This document shows, one piece after another, positions 1 through 64,000 of a stretch of DNA of 64,000 nt. The notes beneath the pieces are model-generated. The model searched no databases. It saw only the letters and a program-made list of their open reading frames with translations, and was not told the origin of the DNA. Every line of letters starts with the position of its first letter. The first letter of the stretch is position 1. Where the stretch lies: assembly GCF_028368995.1 (NCBI RefSeq), contig NZ_JAQNDL010000003.1, positions 2,969,752 to 3,033,751 on the forward strand. Reading direction: 5' to 3'. The translations under genes were made by a program, and so were the position numbers. Source of the stretch: Nannocystis bainbridge. Its GTDB lineage: Bacteria > Myxococcota_A > Polyangia > Nannocystales > Nannocystaceae.

Positions 1-1056
1 GCTGCGCGCCCACCGTGGCTGCATCTGGATGTCGTACTGCTGGGCCCAGGCCGGCTGCGGCTGAGGCATCTGCGCGCGGCGCAGGAAATCGCCGTAGGCG
101 GTGAGCATGGCCTGGTAGGTCGTGGCCTGCGCCGGATAGACCTGCCTGGCCCAGTACAGCATCTCGACGAAGGCCGACGCCAGGTTGTCGTTCAACGTCG
201 GGTCGTCCCAGTACTCGTTGCCGTAGGCGTTGGCGTAGCAGTTGGCGAGGCCGCACGCGGTCCCGATCGAGGGCGGATAGCTGGCCTGCAGCGCCGGCCG
301 GGCGGCGACGGGACCGGCGAACCCCTGCGGAAAGCCGCCGTGGGTCGGGTACTGCGAGGTCTCCACGCGCGCGCGGGCGTAGGCCGAGGAGCCGGAGAGC
401 GCCGTATCGGCGAAGCCGAACAGTTGGTCGGTGCGCATCATCGCAACCAGCGCCAGCTGGGTGACCTGGTCGTCGTAGACCGAGAACTTGCAGCCGCCGC
501 AGCTACAGCTCGCCGTGGTGTTGAGGTAGCAGGCCTTGAGCGTCGGCGTCGGCTTGAAGTCCGCGTAGAGGCGCCAGCCGCCCGATTTGACCTGCCCGTG
601 GCGCAACGCCATGGCCGCGTCCTTCGCGTAGGTCTTGAGCGCCGGCGTCGCCGGGTCGGCGAGGGCGGCCTCGACGAACGCGATCGTCACGTCCGCCGTG
701 CCGGGTGACTGGATCATGATCTGATCGTCGTCGAGCTGGATGTCGCCCCAGCGCTCGCTCAGGTTGGTGGCGTTGTGGTGCCACGCGTAGCCGCCGTGCC
801 GGGCGACGTTGTCGTGGAAGAACTTCGCCGCGTTCCGCATGCGCCCGAGCGCCTTGGCCCGCAGCGGCGTCGCGGCGGCCGGCTCCGCCTCACCGATCGC
901 CAGGTTCGGTCGTGAGCCGTCGCGCGCCGGCTCGGCGCCGGTCGAGTCGCTCTCCACTTCGGTGTCCGTCGTTTCGCTCTCCGATTCGGTGCCTGGCGCG
1001 TCGCAGGCGAACTGCGAGAGGAGCGGGAAGAGAGCGAGCGTAAGCAGTCTTTTCAT
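1..1056 (-). CDS. Secreted lipoprotein, pectate lyase PL10-like (runs off window start)
   Basis: Not in the ORF track because it has no stop in the window. ATG at 1056 with an AGGAG RBS; MKRLLTLALFPLLSQFAC lipoprotein signal; hand translation gives GGW, YDD, TLNDN and QPAWAQQYDIQMQPRWAR motifs typical of PL10 lyases. Confidence 0.7.
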   Translation of the reverse strand, partial: MKRLLTLALFPLLSQFACDAPGTESESETTDTEVESDSTGAEPARDGSRPNLAIGEAEPAAATPLRAKALGRMRNAAKFFHDNVARHGGYAWHHNATNLSERWGDIQLDDDQIMIQSPGTADVTIAFVEAALADPATPALKTYAKDAAMALRHGQVKSGGWRLYADFKPTPTLKACYLNTTASCSCGGCKFSVYDDQVTQLALVAMMRTDQLFGFADTALSGSSAYARARVETSQYPTHGGFPQGFAGPVAARPALQASYPPSIGTACGLANCYANAYGNEYWDDPTLNDNLASAFVEMLYWARQVYPAQATTYQAMLTAYGDFLRRAQMPQPQPAWAQQYDIQMQPRWARS

Positions 1057-1399
1057 GAACGAGATTCTCCTGTTTCAGCGGTCGTGATCGATGGTCCACG
1101 CGTGCGGCCTCGCCGAGAACGTCCTGCCGCGCGCGGCCCGGCCCGCCCATCGGAGCGCGCCGGAGCGCGCCGGAGTCGTAACGAAAGACCCACGCCGGGC
1201 ACGGTCCCCGATCGGCCGGCAACGTTACAAACCACGGCACCGAAGTCGCGACCTCGGTCGACGACGAGCGCGAGCGCGCTCGAGTCCGTCTCTGCATGAG
1301 GACGACTCGAGGCTCGCGTCACCGGCTCATGTCACCCGCTTCGCGCGTCGCCGCTCCCTTGCGCGACGCGAATCATTGCTGTCCCTTGGGACATGACCT

Positions 1400-1657
1400 T
1401 CAGACCAGCCGCGGCATCCGCTCCAGCGCCGCCTGGCGCTCGAGCAGCACCGCCGTCAGCACCGCCCGCACCGCCGGCGCGTCGAGCCCGCGCAGGTGGC
1501 CGAGCAGGTGGTCCATGTGGATCTGGAACCCGCAGCGCGTCACCTCGACCGGCGTCAGCGGGCACTGCATCTCGCCGCGGTGGAGCAGCGCCAAAAACCG
1601 CTTGAGGTCCTCGGTGGGCACACGGACGAGCGCGTTCTGCAGCATCGCCGGGGGCAT
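1400..1657 (-). CDS. Small hypothetical protein
   Basis: Coding-like composition and GC3 bias (LKRFLALLHRGEMQCPLTPVEV...). Confidence 0.6.
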   Translation of the reverse strand: MPPAMLQNALVRVPTEDLKRFLALLHRGEMQCPLTPVEVTRCGFQIHMDHLLGHLRGLDAPAVRAVLTAVLLERQAALERMPRLV

Positions 1658-1820
1658 AGCCCCTCGCCCGCCTGCGGGCAAGCGCGGGCGCCTCGCGCGT
1701 CGCGCTCGCCCGGGCCCGCCGACGCCCTCGCGCGCCGCACGGGCCGCGCTCGCTCACGAAGCCGGCGACGTGCTCACCGGCATCCGACCTCGCCACGACG
1801 GTCCGTCGCGCCCGGCCGCC

Positions 1821-2306
1821 TCAGCCTTCCGGCGGCGGGTCCGGCAGGCGGAACGACCTTATGAAATCTTCGCCCGCGCTGTGACAGCCGACGCACACGT
1901 CGGGTCGGCCGGAGAAGCGCGGCTGGTCGCTCGAGCCGTCGTACTGCTCCCACGCCCACACGCCGGCCTGCTTCTGCATCACCGCGACCTGGACCAGCGA
2001 CCCGCCCTCGGCCGCGTCGTAGCCGGCCAGGACCACCATCGCGTCCTCGGACCAGGCCAGCAGCCCCTCGGGCAGCACCATCGCCAGGTCGGCGACCACC
2101 ACGTCGTTGATGTAGATGTCGACGAACCCGCCGTGCGGCGCGACCACCGGCTGGCGCTTCTCACGGTTCTTCGGCCGGGCCCACATCGTGTAATCGCCGG
2201 CCTCGGCCAGCAGCGTCGGCGCCTCGGACACCGGCTGCAGCGGCTCCTCGCAGCCCGCGGGCAGGGCCCCGAGGGCGACGGCGGCGATCGCGGCGCGGCG
2301 GCGCAT
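1821..2306 (-). CDS. Cytochrome P460/c'-beta family c-type heme lipoprotein
   Basis: Lipobox-like LPAGC; VAVMQK...WAWEQY followed by a C-terminal CVGCH heme motif. Confidence 0.65.
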   Translation of the reverse strand: MRRRAAIAAVALGALPAGCEEPLQPVSEAPTLLAEAGDYTMWARPKNREKRQPVVAPHGGFVDIYINDVVVADLAMVLPEGLLAWSEDAMVVLAGYDAAEGGSLVQVAVMQKQAGVWAWEQYDGSSDQPRFSGRPDVCVGCHSAGEDFIRSFRLPDPPPEG

Positions 2307-2355
2307 CGACATCGTCGACACCATAACACCCTTTGCGGCTACGATCCGCGCCCCC

Positions 2356-3684
2356 GTGCCGAGAAACCCCATCACCGCCCGCGCCCTGGCCGTTCAGACC
2401 CTCCGGCAGATCGATCAACGCCGCGGCTTCAGCAACCGGATCCTGGCCGAGCAGTTCGAGCGTCACCCGGACCTCGAGCGGCGCGAGCGCGGCCTCACCA
2501 CCAACCTCGTGTACGGCGTGCTGCGCCACCGCGGCCGCCTCGACGCGCTGATCGACGCCGTCGCCGTGCGCCCGAAGAACCTCAGCGCCCGCGCGCGAGA
2601 GATCGCCCGCGTCGCCGTGTTCGAGCTGCGCGAGCTGCAGCACCCGCCGCACGCCGCGATCTCGCAGGCCCTCGGCCTCGCCACCGCGCTCGACCCGAGC
2701 GGCGGCCTGGCCCGCCCGCTGCACGCCATCCTCTCCGCCATCGACCGCGAAGGCGCCGCCGCCGACGCCCGCCTCGCCGCCGGCAAGCCGCTCGACGTGC
2801 TCGCCGATCGCTGGTCGATCCCCCGCTGGCTCGCGGGCCGCTGGATCGCCAACCTCGGCCCCGACCTCGCCCTCGCCCGCGCCCGCGCCCTCGCCGAGCC
2901 GCCCGCCGTCGAGCTGCGCGTCGACCTGTCCCGAACGACAGCCGACGACGTCGCCGCGGCCCTGCGCGAGGCCGAGCCGAAGGCCCTCGTCGAGCCGATC
3001 GCCGACCAGCCGCAGGCCCTGCGGGTGCGCAGCGGCGGCGAGCTGGTCCGCCACCCGCTGCACGAGCGCGGCCTGTTCTCGGTCCAGGCCCTCGGGGCGC
3101 AGCGCGCCGCCCTGACTCTTGCGCCATGTCCTGAAGAACATGTCCTGGACGCCTGCGCCGGCATGGGCACCAAGTCGCTGCAGCTGGCCGAGCTGATGGG
3201 CCGCCGCGGCCGTCTGGTCGCCGCCGACGCCAGCGAGCTCCGGCTCGGCGAGCACGCCGCCCTGCGCCGCCGCGGCGGGCTCGACGTCGAGGGCCTCGAA
3301 TTCACCTCGGTGATCGCCGACCTCGCCGCCGATGAGCCGCAGCCCGGCGTCGACGACTCGACCTACGACGCCGTCCTGCTCGACGCCCCCTGCACCGGCC
3401 TCGGCAACCTGGCCCGCCACCCCGAGCTGCGCGGCACCGTGCAGTTCGCGGACATCGCCGTCTGCGCCGCCCTCCAGCGCCGCCTGCTCGACCGCAGCCG
3501 CGCCCGCGTGCGCCCCGGCGGCCGCCTGGTCTACGCCGTCTGCAGCCTCGAGCCCGAGGAGGGCCCGCGCCTGGTCCGCGCCGCGTGCGACGCCGGCAGC
3601 TTCACGCTCGAGCACGAGGAGACCTGGACGCCCGAGGCCCACCAGACCGACGGCTTCTACCTGGCCCGCCTGCGCCCGAGCTGA
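2356..3684 (+). CDS. rsmB: 16S rRNA m5C967 methyltransferase (NusB-like domain plus Fmu domain)
   Basis: LVYGVLR NusB-like N-terminus; VLDACAGMGTK, LLDAPCTG and LVYAVCS motifs; DGFYLARL end. Confidence 0.9.
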   Translation: MPRNPITARALAVQTLRQIDQRRGFSNRILAEQFERHPDLERRERGLTTNLVYGVLRHRGRLDALIDAVAVRPKNLSARAREIARVAVFELRELQHPPHAAISQALGLATALDPSGGLARPLHAILSAIDREGAAADARLAAGKPLDVLADRWSIPRWLAGRWIANLGPDLALARARALAEPPAVELRVDLSRTTADDVAAALREAEPKALVEPIADQPQALRVRSGGELVRHPLHERGLFSVQALGAQRAALTLAPCPEEHVLDACAGMGTKSLQLAELMGRRGRLVAADASELRLGEHAALRRRGGLDVEGLEFTSVIADLAADEPQPGVDDSTYDAVLLDAPCTGLGNLARHPELRGTVQFADIAVCAALQRRLLDRSRARVRPGGRLVYAVCSLEPEEGPRLVRAACDAGSFTLEHEETWTPEAHQTDGFYLARLRPS

Positions 3685-3757
3685 GCCTTATCCTCAGGAC
3701 ATGTTCTAAAAGGCATGTCCTGAAGGTCAGACGGCGCGTACCCTCACGCCTCCAGCA

Positions 3758-3950
3758 GTGCATCGATCGGCGCCGCGGCTCGGAGGGCAACTCCGGGCCT
3801 CGCAGCCGTTGGAGCGCATCGATCTTTGCCGGGCTCCTGGAGGGCAACTCCGGGCCCCGCAGCCGTTCAGTGTATCGATTGGCGCCGCGCTCCTGGAGGC
3901 CCACTCCAGGCCCCGCAGCCGTTCCGTGCATCCATCTGTGCCGCGCGACT
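3758..3950. repeat. Degenerate tandem repeat of about 56-57 bp, 3-3.5 copies
   Basis: GCAGCCGTT at 3802, 3859 and 3915, each preceded by GGAGGGCAACTCCGGGC-like sequence and followed by ATCGAT-like sequence. Confidence 0.8.
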
Positions 3951-4011
3951 CCGGGCCGGTGCGCCGGGGCCCGCTCGCACGTTCGCGCCAGTGGCGCGCT
4001 TCTGTGCCGGA

Positions 4012-4068
4012 CATGGCCCCGAGAGCATGCCCTTCGAGACATGCCCTTCGGAACATGTTCGAACGAAC
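4012..4068. repeat. 14-bp palindromic unit array (TGYYC-N4-GRRCA)
   Basis: CATG junctions at 4012, 4026, 4040 and 4054; a second pair at 3700/3714. Confidence 0.9.
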
Positions 4069-4173
4069 ACTCAAGTTTCGCTCACGGCTGCGCTCCGGCT
4101 CGCTCCGCCGCGCCTGCGTCGAGGTCATCCTTCGCCTCGACGCGCATCGAGTTTTTTCAAGAGCGGCTCGCTG

Positions 4174-4779
4174 TCAGGGCTGCGCCCCGGGCGACGCCGG
4201 GGCGGGTGGGACCCCGCCCATCAGCTGCTGCAGCTTGGCCGCGTTCGGGTCGTCCGCGGGCACCGCGTCGATGAACTTGCGGGCGTGGTGCTGGGCCTCG
4301 TCCTTCACCCCCGCTTCCCACGTCAGCACCGCCAGGTTGAAGCGGGCCGGGTTGTAGCTCGGATCGGCCTTGAGCGCCGCCAGGTAGCGGCTGCGGGCGT
4401 CGTTGTACTTGCCGCGCTTTTGGGCCACGAGGCCCAGGTTGTAAAGCACCAGCGCATCGCCGGCGTCGCTGGCGAGCGGCTCCAGCAGGCGGGTCGCCTC
4501 GTCGAGATCGTCGCGGAGGATCGCCAGCTTGGCCGCGAGCAGCTTGGCGTCGCGGCCGGCACCGGCGGCGATCGCCTGCTCGGCGGCGAGCCGCGCCTCC
4601 TCGTGGCGCCCGGCGGCCTCGAGCTCGAGCGCCTCGAGGTACTTCTTCTCGGCCTCCGGCGACGCGGCCGGGGCCTCGGCGCTCGGGCGGTCAGGCGGGG
4701 CAGCCGGCGAAGAGCCGTCGCAGGCCACGGGTAGCGCGAGCAGGAGCGGGAGCAAGGCACGGCGCAGGCACGAAATCAT
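4174..4779 (-). CDS. TPR-repeat lipoprotein
   Basis: LPVAC lipobox; YNLGLVAQKRG and ARFNLAVL TPR helices. Confidence 0.8.
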   Translation of the reverse strand: MISCLRRALLPLLLALPVACDGSSPAAPPDRPSAEAPAASPEAEKKYLEALELEAAGRHEEARLAAEQAIAAGAGRDAKLLAAKLAILRDDLDEATRLLEPLASDAGDALVLYNLGLVAQKRGKYNDARSRYLAALKADPSYNPARFNLAVLTWEAGVKDEAQHHARKFIDAVPADDPNAAKLQQLMGGVPPAPASPGAQP

Positions 4780-5107
4780 CAAGGACCTCGGTCGACCTCG
4801 CAGTCGTAGCATAGTTCCGCCGCCGACGTCCTCTGCGCGTCGCGGCGCCCCCTCCGCCGCGCCACCGTATCCCGCCGGTCCGCCGCGCGCCGCCGCTCTC
4901 ACATGTCCCGAAGGACATACGCCTGCACGCGCGCATGTCTCTCGGGACATCCGCGCCGCAGGCCCGTGCAGCGGCCGACGCACCCGCCTCGCGCGAACCT
5001 GGCGCTTGTGGTCTCGCTGCCAATCGTGATAGCTTGGGCTCCGATCGACGTGGGTCGATCACCGCGTCCCTCGCTGTGGACGTCGCTCTTCGGAACTGGG
5101 GGTGATC

Positions 5108-5647
5108 ATGCGCCGAACCGCGCCTATGCGCCGGTATGGGGCTGTCTTGGGGCTATTGTCGATCGTTGGATTCGCGGGCGGGTGTGCCGACGACACCACC
5201 GCCGGCACCCTCTCCATTAGTGGTACCGACGGCACCGCCACGACTGGCGACCCGCCGACGTCCACCGATTCGCCGACGTCTCCGGCCACCACCGACACCC
5301 CCACGACCACCGTTTCGACGACCACCACCGATTCGACGACCACCGAAGGCCCCACCACCACCGAGGGGCCCACGACCACCGATTCGGCGACCACGACCAC
5401 CACCGACACGACGACGAGCACGACGACCACGACGACCACGACGACCACCGATACCGACACGACCACAGGCGATCCCGTCGTCGGCCGCTCCATCACCCAG
5501 ACCGTCAACAGCGGCACCGTCGCCTCCAGCCCCAACTTCCGCATGGTCTTCACGCTGGGTCAGCCGACCCAGAACCAGGGCATCTACTCTTCCGCCAACT
5601 TTCGCCTCCAGGGCGGCCTCATCGGCGCCAACGGGAACCCGCCATGA
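5108..5647 (+). CDS. Thr-rich lipoprotein, partner of collagen fibre (copy 1)
   Basis: FAGGC lipobox, Thr-rich linker and short C-terminal beta domain ([14 protein letters not shown]...[10 protein letters not shown]). Stop overlaps the next start (ATGA). Confidence 0.85.
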
Positions 5648-7497
5648 TCTCGACACGACGCAACCGGAAGAAGCAGTGGTGGCTCGGCGCGGCGCTCGCC
5701 TCCGCGTGGCTGCTCCCCCTCGACGCCAGCGCCCTCGCCGTCCCCGCCCTCGTCACTCACCAGGGTCGCCTCTTCGACGCCAATGGTGGCCCCGTCGACG
5801 GCACCCAGGACATCACCTTCGCCATCTACGACGCCGAGCTCGCCGGCAACGAGATCTGGGCCGAGACCATCAGCGTCACCTTCGAAGAGGGCTTCTTCTC
5901 CGTCCGCCTCGGCGAGCAGCTCGTACTCGACGAGCTCGTCTTCGACGGCAGCACTCGCTGGCTCGGCATCACCGTCGGCGCCGACCCGGAGATGACCCCT
6001 CGCGCCGCCGTCGTCAGCGTCCCCTATGCCATGTTCGCCGGGGACGTCCGCGGCGAGATCAACCCCCTCAGTGTCAACATTCAGGGCTTCGGTCAGGTCA
6101 TCAACGAGAACGGCCAATGGGTCGGCGATCCTTCAGGATTGATCGGTCCCGCCGGCCCGCCCGGACCTGCCGGTCCCGCTGGCGCCGAGGGTCCCGCCGG
6201 ACCTGCGGGCGCTGAAGGCCCTGCCGGCCCCGCCGGTGCGGCCGGTCCTGCCGGCGCCGAGGGCCCTGCCGGTCCTGCTGGCGCCGAAGGCCCTGCCGGT
6301 CCCGCCGGTCCTGCGGGCCCTGCCGGCCCCGAAGGCCCCGCCGGCCCCGCTGGCGGCGACGGTCAGGTCGGCCCTGCCGGCCCCGCCGGTCCGGCAGGTC
6401 CTGCTGGCGCCGAGGGTCCGCAGGGTGCCCAGGGTGCCCAAGGCCCGCAAGGCGACATCGGCCCGGTCGGTCCCCAGGGCCCGCAGGGCGACCTCGGTCC
6501 CGTCGGTCCCGCCGGTCCGCAAGGTGACATCGGCCCTGCAGGCCCCGCTGGCCCCGCCGGTCCGCAGGGCGACCTCGGCCCCGCCGGCCCCGCCGGTCCG
6601 CAGGGCGACCTCGGCCCGGCCGGCCCCGCCGGTCCCCAGGGCGACCTCGGCCCCGCCGGCCCCGCCGGTCCGCAAGGCGACCTCGGTCCCGCTGGCCCCG
6701 CCGGCCCCGCCGGTCCCGCCGGTCCCGCGGGCCCGTCGGGTTCGCCGGGCGAGCCGGGTCCTGCGGGTCCCGCCGGCCCCGCTGGTCCCGCCGGTCCCGC
6801 TGGCCAGCAGGGCACCCAGGGCGATCCAGGCCCGGCTGGCCCCGCCGGTCAGGTCGGTCCCGCCGGCCCCGCCGGCCCCGCTGGCCCCGCCGGTCAGGTC
6901 GGCCCCGCCGGCCCCGCTGGCCCCGCCGGTCAGGTCGGCCCGATCGGCCCCGCCGGCCCCGCCGGCCCCTCCGGCCCGCAAGGCGGCGTCGGTCCGATGG
7001 GCCCCGCCGGTCCTGCCGGCGCGATCGGACCCCAGGGCCCCGCGGGTCCTGCCGGCGCTGCCGGTCCCGCTGGCCCCGCCGGCGCGGTCGGTCCCCAGGG
7101 CCCGCAAGGTCCGCAGGGTCCGCAGGGCGTGCCCGGTCCGACCAGCGTGCCCGCGTGCCCCGGGAGCCCCTACGCCGATCAGATCACCTCGGTGAACACG
7201 GTCCGCTCGCTGCTCTGCGTGTACCACGAGAACTTCGGCAAGAACTGGAACGGCTCGGCGAGCGATTGTTACACCTTCTATGATGGGGCGCATCTGTGCC
7301 GCCACGAGGAGATCCGCCGCGCCTGCATCGCCGGCAACGGGTTCGCGCCGATCAACAATTCGTGGCTGGCCGACCGGATCGACGACGACGACGCGCTGCA
7401 CACCAACAGCACCGACTGCAACAACTTCGACGGCCAGGACGGTTACAACGCCGGCAAGACCGGCAAGTACTGCTGCTCCGAATGGCCCAAGTACTGA
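5644..7497 (+). CDS. Collagen-like surface fibre protein with Cys-rich lectin-like tip (copy 1)
   Basis: Signal peptide; HQGRL...PR..SVPYA N-terminal domain; about 112 Gly-X-Y triplets (6136-7143); C-terminal domain with GAHLC...EEIRRAC...YCC. Confidence 0.9.
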
Positions 7498-7528
7498 GCC
7501 TCGCGCTGCTCCGGCCGATGGATCGACC

Positions 7529-8152
7529 ATGACCTCGAGAGCAGACATCGTCGCCCGCAGCGGTCGCAAGATCGCCGCCGCCCTGGCCGGCAGCCTCGTC
7601 CTCCTGCTCGGCAGCGGGTATCTGCTGTCCCGCGGTGAACCACCGCCGCAGCAGCTCCCCGCCGCCGGACCCGAGCTCGCGGTCGCGCTCGGCGTGCCGG
7701 CGGCCGACGCCGATTCGGCGCGCCGGCATTTCGACGATTTCGACCCGCGCCCCGACCACGTCGCCCTCGCGCCGCCGCCGATCGAACCTGTCCCCCGGGA
7801 CAGTTTGACTGAGGACCGTCAGGCCTGGCTCGCCAACCCGGGCCCGCAGGTCGTGATCGACGGCAGCGGGCAAGCCAAGCTCGAGGCCGCCCGTGCGGCC
7901 GCGACCGCCGAGCTGCAAAAAGCCCTCGACGGGCGGGCGCGGGGCCTCCTGCGCGCCTGTGGCGGCAAGAACCCCAATAACTTGTTCGTCCAGGCCACCT
8001 TCGGCGCCGACGGCAAGCTGCTCTCGCACGAGTTCGCCGGCCACGGCGACGACGCTGCCGTCCGCGATTGCCTCGCCGCCCAGCCGTTCGCCATGACGAT
8101 CGCGCCCCCCGGCGCCGAGATGCAGCTCCGCGGCGTGCTCGCCCCGCCCTGA
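7529..8152 (+). CDS. Membrane-anchored protein with possible TonB-C/AgmX-like C-terminal domain
   Basis: N-terminal TM helix, Pro-rich linker, C-terminal RAC...VQATFGADGK...RDCL. Confidence 0.55.
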   Translation: MTSRADIVARSGRKIAAALAGSLVLLLGSGYLLSRGEPPPQQLPAAGPELAVALGVPAADADSARRHFDDFDPRPDHVALAPPPIEPVPRDSLTEDRQAWLANPGPQVVIDGSGQAKLEAARAAATAELQKALDGRARGLLRACGGKNPNNLFVQATFGADGKLLSHEFAGHGDDAAVRDCLAAQPFAMTIAPPGAEMQLRGVLAPP

Positions 8153-8422
8153 CGCCGCGAGCTCGAGTTCAGCGGCTGACCGCTCGCAGCGAGATCGTCA
8201 ACATGTCCCAAAAGCCAGACCATGCATCCGGCTCGCCGCCGGGGCGGCCGAATGCGCGCTGACCTGCGGGCCCCGACTCTGCACATCGCACCCGCGCGCC
8301 TGTGAAGCCGGCGACGCACCTCTGGCGCGAATCTGCGTCTTGTTGGCCTGCGTTCATTCATGATAGCGTCGGTCCGAATCGCCGCGTCGCCCGATGCGGC
8401 GTCTGCCTGAACGGGGGTGAGC

Positions 8423-8953
8423 ATGCGCCGAACCGCGCCTACGCGCCGGTGTGGGGCTGTCTTGGGACTATTGTCGATCGTTGGATTCGCGGGCGGCTGT
8501 GCCGACGACACCACCGCCGGCACCCTCTCTATTAGTGGTACCGACGGCACCGCCACGACTGGCGACCCGCCGACGTCCACCGATTCGCCGACGTCTCCGG
8601 CCACCACCGACACCCCCACCACCACCGTTTCGACGACCACCACCGATTCGACGACCACCGAGGGACCCACCACTACCGAGGGGCCGACGACCACCGATTC
8701 GACGACGACGACCACCACCACCGACACGACGACGACCTCGACGACGGACACGACGGACACCGACACGACCACCGGCGATCCGATCGTCGGCCGCTCCATC
8801 ACCCAGACCGTCAACAGCGGCACCGTCGCCTCCAGCCCCAACTTCCGCATGGTCTTCACTCTGGGTCAGCCGACCCAGAACCAGGGCATCTACTCTTCCG
8901 CCAACTTTCGCCTCCAGGGCGGCCTCATCGGCGCCAACGGGAACCCGCCATGA
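8423..8953 (+). CDS. Thr-rich lipoprotein, partner of collagen fibre (copy 2)
   Basis: Near-identical paralogue of 5108-5647 with the same ATGA coupling. Confidence 0.85.
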
Positions 8954-10293
8954 TCTCGACGAAGCGTGACCGCATCTTTGGTAAGAAGTGGTGGCTCGGG
9001 GCCGTGCTCGCCTCCGCGTGGCTGCTCCCCCTCGACGCCAGCGCCCTCGCCGTCCCCGCCCTCGTCACCCACCAGGGCCGCCTCTTCGACGCCAACGGCG
9101 TTCCTGTCGACGGCACCCAGGACATCACCTTCGCCATCTACGACGACGAGCTCGCCGGCAACGAGATCTGGGCCGAGACCATCAGCGTCACCTTCGAAGA
9201 GGGCTTCTTCTCCGTCCGCCTCGGCGAGCAGCTCGTCCTCGATGAATTGGTGTTCGACGGCAGCACCCGCTGGCTCGGCATCACCGTCGGCGCCGACCCG
9301 GAGATGACCCCTCGCGCCGCCGTCGTCAGCGTCCCCTATGCCATGTTCGCCGGGGACGTCCGCGGCGAGATCAACCCCCTCAGTGTCAACATTCAGGGCT
9401 TCGGTCAGGTCATCAACGAGAACGGCCAATGGGTCGGCGATCCTTCAGGATTGATCGGTCCCGCCGGCCCGCCCGGACCCGCCGGTCCCGCTGGCGCCGA
9501 GGGTCCCGCCGGACCTGCGGGCGCTGAAGGCCCTGCCGGTCCCGCCGGCGCGGCCGGTCCTGCAGGCGCCGAGGGCCCCGCGGGTCCTGCCGGCGCCGAA
9601 GGCCCTGCCGGTCCCGCCGGTCCTGCGGGCCCTGCCGGCCCCGAAGGCCCCGCCGGCCCCGCTGGCGGCGACGGTCAGGTCGGTCCTGCCGGTCCCGCCG
9701 GTCCTGCGGGTCCGCAAGGTCCGATGGGTGACTCGGGCCCGGCCGGCCCTGCCGGTCCCCAGGGCCCGATGGGTGCGCTCGGTCCCATGGGCCCGATGGG
9801 CCCGCAGGGACCCGCCGGCCCCGTCGGTCCCGCCGGCCCCATCGGTCCCCAGGGCATCAAGGGCGACACCGGCGCTCAGGGTCCGCAAGGCCCGCAGGGC
9901 CTGCAAGGTGTCCAGGGTCCGCAGGGCCTCCCTGGCCCGACCAGCGTCGCCGCCTGTCCCAACTACCCGGCCTTCTCGACCTACCAGGTCAACACCGCCA
10001 CCTCGCTGCTGTGCCTCTACTACGACACCGCCGGCGGCAACCAGAACTGGTACCAGAGCGCCGATCGCTGCCGCACGGCCTACGGCGGCGCCTACCTCTG
10101 CACCTACGAACAGGTCCGCCGCGCCTGCGCCACCGGCATGACCCTGCAGCTCAACACCTGGATGGGCGACCGCGTCGACGACGACCGGGGCATCCGCGTC
10201 AACGAGAACAACTGCGCCAACTTCGACGAGGACGAGAACTTCGGCACGGCCTTCGGCGCCCGCTACTGCTGCCTGCAGTGGATGAAGTACTGA
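8950..10293 (+). CDS. Collagen-like surface fibre protein with Cys-rich lectin-like tip (copy 2)
   Basis: N-terminal domain almost identical to copy 1; about 55 Gly-X-Y triplets (9448-9942); divergent tip GAYLC...EQVRRAC...YCC. Confidence 0.9.
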
Positions 10294-10665
10294 GAGTCAC
10301 GCGCGCGACACCGACACCCACGAGCCCCGGCTCACGCCGCCGGCTCGTCGCGGCCCCGGCGAGCTGTCCGAAGCGACAGGTCGCCGCTCCCCGCCGGGCC
10401 TCACCCATCGAGGCCGCCGATGAGCGGCCCCGACATGCTCGCCGCCCTCCGCGCGGTCGCGCCTTGCGATCTGCGCACCACGCCTGCGATCGGCATCGAC
10501 GCCTTCCGGACCCATGGCGCCGACCGCGAGCCCGCGGCCAGGCAGGACGCGCTGTCCTTCGTCGCCGGTTCGGTCTATAGCGGCGTCATCTTCACCCTCG
10601 ACACCCAGCGCGGAAACATCACCGAGCTCTGCCTCGGCGCCGCCGCCGAGTGAATGCGTGCCGTC

Positions 10666-11337
10666 ATGAACGAACTGCTCCCTTGCGTCGAGGTCGACGC
10701 CCAGGTCCCTGCCACCGCCAGCGTCATCTTCCTCCACGGCCTCGGCGCTGACGGCCACGACTTCGAGCCGGCCGTCCCGGTGTTCGGCCTGCCGTGGGCG
10801 CGCTTCATCCTCCCGCACGCGCCCGCGCTGCCGGTCACGATCAACGGCGGCTTCGTCATGCCCGCCTGGTACGACATCCGCAGCCTCGGCTTCGACCCGC
10901 ACGCCGGCCCGCGCGAGGACGAGGCCCACATCCGGGCCAGCGCCGCCGCCATCACCCGCCTCATCGCCCGCGAGAACGCCCGCGGGATCGCCAGCGACCG
11001 CATCGTCCTCGGCGGCTTCAGCCAGGGCGGCGCCATGGCCCTCTACACCGGCACCCGCCACCCCGAGACCCTCGCCGGCCTGCTCGTCCTCAGCGCCTAC
11101 GAGGTCCTGGCCGACCAGCGCGCCGAGCAGCACCGCGCCAACTTCGACACCCCGGCGCTGTTCTGCCACGGCCGCAACGACCCGCTGGTCCCCGTCTTCG
11201 CCGGCCGCGCCGCCCACGACGCCGCCATCCGCCCCGGCCGCGACGTCCGCTGGCACGACTACCCCATCCAGCACGAGGTCTCGACCGCCGAGCTCCAGCT
11301 GGTCTCCTCCTGGCTGCACGAACGCCTGCCGCAATGA
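10666..11337 (+). CDS. Carboxylesterase/phospholipase (alpha/beta hydrolase)
   Basis: LHGLGADG, VTINGGFVMPAWYDI, GFSQG, HGRNDPLV and QHEV motifs. Confidence 0.92.
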   Translation: MNELLPCVEVDAQVPATASVIFLHGLGADGHDFEPAVPVFGLPWARFILPHAPALPVTINGGFVMPAWYDIRSLGFDPHAGPREDEAHIRASAAAITRLIARENARGIASDRIVLGGFSQGGAMALYTGTRHPETLAGLLVLSAYEVLADQRAEQHRANFDTPALFCHGRNDPLVPVFAGRAAHDAAIRPGRDVRWHDYPIQHEVSTAELQLVSSWLHERLPQ

Positions 11338-11339
11338 CA

Positions 11340-11535
11340 CGACCGAAGGGACATGTCCTTAATTTCAGAACATGTCCCTTCAGACACCCGCCGGCGCTCT
11401 CGATAACATGTCCCTTCGGACAGACAGAAGCGCGCCCTCTCTGACAAGAGAGAGCTTGGCAGGGCCCCTCGGGGCGGACGATCGCGCCGGCGCTTTCGAA
11501 AACATGTCCCTTCGGACATCTCGAAAGGGACCTCT
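11340..11535. repeat. Cluster of 14-bp palindromic units between convergent genes
   Basis: CATG junctions at 11352, 11371, 11407 and 11503, with 14-bp-phased partners at 11385, 11421, 11517 and 11531. Confidence 0.85.
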
Positions 11536-11558
11536 TCTTCTCTCGCGAGAGAAGAAGA

Positions 11559-12473
11559 CTAGAACCGCAGCAGCAGCGTCGCCCCGCCGATCGTCGGGGC
11601 CACCTTCGCGCGGCCTTCCTGCCAGCGGAGGAACGCCTTGCGACGCAGCACCCCGTGCGTGAACAGGCCCCAGCCGATCGCGGTCGCCACCAGCCCGCCG
11701 CCGATCAGCGGCACCCCGGCGCGGCGCTCCTCGCCGAACACGTCGGTCGTGCGCGCCGCGATCCCGAGGCCGAACACCACCAGCCCGATCGTCCCGAGCG
11801 CCGCGCCGACGATCATGCGCGGGGTCCCGTTGGGCGGCACCCTGTCCGGATCGATCGGCGCCTCGGACACCTCCACGAAGGTCGGCATCTGCCCGTTCGG
11901 CGGCCCCCAGCTGTGCTCCGCGCCCGGTAGCGGGCGCTGATAAATCTGCCACGTCCGCGGCTTCGTCCGTCCGGGCTCCCGCGGCGCCTCCACAGCCACC
12001 GACCCGCCCGGCGCCGTCGTCGGCGGCACGGTCTCTGCCGCGCGCGTCGGCGACGGCATGGTCTCCGCCGCGCTCGTCGGCGGCCCACCCGGGCCTGTCC
12101 CCGCAGCACCCGGCGAGCTCGTCGCAGCACTCGCGCCCGACGTCGGCTCGGGCCCTGCTATCGGAGCCGGCGTCTCCGGAGCGGGCGCCGGGCTCGAATT
12201 CGTCGGCGCCGAAGCAGCTCCGCTCGTCGGCTCGGCCGTCGCCGCGCCCGAAGTCGGCGCAGTCGCGACAATCATCGCAGCCGAACCCGACCACGCATGC
12301 ATCGCCGCCCGCGTCCGCGAATTCGCCCGCCCCTTCGCGCTCTGCTCCGACGATTCTGCTGGCGAACCGAGTTCACGTGCGGTCGTTGCAGATCCCACGT
12401 TCATCGGCGCCGCCTGAACCAGCGACGGCATCGCCGTCAGCAACACCGTCAAGCAGATCGCCCGCGAGCGCAT
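11559..12473 (-). CDS. Hypothetical exported membrane protein with Ala/Pro/Thr-rich linker
   Basis: Signal peptide, low-complexity linker, two C-terminal hydrophobic helices and a TLLLRF end. Confidence 0.6.
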   Translation of the reverse strand: MRSRAICLTVLLTAMPSLVQAAPMNVGSATTARELGSPAESSEQSAKGRANSRTRAAMHAWSGSAAMIVATAPTSGAATAEPTSGAASAPTNSSPAPAPETPAPIAGPEPTSGASAATSSPGAAGTGPGGPPTSAAETMPSPTRAAETVPPTTAPGGSVAVEAPREPGRTKPRTWQIYQRPLPGAEHSWGPPNGQMPTFVEVSEAPIDPDRVPPNGTPRMIVGAALGTIGLVVFGLGIAARTTDVFGEERRAGVPLIGGGLVATAIGWGLFTHGVLRRKAFLRWQEGRAKVAPTIGGATLLLRF

Positions 12474-12561
12474 GGACCTCATGGAGGGCGCATCCTCGCA
12501 CATTCGCCCCGCGAAGTCGCCGCGTGCGAGCCTCGCGCCGACTGGCTATGCTCCAGCCTGC

Positions 12562-13572
12562 ATGGTGCTGCGCATCCAAGGAAACCTCGCCCCGCCCGGT
12601 TCCCCCTGGTACGAGCGTCTGTTCGCCGACCAGCTCTGCACCATCATGCTCGCCTGCGGCTTCGACGAGTACGGCGCCAACCGCTCGCAGGACGACCTGC
12701 TCGAGGCCGGCCTCCTCGCACGCGGCTTCTCGCGCGACGACGCCGGCGCGGTCGCGCGGCTCGCCGCCGGCAAGCGCGTCGCGCCGCAGAGGCCCGCCCA
12801 GCACTGGCTCGGTCGCGGCGTCGCGTCCGATGCCAGCGGCCGCCCGGTCGACGTCGTCGTTACCCTCGTGCGCGCGGGCGACGGCAGCGCCGGCGGCGAC
12901 GCGGCCTCCGCGTTCCTCGAGGGCCTCGGCCGCTGCGACGTCGCCATGTACGGCGGCCACGGCCGCTACGGCACCGGCCCCGACTTCGACTACAACTTCA
13001 CCGCCGACCTCGTCGACGACAAGGGCGCGGTCGAGGCCAGCTTCAGCGAGTACAAGGACCTCGAGGAGTTCCTGGCCGAGCGCGGGCGAGTCAGCAAGCG
13101 CTCGCCGCTGGCGGAGTACCGGACCCTGGTCGCCCGCGGCCGCCTGCAGATCCGCCGCATCAACTCGGGCAACCTCGTGATCAACCTGCGCAACTATCAT
13201 ACGGCCGAGTTCGGCGCGCACGTGATGGTCGACCAGCTCAAGACCGACCCCAACATCCGCCGCATGTCGAAGCAGGCGTTCGACAAGCGCTACCGGCTGT
13301 GGCTGTTCCACGGCTGCCGCACCAACGATTATTTTTACAACTTGCGCAAGCTGAACCCGAAGGCCAACGCCGGCGGCCTCGACCTGCTCGGCACCCGCCG
13401 GGTGACGTATTGGAGCATGATCGGCGACACGCTGCTGCAGCTGCTCGACGCGCTGTCGCAGCGCCGCACCTTCTCGCAGATCTTGCAAACACTCCACGCG
13501 GCCAACCCCGACAACCCGGGCGACGGCGCGAAGGGCCCGAGCCACGTCGCCGACCTCGGCCGCCGCGCCTGA
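12562..13572 (+). CDS. Hypothetical protein with possible clan CD (caspase/CHAT-like) His-Cys dyad
   Basis: DVAMYGGHG and RLWLFHGC motifs, each following a hydrophobic strand. Confidence 0.55.
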   Translation: MVLRIQGNLAPPGSPWYERLFADQLCTIMLACGFDEYGANRSQDDLLEAGLLARGFSRDDAGAVARLAAGKRVAPQRPAQHWLGRGVASDASGRPVDVVVTLVRAGDGSAGGDAASAFLEGLGRCDVAMYGGHGRYGTGPDFDYNFTADLVDDKGAVEASFSEYKDLEEFLAERGRVSKRSPLAEYRTLVARGRLQIRRINSGNLVINLRNYHTAEFGAHVMVDQLKTDPNIRRMSKQAFDKRYRLWLFHGCRTNDYFYNLRKLNPKANAGGLDLLGTRRVTYWSMIGDTLLQLLDALSQRRTFSQILQTLHAANPDNPGDGAKGPSHVADLGRRA

Positions 13573-13588
13573 CATCACGGAGCCGACC

Positions 13589-14161
13589 ATGTCCACCCCC
13601 GACTTCGCCAGCCGCGTCCAGGCGTTCGCCGACAACCCCTCGCCCGCCGCCGCCAGAGCCCTCGCCGCGGAGCACGACGACCGCGCCTTCGCGGCCCTCG
13701 TCGAAGCGATGAACGACTTCATGGAGGGCCCCGACGCGCTCGCCTACCGCGAGGCCGTGCGCACCGTCGCCACCCCCGCCGTGCTCGCCACGTGGATGAG
13801 CGGCGACCTCGAGGCCCGCCGCACCGCCGCCCACGCGCTCAGCGCCCGCTTCCCCGAGCACGTCCCCTTCATCGCCCAGGGCCTGCGCGACCCCGACGAC
13901 CAGGTCCGGGCGATCTGCCGCCGGTCCCTTCGTTCATGGTCTTCGAGCCCTGTCCTTCACGACCTGTTCCTCGAGGCAGTCGCGCACGACGACCCGCGCG
14001 TGCGCCTGCTCGCGGCCGAGGGCCTCGGCAAGCTCGGCGTCGCGGCCGACCTGCCGGCGCTGCACACGGCCCTCGACGTCGAGCAGGACGACCGGACGCG
14101 CGACCGGCTGGCCTGGGCGATCGAGCGCATCGAAGATCAGGGCCCCGACGGACAGGGCTGA
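13589..14161 (+). CDS. HEAT-repeat protein
   Basis: LRDPDDQVR and DDPRVRLLAAEGLG HEAT motifs. Confidence 0.8.
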   Translation: MSTPDFASRVQAFADNPSPAAARALAAEHDDRAFAALVEAMNDFMEGPDALAYREAVRTVATPAVLATWMSGDLEARRTAAHALSARFPEHVPFIAQGLRDPDDQVRAICRRSLRSWSSSPVLHDLFLEAVAHDDPRVRLLAAEGLGKLGVAADLPALHTALDVEQDDRTRDRLAWAIERIEDQGPDGQG

Positions 14162-14365
14162 GTCTGCGGACGGTCGCGCAACCGGAGGTCGGGTCCGGTG
14201 GTCCGCGAGGTCGACCCATGACGTGAGCCTCGCGAGCGTGACGACGGAGCCTCCGCACGCACCGCCGAAGCGGCCCGCGTCACCGACGCCTCGCTCGGGC
14301 CTGGCGGCGGCGTAGCGGTTCGGCCCGCGGGTGTGCTAGCTTCCCGCGCTCTTCAAAGCCTCCTC

Positions 14366-15181
14366 ATGGCCAGCCGCTCCACCGCCCGCAAGCACACCCT
14401 CGCCGAACAGGCCGACCGCTTCGCCCTCTACCAAGAGGCCGTCAACGCCCCGATCGACAACATCGAATTCGTCGAGCGCGTCTACTCCGAGATGCGCGGG
14501 GTCAAGCCCAAGGTGCTCAAGGAGGACTTCTGCGGCACCGCGCTGCTGGCCGCCGAGTGGGCCAAGCGCGGCCCCCAGCGCCGGTCGATCGGCGTCGACC
14601 TCGACGCCGAAGCCCTCGCCTGGGCCCGCCGCCACAACCTCGCCCCCGCCGGCCCCACCATCGCCGGCCGCGTCGAGCTCGTGCACGCCGACGTCCTCAC
14701 CCCGCTCGACCACCGCGCCGACGTCGTCTGCGCCCTCAACTTCAGCTACTTCCTGCTGTCCTCGCGCCAGCAGCTGCTCGCCTACTTCCGCAACGTCCGC
14801 CGCTCGCTGCGCCCGCGCGGCCTGTTCGTGCTCGACTGCATCGGCGGCACCGAGGCCGTGGCCGACTACCACGAGCGCCGCGAGTACGACGGCTTCTCGT
14901 ACCTGTGGGACCACAGCGAGTTCAACCCGCTCGACCACACCGCCCGCTGCTCGATCAGCTTCGCCTTCCCCGACGGCTCGCGCATCGAGCCGGCGTTCGC
15001 CTACCGCTGGCGCGTGTGGACCTTGCCCGAGCTGCGCGACCTCCTCGACGAGGCCGGCTTCGCGGCGCCGCGGGTGTTCTGGGAGTACACCGACGAGAAG
15101 GACGGCTCCACCGAGTACCGCGAGATCGCCCACGAGCAGAACCAGGAGATCTGGCTGACCTACCTGGTCGCTTCGACCTGA
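14366..15181 (+). CDS. Class I SAM-dependent methyltransferase
   Basis: LKEDFCGT, IGVDLD and ALNFSY motifs. Confidence 0.85.
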   Translation: MASRSTARKHTLAEQADRFALYQEAVNAPIDNIEFVERVYSEMRGVKPKVLKEDFCGTALLAAEWAKRGPQRRSIGVDLDAEALAWARRHNLAPAGPTIAGRVELVHADVLTPLDHRADVVCALNFSYFLLSSRQQLLAYFRNVRRSLRPRGLFVLDCIGGTEAVADYHERREYDGFSYLWDHSEFNPLDHTARCSISFAFPDGSRIEPAFAYRWRVWTLPELRDLLDEAGFAAPRVFWEYTDEKDGSTEYREIAHEQNQEIWLTYLVAST

Positions 15182-15194
15182 CCCAAGGGACAGC

Positions 15195-16271
15195 ATGACG
15201 AACTTCCGCTCGGACAACAACGCTGGCCTCATCCCCGAGGCGCTGGCGGCGTTGGTCGAGGCGGCCCAGGGCGAGGCGCTGGCCTACGGCGGCGACGAGG
15301 TCACGCAGCGGGCGGCCACGCGGGTGGCCGCGCTGTTCGGCGCCGAGTCCAAGGCCGCGGTGTTCTTCGTCGCCACCGGCACGGCCGCCAACACGCTGGC
15401 CGTCGCCGCCCTGACCGAGCCGTGGCAACGCGTGCTGTGTCACCGCCACAGCCACTACAACGAGGACGAGTCGACGGCGCCCGAGCGGATCACCCAGTGC
15501 CGCACGACCCCGATCGATCCGGGCCCCGACCCGACCCGGCTCACCCCTGAAGTCCTGCTGCCGCACCTCGTCGGTCGCCGCGGCGACGTCCACGAGCCCG
15601 CGCCCGGGGTGCTGACGCTGTCCAACCCGACCGAATTCGGCACCGTCTACACACCCGCCGAGCTGGCCGCGCTGAGCCGCGTCGCCCACGAGCACGGCTA
15701 CCGCGTCCACGTCGACGGCGCCCGCTTCAGCCAGGCGGTGGCCCACGTGATGCGCACGCTCGACCTGTCCGAAGAGGCAGCTTGTCGCGCGCTCACCGTC
15801 GACGCCGGCGTCGACGCCCTGTCGTTCGGCGGCACCAAGGGCGGCCTGGCGATCGGCGAGGCGGTGGTGCTGTTCGCCGGCCGCTCACCCGCGGCCGCGC
15901 GGGCCGCCGAACGCCTGCCGTTCCTGCGCAAATCGACGGGCCACCTGCTGAGCAAGCACCGCTACGTGTCGGGCCAGTTCAACCGCGCACTCGCCCACGG
16001 CGCGTGGGTCCGCCACGCGGCCGCCGCCGCGACGATGGCCGAGCGCCTCGCCGCCGGCCTGCGCATCCGCGGCCTCACGCCCACGTTCCCGCGCGAGTCC
16101 AACGCCGTGTTCGTCGACCTGCCCGCGCCCGTCGACCGCCGCCTGCGCAACCGCGGCCACAGCTACTACCCGTTCGCCACCCCGCTCGGCCCGCGCGCCC
16201 GCCTGATGTGCAGCTTCGCCACCACGCAAGCCGACATCGACGCCTTCCTCGCCGACATCCCGCCGCCCTGA
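15195..16271 (+). CDS. ltaE: Low-specificity L-threonine aldolase
   Basis: FRSDN, TGTAAN, HVDGAR and SFGGTK (PLP lysine) motifs. Confidence 0.9.
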   Translation: MTNFRSDNNAGLIPEALAALVEAAQGEALAYGGDEVTQRAATRVAALFGAESKAAVFFVATGTAANTLAVAALTEPWQRVLCHRHSHYNEDESTAPERITQCRTTPIDPGPDPTRLTPEVLLPHLVGRRGDVHEPAPGVLTLSNPTEFGTVYTPAELAALSRVAHEHGYRVHVDGARFSQAVAHVMRTLDLSEEAACRALTVDAGVDALSFGGTKGGLAIGEAVVLFAGRSPAAARAAERLPFLRKSTGHLLSKHRYVSGQFNRALAHGAWVRHAAAAATMAERLAAGLRIRGLTPTFPRESNAVFVDLPAPVDRRLRNRGHSYYPFATPLGPRARLMCSFATTQADIDAFLADIPPP

Positions 16272-16456
16272 GCACGCCGTCGAATGGCCGAGGCCCGCGA
16301 CTCCGCGAGCACGTGCCGCTCGAATGGGATGACCCAAGAGCCAGGTTTATTTCGCGTGGATGCGACGCATCCATCGTCGTCTTTCTCGCCGACATCCCGC
16401 CGCCCTGAGCGCGCCGTCGAATGGGCTGACCCAAGAGCCAGGTTTATTTCGCGTGG
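16248..16456. repeat. Direct repeats duplicating the ltaE 3' end
   Basis: CTCGCCGACATCCCGCCGCCCTGAGC at 16248 and 16385; GACCCAAGAGCCAGGTTTATTTCGCGTGG at 16331 and 16428. Confidence 0.9.
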
Positions 16457-16825
16457 GCACGAGCCTCGATCGTCGCCGTCTTCGCGACGTCGGTGCTCGC
16501 CGCCCGAATCAACGCCGCATGAGCGACCCGCTCCGCGCCGCGGCGATCATCGATCGTGTCTCGCTACCGGCTCCGATCTGCACCGCCTCACGCCGGCGCC
16601 CGAGCCCGCGGATCATGTCCTCCCCTGGGGGCCCCCCCCATTATTAAAGTGGTTCGGAACTGCGCATGTGCGGCTCTTGGGCCTCGACCGTCGCCTGGAG
16701 ACAACCGCGTCGGGCGGCTCGACGACTAGAGCCGGAATTCTCACCCAGCCCCGATCTGCTGCCAAATGGCTGCGGAGAGGCTGCGCGCTTGCACGCCTCG
16801 GCACGCTTCTTCACGCTGGGGGGCG

Positions 16826-17848
16826 ATGGCCATCGTTTTCGCCTTCACCGTCGCCGCCCTCGTGTTCGCAGCGCCTGCCGCGCCCGGACCTACGCGCACT
16901 GCGACGACGGTCGCGCCCGCCTCCCCGGGTGCGCCGCCGGCCGCGAAGAACCTGTCCTCAGGGACAGCCAACACCACCGCCGAGCTGCGCGTCGACTGGC
17001 GCGACCGCGTCGCCATCGGCGTCGCTTCCATGCAGAGCGCCGACCCGGCGCGGCTCGCCCGACTCGAGCAGCTCCAGCCCGACCGCAAGGTCGAGGACGC
17101 CGTGTTCTTCTCCCCGGGAGAGCTGCAGGACCCGCGCGTCGCACCTGTCCTTTTGCGCAGGTTGCTTCAGAGCACCGACCCCGTGAAGGTCCGCTGCGCC
17201 ATCGTCGAGGCCCTGCCGCTGACCGGCGGGGATTGGCAGGAGGGCGCCGCCGCGTTGGTCGCTCTCGACGCCTCGCCGCAGGTGCGCAAGCAGTTGGTCC
17301 AGGTCATGCGCTACGCCGGCGCGCCCTTCAACCTCGACGGCCTGCGCCGCGGCTTCAAGGACGAGGACGGCGAGGTCAACATCGCCGCCGCCCGCACCGC
17401 CGGGTTCGCGCGCAACGGCGAGGAGCTGTTCCCCGAGCTCTACTCGAGCACCTTCGACAGCGACTGGGACCTGCGCGCCGCCGCCGTGCAGGCGCTCGGC
17501 ATGTTGCGCTTGCCCAAGTCGCGCGACGTCCTGATCAAGGCGCTCGGCGACGACGAGCGCGAGGTCCGGCTGCAGGCCTTCCTCGCCCTCGAGCAGATCG
17601 ATCCCGAGGGCATCATCTGGCTGCCCGAGCTCGAGTCCCTGGCCAAGGATCGCAAGAGCCACCGGATCGCCCGCAAGGCCGAGCTCATGCTGCGCAAGCG
17701 CAAGGCCGCCGAAAAGGCCGCCAAAAAGGCCGGGCGCCCGATCACCGGCGCGCGGCCGACCGCGCCCGAGCCGAGCCCGCCCGCCCGGGGTGGTGGTGGC
17801 TCGGCGAGCGGCGCGATCAAGCTCGACCCCTCCGCGACCCAGCCATGA
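16826..17848 (+). CDS. Exported HEAT-repeat protein
   Basis: Signal peptide followed by repeated D..VR..A..AL units. Confidence 0.8.
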   Translation: MAIVFAFTVAALVFAAPAAPGPTRTATTVAPASPGAPPAAKNLSSGTANTTAELRVDWRDRVAIGVASMQSADPARLARLEQLQPDRKVEDAVFFSPGELQDPRVAPVLLRRLLQSTDPVKVRCAIVEALPLTGGDWQEGAAALVALDASPQVRKQLVQVMRYAGAPFNLDGLRRGFKDEDGEVNIAAARTAGFARNGEELFPELYSSTFDSDWDLRAAAVQALGMLRLPKSRDVLIKALGDDEREVRLQAFLALEQIDPEGIIWLPELESLAKDRKSHRIARKAELMLRKRKAAEKAAKKAGRPITGARPTAPEPSPPARGGGGSASGAIKLDPSATQP

Positions 17849-18861
17849 GAGCGATCGCCCAGACCCTCCACGGCGGCCCCGAGGTCCTGCAGGTCTTCGT
17901 CGACGTCCCCGAGCCCGAGCCGGGCCCGCGCGACCTCGTCGTCCGCGTCCACGCCACCGCGACCAATCCGGTCGACACCAAGGTCCGGCGCGGCGGTGCG
18001 GCGGGCAGCCCCGTCGCCGCGCCGCCGCTCGTGCTCGGCTGGGACGCCAGCGGCGTCGTCACCGCGACAGGTCCCGAGGTCACCCGGTTTCGCGTCGGCG
18101 ACGAGGTCTACTTCGCCGGCGACGTCAGCCGCCCCGGTTCGTACGCCGAGTCCGTCGCGGTCGACGAGCGCATCGTCGCCCATCGCCCCAGGACGCTCTC
18201 GCACCTCGACGCCGCCGCGATCCCGCTGACCGCCCTGACCGCCTGGGAGGCGCTGGTCGAGAACATGGGGGTGATCCCCACCGATCACAGCCCCGAGCAC
18301 GCGCGCACCTTGTTGGTCGTCGGCGGCGCCGGAGGTGTCGGCTCGATGGCGATCCAGATCGCGCAGCAGGTGTGCGGCCTCCGCGTGATCGCCACCGCCT
18401 CGCGGCCGGAGAGCGCCGCGTGGTGCACCCGGCTCGGCGCCGACGCGGTGATCGACCACACGAAGCCGCTCCTGGACCAGCTCCGGCAGCACGGCGACGA
18501 CGGCGTCGACCTCGTGCTCAACACCGTCCAGCCGACCCAGAACCTGGCGCAGCTGCTCGAGGCCGTGCGGCCGTTCGCCCACGTCTGCGGGATCGTCGCC
18601 CCGAACGGCCCGCTCGACCTCGGTCCGCTGTTCCGCAAGCGCGGTCACATCTCCTTCGAATACATGTTCACCCGCCCCCTCTTCGCCGCCGACCCGTCGC
18701 GCCAGGGGGAGATCCTCGCGCGGGTCGCCGACCTCCTCGACCAGGGGGTGTTGCTGCCCACGCGCACCACCACCATGCCCTGGGACCAGGTTCAGGCCGC
18801 GCACCGCCTGCTCGAGACGGGGCGCTCGGTCGGCAAGACCGTGCTGGAAGTCGTCCCGTAG
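17845..18861 (+). CDS. Zinc-type alcohol dehydrogenase-like/quinone oxidoreductase (MDR family)
   Basis: NPVDTK, LGWDASG, PLTALTAWE, GGAGGVG and FEYMFTR motifs; ATGA coupling to the upstream gene. Confidence 0.9.
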   Translation: MRAIAQTLHGGPEVLQVFVDVPEPEPGPRDLVVRVHATATNPVDTKVRRGGAAGSPVAAPPLVLGWDASGVVTATGPEVTRFRVGDEVYFAGDVSRPGSYAESVAVDERIVAHRPRTLSHLDAAAIPLTALTAWEALVENMGVIPTDHSPEHARTLLVVGGAGGVGSMAIQIAQQVCGLRVIATASRPESAAWCTRLGADAVIDHTKPLLDQLRQHGDDGVDLVLNTVQPTQNLAQLLEAVRPFAHVCGIVAPNGPLDLGPLFRKRGHISFEYMFTRPLFAADPSRQGEILARVADLLDQGVLLPTRTTTMPWDQVQAAHRLLETGRSVGKTVLEVVP

Positions 18862-18976
18862 CGCCGCGCGAGTGCGCCGCGCGCCGGCGGGCGTGATCTG
18901 GGCCAGATCAGAAGCCCACCCCCCGCCGCCGGAACTTCCGGGTATAACCCCACGCGTCGCCATGCTCAGTCCACGC

Positions 18977-19822
18977 ATGCCCATCCCGACGGTAGAACAG
19001 CTCGGTCCGCGCTTCGCCGAGTTTCTCCGCGGACTCAAGCGGCCGCTCATCTTCTTCGACACCGAGACCACGGGCACCGACCCGGCGCTCGATCGCGTCG
19101 TCGAGATCTCGATGATCCGCATCAGCGCCGAGCGCGGGGTCGAGCCGCCGCGCACCTGGCGGATCAACCCCGGTGTGCGGATCCCGATCGAGGCCAGCGA
19201 GATCCACGGCATCACCAACGAAGACGTCGCCGACAAGCCGACTTTCGGCCAGATCGCCGACGAGCTGCAGAGCTACCTCCGCGGCTGCGACCTCGCCGGC
19301 TTCAACATCGGCCGCTTCGACGTCCGCGTGATGCACACCGAGTTCGCCCGCGTCGGCAAGGCCTTCGACATGTCGGGCGTGCGCGTCATCGACGCCCAGG
19401 TCATCTATCACCAGAAGGAGCCCCGCAACCTCACCGCGGCGATGCGCTTCTACTGCGAGAAAGAGTTCGTCGACGCCCACGGCGCCGAGGCCGACACGAT
19501 CGCCACGCTCGAGGTGTTCGCCGGCCAGCTCGAGCGCTACGGCGAGCTCGGGCTCGAGATCGAGGCGCTGCACGAGGTCTCCAACATCACCAGCGCCGGC
19601 TTCGTCGACAGCGCGCGCCGCTTCATCTGGCGCGACAACGAGCCCGTGTTCAACTTCGGCCGCCTCAAGGGCAAGTCGCTGCGCTGGGCCGCCAGCGAGC
19701 CGAACGAGCGCGCCTACATGCGCTCGATCGTCACCGGCAACTTCGACGAGGACACCAAGGGCATCGTCCGCGACGCCCTGACCGGCCGGATCCGCGTGCG
19801 CCCGCGCGAGACCGAGGGCTAG
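18977..19822 (+). CDS. DEDDh 3'-5' exonuclease (DnaQ-like)
   Basis: FFDTETTG, GFN...FD and HGAEAD motifs. Confidence 0.9.
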   Translation: MPIPTVEQLGPRFAEFLRGLKRPLIFFDTETTGTDPALDRVVEISMIRISAERGVEPPRTWRINPGVRIPIEASEIHGITNEDVADKPTFGQIADELQSYLRGCDLAGFNIGRFDVRVMHTEFARVGKAFDMSGVRVIDAQVIYHQKEPRNLTAAMRFYCEKEFVDAHGAEADTIATLEVFAGQLERYGELGLEIEALHEVSNITSAGFVDSARRFIWRDNEPVFNFGRLKGKSLRWAASEPNERAYMRSIVTGNFDEDTKGIVRDALTGRIRVRPRETEG

Positions 19823-19880
19823 CCGCAAGGACATGTTCCGGGGGGCATGTCGCTTCGGACATGTCCCTCGAAACATCCAC
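19820..19880. repeat. 14-bp palindromic unit array filling a convergent intergenic gap
   Basis: CATG at 19832, 19846 and 19860; CATC at 19874. Confidence 0.9.
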
Positions 19881-19882
19881 GT

Positions 19883-20893
19883 TCACGGCGTCGGCGGCTT
19901 CTCGCCGGGCTTGTCGAGCCCGTTGCCCGGCTTGTCGAGCCCGTTCTTGTCGAGCAGGCTCTTCTCGAGCCCGTTCTTGTCGCCGTTGAGCGCGAAGAAG
20001 CGGAGCGTCGGCGTATCGAGGACCACCGTCGTGCCTGGGGGCACGCTGCGGGTGAGCCACACGTTGCCGCCGATCGTCGAGCCGCGGCCGATGACCGTAT
20101 CGCCGCCGAGGATCGTCGCGCCGGCGTAGACCGTCACTTCGTCTTCGATCGTCGGGTGGCGCTGGACCTTGCGACCGGCCTCGCGCGACTTGACCGACAG
20201 CGCGCCGAGGGTGACGCCCTGATACAGCTTCACGCGGTTGCCGATGACCGACGTCTCGCCGATCACCACGCCTGTGCCGTGGTCGATGAAGAAGCTGCGG
20301 CCGATGGTCGCCCCCGGGTGGATGTCGATGCCCGTGCGGGAGTGCAAGATCTCCGCGATCATGCGCGGGAGCAGCGGGACGCGGCGGCGGTACATGTGAT
20401 GGGCGATCCGGTGGCCTGCGATCGCGGTCACCCCCGGGTAGCTCATGATGATCTCGGCGTCGCTGCAGGCGGCCGGGTCGCCGGCGAGCGCGGCCTGGAC
20501 GTCGGCGGCGAGGGCGGCCCGGATCGAGGGGATCGCCTGCAGCAGGTCGAGCGCGTGCTCATGGGCGGCCTGACCGATCTCCTCGGCGGGCCGGCGGCCG
20601 TGGCTGCAATCGACCGCGAGCGAGCGGGTCACGACCTGCTCGAGGCGGCGCAGGATCCGGGCGCAGCGGGCTCCCACGAAGTAGCGGACCGTCAGGTCGT
20701 CGAGCGGCTCGTAATTGAAGTAGCCCGGGAACACGATCGACAGCACGTCGTCGAGCAGCTCCGAGACCTCGCTGCGGGCGGGCAGGTTGTTGCCGTCGAT
20801 GTGGTTGATGTTCCCGTGGTCGCGGTACGACTCGAGGACCCCCTCGACGACGCTCGCGAGCCGGCGTTCGTGGTCATTCACGGCGAGAACCAT
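19883..20893 (-). CDS. cysE: Serine O-acetyltransferase
   Basis: GDPAA, SYPG, GIDIHPGA, FIDHGTGVVIGET, YQGVTLG and RHPTIED motifs. Confidence 0.92.
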   Translation of the reverse strand: MVLAVNDHERRLASVVEGVLESYRDHGNINHIDGNNLPARSEVSELLDDVLSIVFPGYFNYEPLDDLTVRYFVGARCARILRRLEQVVTRSLAVDCSHGRRPAEEIGQAAHEHALDLLQAIPSIRAALAADVQAALAGDPAACSDAEIIMSYPGVTAIAGHRIAHHMYRRRVPLLPRMIAEILHSRTGIDIHPGATIGRSFFIDHGTGVVIGETSVIGNRVKLYQGVTLGALSVKSREAGRKVQRHPTIEDEVTVYAGATILGGDTVIGRGSTIGGNVWLTRSVPPGTTVVLDTPTLRFFALNGDKNGLEKSLLDKNGLDKPGNGLDKPGEKPPTP

Positions 20894-20992
20894 AGTCGAA
20901 CCGGGGGCCGTCTCCACGGGGCATGTGGTTTTTTGGCGTCGCACGCGGACCGGGTTTAAGCTGGTGCAGGTTTGCCCGCGTTACCGCTCCAC

Positions 20993-21217
20993 ATGCTCGT
21001 CCAACAGTTGCTCCTCGGTCGCACGGAGGGGCTGAGCGGGCCGCAGCTCGCGGCCTTCTTGTCCGGTTGGACGAGTGTCCTCGAGTTGTTGCGACGCCCT
21101 GAGCTTTGCGTGCCCGACGCCGCGCCGGAGGTGCAGGACGCGTTGCGTTCGCTCGCCGAGCAGATCGAGCACGCGCAGGCGGAGATCTTGAACGACGACG
21201 ACGACGCCGACCTCTGA
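20993..21217 (+). CDS. Small acidic hypothetical protein
   Basis: Plausible helical protein with a DDDDADL tail, divergent from cysE. Confidence 0.55.
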   Translation: MLVQQLLLGRTEGLSGPQLAAFLSGWTSVLELLRRPELCVPDAAPEVQDALRSLAEQIEHAQAEILNDDDDADL

Positions 21218-21787
21218 ACTCGCGTGCGAGCTGGTGAATCCGCCAGCGCGTGTCTGCGCAGTGGTTCGGGGGGTTCGGGTGGCGGGATGCGCGATTCGGC
21301 CCCCTGCAACGGCGGCTTGAGGGGCATCAAGAGCGAGCCGGACTGTTGTTCGAGGTCACTGGTTTTGCAGTGAAGTAAAACTTCTTTTCCTTCACCAAGC
21401 TGATCCGCGCATGCGCGTCCACGCGCAGTGCAGCGCTCCGCACAAACCTGGCAAACATCGCGCATACCGAGCCTGTTCTCGCCCATTCCGACGAATGTGC
21501 CGCTCTCGCTGGCGGCACGCCAGGCTGGGCAGGATCGCGGGTCGCGATCTGCCTCTTGGGGTCCGGAAAAAACTTGGCGAGATCCCCCTGAGATCTCAAG
21601 CTGCGCTTTTCGGGCCTCTTGACGGCCCTCTGACTGCCGATCGCGCCACCCTCCGATCGTGCGCGGGACGCGGTATTCGGGCGTTCGGCGCCGAACAGCT
21701 CGCTGTTTAAAAGCAAACAGCGCGTGACCCGGGGGTCACGCGCTGGCAGGGGGCTCCGGAGGTGAGGAGGCTCCGAGGCCCGGGAGT

Positions 21788-22006
21788 TCAGCCGGCCGAA
21801 GCGCTCAGCGAGGCGGAATCGCTCGCCACGGTGTTGTTCGGGCGGGGCCACTCGATGCGGTGCTTGATAATGCGACGCTTGAGGGCGTGGCGAGTGATTC
21901 CAAGCAGTTGAGCGGCTTCGACGATGCTGCCGGCGGCGTTGAGCGCTTCCACGCACAGCATACGTTCGGCGGCATTCAGGTTCAGATCTTCGAGGATGAG
22001 GCGCAT
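21788..22006 (-). CDS. Stand-alone Fis-type helix-turn-helix protein
   Basis: L.AAER..CVEAL...GSIVEAAQLLGITRHALKRRIIKH matches the Fis/NtrC HTH pattern. Confidence 0.85.
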   Translation of the reverse strand: MRLILEDLNLNAAERMLCVEALNAAGSIVEAAQLLGITRHALKRRIIKHRIEWPRPNNTVASDSASLSASAG

Positions 22007-22381
22007 GGCGGCAGGATAGGCCAAGGCATGGGGACAGGGAAGGACGTTTTTGTAAGCCCGCATCCCAAAAGAACAGTCGCAGAATCTAAACACCGTTTTG
22101 TATTATGCAGAAGATTACAGCGTTTGCGCGCGTTCACGCCCTCGCTGGCCCGCTTCGCTGCCCACCTCGTGGGGCGCTTCACAGCCGAAATCGCCGGGCC
22201 GCGTTACACTCCTCGGCCTGGCCGGGCGGCCGTAAAAAGCTCAAAACCGATCCAGTTTGCCGGATTCGAGCCGCGAGAACATGGTGGATTCACCATGGCC
22301 CGAGCGCACAGGGCCCGAGGCCGGTCCTAGGTTGCATAAAAGCCCTGTCGCAAGGGCGCGCAGAGTAAGATAGGGAGCCGC

Positions 22382-24190
22382 GTGCCGCAGAACGCCCGAT
22401 CGAAGTCGTCCGCCGTGATCCACACCCTCATCGTGGTCGACGACATGCTCTTGCAGGCGGCGATCGAGCGTCGTCTCAAGCACGAGGGCCACATCGCCGC
22501 GTCGGCCAACGGCTCGCGCGAGGCGATAGAGCGTCTGCGCCGCGAGCTGTTCGACGTCGTGCTGTGCGACCTGCACACGACCTCGGGCGACGGCGCCGAG
22601 CTGCTGCAGTGGCTCGGCAGCTACTTCCCGTCGGTCCCGGTCGTGCTGATCGTCGAGGCTCTGAGCCCCGAGTTCCGCGGCCAGTACGAGGGCGGCGGCT
22701 CGGTGCGGATCGTCGAGAAGCCGATCGACCTCGACAAGCTCGTCAACGCGATCGAGGCGTGCGGCGTCCGCAAGGGCTTCTACGGCAACCAGATCGAGGT
22801 CGAGTTCTTCGACTACGTGCAGATGGTCGCCGGCTCGGGCCGCGACAAGGCGGTGGTGCTGACGACGCACGCGGGCACCGGCTACCTGTGGATCGAGCAC
22901 GGCGACATCGTGCACGCGCAGTGGGGCGAGATCCGCGGCGAGCAGGCGTTCTACAAGATGCTGTCGGTCGGTCGCGGCAGCTTCCGCGAGAACCTGTTCC
23001 GCTCGCCGCCGGTCCGCACGATCGTCCGCTCGAGCATGCACTTGCTGATGGAGGCCGCGCGCCAGGCCGACGAGGGCATCCTCGGTCAGTCCGACGAGAC
23101 GGTCGAGGAGCGCGAGGACGAGAAGCCGCGCGCCGCTCCGCCGCCGCCTGAGCCCGAGCTGACGCCGCCGCCGCGACCGGTGGCCGAGGTGCGGACTTCG
23201 ACGCGAGCGCCGATGCCGAAGCCGGCGACGTCGCCGCCGCGCTCGGCCCCGCCGTCGCCGCCCTCCTCGCCGTCGTACGGCGGCAGCGGCCTGCGCCGCG
23301 CCTCCGACATCCGCCCTGACGACATCGACATGGCGAGCGTGGCCGACTCGGCGATCGCCCGCATCGACGACCTCGCGCTGCCGCAGGACGACGACGAGAT
23401 CGAGGCGCGCAGCCATCGCCCGCCGCCCCGCGCGCCCGAGCGGTCGTCGTCGGAGCGCTCGGGCGAACGCTCACCGTCGGAGCGCTCGGGTGAGCGCTCG
23501 CCGTCGGAGCGCTCGGGCGAACGCTCGCCCGAGCCGTCGAACGACGGCGTGCCGGTGCTGCGCCGCCGCGTGCAGACGCTCGAGCGCCGCGTCGCTCAAC
23601 CCGCGACGCCGACCCCCTCTCGCGGCACGCCGACCTCGGTGCCGGCCCTGCGCGCCACCCCGGCCTCGATCCCCGTGCGCGCCACCCCGGCCTCGATCCC
23701 CGCCGTGCCCGCGCGCGCCACCCCGACGTCGATCCCCGCCGTCCGCACGACCACGATCCCGCCCGGCCAGAGCTCCGCGCCCGCCCGCAACGCCCCGCCG
23801 CCCCGCGCCGACGCCAGGCCGATCAAGAAGGCCAACACCGTCGACCTTCTCGAAGACCCGGAGACGCGCGAGCTGATGCTCGGCCAGTTCTGGCAGTTCG
23901 AGGGCGTCAACGGCGTGGCGATCATCTCGAGCACCGGCAAGGTGATCGCCGAGGACATGCGCAACAACAGCACCGTCGTCACGCTCGCCGGCTTCTACAT
24001 GCGTGGCGCCGCGCGGATCGCCCGCACCCTCGGCTATCACGTGTTCGACGGCGTGATCGCCCGCTCGGCCAGCGGTCAACAGATGATCATGGTCGGCATG
24101 GGGGCCACCTCCGCCGTGCTGTCCATCGCGCCGGGGCATGACCCGGAGGCCATCCGCGACGCGATTATGGGAGTCGATACCAAACGATGA
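22382..24190 (+). CDS. Receiver + DUF4388 + roadblock/LC7-like multidomain protein
   Basis: VVDD...LCD...KP receiver; DYVQM...G.LWIEHGDIVHA...GEQAF...LLMEAARQADE (DUF4388); Pro/Ser linker; C-terminal EGVNGVAIISSTG. Confidence 0.8.
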   Translation: MPQNARSKSSAVIHTLIVVDDMLLQAAIERRLKHEGHIAASANGSREAIERLRRELFDVVLCDLHTTSGDGAELLQWLGSYFPSVPVVLIVEALSPEFRGQYEGGGSVRIVEKPIDLDKLVNAIEACGVRKGFYGNQIEVEFFDYVQMVAGSGRDKAVVLTTHAGTGYLWIEHGDIVHAQWGEIRGEQAFYKMLSVGRGSFRENLFRSPPVRTIVRSSMHLLMEAARQADEGILGQSDETVEEREDEKPRAAPPPPEPELTPPPRPVAEVRTSTRAPMPKPATSPPRSAPPSPPSSPSYGGSGLRRASDIRPDDIDMASVADSAIARIDDLALPQDDDEIEARSHRPPPRAPERSSSERSGERSPSERSGERSPSERSGERSPEPSNDGVPVLRRRVQTLERRVAQPATPTPSRGTPTSVPALRATPASIPVRATPASIPAVPARATPTSIPAVRTTTIPPGQSSAPARNAPPPRADARPIKKANTVDLLEDPETRELMLGQFWQFEGVNGVAIISSTGKVIAEDMRNNSTVVTLAGFYMRGAARIARTLGYHVFDGVIARSASGQQMIMVGMGATSAVLSIAPGHDPEAIRDAIMGVDTKR

Positions 24191-24894
24191 CCGCCGAGCC
24201 GAATCGCCAGCTAGTCAGCCTCCTCGAGGAACTCGACCGGCTCCCCGGCGTCCGCGGCTCGCTGGTGGCGACCGTCGACGGCGGCTACACCGCCAGCGAG
24301 AGCAACTTCGACGCCGCCACCGCGACCGACATCGCCAAGACGGTCCGGCGCATGGTCGTCGCCTCGGCCACCGTCGGCTCGCCCATCGAGGAGCTGCTGA
24401 TCACCTTCCACACCGCCCGCATGATGATCGTCCCCGTCCGCGAGGAGGCGACCCTCACCATCATGCTCGAGCGCGACTCGGCCCAGCCCTCGGTGCGATC
24501 GGTCCTGAAGACCAGGCTCACCGGCCTGCGCTCGTCGATCGGCAGCTCGTCGTCCGAGAGCAGCATGTCGGCCGGCTCGGCGCCGATGCCCGAGCCCGAG
24601 GACGAGGTCGACCGCCTGATGCTCGGCGAGCTCGGCCCGGTCCTCCGCGAGGTCCAGAACGTGTTCACCTCGTACCTCATCCGCGCCGGCAAGACCGCCG
24701 GCGAGGCCGGGGTGATGATGCGCGAGCAGATCCGCGAGTGGCTGCTGATGGTCAACCCGTCGCCCTACACGTTCCCCGTGCTGGTCGACGCGCTGGTCCA
24801 GCTGACGAACCGCGACGAGCGCGAGAACTTCAAGGTCGACGTGCAGCAGGCGATGCGAAACTCGCGGCTGTGGCCGAAGAAGAGCGTCCGCTGA
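24187..24894 (+). CDS. Roadblock/LC7 (MglB-like) domain protein
   Basis: LEELDRLPGVRGSLVATVDG N-terminus; ATGA coupling to the upstream gene. Confidence 0.75.
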   Translation: MTAEPNRQLVSLLEELDRLPGVRGSLVATVDGGYTASESNFDAATATDIAKTVRRMVVASATVGSPIEELLITFHTARMMIVPVREEATLTIMLERDSAQPSVRSVLKTRLTGLRSSIGSSSSESSMSAGSAPMPEPEDEVDRLMLGELGPVLREVQNVFTSYLIRAGKTAGEAGVMMREQIREWLLMVNPSPYTFPVLVDALVQLTNRDERENFKVDVQQAMRNSRLWPKKSVR

Positions 24895-24966
24895 GCCGCG
24901 ACGCGCCGGTCGGGCCGGGCAGCGTGCTCGGCCAGCCCCTCACGCTGCCCTGAAGCCGCGAGCCGT

Positions 24967-25048
24967 CTGCTTCAAAGACATGCCCTCCAGGACATGTCCT
25001 TTCAAGCATTGCCTTCAGGACATGTCCCAAAGGGCATGTCCAGAAAAT
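24967..25048. repeat. 14-bp palindromic unit array between convergent genes
   Basis: Junctions at 24979, 24993, 25007, 25021 and 25035. Confidence 0.92.
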
Positions 25049-25060
25049 CCTTAAAAAGAT

Positions 25061-25903
<843 letters not shown>

Positions 25904-26008
25904 GCCTCGGGGCATCGCACAGCCCGGTACCGGGGCGCAAGGCGCCCTCGGCCCTCCCGTGGCGCCCGCCCGCCCGGCGGCCGTGGTACCCTCGACGCCG
26001 AGGTGTCC

Positions 26009-26464
26009 ATGCCGTCCTGCCTCCGCCGCGTCCCTCTCGCGCTCGTTCTGTCCCTCGCGCTCGCGCCGCTCGCCCACGCCGGCGAGCCGCAGACCGTGTC
26101 CCCTGCCGAAGAAGAGGCGCTCTACAAGAACGAGCGCGCCACCGCGTTGCCGGCCAAGGAGAAGCCGGCCGGCGTCAAGTTCGCCCGCGAGGGTTGCTTC
26201 AACGACCCCGCGAAGTGCAAGTGCCAGAACAACGACGCCACGCAGAGCCAGTTCTGCGGCACGATGCTCGGCCACTTCTGCCCCGACAGCACGCTGCGCT
26301 ACCTCGCCGCCGCCTGCATGGACCTGTTCGGCGGCGCGACGCTGTGTCAGTGCGCGGCCAAGCAGCAGATCGAGGGCTACATCAAGGCCGAGGACGCCGC
26401 CAAGGCCAAGGCCGACAAAGAGGCCGCCAAGAAGGCCGCCAAGCAGAAGAAGAAGGCGAAGTAG
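26009..26464 (+). CDS. Secreted Cys-rich protein with Lys/Ala-rich tail
   Basis: Signal peptide ending AHA; eight Cys in the mature part. Confidence 0.75.
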   Translation: MPSCLRRVPLALVLSLALAPLAHAGEPQTVSPAEEEALYKNERATALPAKEKPAGVKFAREGCFNDPAKCKCQNNDATQSQFCGTMLGHFCPDSTLRYLAAACMDLFGGATLCQCAAKQQIEGYIKAEDAAKAKADKEAAKKAAKQKKKAK

Positions 26465-26543
26465 CTCTCTCGGGACAGGCCTTGCGAGCGCACGAGCCTG
26501 TCCTTCGGGACAGGCATGACCACCTGTCCCGAGAGCCACCTGC

Positions 26544-27758
26544 TCAGCGGTCGAACAGCGCCATCAGCTCCGCGTGGCGGCTGGCGGCGTCCTGATAGCC
26601 GAGCTCGATGAGCTGGCGGCAGTAGTCCGGGTCGAACAGCAGGTACGACGCCAGGTCGCTCTCCTGGCGGGCGTCGTCGGCGGCCACCGCCCAGCGGATG
26701 AGCCGCGCGACGATCCCCGAGTAGCGACTGAGACCGGTGCGGCGCACCGTGTCGAACGCGATCCGGCCGATGTCCTGGCTCGGGCGGATGAGCAGCGTGT
26801 CGACCGACTCGTACGCGGTGGTCTTGTCCTTCTGCATCCCGTTGGCCAGCCGCTGGGCGAAGTCGGGCCCGAACTCGCGCGCGCCGGCGGCCAGGATCTG
26901 GTTCATGCGCTCCACCCGTTCGATGTCGGCCTCGACCTTCTCGAGCAGCAGCACGTTGAGCACCTTGCCGAGCATGAACATCGCGCTCGGGAAGGTGCCC
27001 TCGGCCTCGTGACGGATCTGCCGCACCTCCTCGTCGCCGGGCGTGTGACGCAGGCTGATCACCAGCAGCCGCGTCGCGCCGAGGCGCATCGCCGGGCGCA
27101 GCGGCGTCTGCTGGCGCAGGCCGCCGTCGGCGTAGAGCTGGTCGCCGACCCGCACCGCCGGGAACAGCACCGGGATCGCCCCCGACGCCAGCGCGTGCGA
27201 GGCGGTGATCGGCGTCAACACCACGTTCTGCCGCTGACTCTCGGGCCAGCGCTGCGGCAGCTTGCCGTCGGCGGTCTGCACGAAGGTGGTGACCGTCCCG
27301 GTCGCGACCTCGGTGGCGGTGCAGGCGACCGCGGAGAGGTGACCGTGATGCAGGTTCTCGGTGATGCCGCGCCACGGCAGGCGCGCGCGCACGAAGTTCT
27401 GGATCGCGCGCGGGTCGATGAGGCCGCCGATCTGCTGGCCGTGCCCCGCCTTGTCGCCGGTGCGGCCGAACAGCACCTGCGGCAGGCTGCGCATCTGCGT
27501 CCAGCCGAACCGGCACACCTCGTCGAGATCGAGCTCGGTCCACACGCGCGCGAGCAGGCGCCCCTGCGCGCGAGGGCGGTCGGCGGTGGCCGCGACGTAG
27601 GCGCCGTTGATCGCGCCGATGCTGCTGCCAGTGATGATGTCGAAGCGACACTCGCCGCGGATCCGCTCGCGGATGTATCGCAGGACCCCGACCTCGTAGG
27701 CGCCGCGGGCCCCGCCGCCCGACAGCACGAGCCCGACGCGCGGGCGCTCGCCGCTCAT
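26544..27758 (-). CDS. Patatin-like phospholipase
   Basis: GGGARG, GSSIG and DGG motifs. Confidence 0.92.
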   Translation of the reverse strand: MSGERPRVGLVLSGGGARGAYEVGVLRYIRERIRGECRFDIITGSSIGAINGAYVAATADRPRAQGRLLARVWTELDLDEVCRFGWTQMRSLPQVLFGRTGDKAGHGQQIGGLIDPRAIQNFVRARLPWRGITENLHHGHLSAVACTATEVATGTVTTFVQTADGKLPQRWPESQRQNVVLTPITASHALASGAIPVLFPAVRVGDQLYADGGLRQQTPLRPAMRLGATRLLVISLRHTPGDEEVRQIRHEAEGTFPSAMFMLGKVLNVLLLEKVEADIERVERMNQILAAGAREFGPDFAQRLANGMQKDKTTAYESVDTLLIRPSQDIGRIAFDTVRRTGLSRYSGIVARLIRWAVAADDARQESDLASYLLFDPDYCRQLIELGYQDAASRHAELMALFDR

Positions 27759-27819
27759 GCCGACGCTCCGCGCGAGCGGCCACGAGCGAGCGACGCGGCC
27801 CGGTCGTCCGAGCGCCGCA

Positions 27820-28548
27820 CTAGAAGCCGATGTCCTTGCACGTGCACTTCGACGCGTCCTTGCAGTCGGGCGGGGCCGGTTGGTTGCTCGGGTTCATCGA
27901 CAGCTGGAACACGCGGCCCGCGTCCTGCGGATACTTGTAGATCGTCTGCCACACCGTCTCGCCGTTGTCGGTGCCGGCGATCAGCTTGGCGTCCTCGTTG
28001 GTGAGGAACGGCAGCTCGAGCGTGGCCGTGCCAGTGATCGGGCCGGTGTTCGCGGTCGACAGCGGGCCGGCCGAGGCCTCGATCGTGATGAACTCGCAGT
28101 TGGCCTTGGGGAACTTGCCGAGCGCCTGGGCCGGGCAGTTCGCGCCCACCGCGTCGGGCAGGTACACCACCAGCGCCGCCTCGCACGACGTGCCGCTGCA
28201 CCTGTACTGACTCTTGAACTTGTGCCCCTTCGAAGACACGCACGGGTCGACGCACATCTCGATCTTCACCGGGATCTTGTCGCCGGGCTTGACGTTCGTC
28301 GCCGCGCACACCGTGCCGCGGAAGAACGGCAGCGTGGCGGTGAAGGTGGCCGGCGCGGGATTGGCCCCGGTGCCCTCGACGTCCAGCTCCTGCAGCTCGC
28401 ACGTCTTGGTCGTGTCGTCGCACGCCTCGCCGCGGCGAGCACAGGGCGCGCCCGCGCTGCACTCGCCGCCGTCCTCGGCGAAGCAGCCGAACATGAACCC
28501 CGCGATCGCGAAGGTCGTGACACCGAACACTCTTCGTAAGCGAATCAT
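27820..28548 (-). CDS. Cys-rich lipoprotein
   Basis: MFGC lipobox; many paired Cys. Confidence 0.8.
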   Translation of the reverse strand: MIRLRRVFGVTTFAIAGFMFGCFAEDGGECSAGAPCARRGEACDDTTKTCELQELDVEGTGANPAPATFTATLPFFRGTVCAATNVKPGDKIPVKIEMCVDPCVSSKGHKFKSQYRCSGTSCEAALVVYLPDAVGANCPAQALGKFPKANCEFITIEASAGPLSTANTGPITGTATLELPFLTNEDAKLIAGTDNGETVWQTIYKYPQDAGRVFQLSMNPSNQPAPPDCKDASKCTCKDIGF

Positions 28549-28780
28549 GATGGCTTCGTTCCTCTTTGCTCTCAGCGGTGCATCGTAGCCGATGTTTCGC
28601 TGACCACGCACCTCCGCGTTCGCCTGGGTGAGACCTGGCGCCGACCGCCGTTTCGTGGCCCTGGGCCGGCAGTTCTACGGTGACTACATTTCGACCCTGG
28701 GTATCTAGCGCTTGACACCGGGAGCGCGAGCGCCGGTTCGCATCGTCGCTGTCGCGCGCCCTTTCCAGGAGTTCATTTTC

Positions 28781-29449
28781 ATGCGCTCAAACGCCCTTGT
28801 CTCACTCTCCATGGTGCTCGCTTTCGCCGCGTGCAACGAACAGGAGCCCGCGACCTCGGCCACCGACAGCACCACCAACGGCACCACGACGGCGCCGGCG
28901 ACGGCGACGGAGACGCCAGGGACGAGCACGACGACCACCACCGGGGAGGACGCCACGACCACCACCGGGACCGCCACCGAGGCGCTCCCGACCACCGGAC
29001 CGACGCCGACCACCGGCACGACCGTCGAGGAGACGACGACCTCGACGACCACGACGACCTCCACGACCACCACCGGCGAGCCCGAAACGGGCGCCACGAC
29101 GATGACGGTGATCCCCTCGACCGGGCCCTACGAGAGCTGCAGCATCGCCAACAACGTCGAGTGTGACGGCGACGCCGCCTGCGTCGATTCGACCAGCACC
29201 ACCGGCAAGGTCAAGGGCTCGTTCTGCGCCCCGAAGTGCATGGGCACGTGCCCGAAGCCCGACGGCCTCCCCGCCAGCGTCCAGGCGATCTGCGCCTTCG
29301 ACACCGACATGGACCAGCAGGCCGACATCTGCGCGCTGCTGTGCATGATGGCCAACGACGACTGCCCCGAGGGCTCGGCGTGCGAGGACATCGGCATCCC
29401 CGAGATGCAGATGATGAAGTTCGGCGTATGCACGTACCCGCCAGGCTGA
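28781..29449 (+). CDS. Thr-rich lipoprotein with Cys-rich C-terminal domain
   Basis: AGGAG RBS, FAAC lipobox, Thr linker, Cys-rich domain. Confidence 0.85.
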   Translation: MRSNALVSLSMVLAFAACNEQEPATSATDSTTNGTTTAPATATETPGTSTTTTTGEDATTTTGTATEALPTTGPTPTTGTTVEETTTSTTTTTSTTTTGEPETGATTMTVIPSTGPYESCSIANNVECDGDAACVDSTSTTGKVKGSFCAPKCMGTCPKPDGLPASVQAICAFDTDMDQQADICALLCMMANDDCPEGSACEDIGIPEMQMMKFGVCTYPPG

Positions 29450-29465
29450 CGGGCCGGCGCGTCGC

Positions 29466-29798
29466 TCAGGCCGCCGCGGTCGCGGCCTTGAGCACGCCCT
29501 CGAGCTCGCCGTTGGCGTCCATCTCGCGGACGATGTCGCAACCACCGACGAACTCGCCGCCGACGTAGAGCTGCGGGATGGTCGGCCAGCTGGCGAACTG
29601 CTTGACGCCCTCGCGCACGGCCGGGTCGGACAGCACGTTGAAGGTCTCGAACGGCACCGCGTGCTTCTTGAGGATCTCGACCACCATCGCCGAGAAGCCG
29701 CACTGCGGGAAGCTCTTGTTGCCCTTCATGAAGAGCATGACCTTGTTGTTGGCGACAAGGTGGGCGATGAACTTCTGGACGTCCTCGTGGGCTTGCAT
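29466..29798 (-). CDS. grxD: Monothiol glutaredoxin Grx4
   Basis: FMKG, PQCGFS, WPTIPQLY and GGCDI motifs. Confidence 0.96.
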   Translation of the reverse strand: MQAHEDVQKFIAHLVANNKVMLFMKGNKSFPQCGFSAMVVEILKKHAVPFETFNVLSDPAVREGVKQFASWPTIPQLYVGGEFVGGCDIVREMDANGELEGVLKAATAAA

Positions 29799-29814
29799 CG
29801 GTGGGGTCTCGCAA

Positions 29815-29995
29815 TCAGGTCCGAAGGACCGTGAAGTGGCTCAGGTCCGAAGGACCGTGAAGTGGCTCAGGTCCGGGGGACCGTGGATTCGCTCAGGTCC
29901 GAAGGACCGTGGATTCGCTCAGGTCCGAAGGACCGTGGAGTGGCTCAGGTCCGAAGGACCGTGGAGTGGCTCAGGTCCGAAGGACCGTGGAGTGG
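29815..29995. repeat. 7 x 26-bp tandem repeat, each unit with a GGTCC-GAA-GGACC hairpin
   Basis: TCAGGTCC starts at 29815, 29841, 29867, 29893, 29919, 29945 and 29971. Confidence 0.97.
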
Positions 29996-30181
29996 TGAAT
30001 TGGCCAGGAGGGTCGCGGCCCGTGCGGGGGGTGGTCCCGCGGGCCGGCCGTCGCGCGCATTCGATCGCCGGGGCCGGCCGGTCGCGGCGTTAGATACACG
30101 CTGGCCCGCACCCCAGCAAGGCGCCGTGAACGCCCTTCTTGCGGAAGGTCGCCCGCTCGGGTCATAACCACTACCGCTCGC

Positions 30182-31018
30182 ATGGCGCCGCGGACCCTGC
30201 CCTCGCCCCAGTGCTCACGTCGGACCTGGTTGCACGGCCTCGCCGCCGCCGCCGGGGCCGCACTCCTGCCCAGGCCGGCGCGCGCGGACGAGTCCGCCGC
30301 CGAGTCGCCGCCCAAGCGCATTCTCATCGTCGGCGACAGCATGATCGCCGGCGGCGTCGGCCTGTTCCTCGAGAACGGCCTGCGTGACGAGCACAGCTAT
30401 GTGGTCCGGCGCAAGGGCAAGAGCAGCACCGGCCTGGCCCGGCCCGACTTCTTCGCCTGGCCCAAGGAGGCGAAGAAGCAGGTCGACGAGTTCGCGCCCG
30501 ACGCCGCGGTGGTGATGTTCGGCGGCAACGACGTGCAGGGCCTGCGCATGCCGGACAAGGGCTGGATCACCTGGCCCGAGCCGGAGTGGCCGGAGGAGTA
30601 CGCGCGGCGCGTCAATGACTTCGCCGACATCGTCGCCGCCGACGGCCGGCCGTTGTTCTGGATCGGCATGCCGGTGATGCGGCCGGAGAAGTTTCACGTG
30701 CGGGTCCAGCGGGTCAACACGATCTACCGGGCCGAGATGGCGATCCGCCCGAACGCGCACTTCATCGACATCTGGCGGCTCCTGGCCGACGCCAAGGGCG
30801 GCTACACCGACCGGCTCGACGCCGACGGCGAGCCCGGGGGCAAGACGATCCGGGTCCGCGCGGGCGACGGGATCCACCTGAGCGTCGCTGGCGCCCACCG
30901 CGTCGAGGCGCATGTGCGGGCCTTCGTCCACGCGGTGCTGTCCGGGTCCCAGCCGGACACTTCGGCCGACCTCGCGGTCGCGGGTGCGCCAGCGGTCGCG
31001 CCCACGCCTGCAGGCTGA
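30182..31018 (+). CDS. Tat-exported SGNH/GDSL hydrolase (DUF459-like)
   Basis: SRRTWL Tat motif; GDSM, STGLARPDFF, GGND and DGIH motifs. Confidence 0.85.
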   Translation: MAPRTLPSPQCSRRTWLHGLAAAAGAALLPRPARADESAAESPPKRILIVGDSMIAGGVGLFLENGLRDEHSYVVRRKGKSSTGLARPDFFAWPKEAKKQVDEFAPDAAVVMFGGNDVQGLRMPDKGWITWPEPEWPEEYARRVNDFADIVAADGRPLFWIGMPVMRPEKFHVRVQRVNTIYRAEMAIRPNAHFIDIWRLLADAKGGYTDRLDADGEPGGKTIRVRAGDGIHLSVAGAHRVEAHVRAFVHAVLSGSQPDTSADLAVAGAPAVAPTPAG

Positions 31019-31173
31019 TACCGGCGGGCCTTTCGCGGCCGACAGCCGTGCGCCGCCCGGTCGGGCGCGAACGCGGCGTGGCAAATTTCGACGGGCAAAC
31101 TCACCTCCGCCATGCGAGGCGATGCACATGCACCTCGCGCGCGGCCGGCCGCTTGGGGCAACATAGCTCGCCC

Positions 31174-33660
31174 GTGAGCGAGGCCCCGCACAAGCGCCTG
31201 CGTGACCGGTGGATCGCGTGGGTCCTCGTGCAGCACCGCCTGGTGCTCGCGCTGGCGCTGCTCCTCACCGTCGTCTCTGCCTACCTTTCGTCGCTGCTGC
31301 GCATCGACAGCGACCTGCGTTCGCTGTTGCCCGTGGACCACCCCGTCCTCGCCAGCATCGACCGCATCGAGACTTCGTTCGGCGCGCTCGGCAGCGTCAA
31401 CGTCGTGCTCAAGGAGGGCTCGCCCGAGCAGCGCCACGCGCTCGCCGACGCCATCGCCGAGCGCGCCGCCCAGAGCCCGCTGGTGCGCGACGTCGAGTAC
31501 CGCCTGCGCAGCGATTTCTTCGCCGAGCACGCGCTCTACTACCTTGCCGACGCCGAGATGGAGGCGCTCGACGAGCACTTCCAGGCGTGGACGCACTACG
31601 AGCTGTGCCGCGCCGAGCCCGACGTCTGCCTCGACCAGCCCGACCCCGAGGCGCCCAAGGCCCTGCGCACCTTCATCCGCAGCAAGCAGGACGCGGCGCT
31701 GGCTCGCACCAGCTTCCAGGACTACTTCGAGCGCGACGAGATCTCCGCGCTGGTGCTGCTGATCCACCCGACCCAGCCGTCGAGCGACCTCGACTTCGCC
31801 GCGGCGGTGTCGAACCAGATCCGCGCCGACGTGGCCGCGGTGGTGAGCCAGCCCGGCACGCCGTGGGCCGACTCGGGGATCCACTACAGCGTCGTCGGCC
31901 CGTACACGATCAAGGCCGAGGAGCGCGAGACGATCCAGCGCGACATGCTGCGCAGCGGCGCGTTCGGGGTCCTCGGCGTCATCGTGATCCTGTACCTGCT
32001 GTTCCGCTCGGGCCGCGCGGTGCTGACGCTGCTGGTGCCGCTGGTGTGCGGCGTGACGTGGTCGATGGCGGTGACGGAGATCGTGCTCGGCCGCCTCAAC
32101 GCGATCACCAGCCTGATCTCGACGGTGGTGGTCGGCATGGGCATCGACGCCGGCATCCACATCCTCGTGCGCGTGCGCGAGGAGCAGGGCCGCGGCAGCG
32201 ACCGCGAGGCGCTCGCCCGCGCCTTCGGCAACGTGATCGGCCCGCTGCTGATCGCCTCGGCGACCACGCTCGGCGCGTTCGCGGTGATGGCGAGCTCGGT
32301 GTTCCCGGCGTTCCAGGAGTTCGGCCTGATCGCCGGCTTCGGCGTGGCGCTGTGCCTGCTGGCGATGGTCACGGTCTACCCCGCGATCCTCTGCCTCGTC
32401 GGCGTCAAGCGGGTCGGCGAGCCCGAGGCCGGGCGGCCGCGGCCGCGGCTGCTGACGCGCGTGGTGCTGGCGCGCCCGGGGCTGATGCTCGGGCTGGTGG
32501 CGGCGCTGACCGTCGGCGCGGCCGTGTTCGCGCCGCGGGCCGAGTTCGAGAACTCGACCCGCGAGCTGCAGTCGGCCCGCACCCGCGCGCTCTACAAGCC
32601 CGAGGTGTTCCTCATCAGCAAGATCTTCGGCAAGGACATCCACGCCGGGGTGCTGGTGGTCTCGACGCTCGACCAGGCGCGCGCGGTGCTGAACCAGGCC
32701 CGCGCGGTGCAGGCCGAGCGCATGACCGATGGGACAGGTACCGTCGTCGCCGAGCTGCTCGGCGCGCCCGACCTGTTGCCCGATCCGTCGATCGACCCGG
32801 CCAAGCGCAAGGAGACGATCACGGTGATGACGGCCGACATCCCCGAGCGCACGTGGAAGCGGCTCGAGGAGCGCGCGGCCGGCACGGGCGAGGACGCCGA
32901 AGAGGGCCTGGCGCCCGAGGACGCGCGTCGGCTGCAGAACATGCTCAAGGCGGAGCCGGTGACGGTCGAGCGCCTGCCGCCGGCGATCCGCGACAAGGTG
33001 TTCAGCCCGGACGGCCGCTTCGCGGTCTACGCCTACCCGAACTTCGACGCGGCCGACATCTCCATGGGCCTCCAGTTCATGGAGGAGACGGCCAAGTACA
33101 CCGAGGGCGTCGAGGGCCTGCAGTCGGACGACGCGCTGTTCGTCGGCGAGACCACGGTCTACGCGCTGATGTATCAGCTGATGCAGTCGGAGGCGCCGAC
33201 GGTGCTGGCGATGGCGCTGCTGCTGGTCGCGGTGATCGTGGTGGCGCAGATCCGTTCGCTGCCGCGCACGCTGCTGACGCTGGCGCCGCTGCTGCTCGGC
33301 ATGCTGTGGCTGGTCGGCCTGATGGCGGCGGCGGGCGTGCGCTTCACCCTGTTCAACATCCCGATCTTGCCGGCGATCCTCGGCATCGGCGTCGACAACG
33401 GGGTGTACTTGACCGACCGGATCCGCCACATGCGCGACCAGGCCGGCGGGATCGCCCACGCGCTCGGCGAGACCGGCGCGGCGATCGGCGCGGCCACTGC
33501 GACCACGGCGATGGGCTTCGGCGCGTTCTGCATCGCCGACTCCGGCGGCCTGCGCGGGATCGGCGTGCTCGCGGTGTTCGGCATCGGCATCGCCGCCGTG
33601 ACCGCGATCCTGGTGCTGCCGAGCGTGGCCGCGATCGCGGCCCGCCGGCGCAAGCGGTAG
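31174..33660 (+). CDS. MMPL/RND family transporter
   Basis: Two TM bundles with GMGIDAGIH and GIGVDNGVY motifs. Confidence 0.9.
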   Translation: MSEAPHKRLRDRWIAWVLVQHRLVLALALLLTVVSAYLSSLLRIDSDLRSLLPVDHPVLASIDRIETSFGALGSVNVVLKEGSPEQRHALADAIAERAAQSPLVRDVEYRLRSDFFAEHALYYLADAEMEALDEHFQAWTHYELCRAEPDVCLDQPDPEAPKALRTFIRSKQDAALARTSFQDYFERDEISALVLLIHPTQPSSDLDFAAAVSNQIRADVAAVVSQPGTPWADSGIHYSVVGPYTIKAEERETIQRDMLRSGAFGVLGVIVILYLLFRSGRAVLTLLVPLVCGVTWSMAVTEIVLGRLNAITSLISTVVVGMGIDAGIHILVRVREEQGRGSDREALARAFGNVIGPLLIASATTLGAFAVMASSVFPAFQEFGLIAGFGVALCLLAMVTVYPAILCLVGVKRVGEPEAGRPRPRLLTRVVLARPGLMLGLVAALTVGAAVFAPRAEFENSTRELQSARTRALYKPEVFLISKIFGKDIHAGVLVVSTLDQARAVLNQARAVQAERMTDGTGTVVAELLGAPDLLPDPSIDPAKRKETITVMTADIPERTWKRLEERAAGTGEDAEEGLAPEDARRLQNMLKAEPVTVERLPPAIRDKVFSPDGRFAVYAYPNFDAADISMGLQFMEETAKYTEGVEGLQSDDALFVGETTVYALMYQLMQSEAPTVLAMALLLVAVIVVAQIRSLPRTLLTLAPLLLGMLWLVGLMAAAGVRFTLFNIPILPAILGIGVDNGVYLTDRIRHMRDQAGGIAHALGETGAAIGAATATTAMGFGAFCIADSGGLRGIGVLAVFGIGIAAVTAILVLPSVAAIAARRRKR

Positions 33661-33766
33661 TCGTTTTCGCCTTCAAGGACATGTCGCTCGGGACATGTCC
33701 TTCGAGACATTTTCCATGGCTGGCCCACGGGTGGCGCGAGGTCGCGCGAGCTGGTAGCGTGCGTGC

Positions 33767-36103
33767 GTGACTGCGCCGAGCGAGCGAGGGTCCGAGCTGC
33801 GGGGCGCGGCCGCGTTCGTCGCCGCGGCGGCGCTGCTGGCGGGGGCGCTCGCGCTGGTGCAGGTGCGGCTCGAGCCGCCGCCAGCGCTCGGCGAAGATGT
33901 CCCCGAGGACATGTTCTCCGCGACACGAGCGCTCGCGCGGCTGGAGCGGCTCATCGGCGACGACCTGCCCCACCCGGTCGGCTCGGCCGCGGCGGTGGGC
34001 CTGCGCGCGCGCATGCTGGCCGAGTTCGCGGCCCTGGGGATCGACGCGGAGGTCCAGGAGGGCTTCGCCTGCGGTCCGCGCAGCGCCGGCTGCGGGCGGG
34101 TGTGGAACGTGGTCGCGGCGCTGCCGGGGATCGAGGACGGGCCGGCGCTATTGGTCTCGGCGCACCACGACTCGGTCGCGGCCGGGCCCGGCGCCGGTGA
34201 CGACGGCGCCGGCGTGGCGGCCGTGTTCGAGGTGGCGCGGGCGCTGCTCGCCGGCCCGCGGTCGCGCAACCCGATCGTGTTCGTGCTGGTCGACGGCGAG
34301 GAGTCGGGCCTGCTCGGCGCGCAGGCGTTCGTCGACGCCCACCCGCGCGCGGCCTCGATCGGCGCCGTCATCAACCTCGACGCCGGCGGCACGCGCGGCG
34401 TCACCTCGCTGACGCGCACGACCGCGAACGACGATGGCCTGGTCGCGGCGGTCGCCGAGGCGGTGCCGCGGCCCTACGGCGCCAGCGTGATCGGGGCCGT
34501 CTACGGGCTCACGCCCTACGACACCGACTTCACCGTCTACAAGAACGCGGGCTGGCCGGCGCTCGACTTCGGCTTCGGCGAGGACAAGGCCCACTACCAC
34601 ACCCCGCTCGATCGCCTGGACAACCTCGACGCGGCGAGCGTGCAGCACCTCGGCGACACCGCGCTCGCGGCCGTGCGCGCGCTGGCCGGGGCCGACCTCG
34701 CGGCCCTGCCCGGGCGCTCGCGGGTGTACGTCGACGCGCTCGGGGCCCGCATGCTGCACCTGCGCACGCTGTGGATCCCCGGGCTCGCCGCGCTCGCGCT
34801 CGGGCTGCTCGTACCGGTCGCGCGTCGGCTCGCGCGCGAGTCCGGCGGCGATCGTCGCTCGTGGCTCCGGCGCGGGCTCGGCTTCGCGGCGCTGGTCGGG
34901 CTGCCGGCGGCGATCGGCGCCGGGTGGATGGCGGCGATCGCCTGGCTCACCGCGGCCGAGGTCGCCGGCCACGCGGCCCCGCTGCCGGCCCGCGTCGCGC
35001 TGTGGACGATCGTGCTGGCGACCGGCGGCGCGCTGGTCGGGCCGCTGGCGCGCGCCGACGCGGCCGCGCGCGCGTGGCTGTGGCTCGGGCCGTGGCTGTG
35101 GCTGGCGGCGATCGCCGCGATCACGGCGGTCGCGCTGCCGGGCGCGAGCGTCGGCGTGCTGCCGCCGGCGCTGGTCGCCGGCATGCTGGCGTTTTGGACA
35201 TGTTTCTTGGGCAATGCTCGTAAGAGCATGTCGTGGAGGACATGGCCCTCGGGACCTGTGATCCTCCTCGGCCTGGCGCTGCCGGCGCTGATGTGGCTGC
35301 AGGCGGCGGTGCGGGTCGAGGCGGTGTTCGGCCTCGAACCGGCGGCGGCCGGGGTGCTGGCGCTGCTGGCCTCGCTGCTGGCGCCGCTGTGGCACGGGCT
35401 CGGGCGCCTGCGCCGGCCGCTCGTGCTGGCCCTCGCGGTCGCCTGCGCCGTCGCCACGGCGATCGCCGTCACCTCGCCGGCGTACAGCGAGGCGCGGCCG
35501 CGGCGCCTGAGCCTGCTGTATCACCTCGACGCCGACAGCGGCGCGGGGCGGTGGATCGTCGGCGCGGACGCGCCGCTGCCGGCCGCGCTGCAGGCGGCCG
35601 CGGCGTTCGGCCCGGCCGGGCCGGCGTTCGCGTGGGACAGCGACGCTTCGCCCAGCTTCGTCGCCCCGGACGGTTCGTCGCCGCCCGGGCTGTCGCCGCC
35701 GACAGTCGAGCCCGAGGCGGACCCGGAGCCGCCACCGGGCGCGGGTCGGCGGGTGGTGGTGCGCGTGCGGTCGACCCGCGGCGCGCGGGTGATGGCGATG
35801 TTCGTGCCCGCGGCCGCGGGGCTGCGCAGCGTGGCGATGAACGGGGTGGTCCTGCCGCCCTACCCGGAGCACCGGCGCAAATACGTCGAGGGCGGCGAGG
35901 TCTACGGGATCGTCGCGCCGCCGCCGGAGGGCGTGGTAGTGACGCTCGAGCTGGACAGCGCCGCCGCGGTCGAGGCTGTCGTTTGGGACCTCTCGGAGGG
36001 GTTGCCCGCGGCGGGTGACGCGCTGAAGGCGGCGCGCCCGACCTGGGCCGTGCCCTCGCACGGCGGCGACCGGACCATGGTCTCGCGCCAGATCTCGCTA
36101 TGA
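33767..36103 (+). CDS. Membrane-bound M28 family metallopeptidase
   Basis: AHHDS, GAGDDG, GEESGL, DTDF and YHTPLD motifs, followed by a multi-TM region. Confidence 0.88.
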   Translation: MTAPSERGSELRGAAAFVAAAALLAGALALVQVRLEPPPALGEDVPEDMFSATRALARLERLIGDDLPHPVGSAAAVGLRARMLAEFAALGIDAEVQEGFACGPRSAGCGRVWNVVAALPGIEDGPALLVSAHHDSVAAGPGAGDDGAGVAAVFEVARALLAGPRSRNPIVFVLVDGEESGLLGAQAFVDAHPRAASIGAVINLDAGGTRGVTSLTRTTANDDGLVAAVAEAVPRPYGASVIGAVYGLTPYDTDFTVYKNAGWPALDFGFGEDKAHYHTPLDRLDNLDAASVQHLGDTALAAVRALAGADLAALPGRSRVYVDALGARMLHLRTLWIPGLAALALGLLVPVARRLARESGGDRRSWLRRGLGFAALVGLPAAIGAGWMAAIAWLTAAEVAGHAAPLPARVALWTIVLATGGALVGPLARADAAARAWLWLGPWLWLAAIAAITAVALPGASVGVLPPALVAGMLAFWTCFLGNARKSMSWRTWPSGPVILLGLALPALMWLQAAVRVEAVFGLEPAAAGVLALLASLLAPLWHGLGRLRRPLVLALAVACAVATAIAVTSPAYSEARPRRLSLLYHLDADSGAGRWIVGADAPLPAALQAAAAFGPAGPAFAWDSDASPSFVAPDGSSPPGLSPPTVEPEADPEPPPGAGRRVVVRVRSTRGARVMAMFVPAAAGLRSVAMNGVVLPPYPEHRRKYVEGGEVYGIVAPPPEGVVVTLELDSAAAVEAVVWDLSEGLPAAGDALKAARPTWAVPSHGGDRTMVSRQISL

Positions 36104-36417
36104 CGGCCTGGGCGCAGTTCCGTCCACATGGCCGCAGATGGGCCGAAGCACCGGCGACAGCCGGTCCGAGGTCGTCGCCGCCGCCCGGGTTGCGGGCGCG
36201 CGAGACCCGAGGCCGGCGAGGCACGAAGCCCTGGCCCGCGCGCCTGCCGGGCCGCGTCGGCGAGCTCACCCGCGGCGCGAAGCTGCCCGGTTTTGTCGCC
36301 CTCCGCACGTCCGGCGGCGACGCCCGGCGACATTTGCTATGGTGAACCGGAAGGCGGCTGGCCGCGCGAGCGACGGGCCGTGACAACCCTTCACGACGGA
36401 CTACTCTGGCTCCACTC

Positions 36418-37206
36418 ATGAACCGCCTCCGGCCCACCAAAGGGCGCCGGCCCTTCGGCACCCCGCGTCGCCTGCGCCCCGACCTCGCGCGTGACGGCGT
36501 GCTCGAGGCCGATCGCGAGGCCCCGGAGACGCAAGCGCTGGTGCGCCGCGGGGTCGGTTGGGACCAGTCGGCGGCGCTCGAGACGACCCCGTTCCGCGAG
36601 ACGGACCCGCTCGATTCGCCGCTGTCGTCGCGGATCTTGAGCCTGCTTTCCGACCCGCGGATCGATTTCCTGACGGTGGCCTCGGCCGCGGACGCGCTCG
36701 GCTCGCCGCGCCAGGACGTCGAGAACGCGCTCGAGGCGATGCGCCAGGCCGGCGTGCTGCTGGCGATCGGCGGCGGCTCGGTGGTCCGCTACGGGGTCAC
36801 GCCCGAGACGAAGGGCGAGCTCGAGGCCGAGTTCCGCGCCGCCGCGCAGGAGCTCGGCGAGCACGCGCTGCTGGCTCGCCTGTCGACCGAGTCGGCCATG
36901 GTGCCGTTCGAGGACGAGGAGCCGCGGCTGCCCGCGACCGCCGGCCTGCTGAGCCTGTTCCTGCCCGGCACCGGCCAGCTGCTCAACGGCGACATCGGCC
37001 GCGCCTCGCTGGTGTTCGCGGTGTGGAGCCTCGCGTGGATCACCCATCTGTCGCCGGTGTGGACCTTCGTGTGCCTGTACGCCGGCGCCGAGGCGTTCTT
37101 GACCGCGAAGATCCGCAGCATGGAGCGCAAGCTGGCCGAGGACAACCACGCGCTGCCGCCCGCCGGCGCCGGCCCGAAGAAGCTGCCCGCGCCGCGGCCG
37201 ACCTGA
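36418..37206 (+). CDS. Hypothetical membrane protein (HTH-like N-terminal part, TM2-like C-terminal part)
   Basis: AGLLSLFLPGTGQL motif; start codon uncertain. Confidence 0.6.
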   Translation: MNRLRPTKGRRPFGTPRRLRPDLARDGVLEADREAPETQALVRRGVGWDQSAALETTPFRETDPLDSPLSSRILSLLSDPRIDFLTVASAADALGSPRQDVENALEAMRQAGVLLAIGGGSVVRYGVTPETKGELEAEFRAAAQELGEHALLARLSTESAMVPFEDEEPRLPATAGLLSLFLPGTGQLLNGDIGRASLVFAVWSLAWITHLSPVWTFVCLYAGAEAFLTAKIRSMERKLAEDNHALPPAGAGPKKLPAPRPT

Positions 37207-37245
37207 GTCCGTTCGGGCAGGTCCCGGGTCGGCTTTGCATCGAGG

Positions 37246-37328
37246 TGTTCTTTAGAGCATGTCCCCGGGCACATGCTCTTTCGAGCATGCGCGAAGGGGC
37301 ATGCCCTTTCGAGCATGTCCCTTCGGCA
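37246..37328. repeat. 14-bp palindromic unit array between convergent genes
   Basis: CATG at 37258, 37272, 37286, 37300 and 37314. Confidence 0.93.
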
Positions 37329-37336
37329 CGCCGCGC

Positions 37337-39754
37337 TCAGCCGTGATCGATCGGCCCCGGCGCGACGCCGCGGGCGCGGCTCGGCAGGGTCAGCGGCACG
37401 TAGGGCAGGCGCTGGGCCGGGGTGAACTCGGCCGGCGCGTGCAGCCAGCGGTAGCTGAGCCAGCGCTCGAGCACCGACTGGGTGTAGGCGCGGGTCTCGT
37501 CGTAGGGGATGGCCTCGATGAAGAGGTCGAAGTCCCAGTCCTTGCGCTTCTCGAGCCACTTGTCGACCGCGCCGGCGCCCGCGTTGTAGCTGGGGATCGC
37601 CAGCGGCACCGCGGCCTCGTCGCCGCCGTAGCGACGGACCAGGTTGCCGAGGTAGAGCGTGCCGAGGTCGAGGTTGAGCGACGGGTCGTGGAGGCGGGCG
37701 TCGTTGAAGCTCTCGACGCCGGCCTGGCGCGCGAGGTCCTTCGCGGTCGCCGGCATCAGCTGCACGAGGCCGCGCGCGCCGGCCCACGACGTCACGCCCG
37801 GCTCGAACCGGCTCTCGGTCTGCATGATGGCGAAGGTGAGGAACCACGGGACCTGGTGGGCGCCCTCGCCGGCGCGCACGAGGTCGGAGAACGCCAGCGG
37901 GTGGGCGATCGTCCACAGCTCGCGGTTGGCGACCCCGGGCGGGCTCTGGCGCCAGCTGCTGCCGAGCGCGCCGAGCAGCCGCTGCGATTCGCCGTAGAGC
38001 CCGGCCTGGGCCAGCACCGCGGCCGCGGGCCAGCCGTCGATCTTGGCCTCGCTGAGCTCCTCGCGGGCCTCGTCGCCGAGGCCGAGGCGGGCCAGCAGCA
38101 GCGCGCGCTCGGCCGCGGGCGTGGCCGGCAGGTCGAGGCGCGGGGCGGACTGATCGGCCGCCTTCGAGAGCGCCGCGATCCCGCGCGCGAGCGGCTCGTC
38201 GCCAGCCTCGCGCAGGCGCGACATAGCCTGAAGGCCAGGATAGCTGAGCGGCGCGGTGGCGACGACGTCGAGCCAGGCGGTCACGGCATCGTCGGCGCGG
38301 CCGAGCCGGTGCAGGCCGCGGCCGCGGAAGTAGTGCAGCTTGGCGCGGTCGCGCAGGTCGAGGCCCTTGCCGGCGAGGCCGTCGTCGGCCAGCTTGAGCG
38401 CGTCGGCCGGGCGGTCCTGCGTCAGCGCCAGCACCAGCAGCCGGCGCCGCGCCTCGAACGCCATGTCGCCGCCGGCGAACTCGCCCAGCATGCGCTCGTA
38501 GGCCTGCCGCTCGCGCGGCTTGTCGCTCTTCTCGGCCCACGACTCGCCGGCCAGCAGCAGCGAGTCGTCGGCGTAGCTGTGGTCAGGGAACTCGTCGGCG
38601 ACCGCGGTGAACTGCTTGGCCGCGCGCTCGTACTCGCCCTCGGCGTAGCGGCCGCGACCGGCCTGGTAGAGGGCCTTGACGAGGGTGTCCTTGCGGACAG
38701 GCCCGGCCTTGCGGCAGGCCATCGCCGCCGACTCGAACACCGGGCGCGACTTGGCCCGCTTGCGCTGCTTGAAGATCGCCGTGCCCTTGAGGAACAGCGC
38801 CTCGCAGCGGTCGGCCTCGGGCGGCTGCAGCGCGAGGAACTCGTCGACGTCGCGCAGGACCGCGGCGTAGCGGCTGCGCGCCAGTTGATCGCGGATCTTC
38901 GCCAGCTGGCGCTGACGCATGGCGTCGCGGTCCTCGGTGAAGCTGCGCCGCAGTCCGACCTTCTGCGCCAGCGCCGGCAGCCGCTCCTCGGCCTCGCTGC
39001 CGTAGTCGGACAGCGGCACGTCGAGCAGCAATTTTTCGTAGAGCTCGATCGCCTCGCGCAGCTCCTCGGGCGCCTCGCCTTCGGCCAGCAGCCGGGCCCG
39101 CTTGGCCCGCACCTCGTGCCGCCGCGGCGACTCGGGGAACTTGGCCAGGAAGCCGGCGTACTGCGCCAGCGCGCCGGCGCGGTCGCCGGTGCGCGCCTTG
39201 GCGTCGGCGCCGGTGATCGTCGCGGCCGGCTCGATCGCGGTGCCGGCCGCGGCTTCGACCAGGCCGGCGAGCGGCGCCACGGCCTTGTCGGGCATGCCGG
39301 CGTCCAGCCACGCCTGGGACTCGAGCAGGCGCAGGCGCGGGGCGACCGCGGACAGCCCGGGCGCCGTGCGGGCCTCGGCCAGCCGCCTGGCGCCCTCGGC
39401 GTACTTCTGCGCCCGCAGGTCCTCGAGCGCGCGCAGCCACAGCGCCGCCCCGCGGTCGTCGGCCGCGAGCGCGCCGTCCTGCAGCACCTCGTCGAGCAGC
39501 TTGACCGCGGCGGGGAAGTTCTGCCGCTCGCGCGCGAGGATGGCGTCGCGCCCGGGCCCGCTGGAGAACCACAGCTTGCGCTCGGGCTCGGCGACCGTCG
39601 GCGGGTCCTTCTTGGCGTCCTTGTCGGGCTCGCTGTCTTGCCGGCCGAGGTCGCCGGTGAACAGCGGCGGGGTGGACTCGCCGCGACATGCCCCAAAGGA
39701 CAGGCTCATCAGGACGAGCAGGGCGACCGGGCCGCGATTCGAAAGGCGTTGCAT
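37337..39754 (-). CDS. TPR-containing soluble lytic transglycosylase (Slt-type) lipoprotein
   Basis: FGAC lipobox; TPRs; AIMQTESRF, GARGLVQLMPATA, SYNAG and IPYDETRAY motifs. Confidence 0.92.
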   Translation of the reverse strand: MQRLSNRGPVALLVLMSLSFGACRGESTPPLFTGDLGRQDSEPDKDAKKDPPTVAEPERKLWFSSGPGRDAILARERQNFPAAVKLLDEVLQDGALAADDRGAALWLRALEDLRAQKYAEGARRLAEARTAPGLSAVAPRLRLLESQAWLDAGMPDKAVAPLAGLVEAAAGTAIEPAATITGADAKARTGDRAGALAQYAGFLAKFPESPRRHEVRAKRARLLAEGEAPEELREAIELYEKLLLDVPLSDYGSEAEERLPALAQKVGLRRSFTEDRDAMRQRQLAKIRDQLARSRYAAVLRDVDEFLALQPPEADRCEALFLKGTAIFKQRKRAKSRPVFESAAMACRKAGPVRKDTLVKALYQAGRGRYAEGEYERAAKQFTAVADEFPDHSYADDSLLLAGESWAEKSDKPRERQAYERMLGEFAGGDMAFEARRRLLVLALTQDRPADALKLADDGLAGKGLDLRDRAKLHYFRGRGLHRLGRADDAVTAWLDVVATAPLSYPGLQAMSRLREAGDEPLARGIAALSKAADQSAPRLDLPATPAAERALLLARLGLGDEAREELSEAKIDGWPAAAVLAQAGLYGESQRLLGALGSSWRQSPPGVANRELWTIAHPLAFSDLVRAGEGAHQVPWFLTFAIMQTESRFEPGVTSWAGARGLVQLMPATAKDLARQAGVESFNDARLHDPSLNLDLGTLYLGNLVRRYGGDEAAVPLAIPSYNAGAGAVDKWLEKRKDWDFDLFIEAIPYDETRAYTQSVLERWLSYRWLHAPAEFTPAQRLPYVPLTLPSRARGVAPGPIDHG

Positions 39755-39764
39755 CACCTGCTCC

Positions 39765-40676
39765 TTAGACCAGCCGCGTCGGCTCGTTCTCTGGGTCGTA
39801 GATCTCGACGCGATCACCACCGGCGCGGCGGGCGATCGTCAGCGCGACCTCGGCGGCCTTGATCAGCGCGTCGGCGGTCGGCTCGTGCAGCAGCGCCAGG
39901 TCGGCGACCCCGAGCGACAGCGTCACGTGCGTCGCATCGGCGCCGGGCAGCTCGCGCGCGGCGATCGTCTCGCGCAGCCGCCGGGCGGCCCGCGAGGCCC
40001 GCATGGCGTCGACGTCGCGGCACAGGAAGGCGAAGTCCTCGTCACCGAGGCGGGCCAGCAGGTCGTCGCTGCGGGTGCTCTCGACGATCGTCAGGCACAT
40101 GGCCCGCAGGACCTGGTCGGCGGTCGCGTCGCCGACGCTCGCGCGCACGCCGGCGAAGCCGTCGACCTCGAAGCGGACCAGCGCCAGCGGCTTGCCGTGC
40201 CGCAGCGCCACGGCGACGTCGCTCTCGAGCCGATTCAAGAAGTAACCGCGGGCGAACAGGCCGGTGAGGCGGTCGCGCAGCGTCGACTCGTACAGCTCGC
40301 GCTGGTGGTCGTCGTCGGTGTCCTCGTGGAAGGTGAAGCGGAGCACGCTGGCGGCCCCGAGCTGGATCTTGTCGCCCTCGCGCAGCGCGTAGCGATCGAC
40401 GCGCTCGCCGTTGGCGAAGGTGCCGTTGGTCGAGCCGGCGTCGGACAGGTAGTACACGCCCTTGTCGACCGTTACGGCCGCGTGGGTGCGCGAGATTCCC
40501 TCGTCGTTGACCCGCACCGTCGCCGTCAGCCCGCGGCCGATCGTGGTGTACTTGGGGTCGAGCTCGAACATCTCGCCCATGCGGTCGCCCGCGAGCACCA
40601 CGACGAACGCCTTCCGCGGCGCCTCCTTGTCGGAGGCGCGGTCGGGAGCCTGAAATCGTCCGGGCGCGGCGGCCAC
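39765..40676 (-). CDS. FHA + degenerate GGDEF domain protein
   Basis: IGR, ISRTH and GSTNGT FHA motifs; DRLTGL; active site reads GDEDF; start uncertain. Confidence 0.85.
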   Translation of the reverse strand: MAAAPGRFQAPDRASDKEAPRKAFVVVLAGDRMGEMFELDPKYTTIGRGLTATVRVNDEGISRTHAAVTVDKGVYYLSDAGSTNGTFANGERVDRYALREGDKIQLGAASVLRFTFHEDTDDDHQRELYESTLRDRLTGLFARGYFLNRLESDVAVALRHGKPLALVRFEVDGFAGVRASVGDATADQVLRAMCLTIVESTRSDDLLARLGDEDFAFLCRDVDAMRASRAARRLRETIAARELPGADATHVTLSLGVADLALLHEPTADALIKAAEVALTIARRAGGDRVEIYDPENEPTRLV

Positions 40677-40840
40677 TGGCCGGCATCGTAGGGCCCGCCG
40701 GCCCCGCGGGGCAACATTTGGGCCCTTCCAGGCCGGGGCGCCCGCGGCGCGCGCTGGAGGGCTTGCGCGGGCCGGGTGGCCGCCCCATACTCGTGATTCA
40801 CCGCGGCGCCCGTCGTCGCGGCGAAAGTCCAACCACTCAC

Positions 40841-41198
40841 GGGGGTGTCAGGTTTCGACGGGGGTTCTGAACGTGATGGATTGCGTGCCGGGGCTGCTCA
40901 CTCAGCCACGTAAAAATGAGTGGGAATCATAGCTGCCAACGACAACAGCTACGGCCAGATGGCCCTCGCGGCGTAAGAACCCGCGACATCCCCCCCCCAG
41001 AGGCTCCGATAGGGACGGGGGTGTGATTACCGGAGCTAGCGTGAGCGCCTCGCCCCGAGCGCTCGTGCGAAATGAGGGGATCGCGACGGAGAGGGCCTGC
41101 CGTGGGCATGCTCCGGAGCTAAATCAAATTCAGCGGCTACGCACGTAGTGGTCCCACCGGATGGCTCGCGGACCCGGGTTCAACTCCCGGCGCCTCCA
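40841..41198 (+). ncRNA. ssrA: tmRNA
   Basis: 5' GGGGGTG pairs with 3' CGCCTCC-A including a G3:U pair; T-arm CCGGGTTCAACTCCCGG; tag reading frame 40935-40976 encodes ANDNSYGQMALAA*. CCA is not fully encoded. Confidence 0.96.
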
Positions 41199-41200
41199 CT

Positions 41201-41240
41201 CGGCCGGACTCGGCAACCGAGTCCGGCCAACCTTTTTTCG
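41201..41240 (+). terminator. Rho-independent terminator after ssrA
   Basis: GGCCGGACTCGG-CAA-CCGAGTCCGGCC hairpin followed by a T tract. Confidence 0.85.
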
Positions 41241-41479
41241 CACGGTAACGAGCAAGGTCTCGTCCACCATGCCGCCCCGCTGGCAGACCCGCCCCACGGC
41301 AGTCTGAGCGGGGCGTACTTTTTTGGTCGCCCGCGGCTTCGAGAGCGAGTTTGCCGCAGCCGGGTATCCGGCTCGCCCACGGCAGCGCCTCGCTAGTCTT
41401 GCCGCGACCGGCCGAGCTGAGATTCGCGGCCGTGACGGGCGCGCTGGCTGGGGACGCTCCTGGTCGCCCCAAACTGAGC

Positions 41480-41640
41480 CGCCGCGAACGGCCTCGAGCA
41501 GCTTGGCGCGCTTGGCCTTGTACTCCTCTTAGTGAGGAGCTCGGCCTCGAACGCGGCCTTGAGCTTGCGCAGCTTGGCCTCGAGGCTGTTGTCGTCGGCG
41601 GCCGCTGCTGCGGCTGCTGGAACTGCTGCTGCTGCTTCAC
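41480..41640 (-). pseudogene. Frameshifted SHOCT-domain gene fragment
   Basis: Reads DDNSLEAKLRKLKAAFEAELLT / EEYKAKRAKLLE across a 1-bp shift near 41530; no N-terminal part seen. Confidence 0.6.
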
Positions 41641-41737
41641 GGCGCCGGCATCCCCGACAGCCGAGCGCTTGCCGCGATCGGCTTCCAGGTCCCCGACCCT
41701 GCCCGGGACACCGCGTCGGCTCTCGGCCTCGAATCTC

Positions 41738-42094
41738 TCAGGAGATACCGTCGATGCAGTCGGCCACGGCGAACAGCGCCTGGTCGCCGGGGTCGTCGGG
41801 GTCGAAGCAGGCCTCGTCCACGCTCTGGGCGGCCGCGGGCAAGGCGGTGATCCGGCGAAAACCCTGGCCCGGGCGCAGACGCGGCGAGCGGAGCAGGTAC
41901 ACGCGTCCCCGCGAGACGTAGAAGACCCGGCGCTCGTCGGCGTAAAAACCGTCCCGGACGCGCACCAGCGCGAAGTCCTCGCCGTATACGTGCATCTCGA
42001 GCGTCGCGGCGGGCGCGGTGCGGGCGACCTTCCGGGTCTCCGGGGTCATGAAGGTCGCAAAGTCGAGCTGCTCCCAGGCCTCGTAAGCACGCAT
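41738..42094 (-). CDS. Hypothetical protein
   Basis: Coding-like composition and GC3 bias. Confidence 0.6.
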   Translation of the reverse strand: MRAYEAWEQLDFATFMTPETRKVARTAPAATLEMHVYGEDFALVRVRDGFYADERRVFYVSRGRVYLLRSPRLRPGQGFRRITALPAAAQSVDEACFDPDDPGDQALFAVADCIDGIS

Positions 42095-42348
42095 CGGTCG
42101 CCTCCGATCAGACAGCATTTAACAGCGGCCGGCACCCACGCCGTCAAGCGCCATCGCCGACAAGCCCGCGAGCCGGCTGTGCCTCGCGCTGGGGATAAGC
42201 CCGAGACCGCCGCCGGAACGCGCGACCGACGGGGCTCTGCGGCCATGCAGAAGCAGGATTCGCGCGTCCGCGCTTGAGCCCGCTCGCGCGAGCAAACCGC
42301 ACAGGCCGCACCTGCCGCGCCAAGGCCCGCGCGGAGGCGCGCAGCTCG

Positions 42349-42587
42349 CATGTCCTTTAAAACATGTTTTAAAGGGCATGGTCCAAAAGCCCTGCGCATG
42401 AGGACACGTCGAGCCGCGCCGGAGGGCCCAGGGCAGGAACAGCCTGACGAACTCGATTCACTCGAGCCCGAGCGACCCACACGAGCACCACCACGTTTAC
42501 GCATGTCCCTCGGAACATGCCCCTCAGGACATGCTCTTTGAAGCATGTCCCCCGGAGCATGCCCCTCAGGACATGCTCTTTGAGCAG
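42349..42587. repeat. Two 14-bp palindromic unit arrays
   Basis: Junctions at 42349, 42363, 42377 and 42391; and at 42502, 42516, 42530, 42544, 42558 and 42572. Confidence 0.95.
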
Positions 42588-42606
42588 AAGAGCCCGAAGG
42601 TACAGC

Positions 42607-43848
42607 TCAGCCGAGCTCGACGCGCACCGTCGAGATCAGCCGGCGCAGCGCGCGGGCCACCACTTCGGTGTCGGGGTGACGCAGGATCGCGTAGCCCTCG
42701 CCGTCGTAGGAGTCCGCGCGGGGTTGACCGATCTGCGGCAGCTTCACGTCGACCACCAGGGAGCCGAGGTCGCGCTGGGCCTCGTTCAACCCGTGGAGCG
42801 CGACCACGCGGGCGCCCGGGCGGGACTTGCCCTGACCGCGGAAGAACGCCACCCCGGCCGCGTACTTGCGCACCGGCGAGTCCCACTGATCCAGCACCAC
42901 CAGTCGGGCCCAGCGCTCGTAAAAATCGACGTCGTGGGCGTACGAGTTGAGGCTGACGATCTGCGCCCCGGGCGGGCGCGCGCCGACCTCGGAGATCGCC
43001 ACCGGCGGGCCGCCCGGGCGGTCGCGGCGGAACCACTCCATGTGCGACAGACCGGTGCCCATCCCGAGCGCCTGCAGGGCCGCCAGCGCGTGCGGGCGCG
43101 CGAGCCGGGTGTCCTCGGTCTCCTCCTCGCGCGGCATCATCACGGTCCACTGAATCCACGGGTTCTCGAGCACGTGCAGCGGCGGCGGATCGTACAGCGT
43201 CGACGAGAACCACACCGGCTTGCCCTGGATCGTCACCGTCTCGAACGAGCGCTCGCGGCCGGTCACGAACTCCTCGGCCACCGCCGGGCGCTCGGGCGAC
43301 GGGCGCAGCGCCGACAGGGCGTGGTGCAGCGTCTCGGCGTCGGTGACGCGGAACGTGCCCTTGGCCGCGGCCGCGTCGGGCGGCTTCAAGATCAGCGGGT
43401 AGCCGACGTCGAGCGCGAAGGCCCAACCCTCGCCGGCCGAGGTGATCCTTCGGTGGCGCGCGCACGGGACTCCGGCCCGCTGCAGCACGTCCTTCATGCG
43501 CGCCTTGTCGCGGAAGTTGCGCGACACCTCCTCGCCCATGCCCTCGATGCCGAGGCGGTCGCGCAGCTGACCGAGCTGGACCTGCAGCTGCTCGAGCGTG
43601 CCGAGCAGGCGGTCGACCCCGCCGAGGCGGTGCCCCACCGTCTTGACCGCGCCCTCGAGGTGGCCGACGTCGAGCGCGTCGGCGACCCGCTCGAACGCCG
43701 CCAGCCGGCGCCGCACCTCGGGCGCGATCCGGTCGAGCGGCTCCTGCGAGATCAGCCCCAGGCGCACGTTCGGCAGCGACGCCACCGCGTGCACGAAGCG
43801 CATCGTCGCCGGGAGGTTGAAGGGGGCGATGAAGATGACGGCGGGCAT
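42607..43848 (-). CDS. ATP-grasp amide ligase
   Basis: FRDKARMK, GYPLILKP, EEFVTGRE, HMEWF and SEVGARPPG motifs. Confidence 0.9.
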   Translation of the reverse strand: MPAVIFIAPFNLPATMRFVHAVASLPNVRLGLISQEPLDRIAPEVRRRLAAFERVADALDVGHLEGAVKTVGHRLGGVDRLLGTLEQLQVQLGQLRDRLGIEGMGEEVSRNFRDKARMKDVLQRAGVPCARHRRITSAGEGWAFALDVGYPLILKPPDAAAAKGTFRVTDAETLHHALSALRPSPERPAVAEEFVTGRERSFETVTIQGKPVWFSSTLYDPPPLHVLENPWIQWTVMMPREEETEDTRLARPHALAALQALGMGTGLSHMEWFRRDRPGGPPVAISEVGARPPGAQIVSLNSYAHDVDFYERWARLVVLDQWDSPVRKYAAGVAFFRGQGKSRPGARVVALHGLNEAQRDLGSLVVDVKLPQIGQPRADSYDGEGYAILRHPDTEVVARALRRLISTVRVELG

Positions 43849-43900
43849 GATCGGATGTCTCTTCGCGCAGGTCCTTCGGGACAGGAACCTACGGACAGGC

Positions 43901-44638
43901 TCAGGAGTGCTCGGCCAGGTACTTCGGCAGCATCTCGCGCCAGGTCGGCCAGTCGTGGTCGTGGTCCTCGCCCCACAGGTCGACGCGGTTGGGCACGCCG
44001 CGGCGGCCGAGCACGCTGGCGATCTCCCACGAGTTGCCCGGCCGGTCCCAGCGGCCCTCGCCGACCGCGAGGATCGCCAGGCGCGTGCGCAGGCGGGCCA
44101 GCTGCGGGCCCTCCGGCAGCGTCGGCACGAAGTGGATCGGCGAGAAGTAGTGGAGGTCGAGCGTGTGCACGCCGTCCATCCAGCCGGTGAGGTTGTAGGT
44201 GCCGCTCATGCCGATCGCCAGGGCGAACGCGTCCGGGTGGCGGATCAGCGAGGCGACCGCGTTGAGCGCCCCGATCGACGCGCCCGCGGTGATGATCTCG
44301 ATGTCGGGCGTCTGGCAGTCGGTGCGGATCGCCGGCACCAGCTCCTCGGCGACGAACGCGTCGTACTGGTTCTGCAGCCACGCCTTTTGCTGCGGCGAGC
44401 GGTCGTCGCGGATCCAGTTCTTCCCGGCCGTGCTGTCGGGCGAGTAGACCTTGATCCGGCCGGCGTCGATGAGCGGCGAGAGGGCGCGGATCATCAGCAT
44501 CCGCTCGCACTCCTCGCAGTCGCCCCCGGCCGTCGGGAACAGGAGCACAGGGCGGCCGTAGCTGCCCCAGCGCGCAAAGGAGACCTCCTGACGGAGGCGC
44601 GACGAGTACCAGGTCGAGCGACTCTTATCCATGGCCAT
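43901..44638 (-). CDS. Putative esterase (alpha/beta hydrolase)
   Basis: LLFPTAGG, GASIG nucleophile elbow, SGTY and HDWPTW motifs. Confidence 0.88.
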   Translation of the reverse strand: MAMDKSRSTWYSSRLRQEVSFARWGSYGRPVLLFPTAGGDCEECERMLMIRALSPLIDAGRIKVYSPDSTAGKNWIRDDRSPQQKAWLQNQYDAFVAEELVPAIRTDCQTPDIEIITAGASIGALNAVASLIRHPDAFALAIGMSGTYNLTGWMDGVHTLDLHYFSPIHFVPTLPEGPQLARLRTRLAILAVGEGRWDRPGNSWEIASVLGRRGVPNRVDLWGEDHDHDWPTWREMLPKYLAEHS

Positions 44639-44737
44639 GGTTGAGGAGGCACCGCGAGGCGGGCCGGGTGGCCGGCGCCGACCCCGTCGCGCGGGGCCGG
44701 TCGAACCGGTTCTTTGGGACATGTCCTTCGACACAGG

Positions 44738-46255
44738 CTAGTTCTTGGCCTTCTTGCCCTTGCCGCCCTTCGGCGGGGCGGCGGGCTTGAGCGGCGCGAA
44801 CGCGGCCGGCTCGGGCTGCGCGGCGACCTCGGCCGCCGGCGCCTTCTCGGTCGGCGTGGCGACCTCGGGCGTGGCGACCTCGGGCGTGGTGGTCACGGGC
44901 GTGGTGGTCACGGCCTCGGGCGTGGTCACGACTTCGGGCGTGCGCACGGCCTCGGGCGTGGTCACGACTTCGGGCGCGGCAGCGGCGGCCGTCGCCTGCT
45001 CCTTGGCCGTGTTCATGCGGTCAGCCTCGCACTTGCGCCAGAACTGGATCAGGCCGAAGAAGTGGTCGGTGAACGCCTCCACCTCGTGGGCGGGGAACAG
45101 CGCGGCGACCTTCTGGCGCACGAAGCCCTTGGCGGTGTCGGTGCCGAAGAACTCCCACGTGACCTCGTCGAGGTGCGTCAGGTGCTTGGCGACGAACTCC
45201 TGGAAGCGGTCGTGCTCCATCCGCTCGCGGGCGATCTTGGCGTAGCCGGCCAGGCGCTCGCGGTACGGCAGGTCCTTCTTGGCGATCTCGAAGAACGGCG
45301 CCCAGTCGAGGTTGAGCGCCTTCTTGCGCCCGGTCGCCGCGCAGAACAGCGACCAGCGGATCATGTTCTTGACCAGCTCGGGGAAGTGGAAGTGCAGCGA
45401 CGTGACCTGGAAGTCGGGGCACGCGTTGGCGAAGTCGATCGGGTAGAAGGTCCCCTCTTTGCGCAGCGACTCGCACGAGTTGAACTCCCAGCCGAAGAAC
45501 GCGTTGATGGTGAGGCAGGTGTCCTGGAGGACGCTCCACTCCTCGCCGTCGACGAAGAAGAAATCGACCTTGTAGCGGTCGTGCAGCGGCGCGTCGGGGT
45601 CGTAGCGGACGATGTGGACCTGCGGGCCGATGCCGATCGCGCGCACGAACAGGTCGAACGGGTCGACCGCGCGCTGCAGGTGCATCACCCGCCGGCCGCT
45701 CTGCTCGTAGGCCTTGAGCAGCTGCTGGGTGTTGTTGATCTTGGTGACCCCGACCCACGCGCCGCCGTCGTAGGGCTTCATGAACAGCGGATAGCCGAGC
45801 TTCTCGCCGATCTCCGCCAGCTCGAACTTCCGCCCGTAGCGCTCGAGCATCGGGTAGATGTCGGGGTTGTCGGGCGAGAGCTCGCGCGGCGGCACCATCC
45901 ACGTCTCGGGGATCGGCATGCCGAGGGCCATCATCGCCGAGTAGGTCGTGTGCTTCTCCATCGACTGGAGCGACCACGGATTGTTGAGGACGTAGAGGCC
46001 GTCCATCACCACGGCCTTCTTGATCCACTCGCGGCTGGTATGGAACCAGTGCGTCAGGCGATCGAGAACCATGTCGTAGCGGACAGGCTGACGTAGGTTG
46101 AACGGCTCGACGCTGACGCGCTCGACGTGGAACCTGATCGCGTCCTCGCCCGAGGGGATGCTGAGATCGAGGCGATTGACGATCTCCTCATAGCAAGCGG
46201 GCCAGCACAGGTCGGCCCCGAGGGACAATCCGATGTTCTTGGTGACGTTGGCCAT
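44738..46255 (-). CDS. ATP-grasp ligase (RimK/glutathione synthetase-like) with repetitive tail
   Basis: AGGAG RBS; LNNP, GYPLFMKPYDGGAW and IDFANACPD motifs; PEVVTT-type tail. Confidence 0.85.
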   Translation of the reverse strand: MANVTKNIGLSLGADLCWPACYEEIVNRLDLSIPSGEDAIRFHVERVSVEPFNLRQPVRYDMVLDRLTHWFHTSREWIKKAVVMDGLYVLNNPWSLQSMEKHTTYSAMMALGMPIPETWMVPPRELSPDNPDIYPMLERYGRKFELAEIGEKLGYPLFMKPYDGGAWVGVTKINNTQQLLKAYEQSGRRVMHLQRAVDPFDLFVRAIGIGPQVHIVRYDPDAPLHDRYKVDFFFVDGEEWSVLQDTCLTINAFFGWEFNSCESLRKEGTFYPIDFANACPDFQVTSLHFHFPELVKNMIRWSLFCAATGRKKALNLDWAPFFEIAKKDLPYRERLAGYAKIARERMEHDRFQEFVAKHLTHLDEVTWEFFGTDTAKGFVRQKVAALFPAHEVEAFTDHFFGLIQFWRKCEADRMNTAKEQATAAAAAPEVVTTPEAVRTPEVVTTPEAVTTTPVTTTPEVATPEVATPTEKAPAAEVAAQPEPAAFAPLKPAAPPKGGKGKKAKN

Positions 46256-46331
46256 GTCGGCTTCTCCTACGGCAGCCGCGACTCTTGCCAAATTCGCCCC
46301 AGTTTGCAAGGGCCGGCGCCAGCGCCGTCGG

Positions 46332-47498
46332 CTACTCGTAGACCATCCACAGCGGCCCCGGGAACAGCCACGAGAGCCCGCTCCGCAGGCGATCGCGCCA
46401 GTTCTCCCAATTATGACCGTCGCGCGCCTCCTCGTACTTGACCTCCATGCCGGTCGATTGGAGGAGCGGCACCAGCGACCGGTTCTCGTAGATGAGGCTC
46501 TCGTAGGTGCCGCAGCTGAGATAGACCTTGTCGCTCGGCCTGCCCGGGTTCTCGCGGAAGTTGTTGACGAAGTCGACGACCTTGGCGAACACCGGTCCGC
46601 GCTTGCTCTCGCCGATGTCGGTGAACGCGAAGCTCCCCGATTGCAGGAGCAGCCGCCCGAACGTGCCCGGGTAGCGCCACGCGGTCGAGAGCGAGGCGAC
46701 CCCGCCGAAGCTCGCGCCCATCAGGCACCGCGCCGCGGGCGCCGCGTACAGCGGGTACTGCTTCTCCATGAAGGGCAGCAGGTGCTCGGCGATGAAGGCC
46801 GCGTGGAGCGGGTTGTTGGGGTACTCGCCGATGCGGTCGCCCGGGTGGGTCAGCGCGGCCACCAGCGGCGCGACCTCGAGGCGGTGGATCAGGTTGTCGA
46901 GCACCGACTTGAGCGCCGCGTAGCGCATGTAGTCGCCGCCGTCGTGGACGATGAGCAGCGGGTACCGGCGGCTCTCGCGGAACCGGGCCGGCAAGTAGAT
47001 GCTGACCCGCTGGGTCCCGAGCGGCGTGCCCTCGAGCTGGGTCTCGATCATCGTCCCCGGCCTGGCCTCCGGGTCATGTTCGGCCCAGCCGGGCGTGCGA
47101 TAGCCCTGGCCGTGGGCCACCGAGTTGGCGCCGAACGGGTCGTGCGCGAGGTTGGGGTTCAGCGGGTCGCGGATCCACGTGCCGGTGCCGCCGAGGATCA
47201 CCTCGAGCTTGTATTCGACGCGCGACTGCGGCGGCAGCTCGAGCGTGTGGTACCAAAAGTCGCTGCTGCCGACCCGCGTAAACGGCTGCGACGAGCCGAG
47301 GCCGAACACCCAGTGGCGCAGGTTCACCTGGTCGCCCGGGCCGCGGTAGACGAACGTCGCGTTGCGCCCCTCGATCAGCGGGAACGAGTGCGTGCGCAGG
47401 AACTTGTCGATCGCCGCCGCGTCGACCGGGCCGTGCGCGAGGAAGCTCTGGATCGCCAGCTTCATGGGCGGGTGCAGACGGGTGTTCATGGCCGGCAT
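46332..47498 (-). CDS. Fes-like esterase with N-terminal Ig/CBM48-like domain
   Basis: RVEYK...DPLNP...FGANS N-terminal domain; YLP, HDGGDY, GASFGG and GHNWENW motifs. Confidence 0.88.
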   Translation of the reverse strand: MPAMNTRLHPPMKLAIQSFLAHGPVDAAAIDKFLRTHSFPLIEGRNATFVYRGPGDQVNLRHWVFGLGSSQPFTRVGSSDFWYHTLELPPQSRVEYKLEVILGGTGTWIRDPLNPNLAHDPFGANSVAHGQGYRTPGWAEHDPEARPGTMIETQLEGTPLGTQRVSIYLPARFRESRRYPLLIVHDGGDYMRYAALKSVLDNLIHRLEVAPLVAALTHPGDRIGEYPNNPLHAAFIAEHLLPFMEKQYPLYAAPAARCLMGASFGGVASLSTAWRYPGTFGRLLLQSGSFAFTDIGESKRGPVFAKVVDFVNNFRENPGRPSDKVYLSCGTYESLIYENRSLVPLLQSTGMEVKYEEARDGHNWENWRDRLRSGLSWLFPGPLWMVYE

Positions 47499-48421
47499 CA
47501 GTGCAGCGCCACCAGGTGGCCGTCGGTGCGGAGCTGGAACGTGTTGGACCCGGCGCTCCAGCGCGGGCCGTCGAAGTGGATGAAGCAGCGCTCGTCGAGC
47601 GCCACGCAGGTGGCCGGCGCGAACCGGCGGGCGAACACCGTGATGCGCCCCGGGTCCTGCAGGTTGAGCCGCCGGCGCGCGTGCGGCAGCGGGACCACGC
47701 CCGGGAACAGCCCGAGCCCACCTTCTAGGACCTCGGCGTTGCCGCGGCCCTGCGGCGGGCTGTCGTGGAACAGCACGATCCGGCTGGCCAACACCATCGC
47801 CCCGGCCGACCAGGCGATGATCGGCAGGTCGGCGAGACGTGGCCCGAGGTCGAACAGCCGCAGGCGGTTATAGAGGACCGCCACGTGCCCGCCGGCGATC
47901 GCCACCCCGGCGCAGTCGGCCAGGATCGCCTCGATCTCCTTGAGCTGCTTGAGGATCGCCGGCCGCTCGAGCGGCTTCACCTTGCGATCGAAGTCCCGCT
48001 GGATGTGCTGGGTCTTGACCACGTGGTGGGCGTCGAGCAAGCGGACGGCCTGGACCGCCTCCTCCAACTCGGCGTCGACGAGGTCGCGCGGCGCCTGGGC
48101 CTGCTGGACCCGCCGCGCCGCCTTGAGGTGGCTGGCGAGCCGCAAGCGGTACAGGTCCTGCAACTGGCGCAGACGGTCCTGCTTGGCCCGGTGGGCGGCG
48201 AACAGCTCGGGGTCCTCGCGGAAGGCCGTCTCGGCCCGCGCGTGCAGCATCAAGTTGACGGCCCGGTTGCCGAACGCGGCGCACAGCTCCTGGTCCTCGT
48301 CCTCGCGCTCCTGCCAGCCCGCGGTGACGGCGGCGATCGGGCCGTCGATGCCGAGCATGTCGGCCGCCTTGTCGACGATCGGGTGGAGGCGTTGGGGGCC
48401 GAGGAGCACGCCTCGGGTCAT
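47498..48421 (-). CDS. Peptidase S51 (peptidase E/cyanophycinase)-like class I GATase-fold protein
   Basis: VTAGW, IAGGH, AWSAGAM (Ser nucleophile), GLG and LPH motifs. Confidence 0.75.
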   Translation of the reverse strand: MTRGVLLGPQRLHPIVDKAADMLGIDGPIAAVTAGWQEREDEDQELCAAFGNRAVNLMLHARAETAFREDPELFAAHRAKQDRLRQLQDLYRLRLASHLKAARRVQQAQAPRDLVDAELEEAVQAVRLLDAHHVVKTQHIQRDFDRKVKPLERPAILKQLKEIEAILADCAGVAIAGGHVAVLYNRLRLFDLGPRLADLPIIAWSAGAMVLASRIVLFHDSPPQGRGNAEVLEGGLGLFPGVVPLPHARRRLNLQDPGRITVFARRFAPATCVALDERCFIHFDGPRWSAGSNTFQLRTDGHLVALH

Positions 48422-48522
48422 GGAGTTGTTCTCCTGCGCGAGCCCGTGGTAAGGCCCCTCTGGGGCTTCATCGCGTCGACCCGTTCGACGCAATCGGCGG
48501 CCCGGAGGGGTACAATCTCGTC

Positions 48523-49743
48523 ATGCATGTCCTGTTCGTCGCCCCGCACTTTCCCTCTTACCAGAGGCATTTTGTCCGCGCCATGCATTCGGTCGGCGCC
48601 CGCGTGACCGGGATCGGCGAAGCGCATCCTTCGCAGCTCGACGACGAACTGAAGAGCTGGCTGCACGGCTACGAGCAGGTGCCCTCGGTGGTCGACGAAG
48701 GTGCTCTCTACGACGCTGTCCGGCGCTGCCAAAAGCGCGAGTGGGTCGACCGCCTCGAGTGCACCATCGAGGCCCACATCATCTCCACCGCCAAGGTGCG
48801 CGAGGCGACCAAGATCCCCGGGCCTTCGGTGCAGTCGGCGATGCTGTGCCGCGACAAGCCGATGATGAAGGAGTTCCTGCGCAAGCACGACATCCCGTGC
48901 GCGCAGTCGACCGGCGTCGACACGATCGAAGAGGGCCTGGCCTTCGCGCGTCGGGTCGGCTTCCCGCTGATCGTCAAGCCGCGCGCCGGCGCCGGCGCCT
49001 CGGGCACCTCGCGCGTCGACGCCGAGCCGCAGCTCGTGCAGACCCTCCGCGAGATGAACGTCGGCCGCGGCGCCTCGGTCGCGCTCGAGGAGTTCATCGA
49101 GGGCCACGAGGGCTTCTACGACACGCTCTCGATCGACGGCCGCCCGGTGTTCGAGTTCGTCTCGCACTACTACCCCAACGTGCTCGACGCGATGCGCAAC
49201 CGGTGGATCACGCCGTACATCGTCTCGACCAACCGCCTCGACGGGTCCGGCTACGACAACCTCAAGGAGATGGGCCGCAAGGTGATCGAGGTGATGGACC
49301 TCGGCACCACCGCGACCCACATGGAGTGGTTCTCCGGGCCCAAGGGCCTCAAGTTCTCCGAGATCGGCTCGCGCCCGCCGGGCGTCGGTCAGTGGGACGT
49401 CTACGCCGACGGCAACGACATCGACATCTACCGCGAGTGGGCCAACGCGGTCGTGCACGGCCGGGTCGAGCGGCGGCCGTCGCGGCGGTTCGCCAGCGGC
49501 ATCATCGCCCTGCGGCCCGACCGCGACGGGCGGATCCGCGGCTACGAGGGCCTCGACGACGTCCAGCGCCGCTTCGGCCAGTACATCTGCCGCGCCCACC
49601 TGCCGCCCGCCGGCTGGCCGACCCAGCCGATCGAGGCCGGCTACATGGCCAACGCGTGGATTCAGATGCGTCACCCCGACTACGACGCGATGCGCGAGAT
49701 CTTCGAGATCATCGGCCGCACCGTGAAGGTCCGCGCCGGCTGA
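48523..49743 (+). CDS. ATP-grasp amide ligase
   Basis: RDKPMMK, GFPLIVKP, EEFIEGHE, HMEWF and SEIGSRPPG motifs. Confidence 0.9.
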   Translation: MHVLFVAPHFPSYQRHFVRAMHSVGARVTGIGEAHPSQLDDELKSWLHGYEQVPSVVDEGALYDAVRRCQKREWVDRLECTIEAHIISTAKVREATKIPGPSVQSAMLCRDKPMMKEFLRKHDIPCAQSTGVDTIEEGLAFARRVGFPLIVKPRAGAGASGTSRVDAEPQLVQTLREMNVGRGASVALEEFIEGHEGFYDTLSIDGRPVFEFVSHYYPNVLDAMRNRWITPYIVSTNRLDGSGYDNLKEMGRKVIEVMDLGTTATHMEWFSGPKGLKFSEIGSRPPGVGQWDVYADGNDIDIYREWANAVVHGRVERRPSRRFASGIIALRPDRDGRIRGYEGLDDVQRRFGQYICRAHLPPAGWPTQPIEAGYMANAWIQMRHPDYDAMREIFEIIGRTVKVRAG

Positions 49744-49754
49744 GGAGCCAGTCC

Positions 49755-50972
49755 ATGAAGGTCCTCTTCATCTCCCCCCACTATCCCGAAGAGATGCTGG
49801 ACTTCACCCGCGGCCTCGCCGAGGTCGGGGCCCAGGTCTACGGCGTCGGCGAGCTGCCGAAGGCCGCGCTGCCGGCCAAGGTCCAGCGGCACCTCCGCGA
49901 CTACTTGCAGATCCCCAGCCTGTTCGACGAGGACTCGGCCGTCCGCCACATCGTCCAGGCGGCCCGGCGGTTCCGCCCCGACCGCGTCGAGTGCCTGTGG
50001 GAGCCGTGCGTCGTGCTGGCGGCGCGCGTGCGCCAGGAGCTCGGCATGCCAGGCATGAGCCCCGACGTCGCCATCGGCTTCCGCGACAAGCCGATCATGA
50101 AGCAGCGGCTGTTCGACGCCAACCTCCGCGTGCCGCGGTTCGCCCGCGTCCGCACCGCCAAGGAGGCGTTCGAGGCCGCCTACGCGATCGGCTACCCGGT
50201 GTGCGTCAAGCCGGTCGCCGGCGCCGGCTCGGCCGACACCTACCGCGTCGGCGACGACGCCGAGCTGCGCGCGGTCCTCGGCGCCGTCGAGCGCCACCCC
50301 GAGATCAACCTCGAGGAGTACATCGAGGGCGAGGAGTTCACCTACGACACCGTCTGCATCGACGGCGAGCCGGTGTTCGAGAGCGTCGCCCAGTACTTCC
50401 CCAAGCCGATGGAGGGCCGCAACAACGAGTGGATCACGCCGGCCCAGGTGGTCTTCCGCGACCCCTATCAGCCGGCGCTGATGCCCGGCATCGAGCTCGG
50501 GCGCAAGGTCATCAAGGCGCTCGGCATGACCACCGGCTTCACCCACATGGAGTGGTACAAGAAGCCCAACGGCGAGGCCGTGTTCGGCGAGATCGCCGCC
50601 CGCTCGCCCGGCGGCAAGCTCGTCGACCAGATGAACTTCGCCAACGACTTCGACCTCTACCGCGAGACCGCCCGCGCGATCTGCTGGAAGAGCTTCGAGG
50701 CCAAGCCGCAGCGGCGCTACCACGTCGCCGCGCTGTTCAAGCGGGCCGTCGGCCAGGGCAAGATCCGCCGCATCGAGGGCCTCGACCAGATCCAGCAGCG
50801 CCTCGGCCCCAGCCTCGTCGTCACCGACCTGCTACCGGTCGGCAGCAACCGCCGCGACTGGCGCCAGACCCTGCTGTCCGACGGCTTCATGATCCTGCGC
50901 CACCCGGACTTCCGCACCTGCATGGACATGATGCGCTTCGCCATCTCGACCCTGCGGATCCACGCCGCCTGA
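49755..50972 (+). CDS. ATP-grasp amide ligase
   Basis: GAGGAG RBS; FRDKPIMK, GYPVCVKP, EEYIEGEE, HMEWY and EIAARSPG motifs. Confidence 0.9.
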   Translation: MKVLFISPHYPEEMLDFTRGLAEVGAQVYGVGELPKAALPAKVQRHLRDYLQIPSLFDEDSAVRHIVQAARRFRPDRVECLWEPCVVLAARVRQELGMPGMSPDVAIGFRDKPIMKQRLFDANLRVPRFARVRTAKEAFEAAYAIGYPVCVKPVAGAGSADTYRVGDDAELRAVLGAVERHPEINLEEYIEGEEFTYDTVCIDGEPVFESVAQYFPKPMEGRNNEWITPAQVVFRDPYQPALMPGIELGRKVIKALGMTTGFTHMEWYKKPNGEAVFGEIAARSPGGKLVDQMNFANDFDLYRETARAICWKSFEAKPQRRYHVAALFKRAVGQGKIRRIEGLDQIQQRLGPSLVVTDLLPVGSNRRDWRQTLLSDGFMILRHPDFRTCMDMMRFAISTLRIHAA

Positions 50973-50986
50973 ACCGAGCCTGCAGG

Positions 50987-51068
50987 TGTACGAAGGGACA
51001 TGCCCAAACGGGCATGTCCCTTTTTCCATGCGCGAAAGGGCATGTCCTTGTGGACATGCCCCTTCGTT
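50987..51068. repeat. 14-bp palindromic unit array between convergent genes
   Basis: CATG at 50999, 51013, 51027, 51041 and 51055. Confidence 0.93.
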
Positions 51069-51074
51069 CAGGCT

Positions 51075-51935
51075 TCAGTCGGCCTTGACGCCGGCCGCGG
51101 CCGCGTGGGCGCGGTCGCGGACCCACTTCGAGATCGCCCGCAGCGGCTCGGCCTTGTCGCCGAGCGGGGCCGCGAGCGCGTCGCACTCGCCGACGAGCTG
51201 GTCGACGCGGGCCAGCGCCTGCGCGCGCAGGGCCTTCTGGTCGTCGTCGAGGATGTCGTCGGCGTGCTGGAACGCGATCCCGAACTTGAGGCCCCACGTC
51301 TCCATCGACTGCACCGTGTCCGCGTCGGCGCCGGCGTAGAGGGCCCCGAGCGCGCCGGCGGCGGCGTACAGCGCCCCGGTCTTGAGCGCGTGGACCTGCT
51401 CGAGCGCGGCGAGGTCGTGCGCGTCTTGCCCGAGGGCCAGGTCGAGCGCCTGGCCGCCGACCATGCCGTCGACGCCGGAGTGGTGGGCGAGCACGCGGGC
51501 CGCGGCGACCAGGTTGGCCGCCGGCACGCGGTCGGCCCCGCGCATCAGCGCCATGAAGGCCTGGCTGAGCAGGGCGTCGCCGACGAGGATCCCGCCGGCG
51601 TGGCCGAAGGCGACGTGGACCGTCGGCTGGCCGCGGCGCTCGAGGTCGTTGTCCATCGCCGGCAGGTCGTCGTGCACGAGCGAGTAGGCGTGGACCATCT
51701 CGAGCGCGCAGCAGGCCGGCAGCGCGGCCTCGGCGGCGCCGCCGACGGCCTCGCAGGCGGCGATGATCACCAGCGGTCGCATGCGCTTGCCGCCCTGCAG
51801 CACCGCGTAGCGCATGCCCTCCTTGAGGCGGCCGGGGTCGCCGGCGCCGCCATCGGGCAGCGCGCGCACGATGGCCTCGTCGACCAGCTTGCGGCGCTCG
51901 CCGAGGTAGGCGTTGAGCTCAAAAGTTTTCGTCAT
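51075..51935 (-). CDS. ispA: Polyprenyl (farnesyl) diphosphate synthase
   Basis: GGKRMRP, HDDLPAMDNDLERRG, GQALD, KTG and DDILD motifs; lies downstream of xseB. Confidence 0.9.
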   Translation of the reverse strand: MTKTFELNAYLGERRKLVDEAIVRALPDGGAGDPGRLKEGMRYAVLQGGKRMRPLVIIAACEAVGGAAEAALPACCALEMVHAYSLVHDDLPAMDNDLERRGQPTVHVAFGHAGGILVGDALLSQAFMALMRGADRVPAANLVAAARVLAHHSGVDGMVGGQALDLALGQDAHDLAALEQVHALKTGALYAAAGALGALYAGADADTVQSMETWGLKFGIAFQHADDILDDDQKALRAQALARVDQLVGECDALAAPLGDKAEPLRAISKWVRDRAHAAAAGVKAD

Positions 51936-52251
51936 CGTCGTCACTCTCTTCCGCTTCGCCGGCCCCCGGGAACGGCACCGCCTCGTCGCGGCCCTCGAGC
52001 AGGACCTCGACCCGCTGCTCGACCGCGTCGAGCAGCGACGTGCCGCGCCGCGCGAGTCGCACGCCGTCTTCGAAGCGCTGGAGCGCCGTCTCGAGCGGGA
52101 GGTCCCCGGCCTCGAGCTCGGCGACCACGCGTTCGAGGCTGGCGAGCACCTGATCGATGGCGGGGCCGTCGCGCGCCGGCTCCGCCGCGGGGTCGGCGGG
52201 TTTCCCGGCTGCGGGGCGCTTGGATGGGTTCGGTTTGCCCGGGGACGCCAT
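51919..52251 (-). CDS. xseB: Exodeoxyribonuclease VII small subunit
   Basis: LERVVAELEAGDLPLETALQRFEDG...EQRV; xseB-ispA synteny. Confidence 0.92.
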   Translation of the reverse strand: MASPGKPNPSKRPAAGKPADPAAEPARDGPAIDQVLASLERVVAELEAGDLPLETALQRFEDGVRLARRGTSLLDAVEQRVEVLLEGRDEAVPFPGAGEAEESDDDDENF

Positions 52252-52331
52252 GCGGCCGCGGAGTATACGGGCCGGAGATCCAGCCTCGCAACGCTTGCCG
52301 CGGCGGCTTTGCCGCGATAGGTTTCCTGCCG

Positions 52332-52841
52332 ATGCACGACCGTCGGCATTCTGGGCTGCCCGACCTCGAGAGCTTGATGGGGCAGTTCCACGCCTATCTC
52401 AGCAAGAAGCAGCTCAAGTCGACCCGTCAACGCGACCTCATCGCGCAGAAATTCTTCGCCGCCCACGGCCACATCAGCATCGAGGAGCTGCTCAACCTCA
52501 GCCGCGCCGAGAACCCGCGCATCGGCTACGCGACCGTCTACCGCACGCTCAAGCTGCTCGCCGAGTGCGGCCTCGCGGCCCAGCGGCGCTTCGGCGACGG
52601 CCAGACGATGTACGAGACCGCCGGTGACACCGAGCACCACGACCACCTGATCTGCATCGAGTGCCAGCACGTGCTCGAGTTCCAGAACGACGACATCGAA
52701 CACGAGCAGGAGCGGGTCGCCCGCAGCTTCGGGTTCAGCCTGGTCCGCCATCGGCTCGAGCTCTACGGCCTTTGCCCCAGGGCTCGCGGGATCAAGGGCG
52801 GCTGGTGCCCCAACGAGGAGCAGCGCAAGCTCAGCGACTGA
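52332..52841 (+). CDS. fur: Fur-family metal-responsive regulator
   Basis: TRQR, ATVYRTL, HHDHLICIEC and LYGLC motifs. Confidence 0.9.
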   Translation: MHDRRHSGLPDLESLMGQFHAYLSKKQLKSTRQRDLIAQKFFAAHGHISIEELLNLSRAENPRIGYATVYRTLKLLAECGLAAQRRFGDGQTMYETAGDTEHHDHLICIECQHVLEFQNDDIEHEQERVARSFGFSLVRHRLELYGLCPRARGIKGGWCPNEEQRKLSD

Positions 52842-52868
52842 AGTACGCTGTTTGTGCTGCGCGTCACC

Positions 52869-53168
52869 ATGCCCGAAGCCGATCTCCAGGTCCTGCTGCA
52901 ACAGATCGCCGCGCTCGCCGCCGTCGCGCTCGCCGCGGGCTGGCTGACCGCCCGCTGGCTGGTCCGCCGCAAGGGCGAGTGCGGCGGCTCGTGTGCCCGT
53001 TGCGAGGGCGCGAGCGCGTGCGAAAAGGCGGCAGGGTCGGCCCCGCACGACCACGGCACCGGCTCCGGCTCGCCGAAGGGCGTGCGTTCACCCGCGCTCC
53101 GCGTCATGCAGTCGGGGCCCGGTTCGGCCGCGCACCCTGGAAATCTGCCCGGCCCCCCCGCCGTCTGA
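52869..53168 (+). CDS. Small Cys-rich membrane protein (FeoB-associated-like)
   Basis: One TM helix followed by CGGSCARC...C; directly after fur. Confidence 0.55.
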   Translation: MPEADLQVLLQQIAALAAVALAAGWLTARWLVRRKGECGGSCARCEGASACEKAAGSAPHDHGTGSGSPKGVRSPALRVMQSGPGSAAHPGNLPGPPAV

Positions 53169-53192
53169 CGCCGCACCATCGGAGCCTCTCAT

Positions 53193-53576
53193 ATGCGCAA
53201 AGCCTCGCGTTCTCTCCTCCTGTTCTCCTTCGCCCTCGCCCTGGGCGCCTGCGCCGGCGGTTACTCCGGCAAGTTCAAGGGCAACGGCACCGGCGCGCGC
53301 GTGCCGGCCTCGCAGGTCAAGACCGTCGCCTCCAGGGACGCCCTCGGCGACACCGCGTACACCCAGCTCGGCACCGCCATCGGCAAGGCTCCCTCCGCGC
53401 AAGAGGCCGTCGACCTCGCCAGGGAGCACTGCGGCATGAACGGCGGCAACCTGCTGATCCTCAACACCCAGCCCTATCAGTCCGGCAGCCGCTGGATCGC
53501 CGACGCCGCCTGCGGCACCGACGGCGCCGCGCCCAAGGCCGCCAACACCTCCGGCAAGGGCAAGCCGGCCCGCTGA
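53193..53576 (+). CDS. Small lipoprotein
   Basis: LGAC lipobox. Confidence 0.75.
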   Translation: MRKASRSLLLFSFALALGACAGGYSGKFKGNGTGARVPASQVKTVASRDALGDTAYTQLGTAIGKAPSAQEAVDLAREHCGMNGGNLLILNTQPYQSGSRWIADAACGTDGAAPKAANTSGKGKPAR

Positions 53577-53654
53577 TCGCCCCCGAGCGGCTCGCGCCCG
53601 AGCCGGCTCGCAACGCAGAGCGCCCCCGAGCCCGAACCGGCCCGGCGGGCGCTC

Positions 53655-53740
53655 TGTCTTTTACGGCATGTCCCTCGGGACCTGTCCCGACGCGCATGCT
53701 CTCACGGACATGCCCTCACGGACATGTCCTCGCGGACCTC
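53655..53740. repeat. 14-bp palindromic unit array between convergent genes
   Basis: Junctions at 53667, 53681, 53695, 53709, 53723 and 53737. Confidence 0.92.
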
Positions 53741-54874
53741 TCAAAGGTCCTGCTCGAACGAGCCCGACTGTCCGGCGCGCTCGTTGAGCAGCCGCTCGCG
53801 GCGGGCGCTCTCGTTGGCCTCGTCTTCGCGGCGCGCGTGCTCCATCAGCAGCCACGTCACCGACAGCGGCGCGAGCGACAGGTCGCCGAGCTCGCGCGGC
53901 TCGAGCGTGAAGAACTCGAAGTGTCCGCCCTCCCAGCCGAGCAGGTCGAACACGCGGTCGATCGCCGAGGCGGCGTAGCCGAGGTTCTTCACGTCGCGCA
54001 GCACGCCCTGGACCAGCCGCAGCACCGCGCTGTCTTGCCCGCTGTCGAGCCGCAGGTCGCCGGTCTTCTTCTCGGCCTCGAGGAACGACAGCACGCTGCC
54101 GAGGCGGACGTGCTGCAGGTCGCCGCGCAGCCCGCGGTTCTCCACGGCCCCGAGGCCGGTGCGGCGCGCGACCACGCCTTGCAGGCGGGCCACGATCTCG
54201 TCCGCGGACAGGTTCTTCGGCAGGAAGTCGTCGACGCCCATGCGATAGCCCTGGAGGCGCGACATGTCGTCGGACAGCGCGGTCAGGAACACGATCGGCA
54301 CGTGGGCCAGCTTCTTGCGGCCGCGGGCCATCCGCAGCAGCGTCCAGCCGTCCATCTCGGGCATCTCGACGTCGGTGAGCAGCAGGTCCGGCTCGCTCTT
54401 GAGCGCGGCCGAGATCGCCATCAATCCGTTGTCCGCGGTGGTGACGTTGAGCCCGCGCTCGCGCAGCGCCGCAGCCATCTCCGCGCGCACGCTCGGCGAG
54501 TCGTCGACCAGCAGCACGTTGAGCGCGCGCGACGGCGGCGGCTCGGCTTGCGGGCTCGTCGAAGCGTCGAGCACCGAGTTCACGCACAGGCCGAAGATCC
54601 GCTCCTGCTCGGCCGTGAACGCGGCCAGTTGGATCAGCGTGCCCTTGCCGCCGTCGGCTCCGAGGTCGACCGCCGTGCCGCTGAGGTACAAAATGGCGCG
54701 GTTCGGCAGGCTCAGCTTGACCCGCACCGGCTGGCCCGTCTCGAGATTACGAACGCCCGGGAGCAGCAGAAACCCGCGTCGCAGGTTGTCTGTGTACTCT
54801 ACGAGGAAGTCGTCGTAGGATTCGAAGCGCACGCCGAACGTGGCGATCTTCGCAGGCTTCGGCGCGTCAGCCAT
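53741..54874 (-). CDS. PilZ-like + receiver + DUF4388 protein
   Basis: FLVEYTDNLRRG PilZ-like N-terminus; LVDD, TDVEMP and LPK receiver; LRGDL...KKTG...WEGGHF...LLME (DUF4388). Confidence 0.8.
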   Translation of the reverse strand: MADAPKPAKIATFGVRFESYDDFLVEYTDNLRRGFLLLPGVRNLETGQPVRVKLSLPNRAILYLSGTAVDLGADGGKGTLIQLAAFTAEQERIFGLCVNSVLDASTSPQAEPPPSRALNVLLVDDSPSVRAEMAAALRERGLNVTTADNGLMAISAALKSEPDLLLTDVEMPEMDGWTLLRMARGRKKLAHVPIVFLTALSDDMSRLQGYRMGVDDFLPKNLSADEIVARLQGVVARRTGLGAVENRGLRGDLQHVRLGSVLSFLEAEKKTGDLRLDSGQDSAVLRLVQGVLRDVKNLGYAASAIDRVFDLLGWEGGHFEFFTLEPRELGDLSLAPLSVTWLLMEHARREDEANESARRERLLNERAGQSGSFEQDL

Positions 54875-55007
54875 CCCGTCGCCACATCCTACGGGTTTTC
54901 CCCGCGAGGATCCAACGACAGTCTTCACTGGCCCCCACGACACTCACTCGAGATAGTATCTGCAAGTGAACATTTCGCGCAGCGCACCGAGGCACGCCAG
55001 GTCGGCC

Positions 55008-56207
55008 ATGACCGCGTCCGCGGCGCTGAGTTCGCTCGGCGCCTTTGCGCTCGTCCTGGCCTCGATGTTCGTGGTGCCGTTCGCGCTGTGGTGCAACTTT
55101 TCGCTCGCGCGGACCGCTCAGCTCGACGCCCGTGTATCGGCCCCGTGGCTGTGGATCCTCGCGTTCGTCGTCACTCTGGGCCTGCCGGTCGCCCTCTCCG
55201 TGTGGAAGTACGGCACCGACGGCCGCCGCCTGTCCGCGGCGATGATGTGGCTGCCGTTGCTGTGGAACCTCGGCGCGATCCTTCTCTGCACTCAGGTGAT
55301 CCCGGGTTTGCTGGTCCAGTCGCTCCGGGCCCAGGGTGACCTCGCTGGCACACGCTTCGGTGATTCTCACAAGGTCGCGCGGATCCTCAGTGCGGTGGGC
55401 AACGGTCTCGCAGATCGCCTCGCCCCGCCCGCCGCGCCGCGCGCCGCGGCGAGAGCGAGCGAGTCCGCGCCGACGCCCGTGACCCTCGCGCCGGGCGCCG
55501 CGCCGAACACTGCGATCGCCGTGCCCTTCTCCGCCGCCGGCAACGCGATCCTCATGAACGTCCAGCTCGAGGGCCCCGGCGGTCGCCTCGATCTGCCGTA
55601 CCTGTTCGACACCGGCGCCTCGTTCACCACCGTGCACACCGAGACCGCCGCCAAGCTCGGGCTCAAGGTCCCGGCCGACGCGCCCACGCTGCAGTTCAAC
55701 ACCGCCAGCGGCCCGCGCGAGAGCCGGATGGTCTACTTGCCGGTGCTGCGCCTCGGCGGCATCGAGCTCAACGGCCTGCTCGTCAGCGTGTGTGACGGCT
55801 GCGCCAACGACCGCTCGCAGGGCCTGCTCGGGCTCAACGTCATGCGCGAGTTCCTGGTCGAGATGGACTACCAGGCCGAGCGCATGAAGCTCTTGCCGCG
55901 CCCGCACGACGGCCGGGCCAACCGCGCCTACGACATCTACCCGGCGGTCCAGATCGAGGTCGAGGGCTCGCCGGAGATCTGGCTCGGACGGATCCGGTGG
56001 ATCTTGCTGGTCAAGAACCGCAGCACCGTGGCGATCGAGAACGTGCTGCCCGAGGTCCACTTCTCCGACGGTCAGCGCATGGCCGGGGCCCGCATCGCCC
56101 GCATCGAGCCTGGCGGCTCCGGTCGCTCGCTGGTCGAGGGCAAGACCGTCGCCGAGGATCACGAGAAGCTCGGCTTCACCCTCGCGCTCGCCGAGGCGTA
56201 CTGGTGA
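55008..56207 (+). CDS. Membrane-anchored retropepsin-like aspartyl protease
   Basis: Three TM helices; LFDTGAS and GLLGLN motifs. Confidence 0.85.
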   Translation: MTASAALSSLGAFALVLASMFVVPFALWCNFSLARTAQLDARVSAPWLWILAFVVTLGLPVALSVWKYGTDGRRLSAAMMWLPLLWNLGAILLCTQVIPGLLVQSLRAQGDLAGTRFGDSHKVARILSAVGNGLADRLAPPAAPRAAARASESAPTPVTLAPGAAPNTAIAVPFSAAGNAILMNVQLEGPGGRLDLPYLFDTGASFTTVHTETAAKLGLKVPADAPTLQFNTASGPRESRMVYLPVLRLGGIELNGLLVSVCDGCANDRSQGLLGLNVMREFLVEMDYQAERMKLLPRPHDGRANRAYDIYPAVQIEVEGSPEIWLGRIRWILLVKNRSTVAIENVLPEVHFSDGQRMAGARIARIEPGGSGRSLVEGKTVAEDHEKLGFTLALAEAYW

Positions 56208-56211
56208 TCGC

Positions 56212-56925
56212 ATGCCCGTCGAAGCCGCCCCGACCTTCGAGTGGTCCTACGTCTTCCTCGCCGTCCTGATCCCGGTCGCGATCCTCGTCTACATGCTCGG
56301 CAACTTCCGGGCGAAGCGCCTCGGCAGCGCCCGCAACCTCGAGCCTCAGGGTCGCCGCATGCCGAAGGGCGCGATCCGCAGCGACCCGCAGTTCTCCGGC
56401 TTCGTCGGTCGCGCCCTCGAGCGTGGCCTGCTCACGCCGATCGCCGCCGCTGACGCCCAGCCGATCATGATCCGCGGCGTCATCACCACCGCCGACGGCA
56501 ACCTCGGCGGCGCCCCGGGCCGCGAGTGCGTGTGGCGCAACCGCAGCGGCGCCCCGCGTGACGCCGCCGTCGCCGCCGAGATCGTCGTCGTCAGCGACGC
56601 CACCGGCCGCCTCACGCTCGAGAACCTCGACCGCGCCGAAGTCATCGCCCCCGAGGAGAAGACCGGTCCGCGCGTGGCCGGCTCCGGCCTCTACATCGGC
56701 GACGAGATCGAGGTCATCGGCCGGTTCAAACCCGAGCGGTTCGGCAGCGACCCCGACCCGACCCGCCTCGTCTACGGCTCGATGGGCGGCGACGGCAACC
56801 TCTACGTGCGCGTCCACAGCCGGTCGAATTTGCCCGCCGCGGCAGAAACTCCCGTGCCCGCCGCCGCCGAGGCGTTATCCTCCCCAGCCTCCCCCGCCCA
56901 GGCCCCGCAGGAGACCACCGAATGA
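56212..56925 (+). CDS. Hypothetical membrane protein
   Basis: N-terminal TM helix, coding bias, operonic spacing. Confidence 0.7.
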   Translation: MPVEAAPTFEWSYVFLAVLIPVAILVYMLGNFRAKRLGSARNLEPQGRRMPKGAIRSDPQFSGFVGRALERGLLTPIAAADAQPIMIRGVITTADGNLGGAPGRECVWRNRSGAPRDAAVAAEIVVVSDATGRLTLENLDRAEVIAPEEKTGPRVAGSGLYIGDEIEVIGRFKPERFGSDPDPTRLVYGSMGGDGNLYVRVHSRSNLPAAAETPVPAAAEALSSPASPAQAPQETTE

Positions 56926-57758
56926 AGCGCATCCTCGTCTGCCTCGCCGCGTTCAGCCTGACCGCGGCTTGCAAGAAGTCCGCGGACACCGACAAGCCGT
57001 CCGACGACAAGCCCGCCACCACCGACGCCGACAAGCCGGCGCCCGTCACCACCGAGCCCGACCCGCCCGCGATCGCCGAGGCCCGCGCCAAGTACATCGC
57101 CGGCCAGTACGGCCAGGTCATCGAGACCATGAAGCCGCTCGTCGACGACCTCAAGTCGAAGGAGAAGGCCCGCGCCTCCGGCCTCGGCGCTGCATGGTTG
57201 TCGCTCGCGCTCGCCGAAGACGTCGTCGAGAACGCCAAGGAGCCCGCCGACCACGCCCAGGCGATGGCCGAGCAGACCGGCGACCCCGAGGTGAAGATCG
57301 CCGCCAAGCTGGCTCAGGGCGCTTACAAGCTCAAGACCGAGGACTTCGCCGGCGCCGCCGCCGACTTCGAGGAGGCTTACAACCTCCAGAAGGACGGCCC
57401 CAACGCCGGCCTCGCCCTCGTCATGTACGGCAACACCAAGATCAACCTCGCCTTCGGCGGCGAGGACAACGCGATCGTCAACCCCGGCGAGCTCGACTCG
57501 GCCGCCTCGACCTTCGTCAAGGCCCAGCGCCTGGTCGAGAAGCAGCCGGGCAACGAGCTCCTCGGCGCCCGCGCGCTCGAGGGCCAGGCCGCCGTCGTCC
57601 GCTACAAGGACAAGAAGAACACCCCCGAGGCGTGCCGCCTGATCGCCGAGGCCGCCAAGATCTACACCACCAAGGGCGCCGGCCAGCCCTTGATCGACGC
57701 GGCCAACGCGCTCCAGGACGAGGCCAACTGCGGCCCCGCCCCGGCCGCCGCGAAATGA
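56922..57758 (+). CDS. TPR-like lipoprotein
   Basis: LTAAC lipobox; helical repeats; ATGA coupling. Confidence 0.8.
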   Translation: MKRILVCLAAFSLTAACKKSADTDKPSDDKPATTDADKPAPVTTEPDPPAIAEARAKYIAGQYGQVIETMKPLVDDLKSKEKARASGLGAAWLSLALAEDVVENAKEPADHAQAMAEQTGDPEVKIAAKLAQGAYKLKTEDFAGAAADFEEAYNLQKDGPNAGLALVMYGNTKINLAFGGEDNAIVNPGELDSAASTFVKAQRLVEKQPGNELLGARALEGQAAVVRYKDKKNTPEACRLIAEAAKIYTTKGAGQPLIDAANALQDEANCGPAPAAAK

Positions 57759-57960
57759 GCCCGACGGCAGCGGTGCCTCACCGCTGCCCATCACGACCGC
57801 CGCCGCGCCGCCTCATCCGCGGCGCATGGCGCCGGGCCTGGACGGGCGCCGGGCCCTGCGCTCCGCGCCTGCGTCGTCGCTGCTTGCCGCTGCAAAGTCA
57901 CCAGCGCTCGTGAGCGCGGGGCTTCTCGCCGCGTCGCGCATCTGCGACAACCTTTCGGCC

Positions 57961-59602
57961 ATGGAGCCCGCAGCGGGTCAAGATCCGTACCTCAATCACT
58001 GGGCCGACGCGGCCGCCGCCAAGACTCTTGCCGCGCACGCGGACGCCAAGGTCGTCACCGTCGCCGCCGGCATCACGCCTTCGGGCGTCGTCCACGTCGG
58101 CAACTTCCGCGAGGTCATCACCGTCGACCTCGTCGCTCGGGCCCTGCGCGACCGCGGCGCCGACGTCCGCTTCATCTACTCGTGGGACGACTTCGACGTC
58201 CTGCGCAAGGTCCCGGCCGACATGCCGCAGCGCGACATGTTGAACGACAACCTGCGCCGCAGCATCAGCGCCGTGCCCGACCCCTACGGTGAGCACGACA
58301 GCTACGCCGGGCACAACATCGCCGCCTTCGAGAAGAGCCTCGCCCCGCTCGGCATCCAGCCCGAGTTCATCCGTCAGTCGCAGCGCTACCGCGCCGGCGC
58401 CTACGCCGAGGGCATCCGCCTCGCCCTCAAGCACGCCGCCGACATCCGCGCCGTCCTCAACAGCGTGCGCGACAAGACCACCGCCAACACCCGCCTCGAG
58501 GACGGCTGGCTGCCGCTGTCCGGCTTCTGCGACAACTGCGGCCGCGACACCCTCGCCTTCGCCGTCCAGGACGAGTGGACCGTTCATTACGACTGCAGCG
58601 CGTGCAAGCACGCCGCCGACGTCGACCTGCGCCAGGGCGGCAACCTCAAGCTCCCGTGGCGCATCGACTGGCCGATGCGCTGGGCCCACGAGCGCGTCTG
58701 CTTCGAGCCCGGCGGCAAGGACCACAGCACCGCCGGCGGCAGCTTCGACACCGCCAAGGACATCGTCCGCGTCGTCTACGGCTGGCAGGCCCCCGAGTAC
58801 GTCGGCTACGACTTCGTGCGGATCAAGGGCCGCGCCGGCAAGATCTCGAGCAGCAAGGGCGACGTCGTCACCGTCTCCGACTGCCTCGAGATCTACGAGC
58901 CCGAGGTCCTGCGCTGGATGTTCGTCTCGTTCCGCCCCAACACCGAGTTCCAGATCAGCTTCGACCTCGACGTCATCACCCTCTACGAGAACTTCGACCG
59001 CACGCGCCGGATCGCCTACGGCGTCGAGCCGGCCAAGGACGCCCAGGCGCGCCTCGTCGCCCAGCGCACCATGCAGCTGGCCAGCGTCGACCACCGCCGG
59101 ATCGGCGAGGGCGACGTCCTGCCGTTCGTGCCCGGCTTCCGCCACCTCAGCATGACGCTGCAGATCTTCGAGGGCGACCTCGACAAGACCGTCGCCTACT
59201 ACGCCGAGGCGGGCCAGATCAACGGCGACGAGTCGCGCCGCCTGACCCGCCAGCGCGCCCGCTGCGTGTGGAACTGGATCGCCGAGTGGGGCCCCGACGA
59301 GTTCCGCTACCAGCTGCGCCGCGAGCCTAAGCTGCGCGAGCTGTCCGCCGACGAGGCCACCTGCCTCGCCCGCCTGCTCGCCCCGCTGCGCGGCCGCGAA
59401 GAGATCCGCGAGGACGAGTTGGTCCCGACCATGAAGACGCTGTGCGAGGGCACCGGCCTCGACAACAAGACCTTCCTCCCGGTCGTCTACGACCTGCTCA
59501 TCGGCCGCGACAAGGGCCCCAAGCTGACCACGCTGATCACCGCGATCGGGACCGGCCCGCGCCCTGTCCCTGCTCGCGCCGAGCCTGCCCGCCGGGACAT
59601 GA
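57961..59602 (+). CDS. lysK: Class I lysyl-tRNA synthetase (3' end shifted by a probable sequence error near 59548)
   Basis: GITPSGVVHVGNFRE, KLPWRIDWPMRW, EPGGKDH, KISSSKG and GPKL motifs. Confidence 0.92.
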
Positions 59603-59745
59603 CCACCAAGTGGCATGGTCCTTCGGACATGCTCCGAAGGACCTGTCCTCTCGAACACGATGGGCAGCAAGCACAGCCCTGGTGCGAACGGCCCTGCTAC
59701 CGACGCCCACGCCCGGTCGCAGGAGCCTCGCAGTGCGCTCATCCC

Positions 59746-60429
59746 TCACGCGGGCCACGCCGCGAGCACCGCCGCCCTCGATTCGCGCGCTAGCCTACCA
59801 CGCAGCGCGTGGCGTCCTCCGCCCCGAGCCCGCAGGAATCCCACGCCACGTGGTCGACGTACGGCTCCTCCGCCGCGATCGCCAGCGGGCACGCCAGCTC
59901 CGCGCCACCAGCTCCGGCATCACCTCGCCGCGCCTCCTTTAAAAGGCTTTGAGCCGCTTCTCGCGCTCGGCCACGCAAAGCGTCAGCGTCTCGATCGCCG
60001 CCGCCAGCACCGCGCGCACGTTCCTCGCGCGAGCCCTGGCACCCGCGCAGCCGCACCTGCCGGTACCACGCCAGCAGCGCGTAGCAGCTGGCGCGAATGT
60101 AGCGGACCTGCCGTGCGCGCCCTGTGGTTCGGCCGCGTCGAGTTGGTCGGTGCGCGTAGGCGATGTCGACCGCGCGCGGGCGGCTGCCACCATCAACCTG
60201 TCCTCGGGACATCCTTGCGCACCACCTGGCCCGCGCCCGTCACCGCGCCGAAGCCGACCTCGCGCGGCCCGACCATCCCGCCCGCGCCGCCGAGGAAGAT
60301 CCGTCGCTCGCGCAGCAGCACCCCGCGGGGCACGTCGCCGACCAGCGACGCCGTCGCCTTGTCCCCGCGCGCCCCCCACGGCGTGAAGTTGAAGTGGATG
60401 AACCCGCTGCCGACCTCGGAGGACTTCGC
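59746..60429 (-). pseudogene. 3' half of GlmU-related hexapeptide/pyrophosphorylase-like gene (indel-rich copy)
   Basis: Mirror of 60430-61102 with many indels; truncated at the fold. Confidence 0.55.
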
Positions 60430-61102
60430 GCGAAGATCACTCCGAGGTCGGCAGCGGGTTCATCCACTTCAACTTCACGCCGTGGGGGCGCGCGGGGACA
60501 AGGCGACGGCGTCGCTGGTCGGCGACGTGCCCCGCGGGGTGCTGCTGCGCGAGCGACGGATCTTCCTCGGCGGCGCGGGCGGGATGGTCGGGCCGCGCGA
60601 GGTCGGCTTCGGCGCGGTGACGGGCGCGGGCCAGGTGGTGCGCAAGGATGTCCCGGAGGACAGGTTGATGGTGCAGCCGCCGCGCGCGGTCGACATCGCC
60701 TACGCGCCCGACCAACTCGACGCGGCCGAACCACGGGCGCGCCGGCAGGTCCGCTACATCGCCCAGCTGCACGCGCTGCTGGCGTGGTACCGGCAGGTGC
60801 GGCTGGCGCGGGTGCCAGGCTCGCGCGAGGACGTGCGCGCGGTGCTGGCGGCGGCGATCGAGACGCTGACGCTTTGCGTGGCCGAGCGCGAGAAGCGGCT
60901 CAAAGCCTTTTTAAAGGAGCGCGGCGAGGTGATGCCGGAGCTGGTGGCGCCGGAGCTGGCGTGCCCGCTGGCGATCGCGGCGGAGGAGCCGTACGTCGAC
61001 CACGTGGCGTGGGTCCGCGGGCTCGGGGCGGAGGACGCCACGCGCTGCGTGGAGTGGCTGCGCGCGATCGAGGCGGCGGTGCTCGCGGCGTGGCCCGCGT
61101 GA
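60430..61102 (+). pseudogene. 3' half of GlmU-related hexapeptide/pyrophosphorylase-like gene (cleaner copy)
   Basis: REDHSEVGSGFIHFNFTPW/GARGDKATASLVGDVPRGV...IFLGG.GG.VGP; no start codon; one G-run frameshift near 60485. Confidence 0.6.
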
Positions 61103-61241
61103 GGGATGAGCGCCTGCGAGGCTCCTGCGACCGGGCGTGGGCGTCGGTAGCAGGGCCGTTCGCACCAGGGCTGTGCTTGCTGCCCTCGTGTTCGAGAGGA
61201 CAGGTCCTTCGGAGCATGTCCGAAGGACCATGCCCTTGGGG

Positions 61242-62882
61242 TCATGTCCCGGCGGGCAGGCTCGGCGCGAGCAGGGACAGGGCGCGGGCCGGTCCGATCG
61301 CGGTGATCAGCGTGGTCAGCTTGGGGCCCTTGTCGCGGCCGATGAGCAGGTCGTAGACGACCGGGAGGAAGGTCTTGTTGTCGAGGCCGGTGCCCTCGCA
61401 CAGCGTCTTCATGGTCGGGACCAACTCGTCCTCGCGGATCTCTTCGCGGCCGCGCAGCGGGGCGAGCAGGCGGGCGAGGCAGGTGGCCTCGTCGGCGGAC
61501 AGCTCGCGCAGCTTAGGCTCGCGGCGCAGCTGGTAGCGGAACTCGTCGGGGCCCCACTCGGCGATCCAGTTCCACACGCAGCGGGCGCGCTGGCGGGTCA
61601 GGCGGCGCGACTCGTCGCCGTTGATCTGGCCCGCCTCGGCGTAGTAGGCGACGGTCTTGTCGAGGTCGCCCTCGAAGATCTGCAGCGTCATGCTGAGGTG
61701 GCGGAAGCCGGGCACGAACGGCAGGACGTCGCCCTCGCCGATCCGGCGGTGGTCGACGCTGGCCAGCTGCATGGTGCGCTGGGCGACGAGGCGCGCCTGG
61801 GCGTCCTTGGCCGGCTCGACGCCGTAGGCGATCCGGCGCGTGCGGTCGAAGTTCTCGTAGAGGGTGATGACGTCGAGGTCGAAGCTGATCTGGAACTCGG
61901 TGTTGGGGCGGAACGAGACGAACATCCAGCGCAGGACCTCGGGCTCGTAGATCTCGAGGCAGTCGGAGACGGTGACGACGTCGCCCTTGCTGCTCGAGAT
62001 CTTGCCGGCGCGGCCCTTGATCCGCACGAAGTCGTAGCCGACGTACTCGGGGGCCTGCCAGCCGTAGACGACGCGGACGATGTCCTTGGCGGTGTCGAAG
62101 CTGCCGCCGGCGGTGCTGTGGTCCTTGCCGCCGGGCTCGAAGCAGACGCGCTCGTGGGCCCAGCGCATCGGCCAGTCGATGCGCCACGGGAGCTTGAGGT
62201 TGCCGCCCTGGCGCAGGTCGACGTCGGCGGCGTGCTTGCACGCGCTGCAGTCGTAATGAACGGTCCACTCGTCCTGGACGGCGAAGGCGAGGGTGTCGCG
62301 GCCGCAGTTGTCGCAGAAGCCGGACAGCGGCAGCCAGCCGTCCTCGAGGCGGGTGTTGGCGGTGGTCTTGTCGCGCACGCTGTTGAGGACGGCGCGGATG
62401 TCGGCGGCGTGCTTGAGGGCGAGGCGGATGCCCTCGGCGTAGGCGCCGGCGCGGTAGCGCTGCGACTGACGGATGAACTCGGGCTGGATGCCGAGCGGGG
62501 CGAGGCTCTTCTCGAAGGCGGCGATGTTGTGCCCGGCGTAGCTGTCGTGCTCACCGTAGGGGTCGGGCACGGCGCTGATGCTGCGGCGCAGGTTGTCGTT
62601 CAACATGTCGCGCTGCGGCATGTCGGCCGGGACCTTGCGCAGGACGTCGAAGTCGTCCCACGAGTAGATGAAGCGGACGTCGGCGCCGCGGTCGCGCAGG
62701 GCCCGAGCGACGAGGTCGACGGTGATGACCTCGCGGAAGTTGCCGACGTGGACGACGCCCGAAGGCGTGATGCCGGCGGCGACGGTGACGACCTTGGCGT
62801 CCGCGTGCGCGGCAAGAGTCTTGGCGGCGGCCGCGTCGGCCCAGTGATTGAGGTACGGATCTTGACCCGCTGCGGGCTCCAT
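61242..62882 (-). CDS. lysK: Class I lysyl-tRNA synthetase, mirrored duplicate with intact frame
   Basis: Same sequence as 57961-59602. Confidence 0.85.
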   Translation of the reverse strand: MEPAAGQDPYLNHWADAAAAKTLAAHADAKVVTVAAGITPSGVVHVGNFREVITVDLVARALRDRGADVRFIYSWDDFDVLRKVPADMPQRDMLNDNLRRSISAVPDPYGEHDSYAGHNIAAFEKSLAPLGIQPEFIRQSQRYRAGAYAEGIRLALKHAADIRAVLNSVRDKTTANTRLEDGWLPLSGFCDNCGRDTLAFAVQDEWTVHYDCSACKHAADVDLRQGGNLKLPWRIDWPMRWAHERVCFEPGGKDHSTAGGSFDTAKDIVRVVYGWQAPEYVGYDFVRIKGRAGKISSSKGDVVTVSDCLEIYEPEVLRWMFVSFRPNTEFQISFDLDVITLYENFDRTRRIAYGVEPAKDAQARLVAQRTMQLASVDHRRIGEGDVLPFVPGFRHLSMTLQIFEGDLDKTVAYYAEAGQINGDESRRLTRQRARCVWNWIAEWGPDEFRYQLRREPKLRELSADEATCLARLLAPLRGREEIREDELVPTMKTLCEGTGLDNKTFLPVVYDLLIGRDKGPKLTTLITAIGPARALSLLAPSLPAGT

Positions 62883-63084
62883 GGCCGAAAGGTTGTCGCA
62901 GATGCGCGACGCGGCGAGAAGCCCCGCGCTCACGAGCGCTGGTGACTTTGCAGCGGCAAGCAGCGACGACGCAGGCGCGGAGCGCAGGGCCCGGCGCCCG
63001 TCCAGGCCCGGCGCCATGCGCCGCGGATGAGGCGGCGCGGCGGCGGTCGTGATGGGCAGCGGTGAGGCACCGCTGCCGTCGGGC

Positions 63085-63919
63085 TCATTTCGCGGCGGCC
63101 GGGGCGGGGCCGCAGTTGGCCTCGTCCTGGAGCGCGTTGGCCGCGTCGATCAAGGGCTGGCCGGCGCCCTTGGTGGTGTAGATCTTGGCGGCCTCGGCGA
63201 TCAGGCGGCACGCCTCGGGGTGTTCTTCTTGTCCTTGTAGCGGACGACGGCGGCCTGGCCCTCGAGCGCGCGGGCGCCGAGGAGCTCGTTGCCCGGCTGC
63301 TTCTCGACCAGGCGCTGGGCCTTGACGAAGGTCGAGGCGGCCGAGTCGAGCTCGCCGGGGTTGACGATCGCGTTGTCCTCGCCGCCGAAGGCGAGGTTGA
63401 TCTTGGTGTTGCCGTACATGACGAGGGCGAGGCCGGCGTTGGGGCCGTCCTTCTGGAGGTTGTAAGCCTCCTCGAAGTCGGCGGCGGCGCCGGCGAAGTC
63501 CTCGGTCTTGAGCTTGTAAGCGCCCTGAGCCAGCTTGGCGGCGATCTTCACCTCGGGGTCGCCGGTCTGCTCGGCCATCGCCTGGGCGTGGTCGGCGGGC
63601 TCCTTGGCGTTCTCGACGACGTCTTCGGCGAGCGCGAGCGACAACCATGCAGCGCCGAGGCCGGAGGCGCGGGCCTTCTCCTTCGACTTGAGGTCGTCGA
63701 CGAGCGGCTTCATGGTCTCGATGACCTGGCCGTACTGGCCGGCGATGTACTTGGCGCGGGCCTCGGCGATCGCGGGGGGTCGGGCTCGGTGGTGACGGGC
63801 GCCGGCTTGTCGGCGTCGGTGGTGGCGGGCTTGTCGTCGGACGGCTTGTCGGTGTCCGCGGACTTCTTGCAAGCCGCGGTCAGGCTGAACGCGGCGAGGC
63901 AGACGAGGATGCGCTTCAT
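63085..63919 (-). pseudogene. Mirrored duplicate of the TPR lipoprotein gene with indels
   Basis: Reverse complement of 56922-57758 with frameshifts near 63220 and 63780. Confidence 0.8.
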
Positions 63920-64000
63920 TCGGTGGTCTCCTGCGGGGCCTGGGCGGGGGAGGCTGGGAGGATAACGCCTCGGCGGCGGCGGGCACGGGAGTTTCTGCCG

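What the first reader, a model, noticed from the sequence alone, without database searches (positions are those of the whole stretch)
1378..61260. Pervasive 14-bp palindrome (TGYYC-N4-GRRCA) forming strictly phased head-to-tail arrays
Seen: a self-complementary 14-mer, ideal form TGTCC-NNNN-GGACA, abuts itself so that CATG-like junctions recur every 14 bp. Example from 42504: TGTCCCTCGGAACA|TGCCCCTCAGGACA|TGCTCTTTGAAGCA|TGTCCCCCGGAGCA|TGCCCCTCAGGACA. Arrays of 2-6 junctions start at 3700, 4012, 4902, 11352, 19832, 24979, 26497, 33680, 37258, 42349, 42502, 43854, 44706, 50999, 53667 and 59598/61187. Units differ freely in their centres while the ends and the spacing are kept, so this is not a recent slippage repeat. 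The long arrays occupy most convergent gene junctions in the window. Inference: these are binding arrays for an abundant dimeric DNA-binding protein (three units = 42 bp = four helical turns), or a REP/uptake-sequence-like family doubling as bidirectional 3'-end hairpins (7-bp stem, 4-nt loop). I do not recognise it as a described element.
Basis: partly seen in the sequence, partly recalled or inferred. Interest (0 to 1): 0.88.

Follow-up and report, generated by a model that had tools for sequence, protein, structure and literature searches.

The report
Genus-specific 14-bp palindrome arrays at gene ends
Nannocystis genomes carry thousands of copies of a short two-fold-symmetric DNA word, often stacked in exact 14-base register just after stop codons, which looks like the target of an unknown paired DNA-binding protein and fits no described repeat family.

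Summary
TGYYC-N4-GRRCA occurs 33 times in the window against 1.07 expected, and 3,785 times in the 11-Mb genome. CATG-to-CATG distances peak at 14, 28, 42, 56 and 70 bp on all five contigs.

**Placement.** Arrays of 2-6 units lie just after stop codons. They occupy 52-60% of convergent gaps of 60-500 bp and almost no short divergent gaps.

**Distribution.**
- 9 of 10 other same-genus genomes have the two-unit pattern.
- 0 of 30 other genera of the family or class have it, and 0 of 400 other Myxococcota genomes.
- No Y1/RAYT transposase was found in any of 11 genus genomes.

**Unexpected results.**
- The word is also 24-fold enriched inside genes, at the 4-bp spacing only.
- Its TG/CA ends are conserved at synonymous sites, while the centre changes faster than its flanks.
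- The two arms do not covary.

Together these point to a symmetric protein recognition site on duplex DNA rather than a selected hairpin. Arrays probably grew by 14-bp slippage in 3' non-coding DNA. A weak sense-strand G·U bias leaves a secondary RNA role open.

I found no description in the papers searched, and the scan had not noted it before. The binding factor and the function are unknown.

The parts
1380..1393 (.). single strict unit
   Evidence: kept in 4 relatives, each with a different centre
3127..3140 (.). single strict unit inside the RsmB-like gene (2356-3684 +)
   Evidence: identical in 4 of 4 relatives
3702..3729 (.). 2-unit array, convergent gap 3684/4174
4000..4069 (.). array of 4 units plus one degenerate unit, same convergent gap
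   Evidence: TRF period 14
4904..4917 (.). single strict unit
7789..7802 (.). single strict unit inside a predicted gene (7529-8152 +)
   Evidence: core kept in 4 of 4 relatives, centre changed
11340..11518 (.). loose cluster of units (strict at 11409 and 11505; degenerate at 11340, 11373 and 11395), convergent gap 11337/11559
16953..16966 (.). single strict unit inside the HEAT-repeat gene
19820..19875 (.). array of 3 units plus one degenerate unit, convergent gap 19822/19883
24981..25036 (.). 4 phased units (the third degenerate), convergent gap 24894/25061
26499..26512 (.). single strict unit, convergent gap 26464/26544
33682..33709 (.). 2-unit array 22 nt after the stop of the MMPL gene (31174-33660 +)
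33898..33925 (.). 2-unit array near the start of the predicted M28 peptidase gene
35215..35242 (.). 2-unit array inside a predicted CDS; relatives show indels here, so the gene call is doubtful
37246..37315 (.). 5-unit array, convergent gap 37206/37337
38686..38699 (.). single strict unit inside the SLT transglycosylase gene; 4 relatives read GGCCA in the right arm
39689..39702 (.). single strict unit inside the SLT gene, near its start
42351..42378 (.). 2-unit array that is itself a 28-nt near-palindrome
42504..42586 (.). 5-unit array plus a 13-nt broken unit, 20 nt after the stop (42607) of the ATP-grasp gene on the minus strand
   Evidence: All 9 genus loci carry units at this place, in different number and with different centres. 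None of 6 sister-genus loci does.
43856..43883 (.). degenerate doublet between two minus-strand genes
44708..44735 (.). degenerate doublet just after the stop (44738) of a minus-strand gene
50987..51070 (.). two doublets plus flanking degenerate units, convergent gap 50972/51075
   Evidence: TRF period 28
53655..53738 (.). 6 phased units (the first degenerate), convergent gap 53576/53741
59586..59657 (.). one unit plus a 3-unit array at the end of the class-I LysRS gene
60649..60662 (.). single strict unit inside the diverged centre of the terminal inverted duplication
61189..61258 (.). mirror copy of the 59586-59657 units (inverted duplication at the contig end)

Best explanation
The unit is a two-fold-symmetric DNA word, (A/C)TGYYC-N4-GRRCA(T/G). 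It is read on duplex DNA by a symmetric, probably dimeric, sequence-specific protein found only in this genus. Each half-site is constrained on its own and the 4-bp spacer length is fixed. Single sites are kept throughout the genome, including inside genes, where they cost rare codons. In the unconstrained DNA just after stop codons, sites were multiplied by 14-bp slippage into phased arrays of 2-6 units. Each array offers a row of abutting sites, and three units span 42 bp, about four helical turns. My favoured function is gene-end punctuation at the DNA level, comparable to E. coli BIMEs that hold gyrase or IHF. Because the word is self-complementary, the transcribed arrays also fold into very stable 3' RNA structures, which may add a smaller effect on the transcript.

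Shown: the enrichment, phase, placement, conservation pattern, lack of covariation and genus restriction. Inferred: the protein, its dimeric nature and the function.
For: **Enrichment**
- Window: 33 units against 1.07 expected.
- Genome: 3,785 units with 14-bp CATG periodicity.
- It is the single dominant 5-Nn-5 palindrome in the genome, 229 observed against 1.6 expected in the two contigs scanned (C4 and C5).

**Fixed spacing and presence in genes**
- Inside predicted CDS: 1,237 units against 56.4±6.9 in 20 codon-order shuffles.
- N4 is enriched 24.1-fold. The nine other spacers from 0 to 9 bp give 0.6-2.8-fold.
- Units are spread evenly along genes, in the frames that cost least.

**Half-sites independent**
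- In 265 units chosen without regard to their own sequence, Watson-Crick pairs observed against expected are 107 vs 103.8 (pair 3-12), 141 vs 132.7 (4-11) and 155 vs 155.2 (5-10). C-A (55) is as common as T-G (48).
- Mutual information for pairs 3-12 and 4-11 in CDS units is 0.001-0.009 bits.

**Sequence-specific constraint** (907 kb aligned to genome G010)

| Site class | Background | TG/CA | YYC/GRR | Positions 7/8 |
|---|---|---|---|---|
| Third codon positions | 0.847 | 0.973 (182/187) | 0.897 | 0.66 (62/94) |
| Intergenic | 0.85 | 0.949 | 0.816 | 0.607 |

- Of 98 aligned CDS units, 63 stay strict, 27 keep 9 of 10 bases, 3 are lost and 5 have gaps.

**Placement**
- Arrays occupy 52-60% of convergent gaps of 60-500 bp and 0-5% of divergent gaps under 300 bp.
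- In same-strand gaps of 150 bp or more, array counts fall across deciles from 192 next to the upstream stop to 23 next to the next start.
- Array starts peak 5-20 nt after the stop.

**Position kept, sequence fluid**
- All 9 genus loci downstream of one ATP-grasp gene carry units, from 1 to 5-6 per locus, with different centres.

**Genus restriction**
- 9 of 10 other genus genomes have the two-unit pattern; 0 of 30 other genera; 0 of 400 other Myxococcota.
- No comparable word in 100 kb from each of 4 sister genera.

**Background from a paper**
- Passages of PMC6379681: gyrase cuts with a 4-bp stagger, its sites are over-represented in BIME-2 elements, and it is drawn downstream of transcribed loci.
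Against: - No candidate protein was found, and nothing here shows binding.
- Among strict intergenic units there is a modest excess of paired combinations (3-12: 1,767 vs 1,539.8; 4-11: 1,987 vs 1,830.5).
- Units in same-strand gaps show T-G 613 against C-A 420 on the sense strand. Background strand skew there is only 1.02-1.03. A purely duplex-DNA site does not predict this.
- Arrays of 3 or more units fold 2.6 kcal/mol better on the sense strand (82 vs 70 arrays, p=0.0075).
- Abutting 14-bp sites may be too close for many helix-turn-helix dimers.
- The 3'-end placement could reflect tolerance rather than function.
- Gene calls come from my own crude caller. Five of 98 aligned 'CDS' units show indels in the relative, so some calls are wrong.
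- The conservation test uses one species pair.
Confidence: 0.45

Rival explanations
1. RNA-level element. The arrays are transcribed and fold into stacked or long hairpins that end or protect the 3' end of mRNAs, working in both directions at convergent genes. The shared sequence reflects common descent or an RNA-binding factor.
For: - Array starts peak 5-20 nt after stop codons and their numbers decline away from the stop.
- Sense-strand G·U bias is 613 vs 420 with no matching background skew.
- Arrays of 3 or more units are more stable on the sense strand. The array at 42500-42590 folds at -60.6 kcal/mol on the sense strand against -41.6 on the other.
- Ordinary hairpin-plus-T-run terminators are at chance level in 19 kb (6 found, 6.9 expected). 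The tmRNA terminator (12-pair stem plus T-run) is the one clear case.
Against: - The arms do not covary, and C-A mismatches are as frequent as T-G in unbiased units.
- Singles and doublets show no sense/antisense stability difference (283 vs 271; 87 vs 86).
- Loop sequences are strand-symmetric: CGAA 64 and TTCG 59, CTTC 57 and GAAG 47.
- Only 44 of 1,000 arrays have 5 or more T in 8 nt downstream, against 59 upstream.
- The 24-fold enrichment and synonymous-site conservation inside genes have no place in a 3'-end role.
- The strict 4-nt spacer is more than a generic hairpin needs.
Confidence: 0.2
2. Self-propagating word with no role in the cell's own gene expression. A sequence-biased process, such as preferential DNA uptake (as for DUS/USS) or biased repair or methylation (as proposed for cyanobacterial HIP1), drives the word to high frequency wherever it is tolerated. 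Arrays are neutral slippage products in permissive 3' DNA.
For: - Intragenic copies sit in the least costly frames (619, 497 and 121 by frame) and are evenly spread along genes.
- Deserts of 30-74 kb occur, several with lower GC, as expected for recently acquired DNA.
- The distribution is limited to one genus.
- Slippage is visible. Adjacent centres are more often identical than random pairs, and two metagenome loci show a long run of identical units.
- HIP1 is a precedent for a hyper-abundant, selected palindrome of unknown function (PMC5861425 and PMC4390886; search listing and abstract starts only).
Against: - Spacing is clustered (CV 1.48), not even.
- No C5 DNA methylase was found in the window's genome, and only 3 of 10 other genus genomes have one.
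- The D12 adenine methylase is not genus-specific: 9 of 10 genus genomes and 21 of 24 family genomes have it.
- Array numbers decline steadily from the stop codon in long same-strand gaps, which is more than promoter avoidance predicts.
- Known uptake sequences are not palindromes (recalled).
Confidence: 0.2
3. Classical REP/REPIN family moved by a RAYT (Y1 HUH transposase).
For: It is a palindromic, abundant, lineage-specific repeat concentrated at gene 3' ends.
Against: - PF01797 has no match in any of 11 genus genomes, one of them a single contig, while the same search hits 6 of 14 control genomes.
- A third of the units are inside genes, where a 14-bp insertion would break the frame.
- Units are 14 bp and head-to-tail, not 20-40-bp inverted doublets.
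Confidence: 0.03

Closest known systems
REP / BIME elements of enterobacteria and pseudomonads
   Same: Short, lineage-specific palindromic units in thousands of copies, clustered after genes and between convergent genes. BIME-2 elements are gyrase targets in vivo (PMC6379681, passages). REPs are also known as RNA 3' stabilisers (recalled).
   Different: The unit is 14 bp, not about 35. Units are self-symmetric and abut head-to-tail in exact phase instead of alternating in orientation. There is no RAYT. A third of the copies are intragenic and conserved there. The arms do not covary.
HIP1 (GCGATCGC), the highly iterated palindrome of cyanobacteria
   Same: A palindromic word enriched by an order of magnitude or more in both coding and non-coding DNA, apparently under selection, with unknown function (PMC5861425 abstract start: 15- to 300-fold). 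Here the enrichment is 24-fold in CDS and 75-fold in intergenic DNA.
   Different: HIP1 is an uninterrupted 8-mer linked to orphan methylases. This word is an interrupted 5-4-5 palindrome with a free, fast-changing centre. It forms phased tandem arrays at gene ends and is limited to one genus of Myxococcota.
DNA uptake sequences (Neisseria DUS, Pasteurellaceae USS)
   Same: Lineage-specific words found in genes and, as inverted pairs, in terminator positions (recalled).
   Different: Uptake sequences are not palindromic words and are evenly spaced (recalled). Here the spacing is clustered, and competence of Nannocystis is unknown to me.
Tandem operator arrays for cooperative dimers (E. coli met boxes bound by MetJ) and 5-N4-5 sites of FNR-type regulators
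   Same: Palindromic boxes repeated head-to-tail in strict register, one dimer per box. The 14-bp 5-4-5 geometry matches. Both points are recalled, not tested.
   Different: Those are a few promoter sites per genome. Here there are thousands of sites at gene 3' ends and inside genes.
Intrinsic (Rho-independent) terminators
   Same: They sit shortly after stop codons and can form stable hairpins.
   Different: No U-tract, no covariation, and one shared sequence at all loci.

Membership tests
REP/BIME (RAYT-associated) | A cognate Y1 (HUH) transposase gene, RAYT, in the genome, usually flanked by the repeats | tested here: not met
   PF01797: 0 of 11 genus genomes. The same search hits 6 of 14 control genomes.
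REP/BIME (RAYT-associated) | Extragenic location | tested here: not met
   1,237 of 3,785 strict units lie inside predicted CDS, against 56.4 expected.
REP/BIME (RAYT-associated) | Imperfect palindromes of about 20-40 bp, clustered in alternating orientation | tested here: not met
   The units are 14 bp, self-symmetric, and sit head-to-tail at exactly 14 bp.
REP/BIME (RAYT-associated) | Concentration at 3' ends and between convergent genes | tested here: met
   52-60% of convergent gaps of 60-500 bp are occupied, and array counts decline away from the stop codon.
Intrinsic terminator | Stem followed by a U-tract | tested here: not met
   44 of 1,000 arrays in same-strand gaps have 5 or more T in 8 nt downstream, against 59 upstream.
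Structured RNA element (any) | Base pairs kept by compensatory change | tested here: not met
   Watson-Crick pairs observed vs expected: 107 vs 103.8, 141 vs 132.7 and 155 vs 155.2. No Rfam family other than tmRNA matches.
Structured RNA element (any) | Strand asymmetry favouring G·U on the transcribed strand | tested here: inconclusive
   T-G 613 vs C-A 420 against a background skew of 1.02-1.03. The folding-energy difference appears only for arrays of 3 or more units.
HIP-type highly iterated palindrome | Hyper-abundance in coding and non-coding DNA beyond codon usage, and conservation at orthologous sites | tested here: met
   24-fold enrichment in CDS. TG/CA identity is 0.973 against 0.847 at third codon positions.
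HIP-type highly iterated palindrome | A cognate orphan DNA methyltransferase | tested here: inconclusive
   The C5 methylase family is absent from the window's genome and present in 3 of 10 other genus genomes. A D12 methylase is present but shared with sister genera. Specificities cannot be tested with these tools.
DNA uptake sequence | Even spacing along the genome; non-palindromic word; competence machinery that reads it | tested here: not met
   The coefficient of variation of gaps is 1.48, with an excess of both short and very long gaps. The word is palindromic. A receptor was not tested.
Type IIA topoisomerase (gyrase) strong site | Cleavage with a 4-bp stagger at the dyad | not testable with these tools
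   Only the geometry fits (a 4-bp free centre). The background comes from PMC6379681.

The most novel reading that the evidence does not exclude
Nannocystis marks the ends of its transcription units with sequence-specified protein-DNA boundaries. A genus-specific symmetric protein coats phased 14-bp arrays placed after stop codons at more than half of convergent gene pairs. It could instead be a topoisomerase-like enzyme acting across the 4-bp centre, which would also explain why the dyad is hypervariable. In either form it would stop read-through or release transcription-driven supercoils. The same word scattered inside genes would serve as low-density sites for the same factor. That would be a protein-roadblock or topological punctuation system not described in bacteria.
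Probability: 0.12. Interest if true: 0.85.

Novelty: new variant of a known kind. Interest (0 to 1): 0.64.

Why it matters
Short interspersed palindromes such as REP, BIME, HIP1 and DUS are among the least understood features of bacterial genomes. This family is unusually clean to study:

- One word and one genus, with cultured, long-read-sequenced relatives available.
- A strict geometry of 5-4-5 bp and a 14-bp phase.
- Measurable purifying constraint on six outer bases, even at synonymous sites.
- A dyad that changes about twice as fast as its surroundings.

It separates sequence recognition from hairpin pairing more clearly than REPs do, because the arms do not covary and no transposase can account for the copies. 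It offers a direct route to an unknown abundant DNA-binding or DNA-acting factor, through pull-down, DAP-seq, methylome calls and Topo-seq. It also bears on how GC-rich bacteria that lack ordinary terminators mark the ends of genes. For annotation, the word marks native DNA as opposed to recently acquired DNA in these 11-13-Mb genomes.

Tried and rejected
**Known families and mobile elements**
- Rfam at gathering thresholds over the whole window returned only tmRNA.
- A RAYT search found nothing in the window's genome or in the genus.
- The two-unit pattern has 0 matches in 2.9 million viral contigs.

**Variant words in sister genera**
- No periodicity or comparable palindrome appeared in 100 kb from each of 4 sister genomes. 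One of them (G013) has a different word, CGCCT-N10-AGGCG, 18 times against 0.9 expected.

**Metagenome scan for three abutting units**
- The scan returned 47 loci.
- 31 share 71-91% DNA identity with this genome.
- 11 with GC below 0.66 are near-identical 14-bp minisatellites from unrelated DNA, that is, chance matches of recent slippage repeats.

**Explanations ruled out**
- Restriction avoidance does not explain the depleted GCATGC junction: outside arrays, GCATGC is at 1.02 of expectation.
- Background strand skew does not explain the sense-strand G·U bias.
- Inversion of the loop does not explain centre changes. By eye on the pairs printed, no changed centre was the reverse complement of the original. 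I made no formal count.

**Leads that went nowhere**
- I looked for a self-regulated binding-protein gene next to arrays in divergent gaps. Twenty-two arrays were listed and I did not pursue them, as the chance of success was low.
- RNA evidence: 24 runs were listed, all holding 0.10 or less of the sampled words, probably the tmRNA, and kept as contigs only. I laid no reads, so nothing about expression or 3' ends comes from them.

**Literature**
- Searches for Myxococcota or Nannocystis with 'repetitive extragenic palindromic', 'palindromic', 'intergenic'+'repeat' and 'repetitive'+'genome' found no description.
- The N. exedens genome announcement (PMC5658511, passages only) mentions only large repeats that prevented closure.
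- Subscription journals and REBASE were not searchable.

**Resemblances recalled and set aside**
- The junction GRRCATGYYC looks like a p53 half-site and contains the NspI site RCATGY.
- TGTCY recalls resolvase half-sites.
- None of these was tested, and I make no claim from them.

Full report
**1. Is it there?**

Yes. The strict pattern TGYYCNNNNGRRCA occurs 33 times in the 64-kb window. Dinucleotide-preserving shuffles gave a mean of 1.07, a maximum of 4, and none of 100 reached 33.

Every listed locus holds units. Some are singles (4904, 26499) and some are degenerate doublets (43856-43883, 44708-44735).

The loci '59598' and '61187' are one locus seen twice. They lie between the arms of a 100%-complementary inverted duplication (57063-59549 against 61294-63779). 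This duplication sits at the very end of contig C2, and four relatives have the region once.

**2. Genome-wide picture**

The window lies in an 11.05-Mb, 71% GC genome of 5 contigs.
- It holds 3,785 strict units.
- CATG-to-CATG distances peak at 14, 28, 42, 56 and 70 bp on all five contigs. On C1, lag 14 has 1,546 pairs, lag 13 has 25 and lag 15 has 113.
- The same half-sites at other spacings are 8-14 times rarer (N2 425, N3 447, N5 330, N6 266). Backward-read controls give 65-156.
- A blind scan of all 5-Nn-5 palindromes on the two contigs scanned (C4 and C5) puts TGTCC-N4-GGACA first, 229 observed against 1.6 expected. Nearly all of the other top entries are other registers of the same word.
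- I chained units of at least 9 of 10 specified bases, requiring at least one strict unit per chain. This gives 3,271 arrays: 2,264 singles, 545 doublets, then 215, 117, 92 and 34 arrays of 3 to 6 units, and only 4 longer.

**3. Where the units sit**

I had no annotation, so I wrote a codon-log-odds gene caller. It returned 8,105 genes covering 84% of the genome. Stop codons are reliable; start codons are approximate.

| Context | Arrays | DNA in that context |
|---|---|---|
| Convergent gaps | 904 | 294 kb |
| Same-strand gaps | 1,000 | 966 kb |
| Divergent gaps | 152 | 525 kb |
| Predicted CDS | 1,214, mostly singles | 9.26 Mb |

- 52-60% of convergent gaps of 60-500 bp hold an array, against 0-5% of divergent gaps under 300 bp.
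- In same-strand gaps of 150 bp or more, array counts fall across deciles from 192 next to the upstream stop to 23 next to the next start.
- Array starts peak 5-20 nt after the stop.
- In the window, 9 of 10 convergent junctions are occupied.
- Ordinary hairpin-plus-T-run terminators are at chance level in 19 kb (6 found, 6.9 expected). The tmRNA terminator at 41202-41228 (12-pair stem plus T-run) is the one clear case.

**4. The surprise: the word is also inside genes**

- Predicted CDS hold 1,237 strict units, against 56.4±6.9 in 20 codon-order shuffles. Intergenic DNA holds 2,499 against 33.3.
- Within CDS the enrichment is 24.1-fold at a 4-bp spacer. It is 0.6-2.8-fold at the nine other spacers from 0 to 9 bp.
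- Intragenic units are spread evenly along genes. They use the frames that need the fewest rare codons (619, 497 and 121 by frame).
- A 14-bp insertion would break a reading frame. These copies must therefore arise and persist by point mutation under some sequence-specific pressure.

**5. What is conserved, and what is not**

I took 265 units picked only because strict units flank them on both sides at 14 bp.

| Position | Composition |
|---|---|
| 1 | T 94% |
| 2 | G 96% |
| 3 | T 47%, C 41% |
| 4 | C 66%, T 26% |
| 5 | C 75% |
| 6-9 | near background |

The arms do not covary:

| Pair | Watson-Crick observed | Expected if independent |
|---|---|---|
| 3-12 | 107 | 103.8 |
| 4-11 | 141 | 132.7 |
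| 5-10 | 155 | 155.2 |

- At pair 3-12 the four combinations are CA 55, TA 53, CG 49 and TG 48.
- In CDS units the mutual information of pairs 3-12 and 4-11 is 0.001-0.009 bits. Strict intergenic units show a modest excess of paired combinations, 1,767 against 1,539.8 at pair 3-12.
- The flanks extend the word: position 0 is A 62% or C 32%, and position -1 is C 72%.
- Across junctions the symmetric forms are disfavoured. ACATGC and GCATGT total 561+473, while GCATGC has 207. GCATGC is not avoided elsewhere in the genome, where its ratio to expectation is 1.02.

**6. Evolution**

Relatives come from the same genus, and their orthologous loci carry Nannocystis titles.

*One orthologous locus.* All 9 genus loci I extracted downstream of one ATP-grasp gene carry units right after, or overlapping, the stop codon. 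The number of units differs (from 1 to 5-6) and so do the centres. None of 6 sister-genus loci has them.

*Alignment to G010.* I aligned 907 kb of genome G010 to this genome.

| Site class | Background | TG/CA | YYC/GRR | Positions 7/8 |
|---|---|---|---|---|
| Third codon positions | 0.847 (n=278,046) | 0.973 (182/187) | 0.897 (183/204) | 0.66 (62/94) |
| Intergenic | 0.85 | 0.949 | 0.816 | 0.607 |

*Against local flanks.*
- For 92 CDS singles, flank identity is 0.875 and positions 7/8 are 0.76 (p=9e-6).
- For 52 intergenic singles, flank identity is 0.812 and positions 7/8 are 0.66 (p=3e-4).

*Fate of units.*
- Of 98 aligned CDS units: 63 stay strict, 27 keep 9 of 10 bases, 3 are lost and 5 have gaps.
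- Of 74 intergenic units: 35 strict, 14 with 9 of 10, 10 lost, 13 with gaps and 2 partial.

The outer bases are under purifying constraint, and the dyad changes about twice as fast as its surroundings. This rests on one species pair and my own gene calls.

*Distribution.*
- The two-unit pattern occurs 207 times here and 61-118 times in the five large genus genomes. It occurs 0-6 times in the five smaller, mostly fragmented ones.
- It is absent from 30 genomes of other genera in the family and class.
- It is absent from 400 further Myxococcota genomes of 254 genera and from 2.9 million viral contigs.
- A metagenome scan for three abutting units gave 47 loci. Of these, 31 resemble this genome at 71-91% identity. 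Eleven low-GC loci are unrelated minisatellites of near-identical units.

**7. DNA or RNA?**

*Against a selected hairpin.*
- No covariation between the arms.
- Loops are strand-symmetric: CGAA 64 and TTCG 59, CTTC 57 and GAAG 47.
- No U-tract: 44 of 1,000 arrays downstream against 59 upstream.
- The spacer length is strict.
- The word is conserved inside genes.

*For some RNA-level effect.*
- In same-strand gaps the sense strand carries T-G 613 against C-A 420. The surrounding DNA has a combined skew of only 1.02-1.03.
- Arrays of 3 or more units fold 2.6 kcal/mol better on the sense strand (82 vs 70 arrays, p=0.0075). Singles (283 vs 271) and doublets (87 vs 86) do not differ.
- The array at 42500-42590 folds as one long hairpin of -60.6 kcal/mol on the sense strand, with the N4 centres as internal loops, against -41.6 on the other strand.

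My reading is that a duplex-DNA recognition word is the primary constraint, with a weaker transcript-level effect on long arrays.

**8. Comparison with known kinds**

- **REP/BIME.** The family shares abundance, lineage specificity and gene-end placement. It fails the defining features:
  - no Y1/RAYT transposase in 11 genus genomes, while the search hits 6 of 14 controls;
  - units of 14 bp;
  - head-to-tail phase;
  - a third of the copies intragenic.
- **HIP1.** It shares hyper-abundance in coding DNA and conservation (papers seen as search listing only). It is not an 8-mer and forms arrays. No conserved C5 methylase exists, and the D12 methylase is not genus-specific.
- **Uptake sequences.** These are non-palindromic and evenly spaced (recalled). 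Here the gap distribution has CV 1.48, with deserts of 30-74 kb.
- **Gyrase.** It cuts with a 4-bp stagger, is enriched in BIME-2 and is drawn downstream of transcribed loci (PMC6379681, passages). That makes a topoisomerase version attractive but untested.
- **Literature.** I found no description of this family in four searches. The N. exedens genome announcement does not mention it (PMC5658511, passages). The scan's own notes hold nothing on it.

**9. Verdict**

This is a real, genus-wide and apparently undescribed repeat family. I commit to this mechanism: a symmetric protein recognition word on duplex DNA, multiplied by slippage into phased arrays that punctuate gene ends (0.45).

Rivals:
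- an RNA 3'-end structure (0.2);
- a self-propagating word without host function (0.2);
- a RAYT-type REP (0.03).

The factor, the function and the cause of the fast-changing dyad are open.

Noticed in passing
window 57063-63779 (arms 57063-59549 and 61294-63779): There is an inverted duplication with 100%-complementary arms of 563 and 1,927 nt. It carries a class-I lysyl-tRNA synthetase gene twice, around a 1.7-kb centre that is itself a diverged palindrome. It sits at the very end of contig C2, and four relatives have the region once. It is probably a fold-back assembly artefact, though a real terminal palindrome is not excluded.
   Followed up: partly
window 29815-29995: A 26-bp unit is repeated in tandem 7 times at 94% identity. 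Each unit contains the palindrome GGTCC-GAA-GGACC, which looks like the family's inner bases at a 3-bp spacing. It lies between a minus-strand and a plus-strand gene.
   Followed up: no
window 40841-41228: A tmRNA gene (168 bits) is followed by the one clear hairpin-plus-T-run terminator found in 19 kb. Protein genes here seem to lack such terminators.
   Followed up: partly
window 5644-7497 and 8950-10293: Two paralogous genes carry long collagen-type Gly-X-Y repeats (Pfam Collagen, E=2.8e-45 and 4.2e-24). Threonine- and proline-rich tandem repeats lie upstream of them.
   Followed up: no
window 42607-50972: A cluster of four ATP-grasp genes is interleaved with esterase and S51 peptidase genes. 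It is conserved in synteny across the genus.
   Followed up: no
genome C1:1141516-1268210 and C5:420773-493833: These are stretches of 53-74 kb with almost no copy of the word and slightly lower GC (0.69). They may be very long biosynthetic genes or recently acquired DNA.
   Followed up: no
L047-L051 (G013, sister genus): A different interrupted palindrome, CGCCT-N10-AGGCG, occurs 18 times in 100 kb against 0.9 expected. It may be that genus's own repeat family.
   Followed up: no
junctions between units, genome-wide: At junctions the asymmetric forms ACATGC and GCATGT are favoured (561+473) and GCATGC is depleted (207 against about 276 expected). GCATGC is not avoided elsewhere in the genome. 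I have no explanation.
   Followed up: partly
L137 and L163 (metagenome contigs, GC 0.75-0.76): A run of at least eight identical units, CATGTCCTGCGGGG, lies next to an apparent stop codon. This looks like a recent slippage expansion, longer than almost all arrays in this genome (only 4 of 3,271 exceed 6 units).
   Followed up: no
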